Below, piece after piece: positions 1-64,000 of a DNA stretch of 64,000 bases (position 1 is the first letter of the stretch; the number at the start of each line of letters is the position of its first letter). This DNA is from Auanema rhodensis (taxonomy: Eukaryota > Animalia > Nematoda). The translations under genes were made by a program, and so were the position numbers. The stretch covers positions 10,478,001 through 10,542,000 of the forward strand of contig OZ059898.1 in the NCBI GenBank assembly GCA_964057225.1, read 5' to 3'. Under the pieces are notes generated by a model. It was not told where the DNA came from and searched no databases. It worked only from the letters and a program-made list of their open reading frames with translations.

Positions 1-806
1 TACTTACTTGATTATAATACTTGAAATTCCAGAAACAGTAGAATAAAATAGAGAAAGCGACAAAAACAGTTGAACGATTTGAAGACAATTGTAAGTTTTA
101 GAAAATAATTAAAAATTAGTTCTCTCTACTATTAACTGATTGTCGGCTAAAATATGGTAACAGTTTTTATAAAAAGGTTCTATGATTAGGATTAAACAAA
201 AAAAAGAATCAAAAAGAAACACTTCTTGTTTACTTACTTGATTATAATACTTGAAATTCAAAAAAAAGTAAAAAACAATTGAGAAAGCGACATAAACAGT
301 TGAACGATTTGAAGAGAATTGTAAGTTTTAGAAAAGAATTAAAGTTCAGCTATCTCTACTTTTAACTGATTAACGGCTAAAATAAGGTAACAGTTTTTAT
401 TGAAAATTTCCGTGATTAAGGTTAAACAAAGAAAAAAAAACAAAGAGAAACACTTCTTGTTTACTTATTTGATTATAACACTTGAAATTCCAACAAAAGT
501 AAAGTAAAACTGTTAAAGCGAGTAAAACTGTTGAACGATTTGAAGACAATTGTAAGTTGAAGAAAAAAATTAAAGTTTAGCTCTCTCTACTATTAACTGA
601 ATGTCGGCTGAAATATAGTAACAGTTTTTATTAAAAGTTTCCATGATTAAGATTAAACAAAGAAAAAAAATCAAAAAGAAACACTTCTTGTTTACTTACT
701 TGATTATAATACTTGAAATTGAAAAAAAAGTAAAAAACAATTGAGAAAGCGGGTAAAACTGTTGAACTAAAACAGTCTTTATAAAATATAAATGATATTT
801 TTTTAT

Positions 807-810
807 AAAA
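807..810 (-). terminator. Pol III terminator, T4 allele (ACTTCAC-TTTT downstream of tRNA; representative copy)
   Basis: Run of 4 T on the minus strand starting 8 nt after the discriminator; T4 or longer is the standard metazoan Pol III terminator. Confidence 0.7.
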
Positions 811-817
811 GTGAAGT

Positions 818-888
818 TGCATCGGCCGGGAATCGAACCCGGGTCGCCCGCGTGGCAGGCGAGCATTCTACCACTGAACCACCGATGC
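818..888 (-). tRNA. tRNA-Gly-GCC: tRNA-Gly (GCC), consensus
   Basis: Minus strand GCATCGGTGGTTCAGTGGTAGAATGCTCGCCTGCCACGCGGGCGACCCGGGTTCGATTCCCGGCCGATGCA: 7-bp acceptor stem, D arm, loop CT-GCC-AC, T loop TTCGATT, A73, no CCA. Confidence 0.96.
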
Positions 889-2406
889 TTCGAAAATGTT
901 AGATTGTTTCCGAAAAATTATGAAAAGTCAAGTTCTACTGATTTGAAGAGAATTGTAAGTTTTAGAAAATAATTAAAAATTAGTTCTCTCTACTATTAAC
1001 TGATTGTCGGCTAAAATATGGTAACAGTTTTTATAAAAACACAATAAGGTAACAGTTTTTATTGAAAGTTTCCATGATTAAGATTAAACAAAAAAAAAAG
1101 GATCAAAAAGAAACACTTCTTGTTTACTTACTTGATTATAATACTTGAAATTCCAAAAACAGTAGAATAAAATAGAGAAAGCGACAAAAACAGTTGAACG
1201 ATTTGAAGACAATTGTAAGTTTTAAAAAATAATCAAAAAATAGTTCTCTCTACTATTAACTGATTGTCGGCTAAAATATGGTAACAGTTTTTATTGAAAA
1301 TTTCCGTGATTAAGATTAAACAAAGAGAGAAAAATCAAAGAGAAACACTTCTTGTTTACTTATTTGATTATAACACTTGAAATTCCAACAAAAGTAAAGT
1401 AAAACTGTTAAAGCGAGTAAAACTGTTGAACGATTTGAAGACAATTGTAAGTTTTAAAAAATAATTAAAAAATAGTTCTCTCTACTATTAACTGATTGTC
1501 GGCTAAAATATGGTAACAGTTTTTATTGAAAATTTCCGTGATTAAGATTAAACAAAGAGAGAAAAATCAAAGAGAAACACTTCTTGTTTACTTACTTGAT
1601 TATAATACTTGAAATTCCAGAAACAGTAGAATAAAATAGAGAAAGCGACAAAAACAGTTGAACGATTTGAAGACAATTGTAAGTTTTAGAAAATAATTAA
1701 AAATTAGTTCTCTCTACTATTAACTGATTGTCGGCTAAAATATGGTAACAGTTTTTATAAAAAGGTTCTATGATTAGGATTAAACAAAAAAAAGAATCAA
1801 AAAGAAACACTTCTTCTTTACTTACTTGATTATAATACTTAAAATTCAAAAAAAAGTAAAAAACAATTGAGAAAGCGACATAAACAGTTGAACGATTTAA
1901 AGAGAATTGTAAGTTTTAGAAAAGAATTAAAGTTCAGCTATCTCTACTTTTAACTGATTAACGGCTAAAATAAGGTAACAGTTTTTATTGAAAATTTCCG
2001 TGATTAAGATTAAACAAAGAGAGAAAAATCAAAGAGAAACACTTCTTGTTTACTTATTTGATTATAACACTTGAAATTCCAACAAAAGTAAAGTAAAACT
2101 GTTAAAGCGAGTAAAACTGTTGAACGATTTGAAGACAATTGTAAGTTGAAGAAAAAAATTGAAGTTTAGCTCTCTCTACTATTAACTGAATGTCGGCTAA
2201 AATATAGTAACAGTTTTTATTAAAAGTTTCCATGATTAAGATTAAACAAAGAAAAAAAATCAAAGAGAAACACTTCTTGTTTACTAATTTGATTATAACA
2301 CTTGAAAATCCAACAAAAGTAAAATAAAACTGTGAAAGCGGGTAAAACTGTTGAACTAAAACAGTCTTTATAAAATATAAATGATATTTTTTTATAAAAG
2401 TGAAGT

Positions 2407-2477
2407 TGCATCGGCCGGGAATCGAACCCGGGTCGCCCGCGTGGCAGGCGAGCATTCTACCACTGAACCACCGATGC
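2407..2477 (-). tRNA. tRNA-Gly-GCC: tRNA-Gly (GCC), consensus
   Basis: Identical to 818-888. Confidence 0.95.
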
Positions 2478-3041
2478 TTCTAAAATGTTAGATTGTTTCC
2501 GAAAAATTATGAAAAGTCAAGTTCTACTGATTTGAAGAGAATTGTAAGTTTTAGAAAATAATTAAAAATTAGTTCTCTCTACTATTAACTGATTGTCGGC
2601 TAAAATAAGGTAACAGTTTTTATAAAAAGGTTCCATGATTAGGATTAAACAAAAAAAAAGAATCAAAAAGAAACACTTCTTGTTTACTTACTTGATTATA
2701 ATACTTGAAATTCAAAAAAAAAGTAAAATACAATTGAGAAAGCAACATAAACAGTTGAACGATTTGAAGAGAATTGTAAGTTTTAGAAAAGAATTAAAGT
2801 TCAGCTATCTCTACTTTTAACTGATTAACGGCTAAAATAAGGTAACAGTTTTTATTGAAAGTTTCCATGATTAAGATTAAACAAAGAAAAAAAATCAAAG
2901 AGAAACACTTCTTGTTTACTAATTTGATTATAACACTTGAAATTTCAACAAAAGTAAAATAAAACTGTGAAAGCGGGTAAAACTGTTGAACTAAAACAGT
3001 CTTTATAAAATATAAATGATATTTTTTTATAAAAGTGAAGT

Positions 3042-3112
3042 TGCATCGGCCGGCAATCGAACCCGGGTCGCCCGCGTGGCAGGCGAGCATTCTACCACTG
3101 AACCTCCGATGC
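3042..3112 (-). tRNA. tRNA-Gly-GCC: tRNA-Gly (GCC) variant T8A + C61G (A- and B-box mutant; likely non-functional)
   Basis: Plus strand CCGGCAATCG and GAACCTCCGATGC. Confidence 0.75.
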
Positions 3113-3675
3113 TTCGAAAATGTTAGATTGTTTCCGAAAAATTATGAAAAATCAAGTTCTACTGATTTGAAGAGAATTGTAAGTTTTAGAAAATAATTAA
3201 AAATAAGTTCTCTCTACTATTAACTGATTGTCGGCTAAAATATGGTAACAGTTCTTATAAAAAGTTTCCATGATTAGGATTAAACAAAAAAAAAAAGTTA
3301 AAAAGAAACACTTCTTGTTTACTTACTTGATTATAATACTTGAAATTCCAAAAACAGTAGAATAAAATAGAGAAAGCGACATAAACAGTTGAACGATTTG
3401 AAGAGAATTGTAAGTTTTAGAAAAGAATTAAAGTTCAGCTATCTCTACTTTTAACTGATTAACGGCTAAAATAAGGTAACAGTTTTTATTGAAAGTTTCC
3501 ATGATTAAGATTAAACAAAGAAAAAAAATCAAAGAGAAACACTTCTTGTTTACTAATTTGATTATAACACTTGAAATTTCAACAAAAGTAAAATAAAACT
3601 GTGAAAGCGGGTAAAACTGTTGAACTAAAACAGTCTTTATAAAATATAAATGATATTTTTTTATAAAAGTGAAGT

Positions 3676-3746
3676 TGCATCGGCCGGGAATCGAACCCGG
3701 GTCGCCCGCGTGGCAGGCGAGCATTCTACCACTGAACCACCGATGC
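3676..3746 (-). tRNA. tRNA-Gly-GCC: tRNA-Gly (GCC), consensus
   Basis: Identical to consensus. Confidence 0.95.
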
Positions 3747-4539
3747 TTCGAAAATGCTAGATTGTTTCCGAAAAACTATGAAAAGTCAAGTTCTACTGAT
3801 TTGAAGAGAATTGTAAGTTTTAGAAAATAATTAAAAATTAGTTCTCTCTACTATTAACTAATTGTCGGCTAAAATATGGTAACAGTTTTTATGAAAAGTT
3901 TCCATGATTAGGATTAAACAAAAAAAAGAATTAAAAAGAAACACTTCTTGTTTACTTACTTGATTATACTACTTGAAATACGAAAAAAAGTAAAAAACAA
4001 TTGAGAAAGCGACATAAACAGTTGAACGATTTGAAGAGAATTGTAAGTTTAAGAAAAGAATTACAGTTTAGCTTTGTCTACTATTAACTGATTATCGGCT
4101 AAAATAAGGTAACAGTTTTTATTGAAAGTTTCCATGATTAAGATTAAATAAAGAAAAAAAATCAAAGAGAAACACTTCTTGTTTACTTACTTGATTATAA
4201 TACTTGAAATTCCAAAAACAGTAGAATAAAATAGAGAAAGCGACATAAACAGTTGAACGATTTGAAGAGAATTGTAAGTTTTAGAAAAGAATTAAAGTTC
4301 AGCTATCTCTACTTTTAACTGATTAACGGCTAAAATAAGGTAACAGTTTTTATTGAAAGTTTCCATGATTAAGATTAAACAAAGAAAAAAAATCAAAGAG
4401 AAACACTTCTTGTTTACTAATTTGATTATAACACTTGAAATTTCAACAAAAGTAAAATAAAACTGTGAAAGCGGGTAAAACTGTTGAACTAAAACAGTCT
4501 TTATAAAATATAAATGATATTTTTTTATAAAAGTGAAGT

Positions 4540-4610
4540 TGCATCGGCCGGCAATCGAACCCGGGTCGCCCGCGTGGCAGGCGAGCATTCTACCACTGAA
4601 CCACCGATGC
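4540..4610 (-). tRNA. tRNA-Gly-GCC: tRNA-Gly (GCC) variant C61G (B-box / G53-C61 pair broken)
   Basis: Plus strand CCGGCAATCG. Confidence 0.8.
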
Positions 4611-5173
4611 TTCGAAAATGTTAGATTGTTTCCGAAAAATTATGAAAAATCAAGTTCTACTGATTTGAAGAGAATTGTAAGTTTTAGAAAATAATTAAAA
4701 ATAAGTTCTCTCTACTATTAACTGATTGTCGGCTAAAATATGATAACAGTTCTTATAAAAAGTTTCCATGATTAGGATTAAACAAAAAAAAAAAGTTAAA
4801 AAGAAACACTTCTTGTTTACTTACTTGATTATAATACTTGAAATTCCAAAAACAGTAGAATAAAATAGAGAAAGCGACATAAACAGTTGAACGATTTGAA
4901 GAGAATTGTAAGTTTTAGAAAAGAATTAAAGTTCAGCTATCTCTACTTTTAACTGATTAACGGCTAAAATAAGGTAACAGTTTTTATTGAAAGTTTCCAT
5001 GATTAAGATTAAACAAAGAAAAAAAATCAAAGAGAAACACTTCTTGTTTACTAATTTGATTATAACACTTGAAATTTCAACAAAAGTAAAATAAAACTGT
5101 GAAAGCGGGTAAAACTGTTGAACTAAAACAGTCTTTATAAAATATAAATGATATTTTTTTATAAAAGTGAAGT

Positions 5174-5244
5174 TGCATCGGCCGGGAATCGAACCCGGGT
5201 CGCCCGCGTGGCAGGCGAGCATTCTACCACTGAACCACCGATGC
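5174..5244 (-). tRNA. tRNA-Gly-GCC: tRNA-Gly (GCC), consensus
   Basis: Identical to consensus. Confidence 0.95.
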
Positions 5245-6022
5245 TTCGAAAATGCTAGATTGTTTCCGAAAAACTATGAAAAGTCAAGTTCTACTGATTT
5301 GAAGAGAATTGTAAGTTTTAGAAAATAATTAAAAATTAGTTCTCTCTACTATTAACTGATTGTCGGCTAAAATATGGTAACAGTTTTTATGAAAAGTTTC
5401 CATGATTAGGATTAAACAAAAAAAAGAATTAAAAAGAAACACTTCTTGTTTACTTACTTGATTATAATACTTGAAATTCAAAAAAAAAGTAAAAAACAAT
5501 TGAGAATGCGACATAAACAGTTGAACGATTTGAAGAGAATTGTAAGTTTTAAAAAAGAATTGAAGTTCAGCTATCTCTACCATTGACTGATTATCGGCTA
5601 AAATAAGGTAACAGTTTTTATTAAAAGTTTCCATGATTAAGATTAAACAAAGAAAAAAAATCAAAGAGAAACACTTCTTGTTTACTTATTTGATTATAAT
5701 GCTTGAAATTCCAAAAACAGTAGAATAAAATAGAGAAAGCGACATAAACAGTTGAACGATTTGAAGAGAATTGTAAGTTTTAGAAAAGAATTAAAGTTCA
5801 GCTATCTCTACTTTTAACTGATTAACGGCTAAAATAAGGTAACAGTTTTTATTGAAAGTTTCCATGATTAAGATTAAACAAAGAAAAAAAATCAAAGAGA
5901 AACACTTCTTGTTTACTAATTTGATTATAACACTTGAAATTTCAACAAAAGTAAAATAAAACTGTGTTGAACTAAAACAGTCTTTATAAAATATAAATGA
6001 TATTTTTTTATAAAAGTGAAGT

Positions 6023-6093
6023 TGCATCGGCCGGCAATCGAACCCGGGTCGCCCGCGTGGCAGGCGAGCATTCTACCACTGAACCACCGATGC
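6023..6093 (-). tRNA. tRNA-Gly-GCC: tRNA-Gly (GCC) variant C61G
   Basis: Plus strand CCGGCAATCG. Confidence 0.8.
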
Positions 6094-8034
6094 TTCGAAA
6101 ATGTTAGATTGTTTCCGAAAAATTATGAAAAATCAAGTTCTACTGATTTGAAGAGAATTGTAAGTTTTAGAAAATAATTAAAAATAAGTTCTCTCTACTA
6201 TTAACTGATTGTCGGCTAAAATATGGTAACAGTTCTTATAAAAAGTTTCCATGATTAGGATTAAACAAAAAAAAGAATTAAAAAGAAACACTTCTTGTTT
6301 ACTTACTTGATTATACTACTTGAAATACGAAAAAAAGTAAAAAACAATTGAGAAAGCGACATAAACAGTTGAACGATTTGAAGAGAATTGTAAGTTTAAG
6401 AAAAGAATTAAAGTTTAGCTTTGTCTACTATCAACTGATTATCGGCTAAAATAAGGTAACAGTTTTTATTGAAAGTTTCCATGATTAAGATTAAATAAAG
6501 AAAAAAATCAAAGAGAAACACTTCTTGTTTACTTATTTGATTATAATGCTTGAAGTTCCAAAAACAGTAGAATAAAATAGAGAAAGCGACGAAAAAAGTT
6601 GAACGATTTGAAGAGAATTGTAAGTTTTAGAAAAGAATTAAAGTTCACCTATCTCTACCATTGACTGATTATCGGCTAAAATAAGGTAACAGTTTTCATT
6701 AAAAGTTTTCATGATTAGGATTAAAAAAAAAAGTATCAAAAAGAAACACTTCTTGTTTACTTATTTGATTATAATACTTGAAATTCCAAAAACAGTAGAA
6801 TAAAATAGAGAAAGCGACGAAAAAAGTTGAACAATTTGATGAGAATTGTAAGTTTTAGAAAAGAATTAAAGTTCAGCTATCTCTACTATTAACTGATTAT
6901 CGGCTAAAATAAGGTAACAGTTTTTATTAAAAGTTTTCATGATTAGGATTAAACAAAAAAAAGAATCAAAAAGAAACACTTCTTGTTTACTTATTTGATT
7001 ATAATACTTGAAATTCGAAAAAAAGTAAAGTAAAACTGTTAAAGCGAGTAAAACTGTTGAACGATTTGAAGACAATTGTAAGTTTTAGAAAAGAATTAAA
7101 GTTCAGCTATCTCTACTATTAACTGATTATTGGCTAAAATAAGGTAACAGTTTTTATTAAAAGTTTTCATGATTAGGATTAAACAAAAAAAAGAATCAAA
7201 AAGAAACACTTCTTGTTTACTTATTTGATTATAATACTTGAAATTCCAAAAACAGTAGAATAAAATAGAGAAAGCGACGAAAAAAGTTGAACAATTTGAT
7301 GAGAATTGTGAGTTTTAGAAAAGAATTAAAGTTCAGCTATCTCTACTATTAACTGATTATCGGCTAAAATAAGGTAACAGTTTTTATTAAAAGTTTTCAT
7401 GATTAGGATTAAACAAAAAAAAGAATCAAAAAGAAACACTTCTTGTTTACTTATTTGATTATAATACTTGAAATTCCAAAAACAGTAGAATAAAATAGAG
7501 AAAGCGACGAAAAAAGTTGAACAATTTGATGAGAATTGTAAGTTTTAGAAAAGAATTAAAGTTCAGCTATCTCTACTATTAACTGATTATCGGCTAAAAT
7601 AAGGTAACAGTTTTTATTGAAAGTTTCCGTGATTAAGATTAAACAAAGTAGAAAAAATCAAAGAGAAACACTTCTTGTTTACTTATTTGATTATAACACT
7701 TGAAATTCCAACAAAAGTAAAGTAAAACTGTTAAAGCGAGTAAAACTGTTGAACGATTTGAAGACAATTGTAAGTTGAAGAAAAAAATTAAAGTTCAGCT
7801 CTCTCTACTATTAACTGATTGTCTTCTAAAATATGGTAACAGTTTTTATTAAAAGTTTCCATGATTAAAATTAAACAAAGAAAAAAATCAAAGAGAAACA
7901 CTTCTTGTTTACTAATTTGATTATAACACTTGAAAATGCAACAAAAGTAAAATAAAACTGTGAAAGCGGGTAAAACTGTTGAACTAAAACAGTCTTTATA
8001 AAATATAAATGATATTTTTTTATAAAAGTGAAGT

Positions 8035-8105
8035 TGCATCGGCCGGGAATCGAACCCGGGACGCCCGCGTGGCAGGCGAGCATTCTACCACTGAACCACC
8101 GATGC
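8035..8105 (-). tRNA. tRNA-Gly-GCC: tRNA-Gly (GCC) variant A46T (variable loop)
   Basis: Plus strand CCCGGGACGCCC. Confidence 0.9.
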
Positions 8106-10515
8106 TTCGAAAATGTTAGATTGTTTCCGAAAAACTATGAAAAGTCAAGTTCTACTGATTTGAAGAGAATTGTAAGTTTTAGAAAATAATTAAAAATTAG
8201 TTCTCTCTACTATTAACTGATTGTCGGCTAAAATATGGTAACAGTTCTTATAAAAAGTTTCCATGATTAGGATTAAACAAAAAAAAAAGAATTAAAAAGA
8301 AACACTTCTTGTTTACTTACTTGATTATACTACTTGAAATACGAAAAAAAGTAAAAAACAATTGAGAAAGCGACATAAACAGTTGAACGATTTGAAGAGA
8401 ATTGTAAGTTTAAGAAAAGAATTAAAGTTTAGCTTTGTCTACTATTAACTGATTATCGGCTAGAATAAGGTAACAGTTTTTATTGAAAGTTTCCATGATT
8501 AAGATTAAACAAAGAAAAAAAATCAAAGAGAAACACTTCTTGTTTACTTATTTGATTATAATGCTTGAAATTCCAAAAACAGTAGAATAAAATAGAGAAA
8601 GCGACGAAAAAAGTTGAACGATTTGAAGAGAATTGTAAGTTTTAGAAAAGAATTGAAGTTCAGCTATCTCTACCATTGACTGATTATCGGCTAAAATAAG
8701 GTAACAGTTTTTATTAAAAGTTTCCATGATTAGGATTAAAAAAAAAAAAGAATCAAAAAGAAACACTTCTTGTTTACTAATTTGATTATAATACTTGAAA
8801 TTCGAAAAAAAGTAAAAAACAATTGAGAATGCGACATAAACAGTTGAACGATTTGAAGAGAATTGTAAGTTTTAAAAAAGAATTAAAGTTCAGCTATCTC
8901 TACCATTGACTGATTATCGGCTAAAATAAGGTAACAGTTTTTATTAAAAGTTTCCATGATTAAGATTAAACAAAAAAAAAAGAATTAAAAAGAAACACTT
9001 CTTGTTTACTTACTTGATTATACTACTTGAAATACGAAAAAAAGTAAAAAACAATTGAGAAAGCGACATAAACAGTTGAACGATTTGAAGAGAATTGTAA
9101 GTTTAAGAAAAGAATTAAAGTTCAGCTATCTCTACTATTAACTGATTATCGGCTAAAATAAGGTAACAGTTTTTATTGAAAGTTTCCATGATTAAGATTA
9201 AACAAAGAAAAAAATCAAAGAGAAACACTTCTTGTTTACTTATTTGATTATAATACTTGAAATTCCAAAAACAGTAGAATAAAATAGAGAAAGCGACGAA
9301 AAAAGTTGAACGATTTGATGAGAATTGTAAGTTTTAGAAAAGAATTAAAGTTCAGCTATCTCTACTATTAACTGATTATCGGCTAAAATAAGGTAACAGT
9401 TTTTATTAAAAATTTTCATGATTAGGATTAAACAAAAAAAAGAATCAAAAAGAAACACTTCTTGTTTACTTACTTGATTATAATACTTGAAATTCGAAAA
9501 AAAGTAAAAAACAATTGAGAATGCGACATAAACAGTTCAACGATTTGAAGAGAATTGTAAGTTTTAAAAAAGAATTAAAGTTCAGCTATCTCTACCATTG
9601 ACTGATTATCGGCTAAAATAAGGTAACAGTTTTTATTAAAAGTTTCCATGATTAAGATTAAACAAAGAAAAAAAATCAAAGAGAAACACTTCTTGTTTAC
9701 TTATTTGATTATAATGCTTGAAATTCCAAAAACAGTAGAATAAAATAGAGAAAGCGACGAAAAAAGTTGAACGATTTGATGAGAATTGTAAGTTTTAGAA
9801 AAGAATTAAAGTTCAGCTATCTCTACTATTAACTGATTATCGGCTAAAATAAGGTAACAGTTTTTATTAAAAATTTTCATGATTAGGATTAAACAAAAAA
9901 AAGAATCAAAAAGAAACACTTCTTGTTTACTTACTTGATTATAATACTTGAAATTCAAAAAAAAAGTAAAGAACAATTGAGAATGCGACATAAACAGTTG
10001 AACGATTTGAAGAGAATTGTAAGTTTTAAAAAAGAATTGAAGTTCAGCTATCTCTACCATTGACTGATTATCGGCTAAAATAAGGTAACAGTTTTTATTA
10101 AAAGTTTCCATGATTAAGATTAAACAAAGAAAAAAAATCAAAGAGAAACACTTCTTGTTTACTTATTTGATTATAATGCTTGAAATTCCAAAAACAGTAG
10201 AATAGAATAGAGAAAGCGACGAAAAAAGTTGAACGATTTGATGAGAATTGTAAGTTTTAGAAAAGAATTAAAGTTCAGCTATCTCTACTATTAAATGATT
10301 ATCGGCTAAAATAAGGTAACAGTTTTTATCAAAAGTTTTCATGATTAGGATTAAACAAAGAAAAAAAATCAAAGAGAAACACTTCTTGTTTACTAATTTG
10401 ATTATAACACTTGAAATTTCAACAAAAGTAAAATAAAACTGTGAAAGCGGGTAAAACTGTTGAACTAAAACAGTCTTTATAAAATATAAATGATATTTTT
10501 TTATAAAAGTGAAGT

Positions 10516-10586
10516 TGCATCGGCCGGCAATCGAACCCGGGTCGCCCGCGTGGCAGGCGAGCATTCTACCACTGAACCACCGATGC
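10516..10586 (-). tRNA. tRNA-Gly-GCC: tRNA-Gly (GCC) variant C61G
   Basis: Plus strand CCGGCAATCG. Confidence 0.8.
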
Positions 10587-11148
10587 TTCGAAAATGTTAG
10601 ATTGTTTCCGAAAAATTATGAAAAATCAAGTTCTACTGATTTGAAGAGAATTGTAAGTTTTAGAAAATAATTAAAAATAAGTTCTCTCTACTATTAACTG
10701 ATTGTCGGCTAAAATATGGTAACAGTTCTTATAAAAAGTTTCCATGATTAGGATTAAACAAAAAAAAAAGTTAAAAAGAAACACTTCTTGTTTACTTACT
10801 TGATTATAATACTTGAAATTCCAAAAACAGTAGAATAAAATAGAGAAAGCGACATAAACAGTTGAACGATTTGAAGAGAATTGTAAGTTTTAGAAAAGAA
10901 TTAAAGTTCAGCTATCTCTAGTTTTAACTGATTAACGGCTAAAATAAGGTAACAGTTTTTATTGAAAGTTTCCATGATTAAGATTAAACAAAGAAAAAAA
11001 ATCAAAGAGAAACACTTCTTGTTTACTAATTTGATTATAACACTTGAAATTTCAACAAAAGTAAAATAAAACTGTGAAAGCGGGTAAAACTGTTGAACTA
11101 AAACAGTCTTTATAAAATATAAATGATATTTTTTTATAAAAGTGAAGT

Positions 11149-11219
11149 TGCATCGGCCGGGAATCGAACCCGGGTCGCCCGCGTGGCAGGCGAGCATTCT
11201 ACCACTGAACCACCGATGC
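11149..11219 (-). tRNA. tRNA-Gly-GCC: tRNA-Gly (GCC), consensus
   Basis: Identical to consensus. Confidence 0.95.
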
Positions 11220-12013
11220 TTCGAAAATGCTAGATTGTTTCCGAAAAACTATGAAAAGTCAAGTTCTACTGATTTGATGAGAATTGTAAGTTTTAGAAAA
11301 GAATTAAAGTTCAGCTATCTCTACTATTGACTGATTATCGGCTAAAATAAGGTAACAGTTTTTATTAAAAGTTTCCATGATTAAGATTAAACAAAGAAAA
11401 AAAATCAAAGAGAAACACTTCTTGTTTACTTATTTGATTATAATGCTTGAAATTCCAAAAACAGTAGAATAAAATAGAGAAAGCGACGAAAAAAGTTGAA
11501 CGATTTGATGAGAATTGTAAGTTTTAGAAAATAATTAAAAATAAGTTCTCTCTACTATTAACTGATTGTCGGCTAAAATATGATAACAGTTCTTATAAAA
11601 AGTTTCCATGATTAGGATTAAACAAAAAAAAAAAGTTAAAAAGAAACACTTCTTGTTTACTTACTTGATTATAATACTTGAAATTCCAAAAACAGTAGAA
11701 TAAAATAGAGAAAGCGACATAAACAGTTGAACGATTTGAAGAGAATTGTAAGTTTTAGAAAAGAATTAAAGTTCAGCTATCTCTACTTTTAACTGATTAA
11801 CGGCTAAAATAAGGTAACAGTTTTTATTGAAAGTTTCCATGATTAAGATTAAACAAAGAAAAAAAATCAAAGAGAAACACTTCTTGTTTACTAATTTGAT
11901 TATAACACTTGAAATTTCAACAAAAGTAAAATAAAACTGTGAAAGCGGGTAAAACTGTTGAACTAAAACAGTCTTTATAAAATATAAATGATATTTTTTT
12001 ATAAAAGTGAAGT

Positions 12014-12084
12014 TGCATCGGCCGGGAATCGAACCCGGGTCGCCCGCGTGGCAGGCGAGCATTCTACCACTGAACCACCGATGC
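12014..12084 (-). tRNA. tRNA-Gly-GCC: tRNA-Gly (GCC), consensus
   Basis: Identical to consensus. Confidence 0.95.
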
Positions 12085-12646
12085 TTCGAAAATGTTAGAT
12101 TGTTTCCGAAAAATTATGAAAAATCAAGTTCTACTGATTTGAAGAGAATTGTAAGTTTTAGAAAATAATTAAAAATAAGTTCTCTCTACTATTAACTGAT
12201 TGTCGGCTAAAATATGGTAACAGTTCTTATAAAAAGTTTCCATGATTAGGATTAAACAAAAAAAAAAGTTAAAAAGAAACACTTCTTGTTTACTTACTTG
12301 ATTATAATACTTGAAATTCCAAAAACAGTAGAATAAAATAGAGAAAGCGACATAAACAGTTGAACGATTTGAAGAGAATTGTAAGTTTTAGAAAAGAATT
12401 AAAGTTCAGCTATCTCTACTTTTAACTGATTAACGGCTAAAATAAGGTAACAGTTTTTATTGAAAGTTTCCATGATTAAGATTAAACAAAGAAAAAAAAT
12501 CAAAGAGAAACACTTCTTGTTTACTAATTTGATTATAACACTTGAAATTTCAACAAAAGTAAAATAAAACTGTGAAAGCGGGTAAAACTGTTGAACTAAA
12601 ACAGTCTTTATAAAATATAAATGATATTTTTTTATAAAAGTGAAGT

Positions 12647-12717
12647 TGCATCGGCCGGAAATCGAACCCGGGTCGCCCGCGTGGCAGGCGAGCATTCTAC
12701 CACTGAACCACCGATGC
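12647..12717 (-). tRNA. tRNA-Gly-GCC: tRNA-Gly (GCC) variant C61T (B-box)
   Basis: Plus strand CCGGAAATCG. Confidence 0.82.
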
Positions 12718-13278
12718 TTCGAAAATGCTAGATTGTTTCCGAAAAACTATGAAAAGTCAAGTTCTACTGATTTGAAGAGAATTGTAAGTTTTAGAAAATA
12801 ATTAAAAATTAGTTCTCTCTACTATTAACTAATTGTCGGCTAAAATATGGTAACAGTTTTTATGAAAAGTTTCCATGATTAGGATTAAACAAAAAAAAGA
12901 ATTAAAAAGAAACACTTCTTGTTTACTTACTTGATTATACTACTTGAAATACGAAAAAAAGTAAAAAACAATTGAGAAAGCGACATAAACAGTTGAACGA
13001 TTTGAAGAGAATTGTAAGTTTAAGAAAAGAATTAAAGTTTAGCTTTGTCTACTATTAACTGATTATCGGCTAAAATAAGGTAACAGTTTTTATTGAAAGT
13101 TTCCATGATTAAGATTAAATAAAGAAAAAAATCAAAGAGAAACACTTCTTGTTTACTAATTTGATTATAACACTTGAAATTTCAACAAAAGTAAAATAAA
13201 ACTGTGAAAGCGGGTAAAACTGTTGAACTAAAACAGTCTTTATAAAATATAAATGATATTTTTTTATAAAAGTGAAGT

Positions 13279-13349
13279 TGCATCGGCCGGAAATCGAACC
13301 CGGGTCGCCCGCGTGGCAGGCGAGCATTCTACCACTGAACCACCGATGC
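13279..13349 (-). tRNA. tRNA-Gly-GCC: tRNA-Gly (GCC) variant C61T
   Basis: Plus strand CCGGAAATCG. Confidence 0.82.
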
Positions 13350-13912
13350 TTCGAAAATGCTAGATTGTTTCCGAAAAACTATGAAAAGTCAAGTTCTACT
13401 GATTTGAAGAGAATTGTAAGTTTTAGAAAATAATTAAAAATGAGTTCTCTCTACTATTAACTAATTGTCGGCTAAAATATGGTAACAGTTTTTATGAAAA
13501 GTTTCCATGATTAGGATTAAACAAAAAAAAGAATTAAAAAGAAACACTTCTTGTTTACTTACTTGATTATACTACTTGAAATACGAAAAAAAGTAAAAAA
13601 CAATTGAGAAAGCGACATAAACAGTTGAACGATTTGAAGAGAATTGTAAGTTTTAGAAAAGAATTAAAGTTCAGCTATCTCTACTATTAACTGATTATCG
13701 GCTAAAATAAGGTAACAGTTTTTATTGAAAGTTTCCGTGATTAAGATTAAACAAAGTAGAAAAAATCAAAGAGAAACACTTCTTGTTTACTAATTTGATT
13801 ATAACACTTGAAATTTCAACAAAAGTAAAATAAAACTGTGAAAGCGGGTAAAACTGTTGAACTAAAACAGTCTTTATAAAATATAAATGATATTTTTTTA
13901 TAAAAGTGAAGT

Positions 13913-13983
13913 TGCATCGGCCGGAAATCGAACCCGGGTCGCCCGCGTGGCAGGCGAGCATTCTACCACTGAACCACCGATGC
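13913..13983 (-). tRNA. tRNA-Gly-GCC: tRNA-Gly (GCC) variant C61T
   Basis: Plus strand CCGGAAATCG. Confidence 0.82.
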
Positions 13984-15236
13984 TTCGAAAATGCTAGATT
14001 GTTTCCGAAAAACTATGAAAAGTCAAGTTCTACTGATTTGAAGAGAATTGTAAGTTTTAGAAAATAATTAAAAATTAGTTCTCTCTACTATTAACTAATT
14101 GTCGGCTAAAATATGGTAACAGTTTTTATGAAAAGTTTCCATGATTAGGATTAAACAAAAAAAAGAATTAAAAAGAAACACTTCTTGTTTACTTACTTGA
14201 TTATACTACTTGAAATACGAAAAAAAGTAAAAAACAATTGAGAAAGCGACATAAACAGTTGAACGATTTGAAGAGAATTGTAAGTTTAAGAAAAGAATTA
14301 AAGTTTAGCTTTGTCTACTATTAACTGATTATCGGCTAAAATAAGGTAACAGTTTTTATTGAAAGTTTCCATGATTAAGATTAAATAAAGAAAAAAATCA
14401 AAGAGAAACACTTCTTGTTTACTTATTTGATTATAATGCTTGAAGTTCCAAAAACAGTAGAATAAAATAGAGAAAGCGACGAAAAAAGTTGAACGATTTG
14501 AAGAGAATTGTAAGTTTTAGAAAAGAATTAAAGTTCACCTATCTCTACCATTGACTGATTATCGGCTAAAATAAGGTAACAGTTTTCATTAAAAGTTTCC
14601 ATGATTAGGATTAAACAAAAAAAAGAATTAAAAAGAAACACTTCTTGTTTACTTATTTGATTATAATACTTGAAATTCCAAAAACAGTAGAATAAAATAG
14701 AGAAAGCGACGAAAAAAGTTGAACAATTTGATGAGAATTGTAAGTTTTAGAAAAGAATTAAAGTTCAGCTATCTCTACTATTAACTGATTATCGGCTAAA
14801 ATAAGGTAACAGTTTTTATTAAAAGTTTTCATGATTAGGATTAAACAAAAAAAAGAATCAAAAAGAAACACTTCTTGTTTAATTACTTGATTATAATACT
14901 TGAAATTCAAAAAAAAAGTAAAAAACAATTGAGAAAGCAACATAAACAGTTGAACGATTTGAAGAGAATTGTAAGTTTTAGAATAGAATTAAAGTTCAGC
15001 TATCTCTACTTTTAACTGATTAACGGCTAAAATAAGGTAACAGTTTTTATTGAAAGTTTCCATGATTAAGATTAAACAAAGAAAAAAAATCAAAGAGAAA
15101 CACTTCTTGTTTACTAATTTGATTATAACACTTGAAATTTCAACAAAAGTAAAATAAAACTGTGAAAGCGGGTAAAACTGTTGAACTAAAACAGTCTTTA
15201 TAAAATATAAATGATATTTTTTTATAAAAGTAAAGT

Positions 15237-15307
15237 TGCATCGGCCGGGAATCGAACCCGGGTCGCCCGCGTGGCAGGCGAGCATTCTACCACTGAACCA
15301 CCGATGC
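15237..15307 (-). tRNA. tRNA-Gly-GCC: tRNA-Gly (GCC), consensus
   Basis: Identical to consensus. Confidence 0.95.
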
Positions 15308-18300
15308 TTCGAAAATGCTAGATTGTTTCCGAAAAACTATGAAAAGTCAAGTTCTACTGATTTGAAGAGAATTGTAAGTTTTAGAAAATAATTAAAAATT
15401 AGTTCTCTCTACTATTAACTGATTGTCGGCTAAAATATGGTAACAGTTTTTATGAAAAGTTTCCATGATTAGGATTAAACAAAAAAAAGAATTAAAAAGA
15501 AACACTTCTTGTTTACTTACTTGATTATACTACTTGAAATACGAAAAAAAGTAAAAAACAATTGAGAAAGCGACATAAACAGTTGAACGATTTGAAGAGA
15601 ATTGTAAGTTTAAGAAAAGAATTAAAGTTTAGCTTTGTCTACTATTAACTGATTATCGGCTAAAATAAGGTAACAGTTTTTATTGAAAGTTTCCATGATT
15701 AAGATTAAATAAAGAAAAAAATCAAAGAGAAACACTTCTTGTTTACTTATTTGATTATAATGCTTGAAGTTCCAAAAACAGTAAAATAAAATAGAGAAAG
15801 CGACGAAAAAAGTTGAACGATTTGAAGAGAATTGTAAGTTTTAGAAAAGAATTAAAGTTCACCTATCTCTACCATTGACTGATTATCGGCTAAAATAAGG
15901 TAACAGTTTTCATTAAAAGTTTTCATGATTAGGATTAAAAAAAAAAGTATCAAAAAGAAACACTTCTTGTTTACTTATTTGATTATAATACTTGAAATTA
16001 AAAAACAGTAGAATAAAATAGAGAAAGCGACGAAAAAAGTTGAACAATTTGATGAGAATTGTAAGTTTTAGAAAAGAATTAAAGTTCAGCTATCTCTACT
16101 ATTAACTGATTATCGGCTAAAATAAGGTAACAGTTTTTATTAAAAGTTTTCATGATTAGGATTAAACAAAAAAAAGAATCAAAAAGAAACACTTCTTGTT
16201 TAATTACTTGATTATAATACTTGAAATTCAAAAAAAAAGTAAAAAACAATTGAGAAAGCAACATAAACAGTTGAACGATTTGAAGAGAATTGTAAGTTTT
16301 AGAAAAGAATTAAAGTTCAGCTATCTCTACTTTTAACTGATTAACGGTTAAAATAAGGTAACAGTTTTTATTGAAAGTTTCCATGATTAGGATTAAACAA
16401 AAAAAAGAATCAAAAAGAAACACTTCTTGTTTACTTACTTGATTATAATACTTGAAATTCGAAAAAAAGTAAAGTAAAACTGTTAAAGCGAGTAAAACTG
16501 TTAAACGATTTGAAGACAATTGTAAGTTTTAGAAAAGAATTAAAGTTCAGCTATCTCTACTATTAACTGATTATCGGCTAAAATAAGGTAACAGTTTTTA
16601 TTAAAAGTTTCCATGATTAGGATTAAAAAAAAAAAGAATCAAAAAGAAACACTTCTTGTTTACTTATTTGATTATAATACTTGAAATTCCAAAAACAGTA
16701 GAATAAAATAGAGAAAGCGACGAAAAAAGTTGAACAATTTGATGAGAATTGTAAGTTTTAGAAAAGAATTAAAGTTCAGCTATCTCTACTATTAACTGAT
16801 TATCGGCTAAAATAAGGTAACAGTTTTTATTAAAAGTTTTCATGATTAGGATTAAACAAAAAAAAGAATCAAAAAGAAACACTTCTTGTTTACTTACTTG
16901 ATTATAATACTTGAAATTCGAAAAAAAGTAAAGTAAAACTGTTAAAGCGAGTAAAACTGTTGAACGATTTGAAGACAATTGTAAGTTTTAGAAAAGAATT
17001 AAAGTTCAGCTATCTCTACTATTAACTGATTATCGGCTAAAATAAGGTAACAGTTTTTATTAAAAGTTTTCATGATTAGGATTAAACAAAAAAAAGAATC
17101 AAAAAGAAACACTTCTTGTTTTTTTATTTGATTATAATACTTGAAATTCCAAAAACAGTAGAATAAAATAGAGAAAGCGACGAAAAAAGTTGAACAATTT
17201 GATGAGAATTGTAAGTTTTAGAAAAGAATTAAAGTTCAGCTATCTCTACTATTAACTGATTATCGGCTAAAATAAGGTAACAGTTTTTATTGAAAGTTTC
17301 CGTGATTAAGATTAAACAAAGTAGAAAAAATCAAAGAGAAACACTTCTTGTTTACTTATTTGATTATAACACTTGAAATTCCAACAAAAGTAAAGTAAAA
17401 CTGTTAAAGCGAGTAAAACTGTTGAACGATTTGAAGACAATTGTAAGTTGAAGAAAAAAATTAAAGTTCAGCTCTCTCTACTATTAACTGATTGTCGGCT
17501 AAAATATGGTAACAGTTCTTATAAAAAGTTTCCATGATTAGGATTAAACAAAAAAAAGAATTAAAAAGAAACACTTCTTGTTTACTTACTTGATTATACT
17601 ACTTGAAATACGAAAAAAAGTAAAAAACAATTGAGAAAGCGACATAAACAGTTGAACGATTTGAAGAGAATTGTAAGTTTAAGAAAAGAATTAAAGTTTA
17701 GCTTTGTCTACTATTAACTGATTATCGGCTAGAATAAGGTAACAGTTTTTATTGAAAGTTTCCATGATTAAGATTAAACAAAGAAAAAAAATCAAAGAGA
17801 AACACTTCTTGTTTACTTATTTGATTATAATACTTAAAATTCCAAAAACAGTAGAATAAAATAGAGAAAGCGACCAAAAAAGTTGAACGATTTGAAGAGA
17901 ATTGTAAGTTTTAGAAAAGAATTAAAGTTCAGCTATCTCTACTATTAACTGATTATCGGCTAAAATAAGGTAACAGTTTTTATTAAAAGTTTTCATGATT
18001 AGGATTAAACAAAAAAAAGAATCAAAAAGAAACACTTCTTGTTTAATTACTTGATTATAATACTTGAAATTCAAAAAAAAAGTAAAAAACAATTGAGAAA
18101 GCAACATAAACAGTTGAACGATTTGAAGAGAATTGTAAGTTTTAGAATAGAATTAAAGTTCAGCTATCTCTACTTTTAACTGATTAACGGCTAAAATAAG
18201 GTAACAGTTTTTATTGAAAGTTTCCATGATTAAGATTAAACAAAGAAAAAAAATCAAAGAGAAACACTTCTTGTTTACTAATTTGATTATAACACTTGAA

Positions 18301-18400
18301 ATTTCAACAAAAGTAAAATAAAACTGTGAAAGCGGGTAAAACTGTTGAACTAAAACAGTCTTTATAAAATATAAATGATATTTTTTTATAAAAGTAAAGT

Positions 18401-18471
18401 TGCATCGGCCGGGAATCGAACCCGGGTCGCCCGCGTGGCAGGCGAGCATTCTACCACTGAACCACCGATGC
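18401..18471 (-). tRNA. tRNA-Gly-GCC: tRNA-Gly (GCC), consensus
   Basis: Identical to consensus. Confidence 0.95.
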
Positions 18472-20309
18472 TTCGAAAATGCTAGATTGTTTCCGAAAAA
18501 CTATGAAAAGTCAAGTTCTACTGATTTGAAGAGAATTGTAAGTTTTAGAAAATAATTAAAAATTAGTTCTCTCTACTATTAACTGATTGTCGGCTAAAAT
18601 ATGGTAACAGTTTTTATGAAAAGTTTCCATGATTAGGATTAAACAAAAAAAAGAATTAAAAAGAAACACTTCTTGTTTACTTACTTGATTATACTACTTG
18701 AAATACGAAAAAAAGTAAAAAACAATTGAGAAAGCGACATAAACAGTTGAACGATTTGAAGAGAATTGTAAGTTTAAGAAAAGAATTAAAGTTTAGCTTT
18801 GTCTACTATTAACTGATTATCGGCTAAAATAAGGTAACAGTTTTTATTGAAAGTTTCCATGATTAAGATTAAATAAAGAAAAAAATCAAAGAGAAACACT
18901 TCTTGTTTACTTATTTGATTATAATGCTTGAAGTTCCAAAAACAGTAAAATAAAATAGAGAAAGCGACGAAAAAAGTTGAACGATTTGAAGAGAATTGTA
19001 AGTTTTAGAAAAGAATTAAAGTTCACCTATCTCTACCATTGACTGATTATCGGCTAAAATAAGGTAACAGTTTTCATTAAAAGTTTTCATGATTAGGATT
19101 AAAAAAAAAAGTATCAAAAAGAAACACTTCTTGTTTACTTATTTGATTATAATACTTGAAATTAAAAAACAGTAGAATAAAATAGAGAAAGCGACGAAAA
19201 AAGTTGAACAATTTGATGAGAATTGTAAGTTTTAGAAAAGAATTAAAGTTCAGCTATCTCTACTATTAACTGATTATCGGCTAAAATAAGGTAACAGTTT
19301 TTATTAAAAGTTTTCATGATTAGGATTAAACAAAAAAAAGAATCAAAAAGAAACACTTCTTGTTTAATTACTTGATTATAATACTTGAAATTCAAAAAAA
19401 AAGTAAAAAACAATTGAGAAAGCAACATAAACAGTTGAACGATTTGAAGAGAATTGTAAGTTTTAGAAAAGAATTAAAGTTCAGCTATCTCTACTTTTAA
19501 CTGATTAACGGTTAAAATAAGGTAACAGTTTTTATTGAAAGTTTCCATGATTAGGATTAAACAAAAAAAAGAATCAAAAAGAAACACTTCTTGTTTACTT
19601 ACTTGATTATAATACTTGAAATTCGAAAAAAAGTAAAGTAAAACTGTTAAAGCGAGTAAAACTGTTGAACGATTTGAAGACAATTGTAAGTTTTAGAAAA
19701 GAATTAAAGTTCAGCTATCTCTACTATTAACTGATTATCGGCTAAAATAAGGTAACAGTTTTTATTAAAAGTTTCCATGATTAGGATTAAAAAAAAAAAG
19801 AATCAAAAAGAAACACTTCTTGTTTACTTATTTGATTATAATACTTGAAATTCCAAAAACAGTAGAATAAAATAGAGAAAGCGACGAAAAAAGTTGAACA
19901 ATTTGATGAGAATTGTAAGTTTTAGAAAAGAATTAAAGTTCAGCTATCTCTACTATTAACTGATTATCGGCTAAAATAAGGTAACAGTTTTTATTAAAAG
20001 TTTTCATGATTAGGATTAAACAAAAAAAAGAATCAAAAAGAAACACTTCTTGTTTACTTACTTGATTATAATACTTGAAATTCGAAAAAAAGTAAAGTAA
20101 AACTGTTAAAGCGAGTAAAACTGTTGAACGATTTGAAGACAATTGTAAGTTTTAGAAAAGAATTAAAGTTCAGCTATCTCTACTATTAACTGATTATCGG
20201 CTAAAATAAGGTAACAGTTTTTATTAAAAGTTTTCATGATTAGGATTAAACAAAAAAAAGAATCAAAAAGAAACACTTCTTGTTTTTTTATTTGATTATA
20301 ATACTTGAA

Positions 20310-22620
20310 ATTCCAAAAACAGTAGAATAAAATAGAGAAAGCGACGAAAAAAGTTGAACAATTTGATGAGAATTGTAAGTTTTAGAAAAGAATTAAAGTT
20401 CAGCTATCTCTACTATTAACTGATTATCGGCTAAAATAAGGTAACAGTTTTTATTGAAAGTTTCCGTGATTAAGATTAAACAAAGTAGAAAAAATCAAAG
20501 AGAAACACTTCTTGTTTACTTATTTGATTATAACACTTGAAATTCCAACAAAAGTAAAGTAAAACTGTTAAAGCGAGTAAAACTGTTGAACGATTTGAAG
20601 ACAATTGTAAGTTGAAGAAAAAAATTAAAGTTCAGCTCTCTCTACTATTAACTGATTGTCGGCTAAAATATGGTAACAGTTCTTATAAAAAGTTTCCATG
20701 ATTAGGATTAAACAAAAAAAAGAATTAAAAAGAAACACTTCTTGTTTACTTACTTGATTATACTACTTGAAATACGAAAAAAAGTAAAAAACAATTGAGA
20801 AAGCGACATAAACAGTTGAACGATTTGAAGAGAATTGTAAGTTTAAGAAAAGAATTAAAGTTTAGCTTTGTCTACTATTAACTGATTATCGGCTAGAATA
20901 AGGTAACAGTTTTTATTGAAAGTTTCCATGATTAAGATTAAACAAAGAAAAAAAATCAAAGAGAAACACTTCTTGTTTACTTATTTGATTATAATACTTA
21001 AAATTCCAAAAACAGTAGAATAAAATAGAGAAAGCGACCAAAAAAGTTGAACGATTTGAAGAGAATTGTAAGTTTTAGAAAAGAATTAAAGTTCAGCTAT
21101 CTCTACTATTAACTGATTATCGGCTAAAATAAGGTAACAGTTTTTATAAAAAGGTTCCATGATTAGGATTAAACAAAAAAAAGAATCAAAAAGAAACACT
21201 TCTTGTTTACTTACTTGATTATAATACTTGAAATTCAAAAAAAAAGTAAAAAACAATTGAGAAAGCAACATAAACAGTTGAACGATTTGAAGAGAATTGT
21301 AAGTTTTAGGAAAGAATTAAAGTTCAGCTATCTCTACTTTTAACTGATTAACGGCTAAAATAAGGTAACAGTTTTTATTGAAAGTTTCCGTGATTAAGAT
21401 TAAACAAAGAAAAAAAATCAAAGAGAAACACTTCTTGTTTACTAATTTGATTATAATGCTTGAAATTCCAAAAACAGTAGAATAAAATAGAGAAAGCGAC
21501 GAAAAAAGTTGAACAATTTGATGAGAATTGTAAGTTTTAGAAAAGAATTAAAGTTCAGCTATCTCTACTATTAACTGATTATCGGCTAAAATAAGGTAAC
21601 AGTTTTTATTGAAAGTTTCCGTGATTAAGATTAAACAAAGTAGAAAAAATCAAAGAGAAACACTTCTTGTTTACTTATTTGATTATAACACTTGAAATTC
21701 CAACAAAAGTAAAGTAAAACTGTTAAAGCGAGTAAAACTGTTGAACGATTTGAAGACAATTGTAAGTTGAAGAAAAAAATTAAAGTTCAGCTCTCTCTAC
21801 TATTAACTGATTGTCGGCTAAAATATGGTAACAGTTCTTATAAAAAGTTTCCATGATTAGGATTAAACAAAAAAAAGAATTAAAAAGAAACACTTCTTGT
21901 TTACTTACTTGATTATACTACTTGAAATACGAAAAAAAGTAAAAAACAATTGAGAAAGCGACATAAACAGTTGAACGATTTGAAGAGAATTGTAAGTTTA
22001 AGAAAAGAATTAAAGTTTAGCTTTGTCTACTATTAACTGATTATCGGCTAGAATAAGGTAACAGTTTTTATTGAAAGTTTCCATGATTAAGATTAAACAA
22101 AGAAAAAAAATCAAAGAGAAACACTTCTTGTTTACTTATTTGATTATAATACTTAAAATTCCAAAAACAGTAGAATAAAATAGAGAAAGCGACCAAAAAA
22201 GTTGAACGATTTGAAGAGAATTGTAAGTTTTAGAAAAGAATTAAAGTTCAGCTATCTCTACTATTAACTGATTATCGGCTAAAATAAAGTAACAGTTTTT
22301 ATAAAAAGGTTCCGTGATTAGGATTAAACAAAAAAAAGAATCAAAAAGAAACACTTCTTGTTTACTTACTTGATTATAATACTTGAAATTCAAAAAAAAA
22401 GTAAAAAACAATTGAGAAAGCAACATAAACAGTTGAACGATTTGAAGAGAATTGTAAGTTTTAGAAAAGAATTAAAGTTCAGCTATCTCTACTTTTAACT
22501 GATTAACGGCTAAAATAAGGTAACAGTTTTTATTGAAAGTTTCCGTGATTAAGATTAAACAAAGAAAAAAAATCAAAGAGAAACACTTCTTGTTTACTAA
22601 TTTGATTATAATGCTTGAAA
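20310..22620. repeat. Tandem duplication, period 1155 bp (5 monomers, tRNA-free)
   Basis: ORFs 21086/22241 and the marker GTGATTAAGATTAAACAAAGTAG at 20466/21621; boundaries approximate. Confidence 0.75.
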
Positions 22621-25600
22621 TTCCAAAAACAGTAGAATAAAATAGAGAAAGCGATGAAAAAAATTGAACGATTTGAAGAGAATTGTAAGTTTTAAAAAAG
22701 AAATAAAGTTCAGCTATCTCTACCATTGACTGATTATCGGCTAAAATAAGGTAACAGTTTTTATTGAAAGTTTCCATAATTAAGATTAAACAAAGAAAAA
22801 AAATCGAAGAGAAACACTTCTTGTTTACTTATTTGATTATAATACTTGAAATTCTAAAAACAGTAGAATAAAATTGAGAAAGCGACAAAAACAGTTGAAC
22901 GATTTGAAGAGAATTGTAAGTATTAGAAAAAAATTAAAGTTTAGCTCTCTCTACTATTTAATGATTGTCGGCTAAAATATGGTAACAGTTTTTATTAAAA
23001 GTTTCCATGATTAAGATTAAACAAAGAAAAACAATCAAAGAGAAACACATCTTGTTTTCTAATTCGATTATAACAGTTGAAATTCCAACAAAAGTAAAGT
23101 AAAACTATTCAAGCGAGTAAGACTGTTGAACGATTTGAAGAGAATTGTAAGTATTAGAAAAAAATTAAAGTTTAGCTCTCTCTACTATTTAATGATTGTC
23201 GGCTAAAATATGGTAACAGTTTTTATTAAAAGTTTCCATGACTAAGATTAAACAAAGAAAAGAATCAAAGAGAAACACTTCTTGTTTACTTACTTGATTA
23301 TAATACTTGAAATTCGAAAAAAAGTAAAAAACAATTGAGAATGCGACATAAACAGTTGAACGATTTGAAGAGAATTGTAAGTTTTAGAAAAGAATTAAAG
23401 TTCAGCTATCTCTACTTTTAACTGATTAACGGCTAAAATAAGGTAACAGTTTTTATTGAAAGTTTCCATGATTAAGATTAAACAAAGAAAAAAAATCAAA
23501 GAGAAACACTTCTTGTTTACTTATTTGATTATAATACTTAAAATTCCAAAAACAGTAGAATAAAATAGAGAAAGCGACCAAAAAAGTTGAACGATTTGAA
23601 GAGAATTGTAAGTTTTAGAAAAGAATTAAAGTTCAGCTATCTCTACTATTAACTGATTATCGGCTAAAATAAGGTAACAGTTTTTATAAAAAGGTTCCAC
23701 GATTAGGATTAAACAAAAAAAAGAATCAAAAAGAAACACTTCTTGTTTACTTACTTGATTATAATACTTGAAATTCAAAAAAAAAGTAAAAAACAATTGA
23801 GAAAGCAACATAAACAGTTGAACGATTTGAAGAGAATTGTAAGTTTTAGGAAAGAATTAAAGTTCAGCTATCTCTACTTTTAACTGATTAACGGCTAAAA
23901 TAAGGTAACAGTTTTTATTGAAAGTTTCCGTGATTAAGATTAAACAAAGAAAAAAAATCAAAGAGAAACACTTCTTGTTTACTAATTTGATTATAACACT
24001 TGAAATTCCAAAAACAGTAGAATAAAATAGAGAAAGCGACGAAAAAAGTTGAACAATTTGATGAGAATTGTAAGTTTTAGAAAAGAATTAAAGTTCAGCT
24101 ATCTCTACTATTAACTGATTATCGGCTAAAATAAGGTAACAGTTTTTATTGAAAGTTTCCGTGATTAAGATTAAACAAAGTAGAAAAAATCAAAGAGAAA
24201 CACTTCTTGTTTACTTATTTGATTATAACACTTGAAATTCCAACAAAAGTAAAGTAAAACTGTTAAAGCGAGTAAAACTGTTGAACGATTTGAAGACAAT
24301 TGTAAGTTGAAGAAAAAAATTAAAGTTCAGCTATCTCTACTTTTAACTGATTAACGGCTAAAATAAGGTAACAGTTTTTATTGAAAGTTTCCGTGATTAA
24401 GATTAAACAAAGAAAAAAAATCAAAGAGAAACACTTCTTGTTTACTAATTTGATTATAATGCTTGAAATTCCAAAAACAGTAGAATAAAATAGAGAAAGC
24501 GATGAAAAAAATTGAACGATTTGAAGAGAATTGTAAGTTTTAGGAAAGAATTAAAGTTCAGCTATCTCTACTTTTAACTGATTAACGGCTAAAATAAGGT
24601 AACAGTTTTTATTGAAAGTTTCCGTGATTAAGATTAAACAAAGAAAAAAAATCAAAGAGAAACACTTCTTGTTTACTAATTTGATTATAACACTTGAAAT
24701 TCCAAAAACAGTAGAATAAAATAGAGAAAGCGACGAAAAAAGTTGAACGATTTGAAGAGAATTGTAAGTTTTAGAAAAGAATTAAAGTTCAGCTATCTCT
24801 ACTTTTAACTGATTAACGGCTAAAATAAGGTAACAGTTTTTATTGAAAGTTTCCGTGATTAAGATTAAACAAAGAAAAAAAATCAAAGAGAAACACTTCT
24901 TGTTTACTAATTTGATTATAATGCTTGAAATTCCAAAAACAGTAGAATAAAATAGAGAAAGCGATGAAAAAAATTGAACGATTTGAAGAGAATTGTAAGT
25001 TTTAAAAAAGAAATAAAGTTCAGCTATCTCTACCATTGACTGATTATCGGCTAAAATAAGGTAACAGTTTTTATTGAAAGTTTCCATAATTAAGATTAAA
25101 CAAAGAAAAAAAATCGAAGAGAAACACTTCTTGTTTACTTATTTGATTATAATACTTGAAATTCTAAAAACAGTAGAATAAAATTGAGAAAGCGACAAAA
25201 ACAGTTGAACGATTTGAAGAGAATTGTAAGTATTAGAAAAAAATTAAAGTTTAGCTCTCTCTACTATTTAATGATTGTCGGCTAAAATATGGTAACAGTT
25301 TTTATTAAAAGTTTCCATGATTAAGATTAAACAAAGAAAAATAATCAAAGAGAAACACATCTTGTTTTCTAATTCGATTATAACAGTTGAAATTCCAACA
25401 AAAGTAAAGTAAAACTATTCAAGCGAGTAAGACTGTTGAACGATTTGAAGAGAATTGTAAGTATTAGAAAAAAATTAAAGTTTAGCTCTCTCTACTATTT
25501 AATGATTGTCGGCTAAAATATGGTAACAGTTTTTATTAAAAGTTTCCATGACTAAGATTAAACAAAGAAAAGAATCAAAGAGAAACACTTCTTGTTTACT

Positions 25601-28080
25601 TACTTGATTATAATACTTGAAATTCGAAAAAAAGTAAAAAACAATTGAGAATGCGACATAAACAGTTGAACGATTTGAAGAGAATTGTAAGTTTTAGAAA
25701 AGAAATAAAGTTCAGCTATCTCTACCATTGACTGATTATCGGCTAAAATAAGGTAACAGTTTTTATTGAAAGTTTCCATGATTAAGATTAAACAAAGAAA
25801 AAAAATCAAAGAGAAACACTTCTTGTTTACTTATTTGATTATAATACTTAAAATTCCAAAAACAGTAGAATAAAATAGAGAAAGCGACCAAAAAAGTTGA
25901 ACGATTTGAAGAGAATTGTAAGTTTTAGAAAAGAATTAAAGTTCAGCTATCTCTACTATTAACTGATTATCGGCTAAAATAAGGTAACAGTTTTTATAAA
26001 AAGGTTCCACGATTAGGATTAAACAAAAAAAAGAATCAAAAAGAAACACTTCTTGTTTACTTACTTGATTATAATACTTGAAATTCAAAAAAAAAGTAAA
26101 AAACAATTGAGAAAGCAACATAAACAGTTGAACGATTTGAAGAGAATTGTAAGTTTTAGGAAAGAATTAAAGTTCAGCTATCTCTACTTTTAACTGATTA
26201 ACGGCTAAAATAAGGTAACAGTTTTTATTGAAAGTTTCCGTGATTAAGATTAAACAAAGAAAAAAAATCAAAGAGAAACACTTCTTGTTTACTAATTTGA
26301 TTATAACACTTGAAATTCCAAAAACAGTAGAATAAAATAGAGAAAGCGACGAAAAAAGTTGAACAATTTGATGAGAATTGTAAGTTTTAGAAAAGAATTA
26401 AAGTTCAGCTATCTCTACTATTAACTGATTATCGGCTGAAATAAGGTAACAGTTTTTATTGAAAGTTTCCGTGATTAAGATTAAACAAAGTAGAAAAAAT
26501 CAAAGAGAAACACTTCTTGTTTACTTATTTGATTATAACACTTGAAATTCCAACAAAAGTAAAGTAAAACTGTTAAAGCGAGTAAAACTGTTGAACGATT
26601 TGAAGACAATTGTAAGTTGAAGAAAAAAATTAAAGTTCAGCTATCTCTACTTTTAACTGATTAACGGCTAAAATAAGGTAACAGTTTTTATTGAAAGTTT
26701 CCGTGATTAAGATTAAACAAAGAAAAAAAATCAAAGAGAAACACTTCTTGTTTACTAATTTGATTATAATGCTTGAAATTCCAAAAACAGTAGAATAAAA
26801 TAGAGAAAGCGATGAAAAAAATTGAACGATTTGAAGAGAATTGTAAGTTTTAGGAAAGAATTAAAGTTCAGCTATCTCTACTTTTAACTGATTAACGGCT
26901 AAAATAAGGTAACAGTTTTTATTGAAAGTTTCCGTGATTAAGATTAAACAAAGAAAAAAAATCAAAGAGAAACACTTCTTGTTTACTAATTTGATTATAA
27001 CACTTGAAATTCCAAAAACAGTAGAATAAAATAGAGAAAGCGACGAAAAAAGTTGAACGATTTGAAGAGAATTGTAAGTTTTAGAAAAGAATTAAAGTTC
27101 AGCTATCTCTACTTTTAACTGATTAACGGCTAAAATAAGGTAACAGTTTTTATTGAAAGTTTCCGTGATTAAGATTAAACAAAGAAAAAAAATCAAAGAG
27201 AAACACTTCTTGTTTACTAATTTGATTATAATGCTTGAAATTCCAAAAACAGTAGAATAAAATAGAGAAAGCGATGAAAAAAATTGAACGATTTGAAGAG
27301 AATTGTAAGTTTTAAAAAAGAAATAAAGTTCAGCTATCTCTACCATTGACTGATTATCGGCTAAAATAAGGTAACAGTTTTTATTGAAAGTTTCCATAAT
27401 TAAGATTAAACAAAGAAAAAAAATCGAAGAGAAACACTTCTTGTTTACTTATTTGATTATAATACTTGAAATTCTAAAAACAGTAGAATAAAATTGAGAA
27501 AGCGACAAAAACAGTTGAACGATTTGAAGAGAATTGTAAGTATTAGAAAAAAATTAAAGTTTAGCTCTCTCTACTATTTAATGATTGTCGGCTAAAATAT
27601 GGTAACAGTTTTTATTAAAAGTTTCCATGATTAAGATTAAACAAAGAAAAATAATCAAAGAGAAACACATCTTGTTTTCTAATTCGATTATAACAGTTGA
27701 AATTCCAACAAAAGTAAAGTAAAACTATTCAAGCGAGTAAGACTGTTGAACGATTTGAAGAGAATTGTAAGTATTAGAAAAAAATTAAAGTTTAGCTCTC
27801 TCTACTATTTAATGATTGTCGGCTAAAATATGGTAACAGTTTTTATTAAAAGTTTCCATGACTAAGATTAAACAAAGAAAAGAATCAAAGAGAAACACTT
27901 CTTGTTTACTTACTTGATTATAATACTTGAAATTCGAAAAAAAGTAAAAAACAATTGAGAATGCGACATAAACAGTTGAACGATTTGAAGAGAATTGTAA
28001 GTTTTAGAAAAGAATTAAAGTTCAGCTATCTCTACTTTTAACTGATTAACGGCTAAAATAAGGTAACAGTTTTTATTGAA
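22430..28080. repeat. tRNA-free 10-mer higher-order repeat, period 2310 bp, ~2.4 copies
   Basis: ORFs 22472/24782/27092; markers AAATCGAAGA at 22801/25111/27421 and AATTCGATTATAACAG at 23061/25371/27681. Confidence 0.9.
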
Positions 28081-28724
28081 AGTTTCCGTGATTAAGATTA
28101 AACAAAGAAAAAAAATCAAAGAGTAACACTTCTTGTTTACTAATTTGATTATAATGCTTGAAATTCCAAAAACAGTAGAATAAAATAGAGAAAGCGACGA
28201 AAAAAATTGAACGATTTGAAGAGAATTGTAAGTTTTAAAAAAGAATTAAAGTTCAGCTATCTCTACCATTGACTGATTATCGGCTAAAATAAGGTAACAG
28301 TTTTTATTGAAAGTTTCCGTGATTAAGATTAAACAAAGTAGAAAAAATCAAAGAGAAACACTTCTTGTTTACTTATTTGATTATAACACTTGAAATTCCA
28401 ACAAAAGTAAAGTAAAACTGTTAAAGCGAGTAAAACTGTTGAACGATTTGAAGACAATTGTAAGTTGAAGAAAAAAATTAAAGTTCAGCTCTCTCTACTA
28501 TTAACTGATTGACTTCTAAAATATGGTAACAGTTTTTATTAAAAGTTTCCATGATTAAAATTAAACAAAGAAAAAAATCAAAGAGAAACACTTCTTGTTT
28601 ACTAATTTGATTATAACACTTGAAAATCCAACAAAAGTAAAATAAAACTGTGAAAGCGGGTAAAACTGTTGAACTAAAACAGTCTTTATAAAATATAAAT
28701 GATATTTTTTTATAAAAGTGAAGT

Positions 28725-28785
28725 TGCATCGGCCGGGAATCGAACCGCGTGGCAGGCGAGCATTCTACCACTGAACCACCGATGC
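28725..28785 (-). pseudogene. tRNA-Gly (GCC) pseudogene, 10-nt deletion of the variable loop and 5' T-stem
   Basis: Plus strand GAATCGAACCGCGTGG instead of GAATCGAACCCGGGTCGCCCGCGTGG. Confidence 0.9.
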
Positions 28786-28960
28786 TTCGAAAATGTTAGA
28801 TTGTTTCCGAAAAACTATGAAAAGTCAAGTTCTACTGATTTGAAGAGAATTGTAAGTTTTAGAAAATAATTAAAAATTAGTTCTCTCTACTATTAACTGA
28901 TTGTCGGCTAAAATATGGTAACAGTTCTTATAAAAAGTTTCCATGATAAGGATTAAACAA

Positions 28961-29000
28961 TGTTTTGCCTTTTGTTGGAATTTCAAGTGTTATAATCAAA
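28961..29000 (-). other. Inverted 32-bp satellite fragment plus short filler (template-switch scar); also at 29843-29882 and 42651-42690
   Basis: CTTTTGTTGGAATTTCAAGTGTTATAATCAAA is the exact reverse complement of monomer segment TTTGATTATAACACTTGAAATTCCAACAAAAG. Confidence 0.9.
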
Positions 29001-29606
29001 AAGAAACACTTCTTGTTTACTTACTTGATTATAATACTTGAAATTTAAAAAAAAAAGTAAAAAACAATTGAGAAAGCAACATAAACAGTTGAACGATTTG
29101 AAGAGAATTGTAAGTTTTAGAAAAGAATTAAAGTTCAGCTCTCTCTACTTTTAACTGATTAACGGCTAAAATAAGGTAACAGTTTTTATTGAAAGTTTCC
29201 GTGATTAAGATTAAACAAAGTAGAAAAAATCAAAGAGAAACACTTCTTGTTTACTTATTTGATTATAACACTTGAAATTCCAACAAAAGTAAAGTAAAAC
29301 TGTTAAAGCGAGTAAAACTGTTGAACGATTTGAAGACAATTGTAAGTTGAAGAAAAAAATTAAAGTTCAGCTCTCTCTACTATTAACTGATTGACTTCTA
29401 AAATATGGTAACAGTTTTTATTAAAAGTTTCCATGATTAAAATTAAACAAAGAAAAAAATCAAAGAGAAACACTTCTTGTTTACTAATTTGATTATAACA
29501 CTTGAAAATCCAACAAAAGTAAAATAAAACTGTGAAAGCGGGTAAAACTGTTGAACTAAAACAGTCTTTATAAAATATAAATGATATTTTTTTATAAAAG
29601 TGAAGT

Positions 29607-29667
29607 TGCATCGGCCGGGAATCGAACCGCGTGGCAGGCGAGCATTCTACCACTGAACCACCGATGC
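29607..29667 (-). pseudogene. tRNA-Gly (GCC) pseudogene, same 10-nt deletion
   Basis: GAATCGAACCGCGTGG. Confidence 0.9.
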
Positions 29668-30246
29668 TTCGAAAATGTTAGATTGTTTCCGAAAAACTAT
29701 GAAAAGTCAAGTTCTACTGATTTGAAGAGAATTGTAAGTTTTAGAAAATAATTAAAAATTAGTTCTCTCTACTATTAACTGATTGTGGGCTAAAATATGG
29801 TAACAGTTCTTATAAAAAGTTTCCATGATTAGGATTAAACAATGTTTTGCCTTTTGTTGGAATTTCAAGTGTTATAATCAAAAAGAAACACTTCTTGTTT
29901 ACTTACTTGATTATAATACTTGAAATTTAAAAAAAAAAGTAAAAAACAATTGAGAAAGCAACATAAACAGTTGAACGATTTGAAGAGAATTGTAAGTTTT
30001 AGAAAAGAATTAAAGTTCAGCTCTCTCTACTTTTAACTGATTAACGGCTAAAATAAGGTAACAGTTTTTATTGAAAGTTTCCGTGATTAAGATTAAACAA
30101 AGAAAAAAAATCAAAGAGAAACACTTCTTGTTTACTAATTTGATTATAACACTTGAAATTCCAACAAAAGTAAAGTAAAACTGTTAAAACGAGTAAAACT
30201 GTTGAACTAAAACAGTCTTTATAAAATATAAATGATATTTTTTTAT

Positions 30247-30251
30247 AAAAA
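30247..30251 (-). terminator. Pol III terminator, T5 allele (ACTTCA-TTTTT; representative of most copies right of 30 kb)
   Basis: Plus strand AAAAATGAAGTTGCA instead of AAAAGTGAAGTTGCA. Confidence 0.7.
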
Positions 30252-30257
30252 TGAAGT

Positions 30258-30328
30258 TGCATCGGCCGGGAATCGAACCCGGGTCGCCCGCGTGGCAGGC
30301 GAGCATTCTACCACTGAACCACCGATGC
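30258..30328 (-). tRNA. tRNA-Gly-GCC: tRNA-Gly (GCC), consensus
   Basis: Identical to consensus. Confidence 0.95.
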
Positions 30329-31122
30329 TTCGAAAATGTTAGATTGTTTCCGAAAAATTATGAAAAGTCAAGTTCTACTGATTTGAAGAGAATTGTAAGT
30401 TTTAGAAAAGAATTAAAGTTCAGCTATCTCTACTATTAACTGATTATCGGCTAAAATAAGGTAACAGTTTTTATTGAAAGTTTCCATGATTTAGATTAAA
30501 CAAAGAAAAAAAATCAAAGAGAAACACTTCTTGTTTACTTATTTGATTATAATACTTGAAATTCCAAAAACAGTAGAATAAAATAGAGAAAGCGACGAAA
30601 AAAGTTGAGCGATTTGAAGACAATTGTAAGTTTAAGAAAAAAAATAAAGTTTAGCTCTCTCTACTATTAACTGATTGTCGGCTAAAATATGGTAACAGTT
30701 TTTATTAAAAGTTTCCATGATTAAGATTAAACAAAGAAAAAAAATCAAAAAGAAACACTTCTTGTTTCCTAATTTGATTATAATACTTGAAATTCCAACA
30801 AAAGTAAAGTAAAACTGTTGAAGCGAGTAAAACTGTTGAACGATTTGAAGACAATTGTAAGTTTTAGAGAACAATTAAAGTTTAGCTCTCTCTACTATTA
30901 ACTGATTGTCGGCTAAAATATGGTAACAGTTTTTATTAAAAGTTTCCATGATTAAGATTAAACAAAGAAAAAAAATCAAAGAGAAACACTTCTTGTTCAC
31001 TAATTTGTTTATAACACTTGAAAATCCAACAAAAGTAAAATAAAACTGTGAAAGCGGGTAAAACTGTTGAACTAAAACAGTCTTTATAAAATATAAATGA
31101 TATTTTTTTTTAAAAATGAAGT

Positions 31123-31193
31123 TGCATCGGCCGGGAATCGAACCCGGGTCGCCCGCGTGGCAGGCGAGCATTCTACCACTGAACCACCGATGC
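31123..31193 (-). tRNA. tRNA-Gly-GCC: tRNA-Gly (GCC), consensus
   Basis: Identical to consensus. Confidence 0.95.
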
Positions 31194-31987
31194 TTCGAAA
31201 ATGTTAGATTGTTTCCGAAAAATTATGAAAAGGCAAGTTCTACTGATTTGAAGAGAATTGTAAGTTTTAGAAAATAATTAAAAATTAGTTCTCTCTACTA
31301 TTAACTGATTGTCGGCTAAAATATGGTAAGATTTTTTATAAAAAGTTTCCATGATTAGGATTAAACAAAAAAAAAGAATCAAAAAGAAACACTTCTTGTT
31401 TTCTTATTTGATTATAATACTTCAAATTCGAAAAAAAGTAAAAAACAATTGAGAAAGCGACATAAACAGTTGAACGATTTGAAGAGAATTGTAAGTTTTA
31501 GAAAAGAATTAAAGTTCAGCTATCTGTACTATTAACTGATTATCGGCTAAAATAAGGTAACAGTTTTTATTGAAAGTTTCCATAATTAAGATTAAACAAA
31601 GAAAAAAAATCAAAGAGAAACACTTCTTGTTTACTTATTTGATTATAATACTTGAAATTCCAACAAAAGTAAAGTAAAACTGTTGAAGCGAGTAAAACTG
31701 TTGAACGATTTGAAGACAATTGTAAGTTTTAGAGAACAATTAAAGTTTAGCTCTCTCTACTATTAACTGATTGTCGGCTAAAATATGGTAACAGTTTTTA
31801 TTAAAAGTTTCCATGATTAAGATTAAACAAAGAAAAAAAATCAAAGAGAAACACTTCTTGTTCACTAATTTGTTTATAACACTTGAAAATCCAACAAAAG
31901 TAAAATAAAACTGTGAAAGCGGGTAAAACTGTTGAACTAAAACAGTCTTTATAAAATATAAATGATATTTTTTTTTAAAAATGAAGT

Positions 31988-32058
31988 TGCATCGGCCGGG
32001 AATCGAACCCGGGTCGCCCGCGTGGCAGGCGAGCATTCTACCACTGAACCACCGATGC
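31988..32058 (-). tRNA. tRNA-Gly-GCC: tRNA-Gly (GCC), consensus
   Basis: Identical to consensus. Confidence 0.95.
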
Positions 32059-32852
32059 TTCGAAAATGTTAGATTGTTTCCGAAAAATTATGAAAAGGCA
32101 AGTTCTACTGATTTGAAGAGAATTGTAAGTTTTAGAAAATAATTAAAAATTAGTTCTCTCTACTATTAACTGATTGTCGGCTAAAATATGGTAAGATTTT
32201 TTATAAAAAGTTTCCATGATTAGGATTAAACAAAAAAAAAGAATCAAAAAGAAACACTTCTTGTTTTCTTATTTGATTATAATACTTCAAATTCGAAAAA
32301 AAGTAAAAAACAATTGAGAAAGCGACATAAACAGTTGAACGATTTGAAGAGAATTGTAAGTTTTAGAAAAGAATTAAAGTTCAGCTATCTGTACTATTAA
32401 CTGATTATCGGCTAAAATAAGGTAACAGTTTTTATTGAAAGTTTCCATAATTAAGATTAAACAAAGAAAAAAAATCAAAGAGAAACACTTCTTGTTTACT
32501 TATTTGATTATAATACTTGAAATTCTTAAAATCAGTAGAATAAAATTGAGAAAGCGACAAAAACAGTTGAACGATTTGAAGAGAATTGTAAGTATTAGAA
32601 AAAAATTAAAGTTTAGCTCTCTCTACTATTTAATGATTGTCGGCTAAAATATGGTAATAGTTTTTATTAAAAGTTTCCATGATTAGGATTAAACAAAAAA
32701 AAGAATCAAAAAGAAACACTTCTTGTTTCCTAATTTGATTATAACACTTGAAATTCCAACAAAAGTAAAGTAAAACTGTTAAAGCGAGTAAAACTGTTGA
32801 ACTAAAACAGTCTTTATAAAATATAAATGATATTTTTTTTTAAAAATGAAGT

Positions 32853-32920
32853 TGCATCGGCCGGGAATCGAACCCGGGTCGCCAGCGTATGCGAGCATTC
32901 TACCACTGAACCACCGATGC
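32853..32920 (-). pseudogene. tRNA-Gly-derived pseudogene, anticodon loop CTGCCAC replaced by ATAC plus G41T (68 nt)
   Basis: Plus strand GTCGCCAGCGTATGCGAGC. Confidence 0.9.
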
Positions 32921-33483
32921 TTCGAAAATGTTAGATTGTTTCCGAAAAATTATGAAAAGTCAAGTTCTACTGATTTGAAGAGAATTGTAAGTTTTAGAAA
33001 AGAATTAAAGTTCAGCTATCTCTACTATTAACTGATTATCGGCTAAAATAAGGTAGCAGTTTTTATTGAAAGTTTCCATGATTAAGATTAAACAAAGAAA
33101 AAAAATCAAAGAGAAACACTTCTTGTTTACTTATTTGATTATAATTCTTGAAATTCCAAAAACAGTAGAATAAATTAGAGAAAGCGACGAAAAAAGTTGA
33201 GCGATTTGAAGACAATTGTAAGTTTAAGAAAAAAAATAAAGTTTAGCTCTCTCTACTATTAACTGATTGTCGGCTAAAATATGGTAACAGTTTTTATTAA
33301 AAGTTTCCATGATTAAGATTAAACAAAGAAAAAAAATCAAAGAGAAACACTTCTTGTTTCCTAATTCGATTATAACACTTGAAATTTCAACAAAAGTAAA
33401 GTAAAACTGTTAAAGCGAGTAAAACTGTTGAACTAAAACAGTCTTTATAAAATATAAATGATATTTTTTTTTAAAAATGAAGT

Positions 33484-33554
33484 TGCATCGGCCGGGAATC
33501 GTACCCGGGTCGCCCGCGTGGCAGGCGAGCATTCTACCACTGAACCACCGATGC
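33484..33554 (-). tRNA. tRNA-Gly-GCC: tRNA-Gly (GCC) variant T55A (B-box)
   Basis: Plus strand GAATCGTACCC. Confidence 0.8.
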
Positions 33555-34117
33555 TTCGAAAATGTTAGATTGTTTCCGAAAAATTATGAAAAGTCAAGTT
33601 CTACTGATTTGAAGAGAATTGTAAGTTTTAGAAAAGAATTAAAGTTCAGCTATCTCTACTATTAACTTATTATCGGCTAAAATAAGGTAACAGTTTTTAT
33701 TGAAAGTTTCCATGATTAAGATTAAACAAAGAAAAAAAATCAAAGAGAAACACTTCTTGTTTACTTATTTGATTATAATACTTGAAATTCCAAAAACAGT
33801 AGAATAAAATTGAGAAAGAGACAAAAACAGTTGAACGATTTGAAGAGAATTGTAAGTATTAGAAAAAAAATAAAGTTTAGCTCTCTCTACTATTAACTGA
33901 TTGTCGGCTAAAATATGGTAACAGTTTTTATTAAAAGTTTCCATGATTAAGATTAAACAAAGAAAAAAAATCAAAGAGAAACACTTCTTGTTTCCTAATT
34001 TGATTATAACACTTGAAATTCCAACAAAAGTAAAGTAAAACTGTTAAAGCGAGTAAAACTGTTGAACTAAAACAGTCTTTATAAAATATAAATGATATTT
34101 TTTTTTAAAAATGAAGT

Positions 34118-34188
34118 TGCATCGGCCGGGAATCGAACCCGGGTCGCCCGCGTGGCAGGCGAGCATTCTACCACTGAACCACCGATGC
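34118..34188 (-). tRNA. tRNA-Gly-GCC: tRNA-Gly (GCC), consensus
   Basis: Identical to consensus. Confidence 0.95.
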
Positions 34189-34751
34189 TTCGAAAATGTT
34201 AGATTGTTTCCGAAAAATTATGAAAAGTCAAGTTCTACTGATTTGAAGAGAATTGTAAGTTTTAGAAAAGAATTAAAGTTCAGCTATCTCTACTATTAAC
34301 TGATTATCGGCTAAAATAAGGTAACAGTTTTTATTGAAAGTTTCCATAATTAAGATTAAACAAAGAAAAAAAATCAAAGAGAAACACTTCTTGTTTACTT
34401 ATTTGATTATAATACTTGAAATTCTTAAAATCAGTAGAATAAAATTGAGAAAGCGACAAAAACAGTTGAACGATTTGAAGAGAATTGTAAGTATTAGAAA
34501 AAAATTAAAGTTTAGCTCTCTCTACTATTTAATGATTGTCGGCTAAAATATGGTAATAGTTTTTATTAAAAGTTTCCATGATTAGGATTAAACAAAAAAA
34601 AGAATCAAAAAGAAACACTTCTTGTTTCCTAATTTGATTATAACACTTGAAATTCCAACAAAAGTAAAGTAAAACTGTTAAAGCGAGTAAAACTGTTGAA
34701 CTAAAACAGTCTTTATAAAATATAAATGATATTTTTTTTTAAAAATGAAGT

Positions 34752-34819
34752 TGCATCGGCCGGGAATCGAACCCGGGTCGCCAGCGTATGCGAGCATTCT
34801 ACCACTGAACCACCGATGC
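34752..34819 (-). pseudogene. tRNA-Gly-derived pseudogene, anticodon loop replaced (68 nt)
   Basis: GTCGCCAGCGTATGCGAGC. Confidence 0.9.
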
Positions 34820-35382
34820 TTCGAAAATGTTAGATTGTTTCCGAAAGATTATGAAAAGTCAAGTTCTACTGATTTGAAGAGAATTGTAAGTTTTAGAAAA
34901 GAATTAAAGTTCAGCTATCTCTACTATTAACTGATTATCGGCTAAAATAAGGTAGCAGTTTTTATTGAAAGTTTCCATGATTAAGATTAAACAAAGAAAA
35001 AAAATCAAAGAGAAACACTTCTTGTTTACTTATTTGATTATAATTCTTGAAATTCCAAAAACAGTAGAATAAATTAGAGAAAGCGACGAAAAAAGTTGAG
35101 CGATTTGAAGACAATTGTAAGTTTAAGAAAAAAAATAAAGTTTAGCTCTCTCTACTATTAACTGATTGTCGGCTAAAATATGGTAACAGTTTTTATTAAA
35201 AGTTTCCATGATTAAGATTAAACAAAGAAAAAAAATCAAAGAGAAACACTTCTTGTTTCCTAATTCGATTATAACACTTGAAATTTCAACAAAAGTAAAG
35301 TAAAACTGTTAAAGCGAGTAAAACTGTTGAACTAAAACAGTCTTTATAAAATATAAATGATATTTTTTTTTAAAAATGAAGT

Positions 35383-35453
35383 TGCATCGGCCGGGAATCG
35401 TACCCGGGTCGCCCGCGTGGCAGGCGAGCATTCTACCACTGAACCACCGATGC
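35383..35453 (-). tRNA. tRNA-Gly-GCC: tRNA-Gly (GCC) variant T55A
   Basis: GAATCGTACCC. Confidence 0.8.
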
Positions 35454-36016
35454 TTCGAAAATGTTAGATTGTTTCCGAAAAATTATGAAAAGTCAAGTTC
35501 TACTGATTTGAAGAGAATTGTAAGTTTTAGAAAAGAATTAAAGTTCAGCTATCTCTACTATTAACTTATTATCGGCTAAAATAAGGTAACAGTTTTTATT
35601 GAAAGTTTCCATGATTAAGATTAAACAAAGAAAAAAAATCAAAGAGAAACACTTCTTGTTTACTTATTTGATTATAATACTTGAAATTCCAAAAACAGTA
35701 GAATAAAATTGAGAAAGAGACAAAAACAGTTGAACGATTTGAAGAGAATTGTAAGTATTAGAAAAAAAATAAAGTTTAGCTCTCTCTACTATTAACTGAT
35801 TGTCGGCTAAAATATGGTAACAGTTTTTATTAAAAGTTTCCATGATTAAGATTAAACAAAGAAAAAAAATCAAAGAGAAACACTTCTTGTTTCCTAATTT
35901 GATTATAACACTTGAAATTCCAACAAAAGTAAAGTAAAACTGTTAAAGCGAGTAAAACTGTTGAACTAAAACAGTCTTTATAAAATATAAATGATATTTT
36001 TTTTTAAAAATGAAGT

Positions 36017-36087
36017 TGCATCGGCCGGGAATCGAACCCGGGTCGCCCGCGTGGCAGGCGAGCATTCTACCACTGAACCACCGATGC
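36017..36087 (-). tRNA. tRNA-Gly-GCC: tRNA-Gly (GCC), consensus
   Basis: Identical to consensus. Confidence 0.95.
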
Positions 36088-36650
36088 TTCGAAAATGTTA
36101 GATTGTTTCCGAAAAATTATGAAAAGTCAAGTTCTACTGATTTGAAGAGAATTGTAAGTTTTAGAAAAGAATTAAAGTTCAGCTATCTCTACTATTAACT
36201 GATTATCGGCTAAAATAAGGTAACAGTTTTTATTGAAAGTTTCCATGATTAAGATTAAACAAAGAAAAAAAATCAAAGAGAAACACTTCTTGTTTACTTA
36301 TTTGATTATAATACTTGAAATTCCAAAAACAGTAGAATAAAATTGAGAAAGCGACAAAAGCAGTTGAAAGATTTGAAGAGAATTGTAAGTATTAGAAAAA
36401 AATTAAAGTTTAGCTCTCTCTACTATTAAATGATTGTCGGCTAAAATATGGTAACAGTTTTTATTAAAAGTTTCCATGATTAAGATTAAACAAAGAAAAA
36501 AAATCAAAGAGAAACACTTCTTGTTTCCTAATTTGATTATAACACTTGAAATTCCAACAAAAGTAAAGTAAAACTGTTAAAGCGAGTAAAACTGTTGAAC
36601 TAAAACAGTCTTTATAAAATATAAATGATATTTTTTTATAAAAATGAAGT

Positions 36651-36721
36651 TGCATCGGCCGGGAACCGAACCCGGGTCGCCCGCGTGGCAGGCGAGCATT
36701 CTACCACTGAACCACCGATGC
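36651..36721 (-). tRNA. tRNA-Gly-GCC: tRNA-Gly (GCC) variant A58G (B-box)
   Basis: Plus strand GGGAACCGAACCC. Confidence 0.8.
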
Positions 36722-37976
36722 TTCGAAAATGTTAGATTGTTTCCGAAAAATTATGAAAAGTCAAGTTCTACTGATTTGAAGAGAATTGTAAGTTTTAGAA
36801 AAGAATTAAAGTTCAGCTATCTCTACTATTAACTGATTATCGGCTAAAATAAGGTAACAGTTTTTATTGAAAGTTTCCATGATTAAGATTAAACAAAGAA
36901 AAAAATCAAAGAAAAACACTTCTTGTTTACTTATTTGATTATAATACTTGAAATTCCAAAAACAGTAGAATAAAATTGAGAAAGCGACAAAAACAGTTGA
37001 ACGATTTGAAGAGAATTGTAAGTATTAGAAAAAAATTAAAGTTTAGCTCTCTCTACTATTTAATGATTGTCGGCTAAAATATGGTAACAGTTCTTATTAA
37101 AAGTTTCCATGATTAAGATTAAACAAAGAAAAAAAATCAAAGAGAAACACTTCTTGTTTTCTAATTTGATTATAACACTTGAAATTCCAACAAAAGTAAA
37201 GTAAAACAATTCAAGCGAGTAAAACTGTTGAACGATTTGAAGACAATTGTAAGTTTTAGAAAAGAATTAAAGTTCAGCTATCTCTACTATTAACTGATTA
37301 TCGGCTAAAATAAGGTAACAGTTTTTATTGAAAGTTTCCATGATTAAGATTAAACAAAGAAAAAAAATCAAAGAGAAACACTTCTTGTTTACTTATTTGA
37401 TTATAATACTTGAAATTCCAAAAATAGTAGAATAAAATTGAGAAAGCGACAAAAACAGTTGAACGATTTGAAGAGAATTGTAAGTATTAGAAAAAAATTA
37501 AAGTTTAGCTCTCTCTACTATTTAATGATTGCCGGCTAAAATATGATAACAGTTTTTATTAAAAGTTTCCATGATTGAGATTAAACAAAGAAAAAAAATC
37601 GAAGAGAAACACTTCTTGTTTTCTAATTTGATTATAACACTTGAAATTCCAACAAAAGTAAAGTAAAACTATTCAAGCGAGTAAAACTGTTGAACGTTTT
37701 GAAGACAATTGTAAGTTGGAGAAAAAAATTAAAGTTTAGCTATCTGTACTATTAACTGATTATCGGCTAAAATAAGGTAACAGTTTTTATTGAAAGTTTC
37801 CATGATTAAGATTAAACAAAGAAAAAAAATCAAAGAGAAACACTTCTTGTTTCCTAATTTGATTATAACACTTGAAATTCCAACAAAAGTAAAGTAAAAC
37901 TGTTAAAGCGAGTAAAACTGTTGAACTAAAACAGTCTTTATAAAATATAAATGATATTTTTTTATAAAAATGAAGT

Positions 37977-38047
37977 TGCATCGGCCGGGAATCGAACCCG
38001 GGTCGCCCGCGTGGCAGGCGAGCATTCTACCACTGAACCACCGATGC
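37977..38047 (-). tRNA. tRNA-Gly-GCC: tRNA-Gly (GCC), consensus
   Basis: Identical to consensus. Confidence 0.95.
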
Positions 38048-38608
38048 TTCGAAAATGTTAGATTGTTTCCGAAAAATTATGAAAAGTCAAGTTCTACTGA
38101 TTTGAAGAGAATTGTAAGTTTTAGAAAAGAATTAAAGTTCAGCTATCTCTACTATTAACTGATTATCGGCTAAAATAAGGTAACAGTTTTTATTGAAAGT
38201 TTCCATGATTAAGATTAAACAAAGAAAAAAAATCAAAGAGAAACACTTCTTGTTTACTTATTTGATTATAATACTTGAAATTCCAAAAACAGTAGAATAA
38301 AATAGAGAAAGCGACGAAAAAAGTTGAGCGATTTGAAGACAATTGTAAGTTTAAAAAAAAAAATAAAGTTTAGCTCTCTCTACTATTAACTGATTGTCGG
38401 CTAAAATATGGTAACAGTTTTTATTAAAAGTTTCCATGATTAAGATTAAACAAAAAAAAAATCAAAGAGAAACACTTCTTGTTTCCTAATTTGATTATAA
38501 CACTTGAAATTCCAACAAAAGTAAAGTAAAACTGTTAAAGCGAGTGAAACTGTTGAACTAAAACAGTCTTTATAAAATATAAATGATATTTTTTTATAAA
38601 AATGAAGT

Positions 38609-38679
38609 TGCATCGGCCGGGAATCGAACCCGGGTCGCCCGCGTGGCAGGCGAGCATTCTACCACTGAACCACCGATGC
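38609..38679 (-). tRNA. tRNA-Gly-GCC: tRNA-Gly (GCC), consensus
   Basis: Identical to consensus. Confidence 0.95.
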
Positions 38680-39703
38680 TTCGAAAATGTTAGATTGTTT
38701 CCGAAAAATTATGAAAAGTCAAGTTCTACTGATTTGAAGAGAATTGTAAGTTTTAGAAAAGAATTAAAGTTCAGCTATCTCTACTATTAACTGATTATCG
38801 GCTAAAATAAGGTAACAGTTTTTATTGAAAGTTTCCATGATTAAGATTAAACAAAGAAAATAAATCAAAGAGAAACACTTCTTGTTTACTTATTTGATTA
38901 TAATACTTGAAATTCCAAAAACACTAGAATAAAATTGAGAAAGCGACAAAAACAGTTGAACGATTTGAAGAGAATTGTAAGTATTAGAAAAAAATTAAAG
39001 TTTAGCTCTCTCTACTATTTAATGATTGTCGGCTAAAATATGGTAACAGTTTTTATTAAAAGTTTCCATGATTAAGATTAAACAAAGAAAAAAAATCAAA
39101 GAGAAACACTTCTTGTTTACTTATTTGATTATAATACTTGAAATTCCAAAAACAGTAGAATAAAATTGAGAAAGCGACAAAAACAGTTGAACGATTTGAA
39201 GAGAATTGTAAGTATTAGAAAAAAATTAAAGTTTAGCTCTCTCTACTATTTAATGATTGTCGGCTAAAATATGGTAACAGTTTTTATTAAAAGTTTCCAT
39301 GATTAAGATTAAACAAAGAAAATAAATCAAAGAGAAACACTTCTTGTTTACTTATTTGATTATAATACTTGAAATTCCAAAAACAGTAGAATAAAATTGA
39401 GAAAGCGACAAAAACAGTTGAACGATTTGAAGAGAATTGTAAGTATTAGAAAAAAATTAAAGTTTAGCTCTCTCTTCTATTAACTGATTGTCGGCTAAAA
39501 TATGGTAACAGTTTTTATTAAAAGTTTCCATGATTAAAATTAAACAAAGAAAAAAATCAAAGAGAAACACTTCTTGTTTACTAATTTGATTATAACACTT
39601 GAAAATCCAACAAAAGTAAAATAAAACTGTGAAAGCGGGTAAAACTGTTGAACTAAAACAGTCTTTATAAAATATAAATGATATTTTTTTATAAAAGTGA
39701 AGT

Positions 39704-39774
39704 TGCATCGGCCGGGAATCGAACCCGGGTCGCCCGCGTGGCAGGCGAGCATTCTACCACTGAACCACCGATGC
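39704..39774 (-). tRNA. tRNA-Gly-GCC: tRNA-Gly (GCC), consensus
   Basis: Identical to consensus. Confidence 0.95.
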
Positions 39775-42414
39775 TTCGAAAATGTTAGATTGTTTCCGAA
39801 AAACTATGAAAAGTCAAGTTCTACTGATTTGAAGAGAATTGTAAGTTTTAGAAAATAATTAAAAATTAGTTCTCTCTACTATTAACTGATTGTCGGCTAA
39901 AATATGGTAACAGTTTTTATGAAAAGTTTCCATGATTAGGATTAAACAAAAAAAAAGAGTTAAAAAGAAACACTTCTTGTTTACTTACTTGATTATAATA
40001 CTTGAAATTCCAAAAACAGTAGAATAAAATAGAGAAAGCGACATAAACAGTTGAACGATTTGAAGAGAATTGTAAGTTTTAGAAAATAATTAAAAATTAG
40101 TTCTCTCTACTATTAACTGATTGTCGGCTAAAATATGGTAACAGTTTTTATAAAAAGGTTCCATGATTAGGATTAAACAAAAAAAAGAATCAAAAAGAAA
40201 CACTTCTTGTTTACTTACTTGATTATAATACTTGAAATTTAAAAAAAAAGTAAAAAACAATTGAGAAAGCAACATAAACAGTTGAACGATTTGAAGAGAA
40301 TTGTAAGTTTTAGAAAAGAATTAAAGTTCAGCTATCTCTACTTTTAACTGATTAACGGCTAAAATAAGGTAACAGTTTTTATTGAAAGTTTCCGTGATTA
40401 AGATTAAACAAAGAAAAAAATCAAAGAGAAACACTTCTTGTTTACTTATTTGATTATAATACTTAAAATTCCAAAAACAGTAGAATAAAATAGAGAAAGC
40501 GACCGAAAAAGTTGAACGATTTGAAGAGAATTGTAAGTTTTAGAAAAGAATTAAAGTTCAGCTATCTCTACTATTAACTGATTATCGGCTAAAATAAGGT
40601 AACAGTTTTTATAAAAAGGTTCCATGATTAGGATTAAACAAAAAAAAGAATCAAAAAGAAACACTTCTTGTTTACTTACTTGATTATAATACTTGAAATT
40701 CAAAAAAAAAGTAAAAAACAATTGAGAAAGCAACATAAACAGTTGAACGATTTGAAGAGAATTGTAAGTTTTAGAAAAGAATTAAAGTTCAGCTATCTCT
40801 ACTTTTAACTGATTAACGGCTAAAATAAGGTAACAGTTTTTATTGAAAGTTTCCGTGATTAAGATTAAACAAAGAAAAAAAATCAAAGAGAAACACTTCT
40901 TGTTTACTAATTTGATTATAATGCTTGAAATTCCAAAAACAGTAGAATAAAATAGAGAAAGCGATGAAAAAAATTGAACGATTTGAAGAGAATTGTAAGT
41001 TTTAAAAAAGAAATAAAGTTCAGCTATCTCTACCATTGACTGATTATCGGCTAAAATAAGGTAACAGTTTTTATTGAAAGTTTCCATAATTAAGATTAAA
41101 CAAAGAAAAAAAATCGAAGAGAAACACTTCTTGTTTACTTATTTGATTATAATACTTGAAATTCTAAAAACAGTAGAATAAAATTGAGAAAGCGACAAAA
41201 ACAGTTGAACGATTTGAAGAGAATTGTAAGTATTAGAAAAAAATTAAAGTTTAGCTCTCTCTACTATTTAATGATTGTCGGCTAAAATATGGTAACAGTT
41301 TTTATTAAAAGTTTCCATGATTAAGATTAAACAAAGAAAAATAATCAAAGAGAAACACATCTTGTTTTCTAATTCGATTATAACAGTTGAAATTCCAACA
41401 AAAGTAAAGTAAAACTATTCAAGCGAGTAAGACTGTTGAACGATTTGAAGAGAATTGTAAGTATTAGAAAAAAATTAAAGTTTAGCTCTCTCTACTATTT
41501 AATGATTGTCGGCTAAAATATGGTAACAGTTTTTATTAAAAGTTTCCATGACTAAGATTAAACAAAGAAAAGAATCAAAGAGAAACACTTCTTGTTTACT
41601 TACTTGATTATAATACTTGAAATTCGAAAAAAAGTAAAAAACAATTGAGAATGCGACATAAACAGTTGAACGATTTGAAGAGAATTGTAAGTTTTAGAAA
41701 AGAATTAAAGTTCAGCTATCTCTACTTTTAACTGATTAACGGCTAAAATAAGGTAACAGTTTTTATTGAAAGTTTCCGTGATTAAGATTAAACAAAGAAA
41801 AAAAATCAAAGAGAAACACTTCTTGTTTACTAATTTCATTATAATGCTTGAAATTCCAAAAACAGTAGAATAAAATAGAAAAAGCGACGAAAAAAATTGA
41901 ACGATTTGAAGAGAATTGTAAGTTTTAAAAAAGAATTAAAGTTCAGCTATCTCTACCATTGACTGATTATCGGCTAAAATAAGGTAACAGTTTTTATTGA
42001 AAGTTTCCGTGATTAAGATTAAACAAAGTAGAAAAAATCAAAGAGAAACACTTCTTGTTTACTTATTTGATTATAACACTTGAAATTCCAACAAAAGTAA
42101 AGTAAAACTGTTAAAGCGAGTAAAACTGTTGAACGATTTGAAGACAATTGTAAGTTGAAGAAAAAAATTAAAGTTCAGCTCTCTCTACTATTAACTGATT
42201 GACTTCTAAAATATGGTAACAGTTTTTATTAAAAGTTTCCATGATTAAAATTAAACAAAGAAAAAAATCAAAGAGAAACACTTCTTGTTTACTAATTTGA
42301 TTATAACACTTGAAAATCCAACAAAAGTAAAATAAAACTGTGAAAGCGGGTAAAACTGTTGAACTAAAACAGTCTTTATAAAATATAAATGATATTTTTT
42401 TATAAAAGTGAAGT

Positions 42415-42475
42415 TGCATCGGCCGGGAATCGAACCGCGTGGCAGGCGAGCATTCTACCACTGAACCACCGATGC
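42415..42475 (-). pseudogene. tRNA-Gly (GCC) pseudogene, 10-nt deletion
   Basis: GAATCGAACCGCGTGG. Confidence 0.9.
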
Positions 42476-43064
42476 TTCGAAAATGTTAGATTGTTTCCGA
42501 AAAACTATGAAAAGTCAAGTTCTACTGATTTGAAGAGAATTGTAAGTTTTAGAAAATAATTAAAAATTAGTTCTCTCTACTATTAACTGATTGTCGGCTA
42601 AAATATGGTAACAGTTCTTATAAAAAGTTTCCATGATTAGGATTAAACAATGTTTTGCCTTTTGTTGGAATTTCAAGTGTTATAATCAAAAAGAAACACT
42701 TCTTGTTTACTTACTTGATTATAATACTTGAAATTCAAAAAAAAAGTAAAAAACAATTGAGAAAGCAACATAAACAGTTAAACGATTTGAAGAGAATTGT
42801 AAGTTTTAGAAAAGAATTAAAGTTCAGCTCTCTCTACTTTTAACTGATTAACGGCTAAAATAAGGTAACAGTTTTTATTGAAAGTTTCCGTGATTAAGAT
42901 TAAACAAAGAAAAAAAATCAAAGAGAAACACTTCTTGTTTACTAATTTGATTATAACACTTGAAATTCCAACAAAAGTAAAGTAAAACTGTTAAAACGAG
43001 TACAACTGTTGAACTAAAACAGTCTTTATAAAATATAAATGATATTTTTTTATAAAAATGGAGT

Positions 43065-43135
43065 TGCATCGGCCGGGAATCGAACCCGGGTCGCCCGCGT
43101 GGCAGGCGAGCATTCTACCACTGAACCACCGATGC
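43065..43135 (-). tRNA. tRNA-Gly-GCC: tRNA-Gly (GCC), consensus
   Basis: Identical to consensus. Confidence 0.95.
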
Positions 43136-43929
43136 TTCGAAAATGTTAGATTGTTTCCGAAAAATTATGAAAAGTCAAGTTCTACTGATTTGAAGAGAAT
43201 TGTAAGTTTTAGAAAAGAATTAAAGTTCAGCTATCTCTACTATTAACTGATTATCGGCTAAAATAAGGTAACAGTTTTTATTGAAAGTTTCCATGATTAA
43301 GATTAAACAAAGAAAAAAAATCAAAGAGAAACACTTCTTGTTTACTTATTTGATTATAATACTTGAAATTCCAAAAACAGTAGAATAAAATAGAGAAAGC
43401 GACGAAAAAAGTTGAGCGATTTGAAGACAATTGTAAGTTTAAGAAAAAAAATAAAGTTTAGCTCTCTCTACTATTAACTGATTGTCGGCTAAAATATGGT
43501 AACAGTTTTTATTAAAAGTTTCCATGATTAAGATTAAACAAAGAAAAAAAATCAAAAAGAAACACTTCTTGTTTCCTAATTTGATTATAATACTTGAAAT
43601 TCCAACAAAAGTAAAGTAAAACTGTTGAAGCGAGTAAAACTGTTGAACGATTTGAAGACAATTGTAAGTTTTAGAGAACAATTAAAGTTTAGCTCTCTCT
43701 ACTATTAACTGATTGTCGGCTAAAATATGGTAACAGTTTTTATTAAAAGTTTCCATGATTAAGATTAAACAAAGAAAAAAAATCAAAGAGAAACACTTCT
43801 TGTTCACTAATTTGTTTATAACACTTGAAAATCCAACAAAAGTAAAATAAAACTGTGAAAGCGGGTAAAACTGTTGAACTAAAACAGTCTTTATAAAATA
43901 TAAATGATATTTTTTTAGAAAAGTGAAGT

Positions 43930-44000
43930 TGCATCGGCCGGGAATCGAACCCGGGTCGCCCGCGTGGCAGGCGAGCATTCTACCACTGAACCACCGATGC
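43930..44000 (-). tRNA. tRNA-Gly-GCC: tRNA-Gly (GCC), consensus
   Basis: Identical to consensus. Confidence 0.95.
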
Positions 44001-44794
44001 TTCGAAAATGTTAGATTGTTTCCGAAAAATTATGAAAAGGCAAGTTCTACTGATTTGAAGAGAATTGTAAGTTTTAGAAAATAATTAAAAATTAGTTCTC
44101 TCTACTATTAACTGATTGTCGGCTAAAATATGGTAACATTTTTTATAAAAAGTTTCCATGATTAGGATTAAACAAAAAAAAAGAATCAAAAAGAAACACT
44201 TCTTGTTTTCTTATTTGATTATAATACTTGAAATTCGAAAAAAAGTAAAAAACAATTGAGAAAGCGACATAAACAGTTGAACGATTTGAAGAGAATTGTA
44301 AGTTTTAGAAAAGAATTAAAGTTCAGCTATCTGTACTATTAACTGATTATCGGCTAAAATAAGGTAACAGTTTTTATTGAAAGTTTCCATAATTAAGATT
44401 AAACAAAGAAAAAAAATCAAAGAGAAACACTTCTTGTTTACTTATTTGATTATAATACTTGAAATTCTTAAAAACAGTAGAATAAAATTGAGAAAGCGAC
44501 AAAAACAGTTGAACGATTTGAAGAGAATTGTAAGTATTAGAAAAAAATTAAAGTTTAGCTCTCTCTACTATTTAATGATTGTCGGCTAAAATATGGTAAT
44601 AGTTTTTATTAAAAGTTTCCATGATTAGGATTAAACAAAAAAAAGAATCAAAAAGAAACACTTCTTGTTTCCTAATTTGATTATAACACTTGAAATTCCA
44701 ACAAAAGTAAAGTAAAACTGTTAAAGCGAGTAAAACTGTTGAACTAAAACAGTCTTTATAAAATATAAATGATATTTTTTTTTAAAAATGAAGT

Positions 44795-44862
44795 TGCATC
44801 GGCCGGGAATCGAACCCGGGTCGCCAGCGTATGCGAGCATTCTACCACTGAACCACCGATGC
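44795..44862 (-). pseudogene. tRNA-Gly-derived pseudogene, anticodon loop replaced (68 nt)
   Basis: GTCGCCAGCGTATGCGAGC. Confidence 0.9.
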
Positions 44863-45425
44863 TTCGAAAATGTTAGATTGTTTCCGAAAAATTATGAAAA
44901 GTCAAGTTCTACTGATTTGAAGAGAATTGTAAGTTTTAGAAAAGAATTAAAGTTCAGCTATCTCTACTATTAACTGATTATCGGCTAAAATAAGGTAGCA
45001 GTTTTTATTGAAAGTTTCCATGATTAAGATTAAACAAAGAAAAAAAATCAAAGAGAAACACTTCTTGTTTACTTATTTGATTTTAATTCTTGAAATTCCA
45101 AAAACAGTAGAATAAATTAGAGAAAGCGACGAAAAAAGTTGAGCGATTTGAAGACAATTGTAAGTTTAAGACAAAAAATAAAGTTTAGCTCTCTCTACTA
45201 TTAACTGATTGTCGGCTGAAATATGGTAACAGTTTTTATTAAAAGTTTCCATGATTAAGATTAAACAAAGAAAAAAAATCAAAGAGAAACACTTCTTGTT
45301 TCCTAATTCGATTATAACACTTGAAATTCCAACAAAAGTAAAGTAAAACTGTTAAAGCGAGTAAAACTGTTGAACTAAAACAGTCTTTATAAAATATAAA
45401 TGATATTTTTTTTTAAAAATGAAGT

Positions 45426-45496
45426 TGCATCGGCCGGGAATCGTACCCGGGTCGCCCGCGTGGCAGGCGAGCATTCTACCACTGAACCACCGATGC
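45426..45496 (-). tRNA. tRNA-Gly-GCC: tRNA-Gly (GCC) variant T55A
   Basis: GAATCGTACCC. Confidence 0.8.
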
Positions 45497-46059
45497 TTCG
45501 AAAATGTTAGATTGTTTCCGAAAAATTATGAAAAGTCAAGTTCTACTGATTTGAAGAGAATTGTAAGTTTTAGAAAAGAATTAAAGTTCAGCTATCTCTA
45601 CTATTGACTGATTATCGGCTAAAATAAGGTAACAGTTTTTATTGAAAGTTTCCATGATTAAGATTAAACAAAGAAAAAAAATCAAAGAGAAACACTTCTT
45701 GTTTACTTATTTGATTATAATACTTGAAATTCCAAAAACAGTAGAATAAAATTGAGAAAGCGACAAAAACAGTTGAACGATTTGAAGAGAATTGTAAGTA
45801 TTAGAAAAAAAATAAAGTTTAGCTCTCTCTACTATTAACTGATTGTCGGCTAAAATATGGTAACAGTTTTTATTAAAAGTTTCCATGATTAAGATTAAAC
45901 AAAGAAAAAAAATCAAAGAGAAACACTTCTTGTTTTCTAATTTGATTATAACACTTGAAATTCCAACAAAAGTAAAGTAAAACTGTTAAAGCGAGTAAAA
46001 CTGTTGAACTAAAACAGTCTTTATAAAATATAAATGATATTTTTTTTTAAAAATGAAGT

Positions 46060-46130
46060 TGCATCGGCCGGGAATCGAACCCGGGTCGCCCGCGTGGCAG
46101 GCGAGCATTCTACCACTGAACCACCGATGC
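46060..46130 (-). tRNA. tRNA-Gly-GCC: tRNA-Gly (GCC), consensus
   Basis: Identical to consensus. Confidence 0.95.
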
Positions 46131-46690
46131 TTCGAAAATGTTAGATTGTTTCCGAAAAATTATGAAAAGTCAAGTTCTACTGATTTGAAGAGAATTGTAA
46201 GTTTTAGAAAAGAATTAAAGTTCAGCTATCTCTACTATTAACTGATTATCGGCTAAAATAAGGTAACAGTTTTTATTGAAAGTTTCCATGATTAAGATTA
46301 AACAAAGAAAAAAAATCAAAGAGAAACACTTCTTGTTTACTTATTTGATTATAATACTTGAAATTCCAAAAACAGTAGAATAAAATAGAGAAAGCGACGA
46401 AAAAAGTTGAGCGATTTGAAGACAATTGTAAGTTTAAGAAAAAAAATAAAGTTTAGCTCTCTCTACTATTAACTGATTGTCGGCTAAAATATGGTAACAG
46501 TTTTTATTAAAAGTTTCCATGATTAAGATTAAACAAAAAAAAATCAAAGAGAAACACTTCTTGTTTCCTAATTTGATTATAACACTTGAAATTCCAACAA
46601 AAGTAAAGTAAAACTGTTAAAGCGAGTGAAACTGTTGAACTAAAACAGTCTTTATAAAATATAAATGATATTTTTTTATAAAAATGAAGT

Positions 46691-46761
46691 TGCATCGGCC
46701 GGGAATCGAACCCGGGTCGCCCGCGTGGCAGGCGAGCATTCTACCACTGAACCACCGATGC
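46691..46761 (-). tRNA. tRNA-Gly-GCC: tRNA-Gly (GCC), consensus
   Basis: Identical to consensus. Confidence 0.95.
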
Positions 46762-48479
46762 TTCGAAAATGTTAGATTGTTTCCGAAAAATTATGAAAAG
46801 TCAAGTTCTACTGATTTGAAGAGAATTGTAAGTTTTAGAAAAGAATTAAAGTTCAGCTATCTCTACTATTAACTGATTATCGGCTAAAATAAGGTAACAG
46901 TTTTTATTGAAAGTTTCCATGATTAAGATTAAACAAAGAAAATAAATCAAAGAGAAACACTTCTTGTTTACTTATTTGATTATAATACTTGAAATTCCAA
47001 AAACACTAGAATAAAATTGAGAAAGCGACAAAAACAGTTGAACGATTTGAAGAGAATTGTAAGTATTAGAAAAAAATTAAAGTTTAGCTCTCTCTACTAT
47101 TTAATGATTGTCGGCTAAAATATGGTAACAGTTTTTATTAAAAGTTTCCATGATTAAGATTAAACAAAGAAAAAAAATCAAAGAGAAACACTTCTTGTTT
47201 ACTTATTTGATTATAATACTTGAAATTCCAAAAACAGTAGAATAAAATTGAGAAAGCGACAAAAACAGTTGAACGATTTGAAGAGAATTGTAAGTATTAG
47301 AAAAAAAATAAAGTTTAGCTCTCTCTACTATTTAATGATTGTCGGCTAAAATATGGTAACAGTTTTTATTAAAAGTTTCCATGATTAAGATTAAACAAAG
47401 AAAAAAAATCAAAGAGAAACACTTCTTGTTTACTTATTTGATTATAATACTTGAAATTCCAAAAACAGTAGAATAAAATTGAGAAAGCGACAAAAACAGT
47501 TTAACGATTTGAAGAGAATTGTAAGTATTAGAAAAAAATTAAAGTTTAGCTCTCTCTACTATTTAATGATTGTCGGCTAAAATATGATAACAGTTTTTAT
47601 TAAAAGTTTCCATGATTGAGATTAAACAAAGAAAAAAAATCAAAGAGAAACACTTCTTGTTTTCTAATTTGATTATAACACTTGAAATTCCAACAAAAGT
47701 AAAGTAAAACTATTCAAGCGAGTAAAACTGTTGAACGATTTGAAGACAATTGTAAGTTGAAGAAAAAAATTAAAGTTTAGCTATCTGTACTATTAACTGA
47801 TTATCGGCTAAAATAAGGTAACAGTTTTTATTGAAAGTTTCCATGATTAAGATTAAACAAAGAAAAAAAATCAAAGAGAAACACTTCTTGTTTCCTAATT
47901 TGATTATAACACTTGAAATTCCAACAAAAGTAAAGTAAAACTATTCAAGCGAGCAAGACTGTTGAACGATTTGAAGACAATTGTAAGTTGAAGAAAAAAA
48001 TTAAAGTTTAGCTCTCTCTACTATTAACTGATTGTCGGCTAAAATATGGTAACAGTTTTTATTAAAAGTTTCCATGATTAAGATTAAACAAAGAAAAAAA
48101 ATCAAAGAGAAACACTTCTTGTTTTCTAATTTGATTATAACACTTGAAATTCCAACAAAAGTAAAGTAAAACTATTCAAGCGAGTAAAACTGTTGAACGA
48201 TTTGAAGACAATTGTAAGTATTAGAAAAAAATTAAAGTTTAGCTCTCTCTACTATTTAATGATTGTCGGCTAAAATATGGTAACAGTTTTTATTAAAAGT
48301 TTCCATGATTAAGATTAAACAAAGAAAAAAAATCAAAGAGAAACACTTCTTGTTTACTTATTTGATTATAATACTTGAAATTCCAAAAACAGTAAAGTAA
48401 AACTGTTAAAGCGAGTAAAACTGTTGAACTAAAACAGTCTTTATAAAATATAAATGATATTTTTTTATAAAAATGAAGT

Positions 48480-48550
48480 TGCATCGGCCGGGAATCGAAC
48501 CCGGGTCGCCCGCGTGGCAGGCGAGCATTCTACCACTGAACCACCGATGC
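48480..48550 (-). tRNA. tRNA-Gly-GCC: tRNA-Gly (GCC), consensus
   Basis: Identical to consensus. Confidence 0.95.
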
Positions 48551-50730
48551 TTCGAAAATGTTAGATTGTTTCCGAAAAATTATGAAAAGTCAAGTTCTAC
48601 TGATTTGAAGAGAATTGTAAGTTTTAGAAAAGAATTAAAGTTCAGCTATCTCTACTATTAACTGATTATCGGCTAAAATAAGGTAACAGTTTTTATTGAA
48701 AGTGTCCATGATTAAGATTAAACAAAGAAAAAAAATCAAAGAGAAACACTTCTTGTTTACTTATTTGATTATAATACTTGAAATTCCAAAAACAGTAGAA
48801 TAAAATAGAGAAAGCGACGAAAAAAGTTGAGCGATTTGAAGACAATTGTAAGTTTAAGAAAAAAAATAAAGTTTAGCTCTCTCTACTATTAACTGATTGT
48901 CGGCTAAAATATGGTAACAGTTTTTATTAAAAGTTTCCATGATTAAGATTAAACAAAGAAAAAAAATCAAAGAGAAACACTTCTTGTTTTCTAATTTGAT
49001 TATAACACTTGAAATTCCAACAAAAGTAAAGTAAAACTATTCAAGCGAGTAAAACTGTTGAACGATTTGAAGACAATTGTAAGTTGAAGAAAAAAATTAA
49101 AGTTTAGCTCTCTCTACTATTAACTGATTGTCGGCTAAAATATGGTAACAGTTTTTATTAAAAGTTTCCATGACTAAGATTAAACAAAGAAAAAAAATCA
49201 AAGAGAAACACTTCTTGTTTTCTAATTTGATTATAACAGTTGAAATTCCAACAAAAGTAAAGTAAAACTATTCAAGCGAGCAAGACTGTTGAACGATTTG
49301 AAGACAATTGTAAGTTTTAGAAAAGAATTAAAGTTCACCTATCTCTACTATTAACTGATTATCGGCTAAAATAAGGTAACAGTTTTTATTGAAAGTTTCC
49401 ATGATTAAGATTAAACAAAGAAAAAAAATCAAAGAGAAACACTTCTTGTTTACTTATTTGATTATAATACTTGAAATTCCAAAAACAGTAGAATAAAATA
49501 GAGAAAGCGACGAAAAAAGTTGAGCGATTTGAAGACAATTGTAAGTTGAAGAAAAAAATTAAAGTTTAGCTCTCTCTACTATTAACTGATTGTCGGCTAA
49601 AATATGGTAACAGTTTTTATTAAAAGTTTCCATGACTAAGATTAAACAAAGAAAAAAAATCAAAGAGAAACACTTCTTGTTTTCTAATTTGATTATAACA
49701 GTTGAAATTCCAACAAAAGTAAAGTAAAACTATTCAAGCGAGCAAGACTGTTGAACGATTTGAAGACAATTGTAAGTTTTAGAAAAGAATTAAAGTTCAC
49801 CTATCTCTACTATTAACTGATTATCGGCTAAAATAAGGTAACAGTTTTTATTGAAAGTTTCCATGATTAAGATTAAACAAAGAAAAAAAATCAAAGAGAA
49901 ACACTTCTTGTTTACTTATTTGATTATAATACTTGAAATTCCAAAAACAGTAGAATAAAATAGAGAAAGCGACGAAAAAAGTTGAGCGATTTGAAGACAA
50001 TTGTAAGTTTAAGAAAAAAAATAAAGTTTAGCTCTCTCTACTATTAACTGATTATCGGCTAAAATAAGGTAACAGTTTTTATTGAAAGTTTCCATGATTA
50101 AGATTAAACAAAGAAAAAAAATCAAAGAGAAACACTTCTTGTTTTCTAATTTGATTATAACAGTTGAAATTCCAACAAAAGTAAAGTAAAACTATTCAAG
50201 CGAGCAAGACTGTTGAACGATTTGAAGACAATTGTAAGTTGAAGAAAAGAATTAAAGTTTAGCTCTCTCTACTATTAACTGATTGTCGGCTAAAATATGG
50301 TAACAGTTTTTATTAAAAGTTTCCATGATTAAGATTAAACAAAGAAAAAAAATCAAAGAGAAACACTTCTTGTTTTCTAATTTGATTATAACACTTGAAA
50401 TTCCAACAAAAGTAAAGTAAAACTATTCAAGCGAGTAAAACTGTTGAACGATTTGAAGACAATTGTAAGTTGAAGAAAAAAATTAAAGTTCAGCTATCTG
50501 TACTATTAACTGATTATCGGCTAAAATAAGGTAACAGTTTTTATTGAAAGTTTCCATGATTAAGATTAAACAAAGAAAAAAAATCAAAGAGAAACACTTC
50601 TTGTTTACTTATTTGATTATAATACTTGAAATTCCAACAAAAGTAAAGTAAAACTGTTAAAGCGAGTAAAACTGTTGAACTAAAACAGTCTTTATAAAAT
50701 ATAAATGATATTTTTTTATAAAAATGAAGT

Positions 50731-50801
50731 TGCATCGGCCGGGAATCGAACCCGGGTCGCCCGCGTGGCAGGCGAGCATTCTACCACTGAACCACCGATG
50801 C
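50731..50801 (-). tRNA. tRNA-Gly-GCC: tRNA-Gly (GCC), consensus
   Basis: Identical to consensus. Confidence 0.95.
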
Positions 50802-51364
50802 TTCGAAAATGTTAGATTGTTTCCGAAAAATGATGAAAAGTCAAGTTCTACTGATTTGAAGAGAATTGTAAGTTTTAGAAAAGAATTAAAGTTCAGCTAT
50901 CTCAACTATTAACTGATTATCGGCTAAAATAAGGTAACAGTTTTTATTGAAAGTTTCCATGATTAAGATTAAACAAAGAAAAAAAATCAAAGAGAAACAC
51001 TTCTTGTTTACTTATTTGATTATAATACTTGAAATTCCAAAAACAGTAGAATAAAATAGAGAAAGCGACGAAAAAAGTTGAGCGATTTGAAGACAATTGT
51101 AAGTTTAAGAAAAAAAATAAAGTTTAGCTCTCTCTACTATTAACTGATTGTCAGCTAAAATATGGTAACAGTTTTTATTAAAAGTTTCCATGATTAAGAT
51201 TAAACAAAGAAAAAAAATCAAAGAGAAACACTTCTTGTTTCCTAATTTGATTATAACACTTGAAATTCCAACAAAAGTAAAGTAAAACTGTTAAAGCGAG
51301 TAAAACTGTTGAACTAAAACAGTCTTTATAAAATATAAATGATATTTTTTTATAAAAATGAAGT

Positions 51365-51435
51365 TGCATCGGCCGGGAATCGAACCCGGGTCGCCCGCGT
51401 GGCAGGCGAGCATTCTACCACTGAACCACCGATGC
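51365..51435 (-). tRNA. tRNA-Gly-GCC: tRNA-Gly (GCC), consensus
   Basis: Identical to consensus. Confidence 0.95.
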
Positions 51436-52460
51436 TTCGAAAATGTTAGATTGTTTCCGAAAAATTATGAAAAGTCAAGTTCTACTGATTAGAAGAGAAT
51501 TGTAAGTTTTAGAAAAGAATTAAAGTTCAGCTATCTCTACTATTAACTGATTATCGGCTAAAATAAGGTAACAGTTTTTATTGAAAGTTTCCATGATTAA
51601 GATTAAACAAAGAAAAAAAATCAAAGAGAAACACTTCTTGTTTACTTATTTGATTATAATACTTGAAATTCCAAAAACAGTAGAATAAAATAGAGAAAGC
51701 GACGAAAAAAGTTGAGCGATTTGAAGACAATTGTAAGTTTAAGAAAAAAAATAAAGTTTAGCTCTCTCTACTATTAACTGATTGTCGGCTAAAATATGGT
51801 AACAGTTTTTATTAAAAGTTTCCATGATTAAGATTAAACAAAGAAAAAAAATCAAAGAGAAACACTTCTTGTTTTCTAATTTGATTATAACACTTGAAAT
51901 TCCAACAAAAGTAAAGTAAAACTATTCAAGCGAGTAAAACTGTTGAACGATTTGAAGACAATTGTAAGTTGAAGAAAAAAATTAAAGTTTAGCTCTCTCT
52001 ACTATTAACTGATTGTCGGCTAAAATATGGTAACAGTTTTTATTAAAAGTTTCCATGACTAAGATTAAACAAAGAAAAAAAATCAAAGAGAAACACTTCT
52101 TGTTTTCTAATTTGATTATAACAGTTGAAATTCCAACAAAAGTAAAGTAAAACTATTCAAGCGAGCAAGACTGTTGAACGATTTGAAGACAATTGTAAGT
52201 TGAAGAAAAAAATTAAAGTTTAGCTCTCTCTACTATTAACTGATTGTCGGCTAAAATATGGTAACAGTTTTTATTAAAAGTTTCCATGACTAAGATTAAA
52301 CAAAGAAAAAAAATCAAAGAGAAACACTTCTTGTTTCCTAATTTGATTATAACACTTGAAAATCCAACAAAAGTAAAATAAAACTGTGAAAGCGGGTAAA
52401 ACTGTTGAACTAAAACAGTCTTTATAAAATATAAATGATATTTTTTTAGAAAAGTGAAGT

Positions 52461-52531
52461 TGCATCGGCCGGGAATCGAACCCGGGTCGCCCGCGTGGCA
52501 GGCGAGCATTCTACCACTGAACCACCGATGC
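52461..52531 (-). tRNA. tRNA-Gly-GCC: tRNA-Gly (GCC), consensus
   Basis: Identical to consensus. Confidence 0.95.
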
Positions 52532-54942
52532 TTCGAAAATGTTAGATTGTTTCCGAAAAATTATGAAAAGTCAAGTTCTACTGATTAGAAGAGAATTGTA
52601 AGTTTTAGAAAAGAATTAAAGTTCAGCTATCTCTACTATTAACTGATTATCGGCTAAAATAAGGTAACAGTTTTTATTGAAAGTTTCCATGATTAAGATT
52701 AAACAAAGTAAATAAATCAAAGAGAAACACTTCTTGTTTACTTATTTGATTATAATACTTGAAATTCCAAAAACAGTAGAACAAAATAGAGAAAGCGACG
52801 AAAAAAGTTGAGCGATTTGAAGACAATTGTAAGTTTAAGAAAAAAAATAAAGTTTAGCTCTCTCTACTATTAACTGATTGTCGGCTAAAATATGGTAACA
52901 GTTTTTATTAAAAGTTTCCATGATTAAGATTAAACAAAGAAAAAAAATCAAAGAGAAACACTTCTTGTTTCCTAATTTGATTATAACACTTGAAATTCCA
53001 ACAAAAGTAAAGTAAAACTGTTGAAGCGAGTAAAACTGTTGAACGATTTGAAGACAATTGTAAGTTTTAGAGAACAATTAAACTTTAGCTCTCTCTACTA
53101 TTAACTGATTGTCGGCTAAAATATGGTAACAGTTTTTATTAAAAGTTTCCATGATTAAGATTAAACAAAGAAAAAAAATCAAAGAGAAACACTTCTTGTT
53201 TCCTAATTTGATTATAATACTTGAAATTCCAAAAACAGTAGAATAAAATAGAGAAAGCGACGAAAAAAGTTGAGCGATTTGAAGACAATTGTAAGTTTAA
53301 GAAAAAAAATAAAGTTTAGCTCTCTCTACTATTAACTGATTGTCGGCTAAAATATGGTAACAGTTTTTATTAAAAGTTTCCATGATTAAGATTAAACAAA
53401 GAAAAAAAATCAAAGAGAAACACTTCTTGTTTACTAATTTGATTATAACACTTGAAAATCCAACAAAAGTAAAATAAAACTGTGAAAGCGGGTAAAACTG
53501 TTAAACGATTCGAAGAGAATTGTAAGTTTTAGAAAATAATTAAAAATTAGTTCTCTCTACTATTAACTGATTGTCGGCTAAAATATGGTAACATTTTTTA
53601 TTGAAAGTTTCCATGATTAAGATTAAACAAAGAAAAAAAATCAAAGAGAAACACTTCTTGTTTACTTATTTGATTATAATACTTGAAATTCCAAAAACAG
53701 TAGAATAAAATTGAGAAAGCGACAAAAACAGTTGAACGATTTGAAGAGAATTGTAAGTATTAGAAAAAAAATAAAGTTTAGCTCTCTCTACTATTTAATG
53801 ATTGTCGGCTAAAATATGGTAACAGTTTTTATTAAAAGTTTCCATGATTAAGATTAAACAAAGAAAAAAAATCAAAGAGAAACACTTCTTGTTTACTTAT
53901 TTGATTATAATACTTGAAATTCCAAAAACAGTAGAATAAAATTGAGAAAGCGACAAAAACAGTTTAACGATTTGAAGAGAATTGTAAGTATTAGAAAAAA
54001 ATTAAAGTTTAGCTCTCTCTACTATTTAATGATTGTCGGCTAAAATATGATAACAGTTTTTATTAAAAGTTTCCATGATTGAGATTAAACAAAGAAAAAA
54101 AATCAAAGAGAAACACTTCTTGTTTTCTAATTTGATTATAACACTTGAAATTCCAACAAAAGTAAAGTAAAACTATTCAAGCGAGTAAAACTGTTGAACG
54201 ATTTGAAGACAATTGTAAGTTGAAGAAAAAAATTAAAGTTTAGCTATCTGTACTATTAACTGATTATCGGCTAAAATAAGGTAACAGTTTTTATTGAAAG
54301 TTTCCATGATTAAGATTAAACAAAGAAAAAAAATCAAAGAGAAACACTTCTTGTTTCCTAATTTGATTATAACACTTGAAATTCCAACAAAAGTAAAGTA
54401 AAACTATTCAAGCGAGCAAGACTGTTGAACGATTTGAAGACAATTGTAAGTTGAAGAAAAAAATTAAAGTTTAGCTCTCTCTACTATTAACTGATTGTCG
54501 GCTAAAATATGGTAACAGTTTTTATTAAAAGTTTCCATGATTAAGATTAAACAAAGAAAAAAAATCAAAGAGAAACACTTCTTGTTTTCTAATTTGATTA
54601 TAACACTTGAAATTCCAACAAAAGTAAAGTAAAACTATTCAAGCGAGTAAAACTGTTGAACGATTTGAAGACAATTGTAAGTATTAGAAAAAAATTAAAG
54701 TTTAGCTCTCTCTACTATTTAATGATTGTCGGCTAAAATATGGTAACAGTTTTTATTAAAAGTTTCCATGATTAAGATTAAACAAAGAAAAAAAATCAAA
54801 GAGAAACACTTCTTGTTTACTTATTTGATTATAATACTTGAAATTCCAAAAACAGTAAAGTAAAACTGTTAAAGCGAGTAAAACTGTTGAACTAAAACAG
54901 TCTTTATAAAATATAAATGATATTTTTTTATAAAAATGAAGT

Positions 54943-55013
54943 TGCATCGGCCGGGAATCGAACCCGGGTCGCCCGCGTGGCAGGCGAGCATTCTACCACT
55001 GAACCACCGATGC
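54943..55013 (-). tRNA. tRNA-Gly-GCC: tRNA-Gly (GCC), consensus
   Basis: Identical to consensus. Confidence 0.95.
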
Positions 55014-57193
55014 TTCGAAAATGTTAGATTGTTTCCGAAAAATTATGAAAAGTCAAGTTCTACTGATTTGAAGAGAATTGTAAGTTTTAGAAAAGAATTA
55101 AAGTTCAGCTATCTCTACTATTAACTGATTATCGGCTAAAATAAGGTAACAGTTTTTATTGAAAGTGTCCATGATTAAGATTAAACAAAGAAAAAAAATC
55201 AAAGAGAAACACTTCTTGTTTACTTATTTGATTATAATACTTGAAATTCCAAAAACAGTAGAATAAAATAGAGAAAGCGACGAAAAAAGTTGAGCGATTT
55301 GAAGACAATTGTAAGTTTAAGAAAAAAAATAAAGTTTAGCTCTCTCTACTATTAACTGATTGTCGGCTAAAATATGGTAACAGTTTTTATTAAAAGTTTC
55401 CATGATTAAGATTAAACAAAGAAAAAAAATCAAAGAGAAACACTTCTTGTTTTCTAATTTGATTATAACACTTGAAATTCCAACAAAAGTAAAGTAAAAC
55501 TATTCAAGCGAGTAAAACTGTTGAACGATTTGAAGACAATTGTAAGTTGAAGAAAAAAATTAAAGTTTAGCTCTCTCTACTATTAACTGATTGTCGGCTA
55601 AAATATGGTAACAGTTTTTATTAAAAGTTTCCATGACTAAGATTAAACAAAGAAAAAAAATCAAAGAGAAACACTTCTTGTTTTCTAATTTGATTATAAC
55701 AGTTGAAATTCCAACAAAAGTAAAGTAAAACTATTCAAGCGAGCAAGACTGTTGAACGATTTGAAGACAATTGTAAGTTTTAGAAAAGAATTAAAGTTCA
55801 CCTATCTCTACTATTAACTGATTATCGGCTAAAATAAGGTAACAGTTTTTATTGAAAGTTTCCATGATTAAGATTAAACAAAGAAAAAAAATCAAAGAGA
55901 AACACTTCTTGTTTACTTATTTGATTATAATACTTGAAATTCCAAAAACAGTAGAATAAAATAGAGAAAGCGACGAAAAAAGTTGAGCGATTTGAAGACA
56001 ATTGTAAGTTGAAGAAAAAAATTAAAGTTTAGCTCTCTCTACTATTAACTGATTGTCGGCTAAAATATGGTAACAGTTTTTATTAAAAGTTTCCATGACT
56101 AAGATTAAACAAAGAAAAAAAATCAAAGAGAAACACTTCTTGTTTTCTAATTTGATTATAACAGTTGAAATTCCAACAAAAGTAAAGTAAAACTATTCAA
56201 GCGAGCAAGACTGTTGAACGATTTGAAGACAATTGTAAGTTTTAGAAAAGAATTAAAGTTCACCTATCTCTACTATTAACTGATTATCGGCTAAAATAAG
56301 GTAACAGTTTTTATTGAAAGTTTCCATGATTAAGATTAAACAAAGAAAAAAAATCAAAGAGAAACACTTCTTGTTTACTTATTTGATTATAATACTTGAA
56401 ATTCCAAAAACAGTAGAATAAAATAGAGAAAGCGACGAAAAAAGTTGAGCGATTTGAAGACAATTGTAAGTTTAAGAAAAAAAATAAAGTTTAGCTCTCT
56501 CTACTATTAACTGATTATCGGCTAAAATAAGGTAACAGTTTTTATTGAAAGTTTCCATGATTAAGATTAAACAAAGAAAAAAAATCAAAGAGAAACACTT
56601 CTTGTTTTCTAATTTGATTATAACAGTTGAAATTCCAACAAAAGTAAAGTAAAACTATTCAAGCGAGCAAGACTGTTGAACGATTTGAAGACAATTGTAA
56701 GTTGAAGAAAAGAATTAAAGTTTAGCTCTCTCTACTATTAACTGATTGTCGGCTAAAATATGGTAACAGTTTTTATTAAAAGTTTCCATGATTAAGATTA
56801 AACAAAGAAAAAAAATCAAAGAGAAACACTTCTTGTTTTCTAATTTGATTATAACACTTGAAATTCCAACAAAAGTAAAGTAAAACTATTCAAGCGAGTA
56901 AAACTGTTGAACGATTTGAAGACAATTGTAAGTTGAAGAAAAAAATTAAAGTTCAGCTATCTGTACTATTAACTGATTATCGGCTAAAATAAGGTAACAG
57001 TTTTTATTGAAAGTTTCCATGATTAAGATTAAACAAAGAAAAAAAATCAAAGAGAAACACTTCTTGTTTACTTATTTGATTATAATACTTGAAATTCCAA
57101 CAAAAGTAAAGTAAAACTGTTAAAGCGAGTAAAACTGTTGAACTAAAACAGTCTTTATAAAATATAAATGATATTTTTTTATAAAAATGAAGT

Positions 57194-57264
57194 TGCATCG
57201 GCCGGGAATCGAACCCGGGTCGCCCGCGTGGCAGGCGAGCATTCTACCACTGAACCACCGATGC
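57194..57264 (-). tRNA. tRNA-Gly-GCC: tRNA-Gly (GCC), consensus
   Basis: Identical to consensus. Confidence 0.95.
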
Positions 57265-57827
57265 TTCGAAAATGTTAGATTGTTTCCGAAAAATGATGAA
57301 AAGTCAAGTTCTACTGATTTGAAGAGAATTGTAAGTTTTAGAAAAGAATTAAAGTTCAGCTATCTCAACTATTAACTGATTATCGGCTAAAATAAGGTAA
57401 CAGTTTTTATTGAAAGTTTCCATGATTAAGATTAAACAAAGAAAAAAAATCAAAGAGAAACACTTCTTGTTTACTTATTTGATTATAATACTTGAAATTC
57501 CAAAAACAGTAGAATAAAATAGAGAAAGCGACGAAAAAAGTTGAGCGATTTGAAGACAATTGTAAGTTTAAGAAAAAAAATAAAGTTTAGCTCTCTCTAC
57601 TATTAACTGATTGTCAGCTAAAATATGGTAACAGTTTTTATTAAAAGTTTCCATGATTAAGATTAAACAAAGAAAAAAAATCAAAGAGAAACACTTCTTG
57701 TTTCCTAATTTGATTATAACACTTGAAATTCCAACAAAAGTAAAGTAAAACTGTTAAAGCGAGTAAAACTGTTGAACTAAAACAGTCTTTATAAAATATA
57801 AATGATATTTTTTTATAAAAATGAAGT

Positions 57828-57898
57828 TGCATCGGCCGGGAATCGAACCCGGGTCGCCCGCGTGGCAGGCGAGCATTCTACCACTGAACCACCGATGC
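57828..57898 (-). tRNA. tRNA-Gly-GCC: tRNA-Gly (GCC), consensus
   Basis: Identical to consensus. Confidence 0.95.
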
Positions 57899-58923
57899 TT
57901 CGAAAATGTTAGATTGTTTCCGAAAAATTATGAAAAGTCAAGTTCTACTGATTAGAAGAGAATTGTAAGTTTTAGAAAAGAATTAAAGTTCAGCTATCTC
58001 TACTATTAACTGATTATCGGCTAAAATAAGGTAACAGTTTTTATTGAAAGTTTCCATGATTAAGATTAAACAAAGAAAAAAAATCAAAGAGAAACACTTC
58101 TTGTTTACTTATTTGATTATAATACTTGAAATTCCAAAAACAGTAGAATAAAATAGAGAAAGCGACGAAAAAAGTTGAGCGATTTGAAGACAATTGTAAG
58201 TTTAAGAAAAAAAATAAAGTTTAGCTCTCTCTACTATTAACTGATTGTCGGCTAAAATATGGTAACAGTTTTTATTAAAAGTTTCCATGATTAAGATTAA
58301 ACAAAGAAAAAAAATCAAAGAGAAACACTTCTTGTTTTCTAATTTGATTATAACACTTGAAATTCCAACAAAAGTAAAGTAAAACTATTCAAGCGAGTAA
58401 AACTGTTGAACGATTTGAAGACAATTGTAAGTTGAAGAAAAAAATTAAAGTTTAGCTCTCTCTACTATTAACTGATTGTCGGCTAAAATATGGTAACAGT
58501 TTTTATTAAAAGTTTCCATGACTAAGATTAAACAAAGAAAAAAAATCAAAGAGAAACACTTCTTGTTTTCTAATTTGATTATAACAGTTGAAATTCCAAC
58601 AAAAGTAAAGTAAAACTATTCAAGCGAGCAAGACTGTTGAACGATTTGAAGACAATTGTAAGTTGAAGAAAAAAATTAAAGTTTAGCTCTCTCTACTATT
58701 AACTGATTGTCGGCTAAAATATGGTAACAGTTTTTATTAAAAGTTTCCATGACTAAGATTAAACAAAGAAAAAAAATCAAAGAGAAACACTTCTTGTTTC
58801 CTAATTTGATTATAACACTTGAAAATCCAACAAAAGTAAAATAAAACTGTGAAAGCGGGTAAAACTGTTGAACTAAAACAGTCTTTATAAAATATAAATG
58901 ATATTTTTTTAGAAAAGTGAAGT

Positions 58924-58994
58924 TGCATCGGCCGGGAATCGAACCCGGGTCGCCCGCGTGGCAGGCGAGCATTCTACCACTGAACCACCGATGC
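58924..58994 (-). tRNA. tRNA-Gly-GCC: tRNA-Gly (GCC), consensus
   Basis: Identical to consensus. Confidence 0.95.
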
Positions 58995-61636
58995 TTCGAA
59001 AATGTTAGATTGTTTCCGAAAAATTATGAAAAGTCAAGTTCTACTGATTAGAAGAGAATTGTAAGTTTTAGAAAAGAATTAAAGTTCAGCTATCTCTACT
59101 ATTAACTGATTATCGGCTAAAATAAGGTAACAGTTTTTATTGAAAGTTTCCATGATTAAGATTAAACAAAGTAAATAAATCAAAGAGAAACACTTCTTGT
59201 TTACTTATTTGATTATAATACTTGAAATTCCAAAAACAGTAGAACAAAATAGAGAAAGCGACGAAAAAAGTTGAGCGATTTGAAGACAATTGTAAGTTTA
59301 AGAAAAAAAATAAAGTTTAGCTCTCTCTACTATTAACTGATTGTCGGCTAAAATATGGTAACAGTTTTTATTAAAAGTTTCCATGATTAAGATTAAACAA
59401 AGAAAAAAAATCAAAGAGAAACACTTCTTGTTTCCTAATTTGATTATAACACTTGAAATTCCAACAAAAGTAAAGTAAAACTGTTGAAGCGAGTAAAACT
59501 GTTGAACGATTTGAAGACAATTGTAAGTTTTAGAGAACAATTAAACTTTAGCTCTCTCTACTATTAACTGATTGTCGGCTAAAATATGGTAACAGTTTTT
59601 ATTAAAAGTTTCCATGATTAAGATTAAACAAAGAAAAAAAATCAAAGAGAAACACTTCTTGTTTCCTAATTTGATTATAATACTTGAAATTCCAAAAACA
59701 GTAGAATAAAATAGAGAAAGCGACGAAAAAAGTTGAGCGATTTGAAGACAATTGTAAGTTTAAGAAAAAAAATAAAGTTTAGCTCTCTCTACTATTAACT
59801 GATTGTCGGCTAAAATATGGTAACAGTTTTTATTAAAAGTTTCCATGATTAAGATTAAACAAAGAAAAAAAATCAAAGAGAAACACTTCTTGTTTACTAA
59901 TTTGATTATAACACTTGAAAATCCAACAAAAGTAAAATAAAACTGTGAAAGCGGGTAAAACTGTTAAACGATTCGAAGAGAATTGTAAGTTTTAGAAAAT
60001 AATTAAAAATTAGTTCTCTCTACTATTAACTGATTGTCGGCTAAAATATGGTAACATTTTTTATTGAAAGTTTCCATGATTAAGATTAAACAAAGAAAAA
60101 AAATCAAAGAGAAACACTTCTTGTTTACTTATTTGATTATAATACTTGAAATTCCAAAAACAGTAGAATAAAATTGAGAAAGCGACAAAAACAGTTGAAC
60201 GATTTGAAGAGAATTGTAAGTTTTAGAAAAAAATTAAAAATTAGTTCTCTCTACTATTAACTGATTGTCGGCTAAAATATGGTAACATTTTTTATAAAAA
60301 GTTTCCATGATTAGGATTAAACAAAAAAAAAGAATCAAAAAGAAACACTTCTTGTTTACTTATTTGATTATAAAACTTGAAATTCGAAAAAAAGTAAAAA
60401 ACAATTGAGAAAGCGACATAAACAGTTGAACGATTTGAAGAGAATTGTAAGTTTTAGAAAAGAATTAAAGTTCTGCTATCTGTACTATTAACTGATTATC
60501 GGCTAAAATAAGGTAACAGTTTTTATTGAAAGTTTCCATAATTAAGATTAAACAAAGAAAAAAAATCGAAGAGAAACACTTCTTGTTTACTTATTTGATT
60601 ATAATACTTGAAATTCTAAAAACAGTAGAATAAAATTGAGAAAGCGACAAAAACAGTTGAACGATTTGAAGAGAATTGTAAGTTTTAGAAAATAATTAAA
60701 AATTAGTTCTCTCTACTATTAACTGATTGTCGGCTAAAATATGGTAACATTTTTTATAAAAAGTTTCCATGATTAGGATTAAACAAAAAAAAAGAATCAT
60801 AAAGAAACACTTCTTGTTTACTTATTTGGTTATAAAACTTGAAAATCGAAAAAAAGTAAAGTAAAACTATTCAAGCGAGTAAAACTGTTGAACGATTTGA
60901 AGACAATTGTAAGTTGAAGAAAAGAATTAAAGTTCTGCTATCTGTACTATTAACTGATTATCGGCTAAAATAAGGTAACAGTTTTTATTGAAAGTTTCCA
61001 TAATTAAGATTAAACAAAGAAAAAAAATCGAAGAGAAACACTTCTTGTTTACTTATTTGATTATAATACTTGAAATTCGAAAAAAAGTAAAAAACAATTG
61101 AGAAAGCGACATAAACAGTTGAACGATTTGAAGAGAATTGTAAGTTTTAGAAAAGAATTAAAGTTTAGCTCTCTCTACTATTAACTGATTGTCGGCTAAA
61201 ATATGGTAACAGTTTTTATTAAAAGTTTCCATGATTAAGATTAAACAAAGAAAAATAATCAAAGAGAAACACATCTTGTTTTCTAATTCGATTATAACAG
61301 TTGAAATTCCAACAAAAGTAAAGTAAAACTATTCAAGCGAGTAAGACTGTTGAACGATTTGAAGACAATTGTAAGTTGAAGAAAAAAATTAAAGTTTAGC
61401 TCTCTCTACTATTAACTGATTGTCGGCTAAAATATGGTAACAGTTTTTATTAAAAGTTTCCATGACTAAGATTAAACAAAGAAAAAAAATCAAAGAGAAA
61501 CACTTCTTGTTTCCTAATTTGATTATAACACTTGAAATTCCAACAAAAGTAAAGTAAAACTGTTAAAGCGAGTAAAACTGTTGAACTAAAACAGTCTTTA
61601 TAAAATATAAATGATATTTTTTTATAAAAATGAAGT

Positions 61637-61707
61637 TGCATCGGCCGGGAATCGAACCCGGGTCGCCCGCGTGGCAGGCGAGCATTCTACCACTGAACCA
61701 CCGATGC
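61637..61707 (-). tRNA. tRNA-Gly-GCC: tRNA-Gly (GCC), consensus
   Basis: Identical to consensus. Confidence 0.95.
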
Positions 61708-62039
61708 TTCGAAAATGTTAGATTGTTTCCGAAAAATTATGAAAAGTCAAGTTCTACTGATTTGAAGAGAATTGTAAGTTTTAGAAAAGAATTAAAGGTC
61801 AGCTATCTCTACTATTAACTGATTATCGGCTAAAATATGGTAACAGTTTTTATTAAAAGTTTCCATGATTAAGATTAAACAAAGAAAAAAAATCAAAGAG
61901 AAACACTTCTTGTTTACTAATTTGATTATAACACTTGAAAATCCAACAAAAGTAAAATAAAACTGTGAAAGCGGGTAAAACTGTTGAACTAAAACAGTCT
62001 TTATAAAATATAAATGATATTTTTTTAGAAAAGTGAAGT

Positions 62040-62110
62040 TGCATCGGCCGGGAATCGAACCCGGGTCGCCCGCGTGGCAGGCGAGCATTCTAACACTGAA
62101 CCACCGATGC
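62040..62110 (-). tRNA. tRNA-Gly-GCC: tRNA-Gly (GCC) variant G19T (A-box / D-loop GG)
   Basis: Plus strand CATTCTAACACTG. Confidence 0.82.
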
Positions 62111-63366
62111 TTCGAAAATGTTATATTGTTTCCGAAAAATTATGAAAAGTCAAGTTCTACTGATTTGAAGAGAATTGTAAGTTTTAGAAAAGAATTAAAG
62201 TTCAGCTATCTCTACTATTAACTGATTATCGGCTAAAATAAGGTAACAGTTTTTATTGAAAGTTTCCATGATTAAGATTAAACAAAGAAAAAAAATCAAA
62301 GAGAAACACTTCTTGTTTACTTATTTGATTATAATACTTGAAATTCCAAAAACAGTAGAATAAAATTGAGAAAGCGACAAAAACAGTTGAACGATTTGAA
62401 GAGAATTGTAAGTTTTAGAAAATAATTAAAAATTAGTTCTCTCTACTATTAACTGATTGTCGGCTAAAATATGGTAACATTTTTTATAAAAAGTTTCCAT
62501 GATTAGGATTAAACAAAAAAAAAGAATCAAAAAGAAACACTTCTTGTTTACTTATTTGATTATAATACTTGAAATTCGAAAAAAAGTGAAAAACAATTGA
62601 GAAAGCGACATAAACAGTTGAACGATTTGAAGAGAATTGTAAGTTTTAGAAAAGAATTAAAGTTCAGCTATCTGTACTATTAACTGATTATCGGCTAAAA
62701 TAAGGTAACAGTTTTTATTGAAAGTTTCCATAATTAAGATTAAACAAAGAAAAAAAATCGAAGAGAAACACTTCTTGTTTACTTATTTGATTATAATACT
62801 TGAAATTCTAAAAACAGTAGAATAAAATTGAGAAAGCGACAAAAACAGTTGAACGATTTGAAGAGAATTGTAAGTTTTAGAAAATAATTAAAAATTAGTT
62901 CTCTCTACTATTAACTGATTGTCGGCTAAAATATGGTAACAGTTTTTATTAAAAGTTTCCATGACTAAGATTAAACAAAGAAAAAAAATCAAAGAGAAAC
63001 ACATCTTGTTTTCTAATTCGATTATAACAGTTGAAATTCCAACAAAAGTAAAGTAAAACTATTCAAGCGAGTAAGACTGTTGAACGATTTGAAGAGAATT
63101 GTAAGTATTAGAAAAAAATTAAAGTTTAGCTCTCTCTACTATTTAATGATTGTCGGCTAAAATATGGTAACAGTTTTTATTAAAAGTTTCCATGACTAAG
63201 ATTAAACAAAGAAAAAAAATCAAAGAGAAACACTTCTTGTTTCCTAATTTGATTATAACACTTGAAATTCCAACAAAAGTAAAGTAAAACTGTTAAAGCG
63301 AGTAAAACTGTTGAACTAAAACAGTCTTTATAAAATATAAATGATATTTTTTTATAAAAATGAAGT

Positions 63367-63437
63367 TGCATCGGCCGGGAATCGAACCCGGGTCGCCCGC
63401 GTGGCAGGCGAGCATTCTACCACTGAACCACCGATGC
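63367..63437 (-). tRNA. tRNA-Gly-GCC: tRNA-Gly (GCC), consensus
   Basis: Identical to consensus. Confidence 0.95.
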
Positions 63438-63769
63438 TTCGAAAATGTTAGATTGTTTCCGAAAAATTATGAAAAGTCAAGTTCTACTGATTTGAAGAGA
63501 ATTGTAAGTTTTAGAAAAGAATTAAAGGTCAGCTATCTCTACTATTAACTGATTATCGGCTAAAATATGGTAACAGTTTTTATTAAAAGTTTCCATGATT
63601 AAGATTAAACAAAGAAAAAAAATCAAAGAGAAACACTTCTTGTTTACTAATTTGATTATAACACTTGAAAATCCAACAAAAGTAAAATAAAACTGTGAAA
63701 GCGGGTAAAACTGTTGAACTAAAACAGTCTTTATAAAATATAAATGATATTTTTTTAGAAAAGTGAAGT

Positions 63770-63840
63770 TGCATCGGCCGGGAATCGAACCCGGGTCGCC
63801 CGCGTGGCAGGCGAGCATTCTAACACTGAACCACCGATGC
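63770..63840 (-). tRNA. tRNA-Gly-GCC: tRNA-Gly (GCC) variant G19T
   Basis: CATTCTAACACTG. Confidence 0.82.
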
Positions 63841-64000
63841 TTCGAAAATGTTATATTGTTTCCGAAAAATTATGAAAAGTCAAGTTCTACTGATTTGAAG
63901 AGAATTGTAAGTTTTAGAAAAGAATTAAAGTTCAGCTATCTCTACTATTAACTGATTATCGGCTAAAATAAGGTAACAGTTTTTATTGAAAGTTTCCATG

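What the first reader, a model, noticed from the sequence alone, without database searches (positions are those of the whole stretch)
1..64000. Satellite-borne tRNA gene amplification: an optional 172-bp tRNA-Gly(GCC) cassette at one fixed site of a 231-bp satellite
Seen: 50 tRNA-Gly(GCC) copies, 30 of them identical, all on one strand. Each lies in the same 172-bp block interrupting the monomer at GTTGAAC^GATTTGAAG; about 4 of 5 monomers are empty. Known: tandem tRNA arrays exist (e.g. Entamoeba tRNA-STR arrays, vertebrate tandem tRNA clusters), but there the tRNA is normally an obligate part of every repeat unit. Inference: here a complete minimal Pol III unit was captured once by a pre-existing satellite and now hitchhikes on satellite turnover, so tRNA-Gly dosage is set by the filled:empty ratio. 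It could be a dosage device, a Pol III/TFIIIC-based chromatin-barrier lattice within heterochromatin, or neutral hitchhiking.
Basis: partly seen in the sequence, partly recalled or inferred. Interest (0 to 1): 0.85.

Follow-up and report, generated by a model that had tools for sequence, protein, structure and literature searches.

The report
Glycine-tRNA genes interspersed in worm satellite
In a long repeat block of what is probably a roundworm's germline-only DNA, one unit in five carries a complete glycine-tRNA gene that spreads with the repeat rather than jumping, and its mutation pattern hints that the genes are in use; tRNA arrays in this genome were already reported in outline.

Summary
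Observation confirmed. There are 50 co-oriented 172-bp blocks, each a tRNA-Gly(GCC) gene with 51 bp upstream and 50 bp downstream. All sit at one junction of a 231-bp satellite; 21% of units are filled and 30 genes are identical.

The block is not mobile. It occurs behind one monomer subfamily only (50/50; 0 of 136 other ends), has no target duplication, and is copied inside multi-unit duplications.

Capture is not shown. A tRNA-gene array (403-bp unit) that lost the gene and is eroding into satellite fits slightly better (about 55:38). A near-precise loss is visible in the window; a gain into a new subfamily is not.

19 of 50 genes are probably dead. Six of 7 point mutations hit invariant A/B-box bases while stems are spared (post hoc p about 0.005), which suggests Pol III use rather than inert hitchhiking.

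Scan notes, unverified here, place this in Auanema rhodense, where a 2026 preprint reports tRNA arrays in eliminated DNA. The scan found this same array before on neighbouring DNA, and a similar tRNA-Arg array elsewhere.

The parts
1..64000 (.). Mixed tandem array: 231-bp AT-rich monomer (24% GC, mean pairwise difference 9.8%); 239 whole units, 50 followed by the tRNA block; runs off both window ends
76..305 (+). Example empty monomer (starts GATTTGAAG, ends GTTGAAC)
768..939 (-). First 172-bp block (modal sequence). The other 49 start at 2357, 2992, 3626, 4490, 5124, 5973, 7985, 10466, 11099, 11964, 12597, 13229, 13863, 15187, 18351, 28675, 29557, 30208, 31073, 31938, 32803, 33434, 34068, 34702, 35333, 35967, 36601, 37927, 38559, 39654, 42365, 43015, 43880, 44745, 45376, 46010, 46641, 48430, 50681, 51315, 52411, 54893, 57144, 57778, 58874, 61587, 61990, 63317, 63720
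818..888 (-). tRNA-Gly(GCC) gene, 71 nt, no intron, no encoded CCA; acceptor, D and T stems form in the predicted fold
871..881 (-). A box (gene nt 8-18)
   Evidence: box positions from established tRNA promoter knowledge
829..839 (-). B box (gene nt 50-60)
889..939 (-). 51-bp upstream flank; long enough to hold the TFIIIB site, which lies about 40 bp upstream in yeast; mostly not transcribed
   Evidence: function inferred
807..810 (-). T4 run 7 nt after the gene, the probable Pol III terminator; T5 in about half of the copies through one C-to-T change
   Evidence: function inferred
768..817 (-). 50-bp downstream flank; all 5 variants lie in the 13 nt next to the gene, and the outer 37 bp are invariant
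18523..28674 (.). Longest gene-free run, 44 monomers
53455..53560 (.). Empty junction with the block-linked haplotype on both sides. It differs from filled junctions at only 2 of 120 bp, at -4 and +5 from the junction: probable secondary loss of the block. Duplicated at 59918-60023
47275..59970 (.). 6,463-bp tandem duplication: 25 monomers and 4 blocks with no monomer difference in the aligned columns (end coordinate approximate)
61587..62161 (.). The only adjacent filled-filled context (403-bp spacing), repeated at 63317-63891; the monomer between looks like a recombinant of known halves

Best explanation
This is one tandem array whose units exist in two allelic forms, with or without a 172-bp complete tRNA-Gly(GCC) gene. 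SHOWN: the difference arose once, is linked to one monomer-end subfamily, and spreads by block duplication and unequal exchange, not by transposition. INFERRED, direction (about 55%): the ancestor was a 403-bp tRNA-gene array. One end-joining deletion removed the gene with its flanks, the empty 231-bp unit spread to about 80%, and further precise losses occur by conversion from empty neighbours. INFERRED, function (about 55-60%): the intact copies are bound and transcribed by Pol III in the germline. Copies that lose their promoter are tolerated, while changes that would give a faulty but still transcribed tRNA are scarce. The array would then be a loose, redundant germline tRNA supply, not a tuned dosage switch.
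For: Not mobile: 50/50 blocks follow T-type monomer ends and 0 of 136 A-type ends; there is no target duplication; block and flank haplotypes co-vary. Losses occur: the scarred empty junction differs from filled ones only at -4 and +5. The F1 flank haplotype occurs in 26 filled units and otherwise only in that scarred pair. The deepest split of the junction tree separates an all-empty clade from the clade holding all filled units, support 98/100, midpoint root only. Short similarities join the block's ends to the adjacent monomer end: 8/9 match, p=0.005; 6/8 match, p=0.02; both post hoc. The block contains non-transcribed upstream DNA and no tail, so retroposition is excluded. 172 bp lies in the 50-200 bp deletion class of polymerase-theta end joining in C. 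elegans (PMC4032859), and an inverted templated insert of the kind typical of that pathway is present in this array. The preprint reports 19,554 tRNA loci and tandem tRNA arrays in eliminated DNA (10.64898/2026.08.27.747507). Constraint: 6 of 7 point mutations fall in the A/B boxes, p=0.003-0.013; there is 1 point event outside the boxes against 8.7 expected from the flank rate, p=0.002 (0.026 counting the complex allele as two more). Trailer variants cluster next to the gene, p about 0.002, as described for active tRNA genes (PMC6130373).
Against: Empty junctions are more diverse than filled ones (left-flank difference 0.18 against 0.05), and empty units occur in both deep clades, so deletion needs at least two further precise losses. 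There is no exact microhomology at the junction, and no remnant of the block in empty units. Adjacent filled units are rare (2 against 10.3 expected), which mildly favours insertion in a toy simulation (1.5- to 3-fold). The mutation-spectrum tests rest on 7-9 events and were chosen after seeing the data. Selection on one copy among hundreds should be very weak. The 5' flank shows no clear enrichment of variants near the gene. Species, germline restriction and expression were not tested.
Confidence: 0.5

Rival explanations
1. Capture: a 172-bp DNA fragment with a whole tRNA gene was inserted once, by templated break repair, into a T-type junction of an older satellite, then rose to about 20% by turnover.
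For: All filled units fall in one clade that also holds empty units with identical ends. Empties are more diverse; block diversity is 1-2% against 9.8% for monomers. Filled neighbours are rare. A neutral variant reaches 20% more often than 80%. Precedent: pBuM alpha against alpha/beta repeats in Drosophila (PMC5555486).
Against: No target duplication and no parent locus known. It needs loss of the empty F1 allele and a flank exchange within 15 bp of the junction. Filled units are rejected as one clade (p-AU 0.019). Lower diversity of the rarer class is also expected from its frequency alone (0.27 observed, 0.21/0.79 = 0.27; inference). Long templated insertions from distant loci are rarer than 50-200 bp deletions in nematodes (own knowledge, partly).
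Confidence: 0.38
2. Inert hitchhiking: whatever the direction, the genes are silent in heterochromatin and evolve neutrally, like clustered tRNA genes in Arabidopsis.
For: 38% of copies are dead and get duplicated like the rest. The total number of mutation events in the gene is not below the flank rate (p=0.47-0.75). Clustered tRNA genes can be silent (PMC7544208). The preprint argues that eliminated regions are places of weak selection.
Against: Mutations fall on box bases and avoid stems. All six variants present in 5 or more copies lie in the flanks. The modal gene is intact.
Confidence: 0.35
3. The block is a mobile or homing element that inserts at a preferred satellite site.
For: Fixed site; two filled flank haplotypes share nearly the same block.
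Against: Zero of 136 A-type ends are filled. No terminal repeats, target duplication, tail or coding capacity. One orientation only. Block phylogeny follows the flanks.
Confidence: 0.03
4. A TFIIIC chromatin-barrier lattice selected for regular spacing within heterochromatin.
For: tRNA genes act as barriers in yeast (own knowledge); adjacent filled units are under-represented.
Against: Spacing is irregular, 1-44 monomers, including a 10-kb gap. B-box and A-box mutants, which should lose barrier activity, are the commonest tolerated class.
Confidence: 0.05

Closest known systems
Tandem tRNA arrays in the eliminated (germline-restricted) DNA of Auanema rhodense (bioRxiv 10.64898/2026.08.27.747507)
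   Same: Probably the same genome (scan notes; not verified here). The preprint gives repeat units of 167-504 bp, tRNA arrays in eliminated DNA, and ncRNA density under 20% per 10 kb; here it is 5.5%.
   Different: The main text does not mention a 231-bp unit, filled and empty forms, or mutation patterns. Its tables S3 and S4 could not be read. None of its four FISH probes matches this window.
pBuM-1 (alpha, 190 bp) and pBuM-2 (alpha/beta, 370 bp) satellites of the Drosophila buzzatii cluster (PMC5555486)
   Same: One satellite family with and without a fixed extra block of about 180 bp.
   Different: The beta block is of unknown origin, not a gene; its direction (insertion) is supported by an outgroup species; the two forms mostly dominate in different species.
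Satellites derived from RNA-gene repeats, e.g. PcP190 related to 5S rDNA in frogs (PMC11675491)
   Same: A link between a Pol III gene array and a satellite.
   Different: PcP190 keeps the gene-like part; here the empty unit would be the spacer with the whole gene removed.
Clustered tRNA genes of Arabidopsis (PMC7544208); Entamoeba tRNA-STR arrays and Xenopus oocyte-type tRNA clusters (the last two from own knowledge)
   Same: Co-oriented tandem tRNA genes.
   Different: In those arrays the gene is part of every unit; the Arabidopsis clusters are silenced by DNA methylation.

Membership tests
Eukaryotic tRNA gene (Pol III type 2) | Cloverleaf with anticodon | tested here: met
   ARAGORN; Rfam 66.6 bits; fold
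Eukaryotic tRNA gene (Pol III type 2) | Intact A and B boxes and a downstream T run | tested here: met
   Met in 31 of 50 copies; T4 or T5 run in all
Eukaryotic tRNA gene (Pol III type 2) | Transcribed | not testable with these tools
Satellite DNA | Long head-to-tail array of a non-coding monomer with higher-order duplications | tested here: met
   no Rfam family in the monomer
Tandem tRNA-gene array (obligate gene in each unit) | Gene in every unit | tested here: not met
   21% of units filled
tRNA-derived SINE or retroposed tRNA copy | Starts near the transcript 5' end, has a tail or CCA and a target duplication | tested here: not met
   51 bp of upstream DNA, no CCA, no tail, no target duplication
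Site-specific mobile element (MITE or homing cassette) | Independent insertions across target haplotypes; terminal repeats | tested here: not met
   0 of 136 A-type ends filled; Mantel r=0.43
Composite satellite born by insertion (pBuM-2 type) | Empty form ancestral, shown by outgroup or root | tested here: inconclusive
   No root available
Auanema rhodense germline-restricted repeat block | Species identity and low somatic read coverage | not testable with these tools

The most novel reading that the evidence does not exclude
Pol III-occupied units stall replication forks and break. Broken units are repaired from neighbours, so alleles that cannot load Pol III (empty or box-dead) act as donors and spread. 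This is a conversion drive like the recombination-hotspot paradox, and it would turn tRNA-gene arrays into satellite DNA. Selection for germline tRNA supply would hold the filled fraction near one in five to seven. It would explain the excess of box mutants, the scarred precise loss, and the similar ratio noted by the scan for a tRNA-Arg array. In yeast a B-box mutation removes fork pausing (10.1101/2020.01.29.925644); the drive itself is not shown here.
Probability: 0.15. Interest if true: 0.78.

Novelty: new variant of a known kind. Interest (0 to 1): 0.45.

Why it matters
The array holds both states of a gene-array-to-satellite transition side by side, with linked SNPs, so the origin of a satellite can be tested with a sister-species assembly. 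If the box-biased mutation pattern holds over the whole array, it offers a sequence-only sign that germline-restricted tRNA genes are active. That bears on the open question of whether DNA eliminated from the soma is only a refuge for repeats or also a germline RNA supply.

Tried and rejected

Exact-pattern scans of metagenome contigs for the block's leader and for the monomer found nothing, which is uninformative for a nematode germline repeat. The preprint's FISH probes and the telomere hexamer do not occur in the window. Rfam found nothing credible in the monomer.

The idea that the block's flanks are degenerate monomer was not supported by a global shuffle test. Diversity ratios were rejected as proof of capture because class frequency predicts the same ratio. 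Rarity of adjacent filled units was simulated under both directions and discriminates poorly. A simple count of mutations in gene against flanks shows no selection; only their positions do. Paper searches found no report of filled and empty tRNA satellites.
Full report
Observation. The window is one tandem array. Splitting it at the monomer start gives 239 whole units of about 231 bp, 50 of which are followed by a 172-bp block. BLAST finds exactly 50 blocks, all in one orientation and all at the junction GTTGAAC / GATTTGAAG. Each holds a 71-nt tRNA-Gly(GCC) gene on the minus strand, 51 bp upstream and 50 bp downstream, with a T4 or T5 run 7 nt after the gene. Thirty genes are identical.

The block is not mobile. 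Monomer ends fall into an A-type clade and a T-type clade that differ by 24-33% over the last 43 bp. All 50 blocks follow T-type ends and none of 136 A-type ends is filled. There is no target duplication or terminal repeat. The block includes DNA that Pol III does not transcribe and lacks CCA or a tail, so it is not a retroposed copy. Block haplotypes follow flank haplotypes (Mantel r=0.43, p=0.0002), and large duplications carry blocks along, for example 6,463 bp with 25 monomers and 4 blocks. Spacing is 1 to 44 monomers, most often 2.

Direction is not settled. For capture: empty junctions are more diverse than filled ones (0.18 against 0.05 in the last 25 bp); filled units share ends with some empties; blocks differ by 1-2% while monomers differ by 9.8%; and adjacent filled units are rare (2 against 10.3). 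These signs are weaker than they look. The diversity ratio equals the frequency ratio of the two classes, which long coexistence would also give (inference). A toy simulation separates the two directions only 1.5- to 3-fold on adjacency. Filled units are not one clade (p-AU 0.019), so either history needs later exchanges.

For deletion from a 403-bp tRNA array: a near-precise loss is visible at 53455-53560 and its duplicate, where an empty junction matches filled ones at 118 of 120 bp and the two differences flank the junction. No gain into an A-type end is seen. The F1 flank haplotype is otherwise private to filled units. The midpoint of the junction tree separates an all-empty clade from the clade with all filled units (no true root). 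The block's ends resemble the neighbouring monomer end over 8-9 bp (post hoc). Deletions of 50-200 bp are a typical product of polymerase-theta end joining in C. elegans (PMC4032859), and a templated inverted insert typical of that pathway occurs in three monomers here. I put deletion at about 55% and capture at about 38%.

Function. Twenty genes differ from the modal sequence and 19 of them carry a hit on an invariant base or a deletion, so single copies are dispensable. The number of mutation events in the gene is not below the flank rate, but their positions are biased. Six of 7 point events hit U8, G19, U55, A58 and C61 (twice, independently), all invariant A/B-box bases: p=0.003-0.005 for the boxes, or 0.009-0.013 after removing one event on an already mutant copy. 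Outside the boxes there is one point event and one complex anticodon-removing allele against 8.7 expected. All five trailer variants lie within 13 nt of the gene's 3' end (p about 0.002), and C-to-T changes on the coding strand outnumber the reverse 4 to 0 (p=0.07). Active tRNA genes show raised mutation in the inner flanks and purged gene bodies (PMC6130373; PMC13010820). In Caenorhabditis, stem sites are the more polymorphic ones, the opposite of what is seen here. The simplest reading is that promoter-dead copies are harmless while transcribed faulty copies are scarce, which implies Pol III use. The tests are post hoc and rest on few events, so I give activity about 55-60%. A first-stage note on this same window saw the box bias too (s1-393718); it is not independent evidence.

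Context. They report the same array 680-804 kb before this window and in the next window. They also report pure tRNA arrays for Ala, Asp, Phe and Val, and a tRNA-Arg array with filled 607-bp and empty 410-bp units read as a deletion. The preprint 10.64898/2026.08.27.747507 reports elimination of 61% of the genome from the soma, 19,554 tRNA loci, repeat units of 167-504 bp, and tRNA arrays in eliminated DNA. The window lies at least 9.6 Mb from one end and 11 Mb from the other end of its piece. That fits a central repeat block, which on autosomes is eliminated; this is inference. If so, any tRNA output would be limited to the germline and earliest embryo.

Comparison and verdict. A satellite with an optional fixed block is known (pBuM, PMC5555486), satellites related to Pol III gene arrays are known (PcP190, PMC11675491), and tRNA arrays in this genome are published in outline. 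I found no paper describing a filled-and-empty tRNA satellite, but the scan has already noted this array. It is a new variant of a known kind. The most novel open reading is a conversion drive against Pol III-loaded units balanced by dosage selection; a B-box mutation removes fork pausing in yeast, but the drive is not shown (about 15%). Overall interest 0.45.

Noticed in passing
window 28969-29000, 29851-29882, 42659-42690: A 32-bp inverted copy of the T-type monomer end is inserted in three related monomers; it is a perfect complement of 29258-29289. It looks like a templated repair insert. Each of these monomers directly follows a block with the 10-bp tRNA deletion.
   Followed up: partly
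window 32853-32920, 34752-34819, 44795-44862: A tRNA allele with the anticodon deleted plus two nearby substitutions, probably one complex event; the promoter boxes are intact and the cloverleaf is lost in the predicted fold.
   Followed up: partly
block position 44, e.g. window 30251: A C-to-T change 7 nt after the gene lengthens the probable terminator from T4 to T5 in 25 of 50 copies and marks the second filled lineage.
   Followed up: partly
monomer columns 200-224 of T-type ends plus the block start: Three near-copies of the 9-mer TAAAAC(T/A)GT at 18-bp and 14-bp spacing span the left junction; the last two half-sites could form a small hairpin.
   Followed up: partly
window about 1030-1070 and 5950-5972: A local duplication of about 29 bp in one monomer, and a 16-bp deletion ending 8 bp before a block in another.
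   Followed up: no
modal gene nt 45, window 844: The variable loop has A where animal tRNA-Gly(GCC) usually has G (from memory, untested). If the somatic genes have G, this base would let array transcripts be told apart in RNA data.
   Followed up: no
whole window: Monomer column 11 is G after all 49 scored blocks but C after 46 of 53 empty T-type ends, and one right-hand haplotype (R-GT) follows 74 empty junctions and no block.
   Followed up: yes
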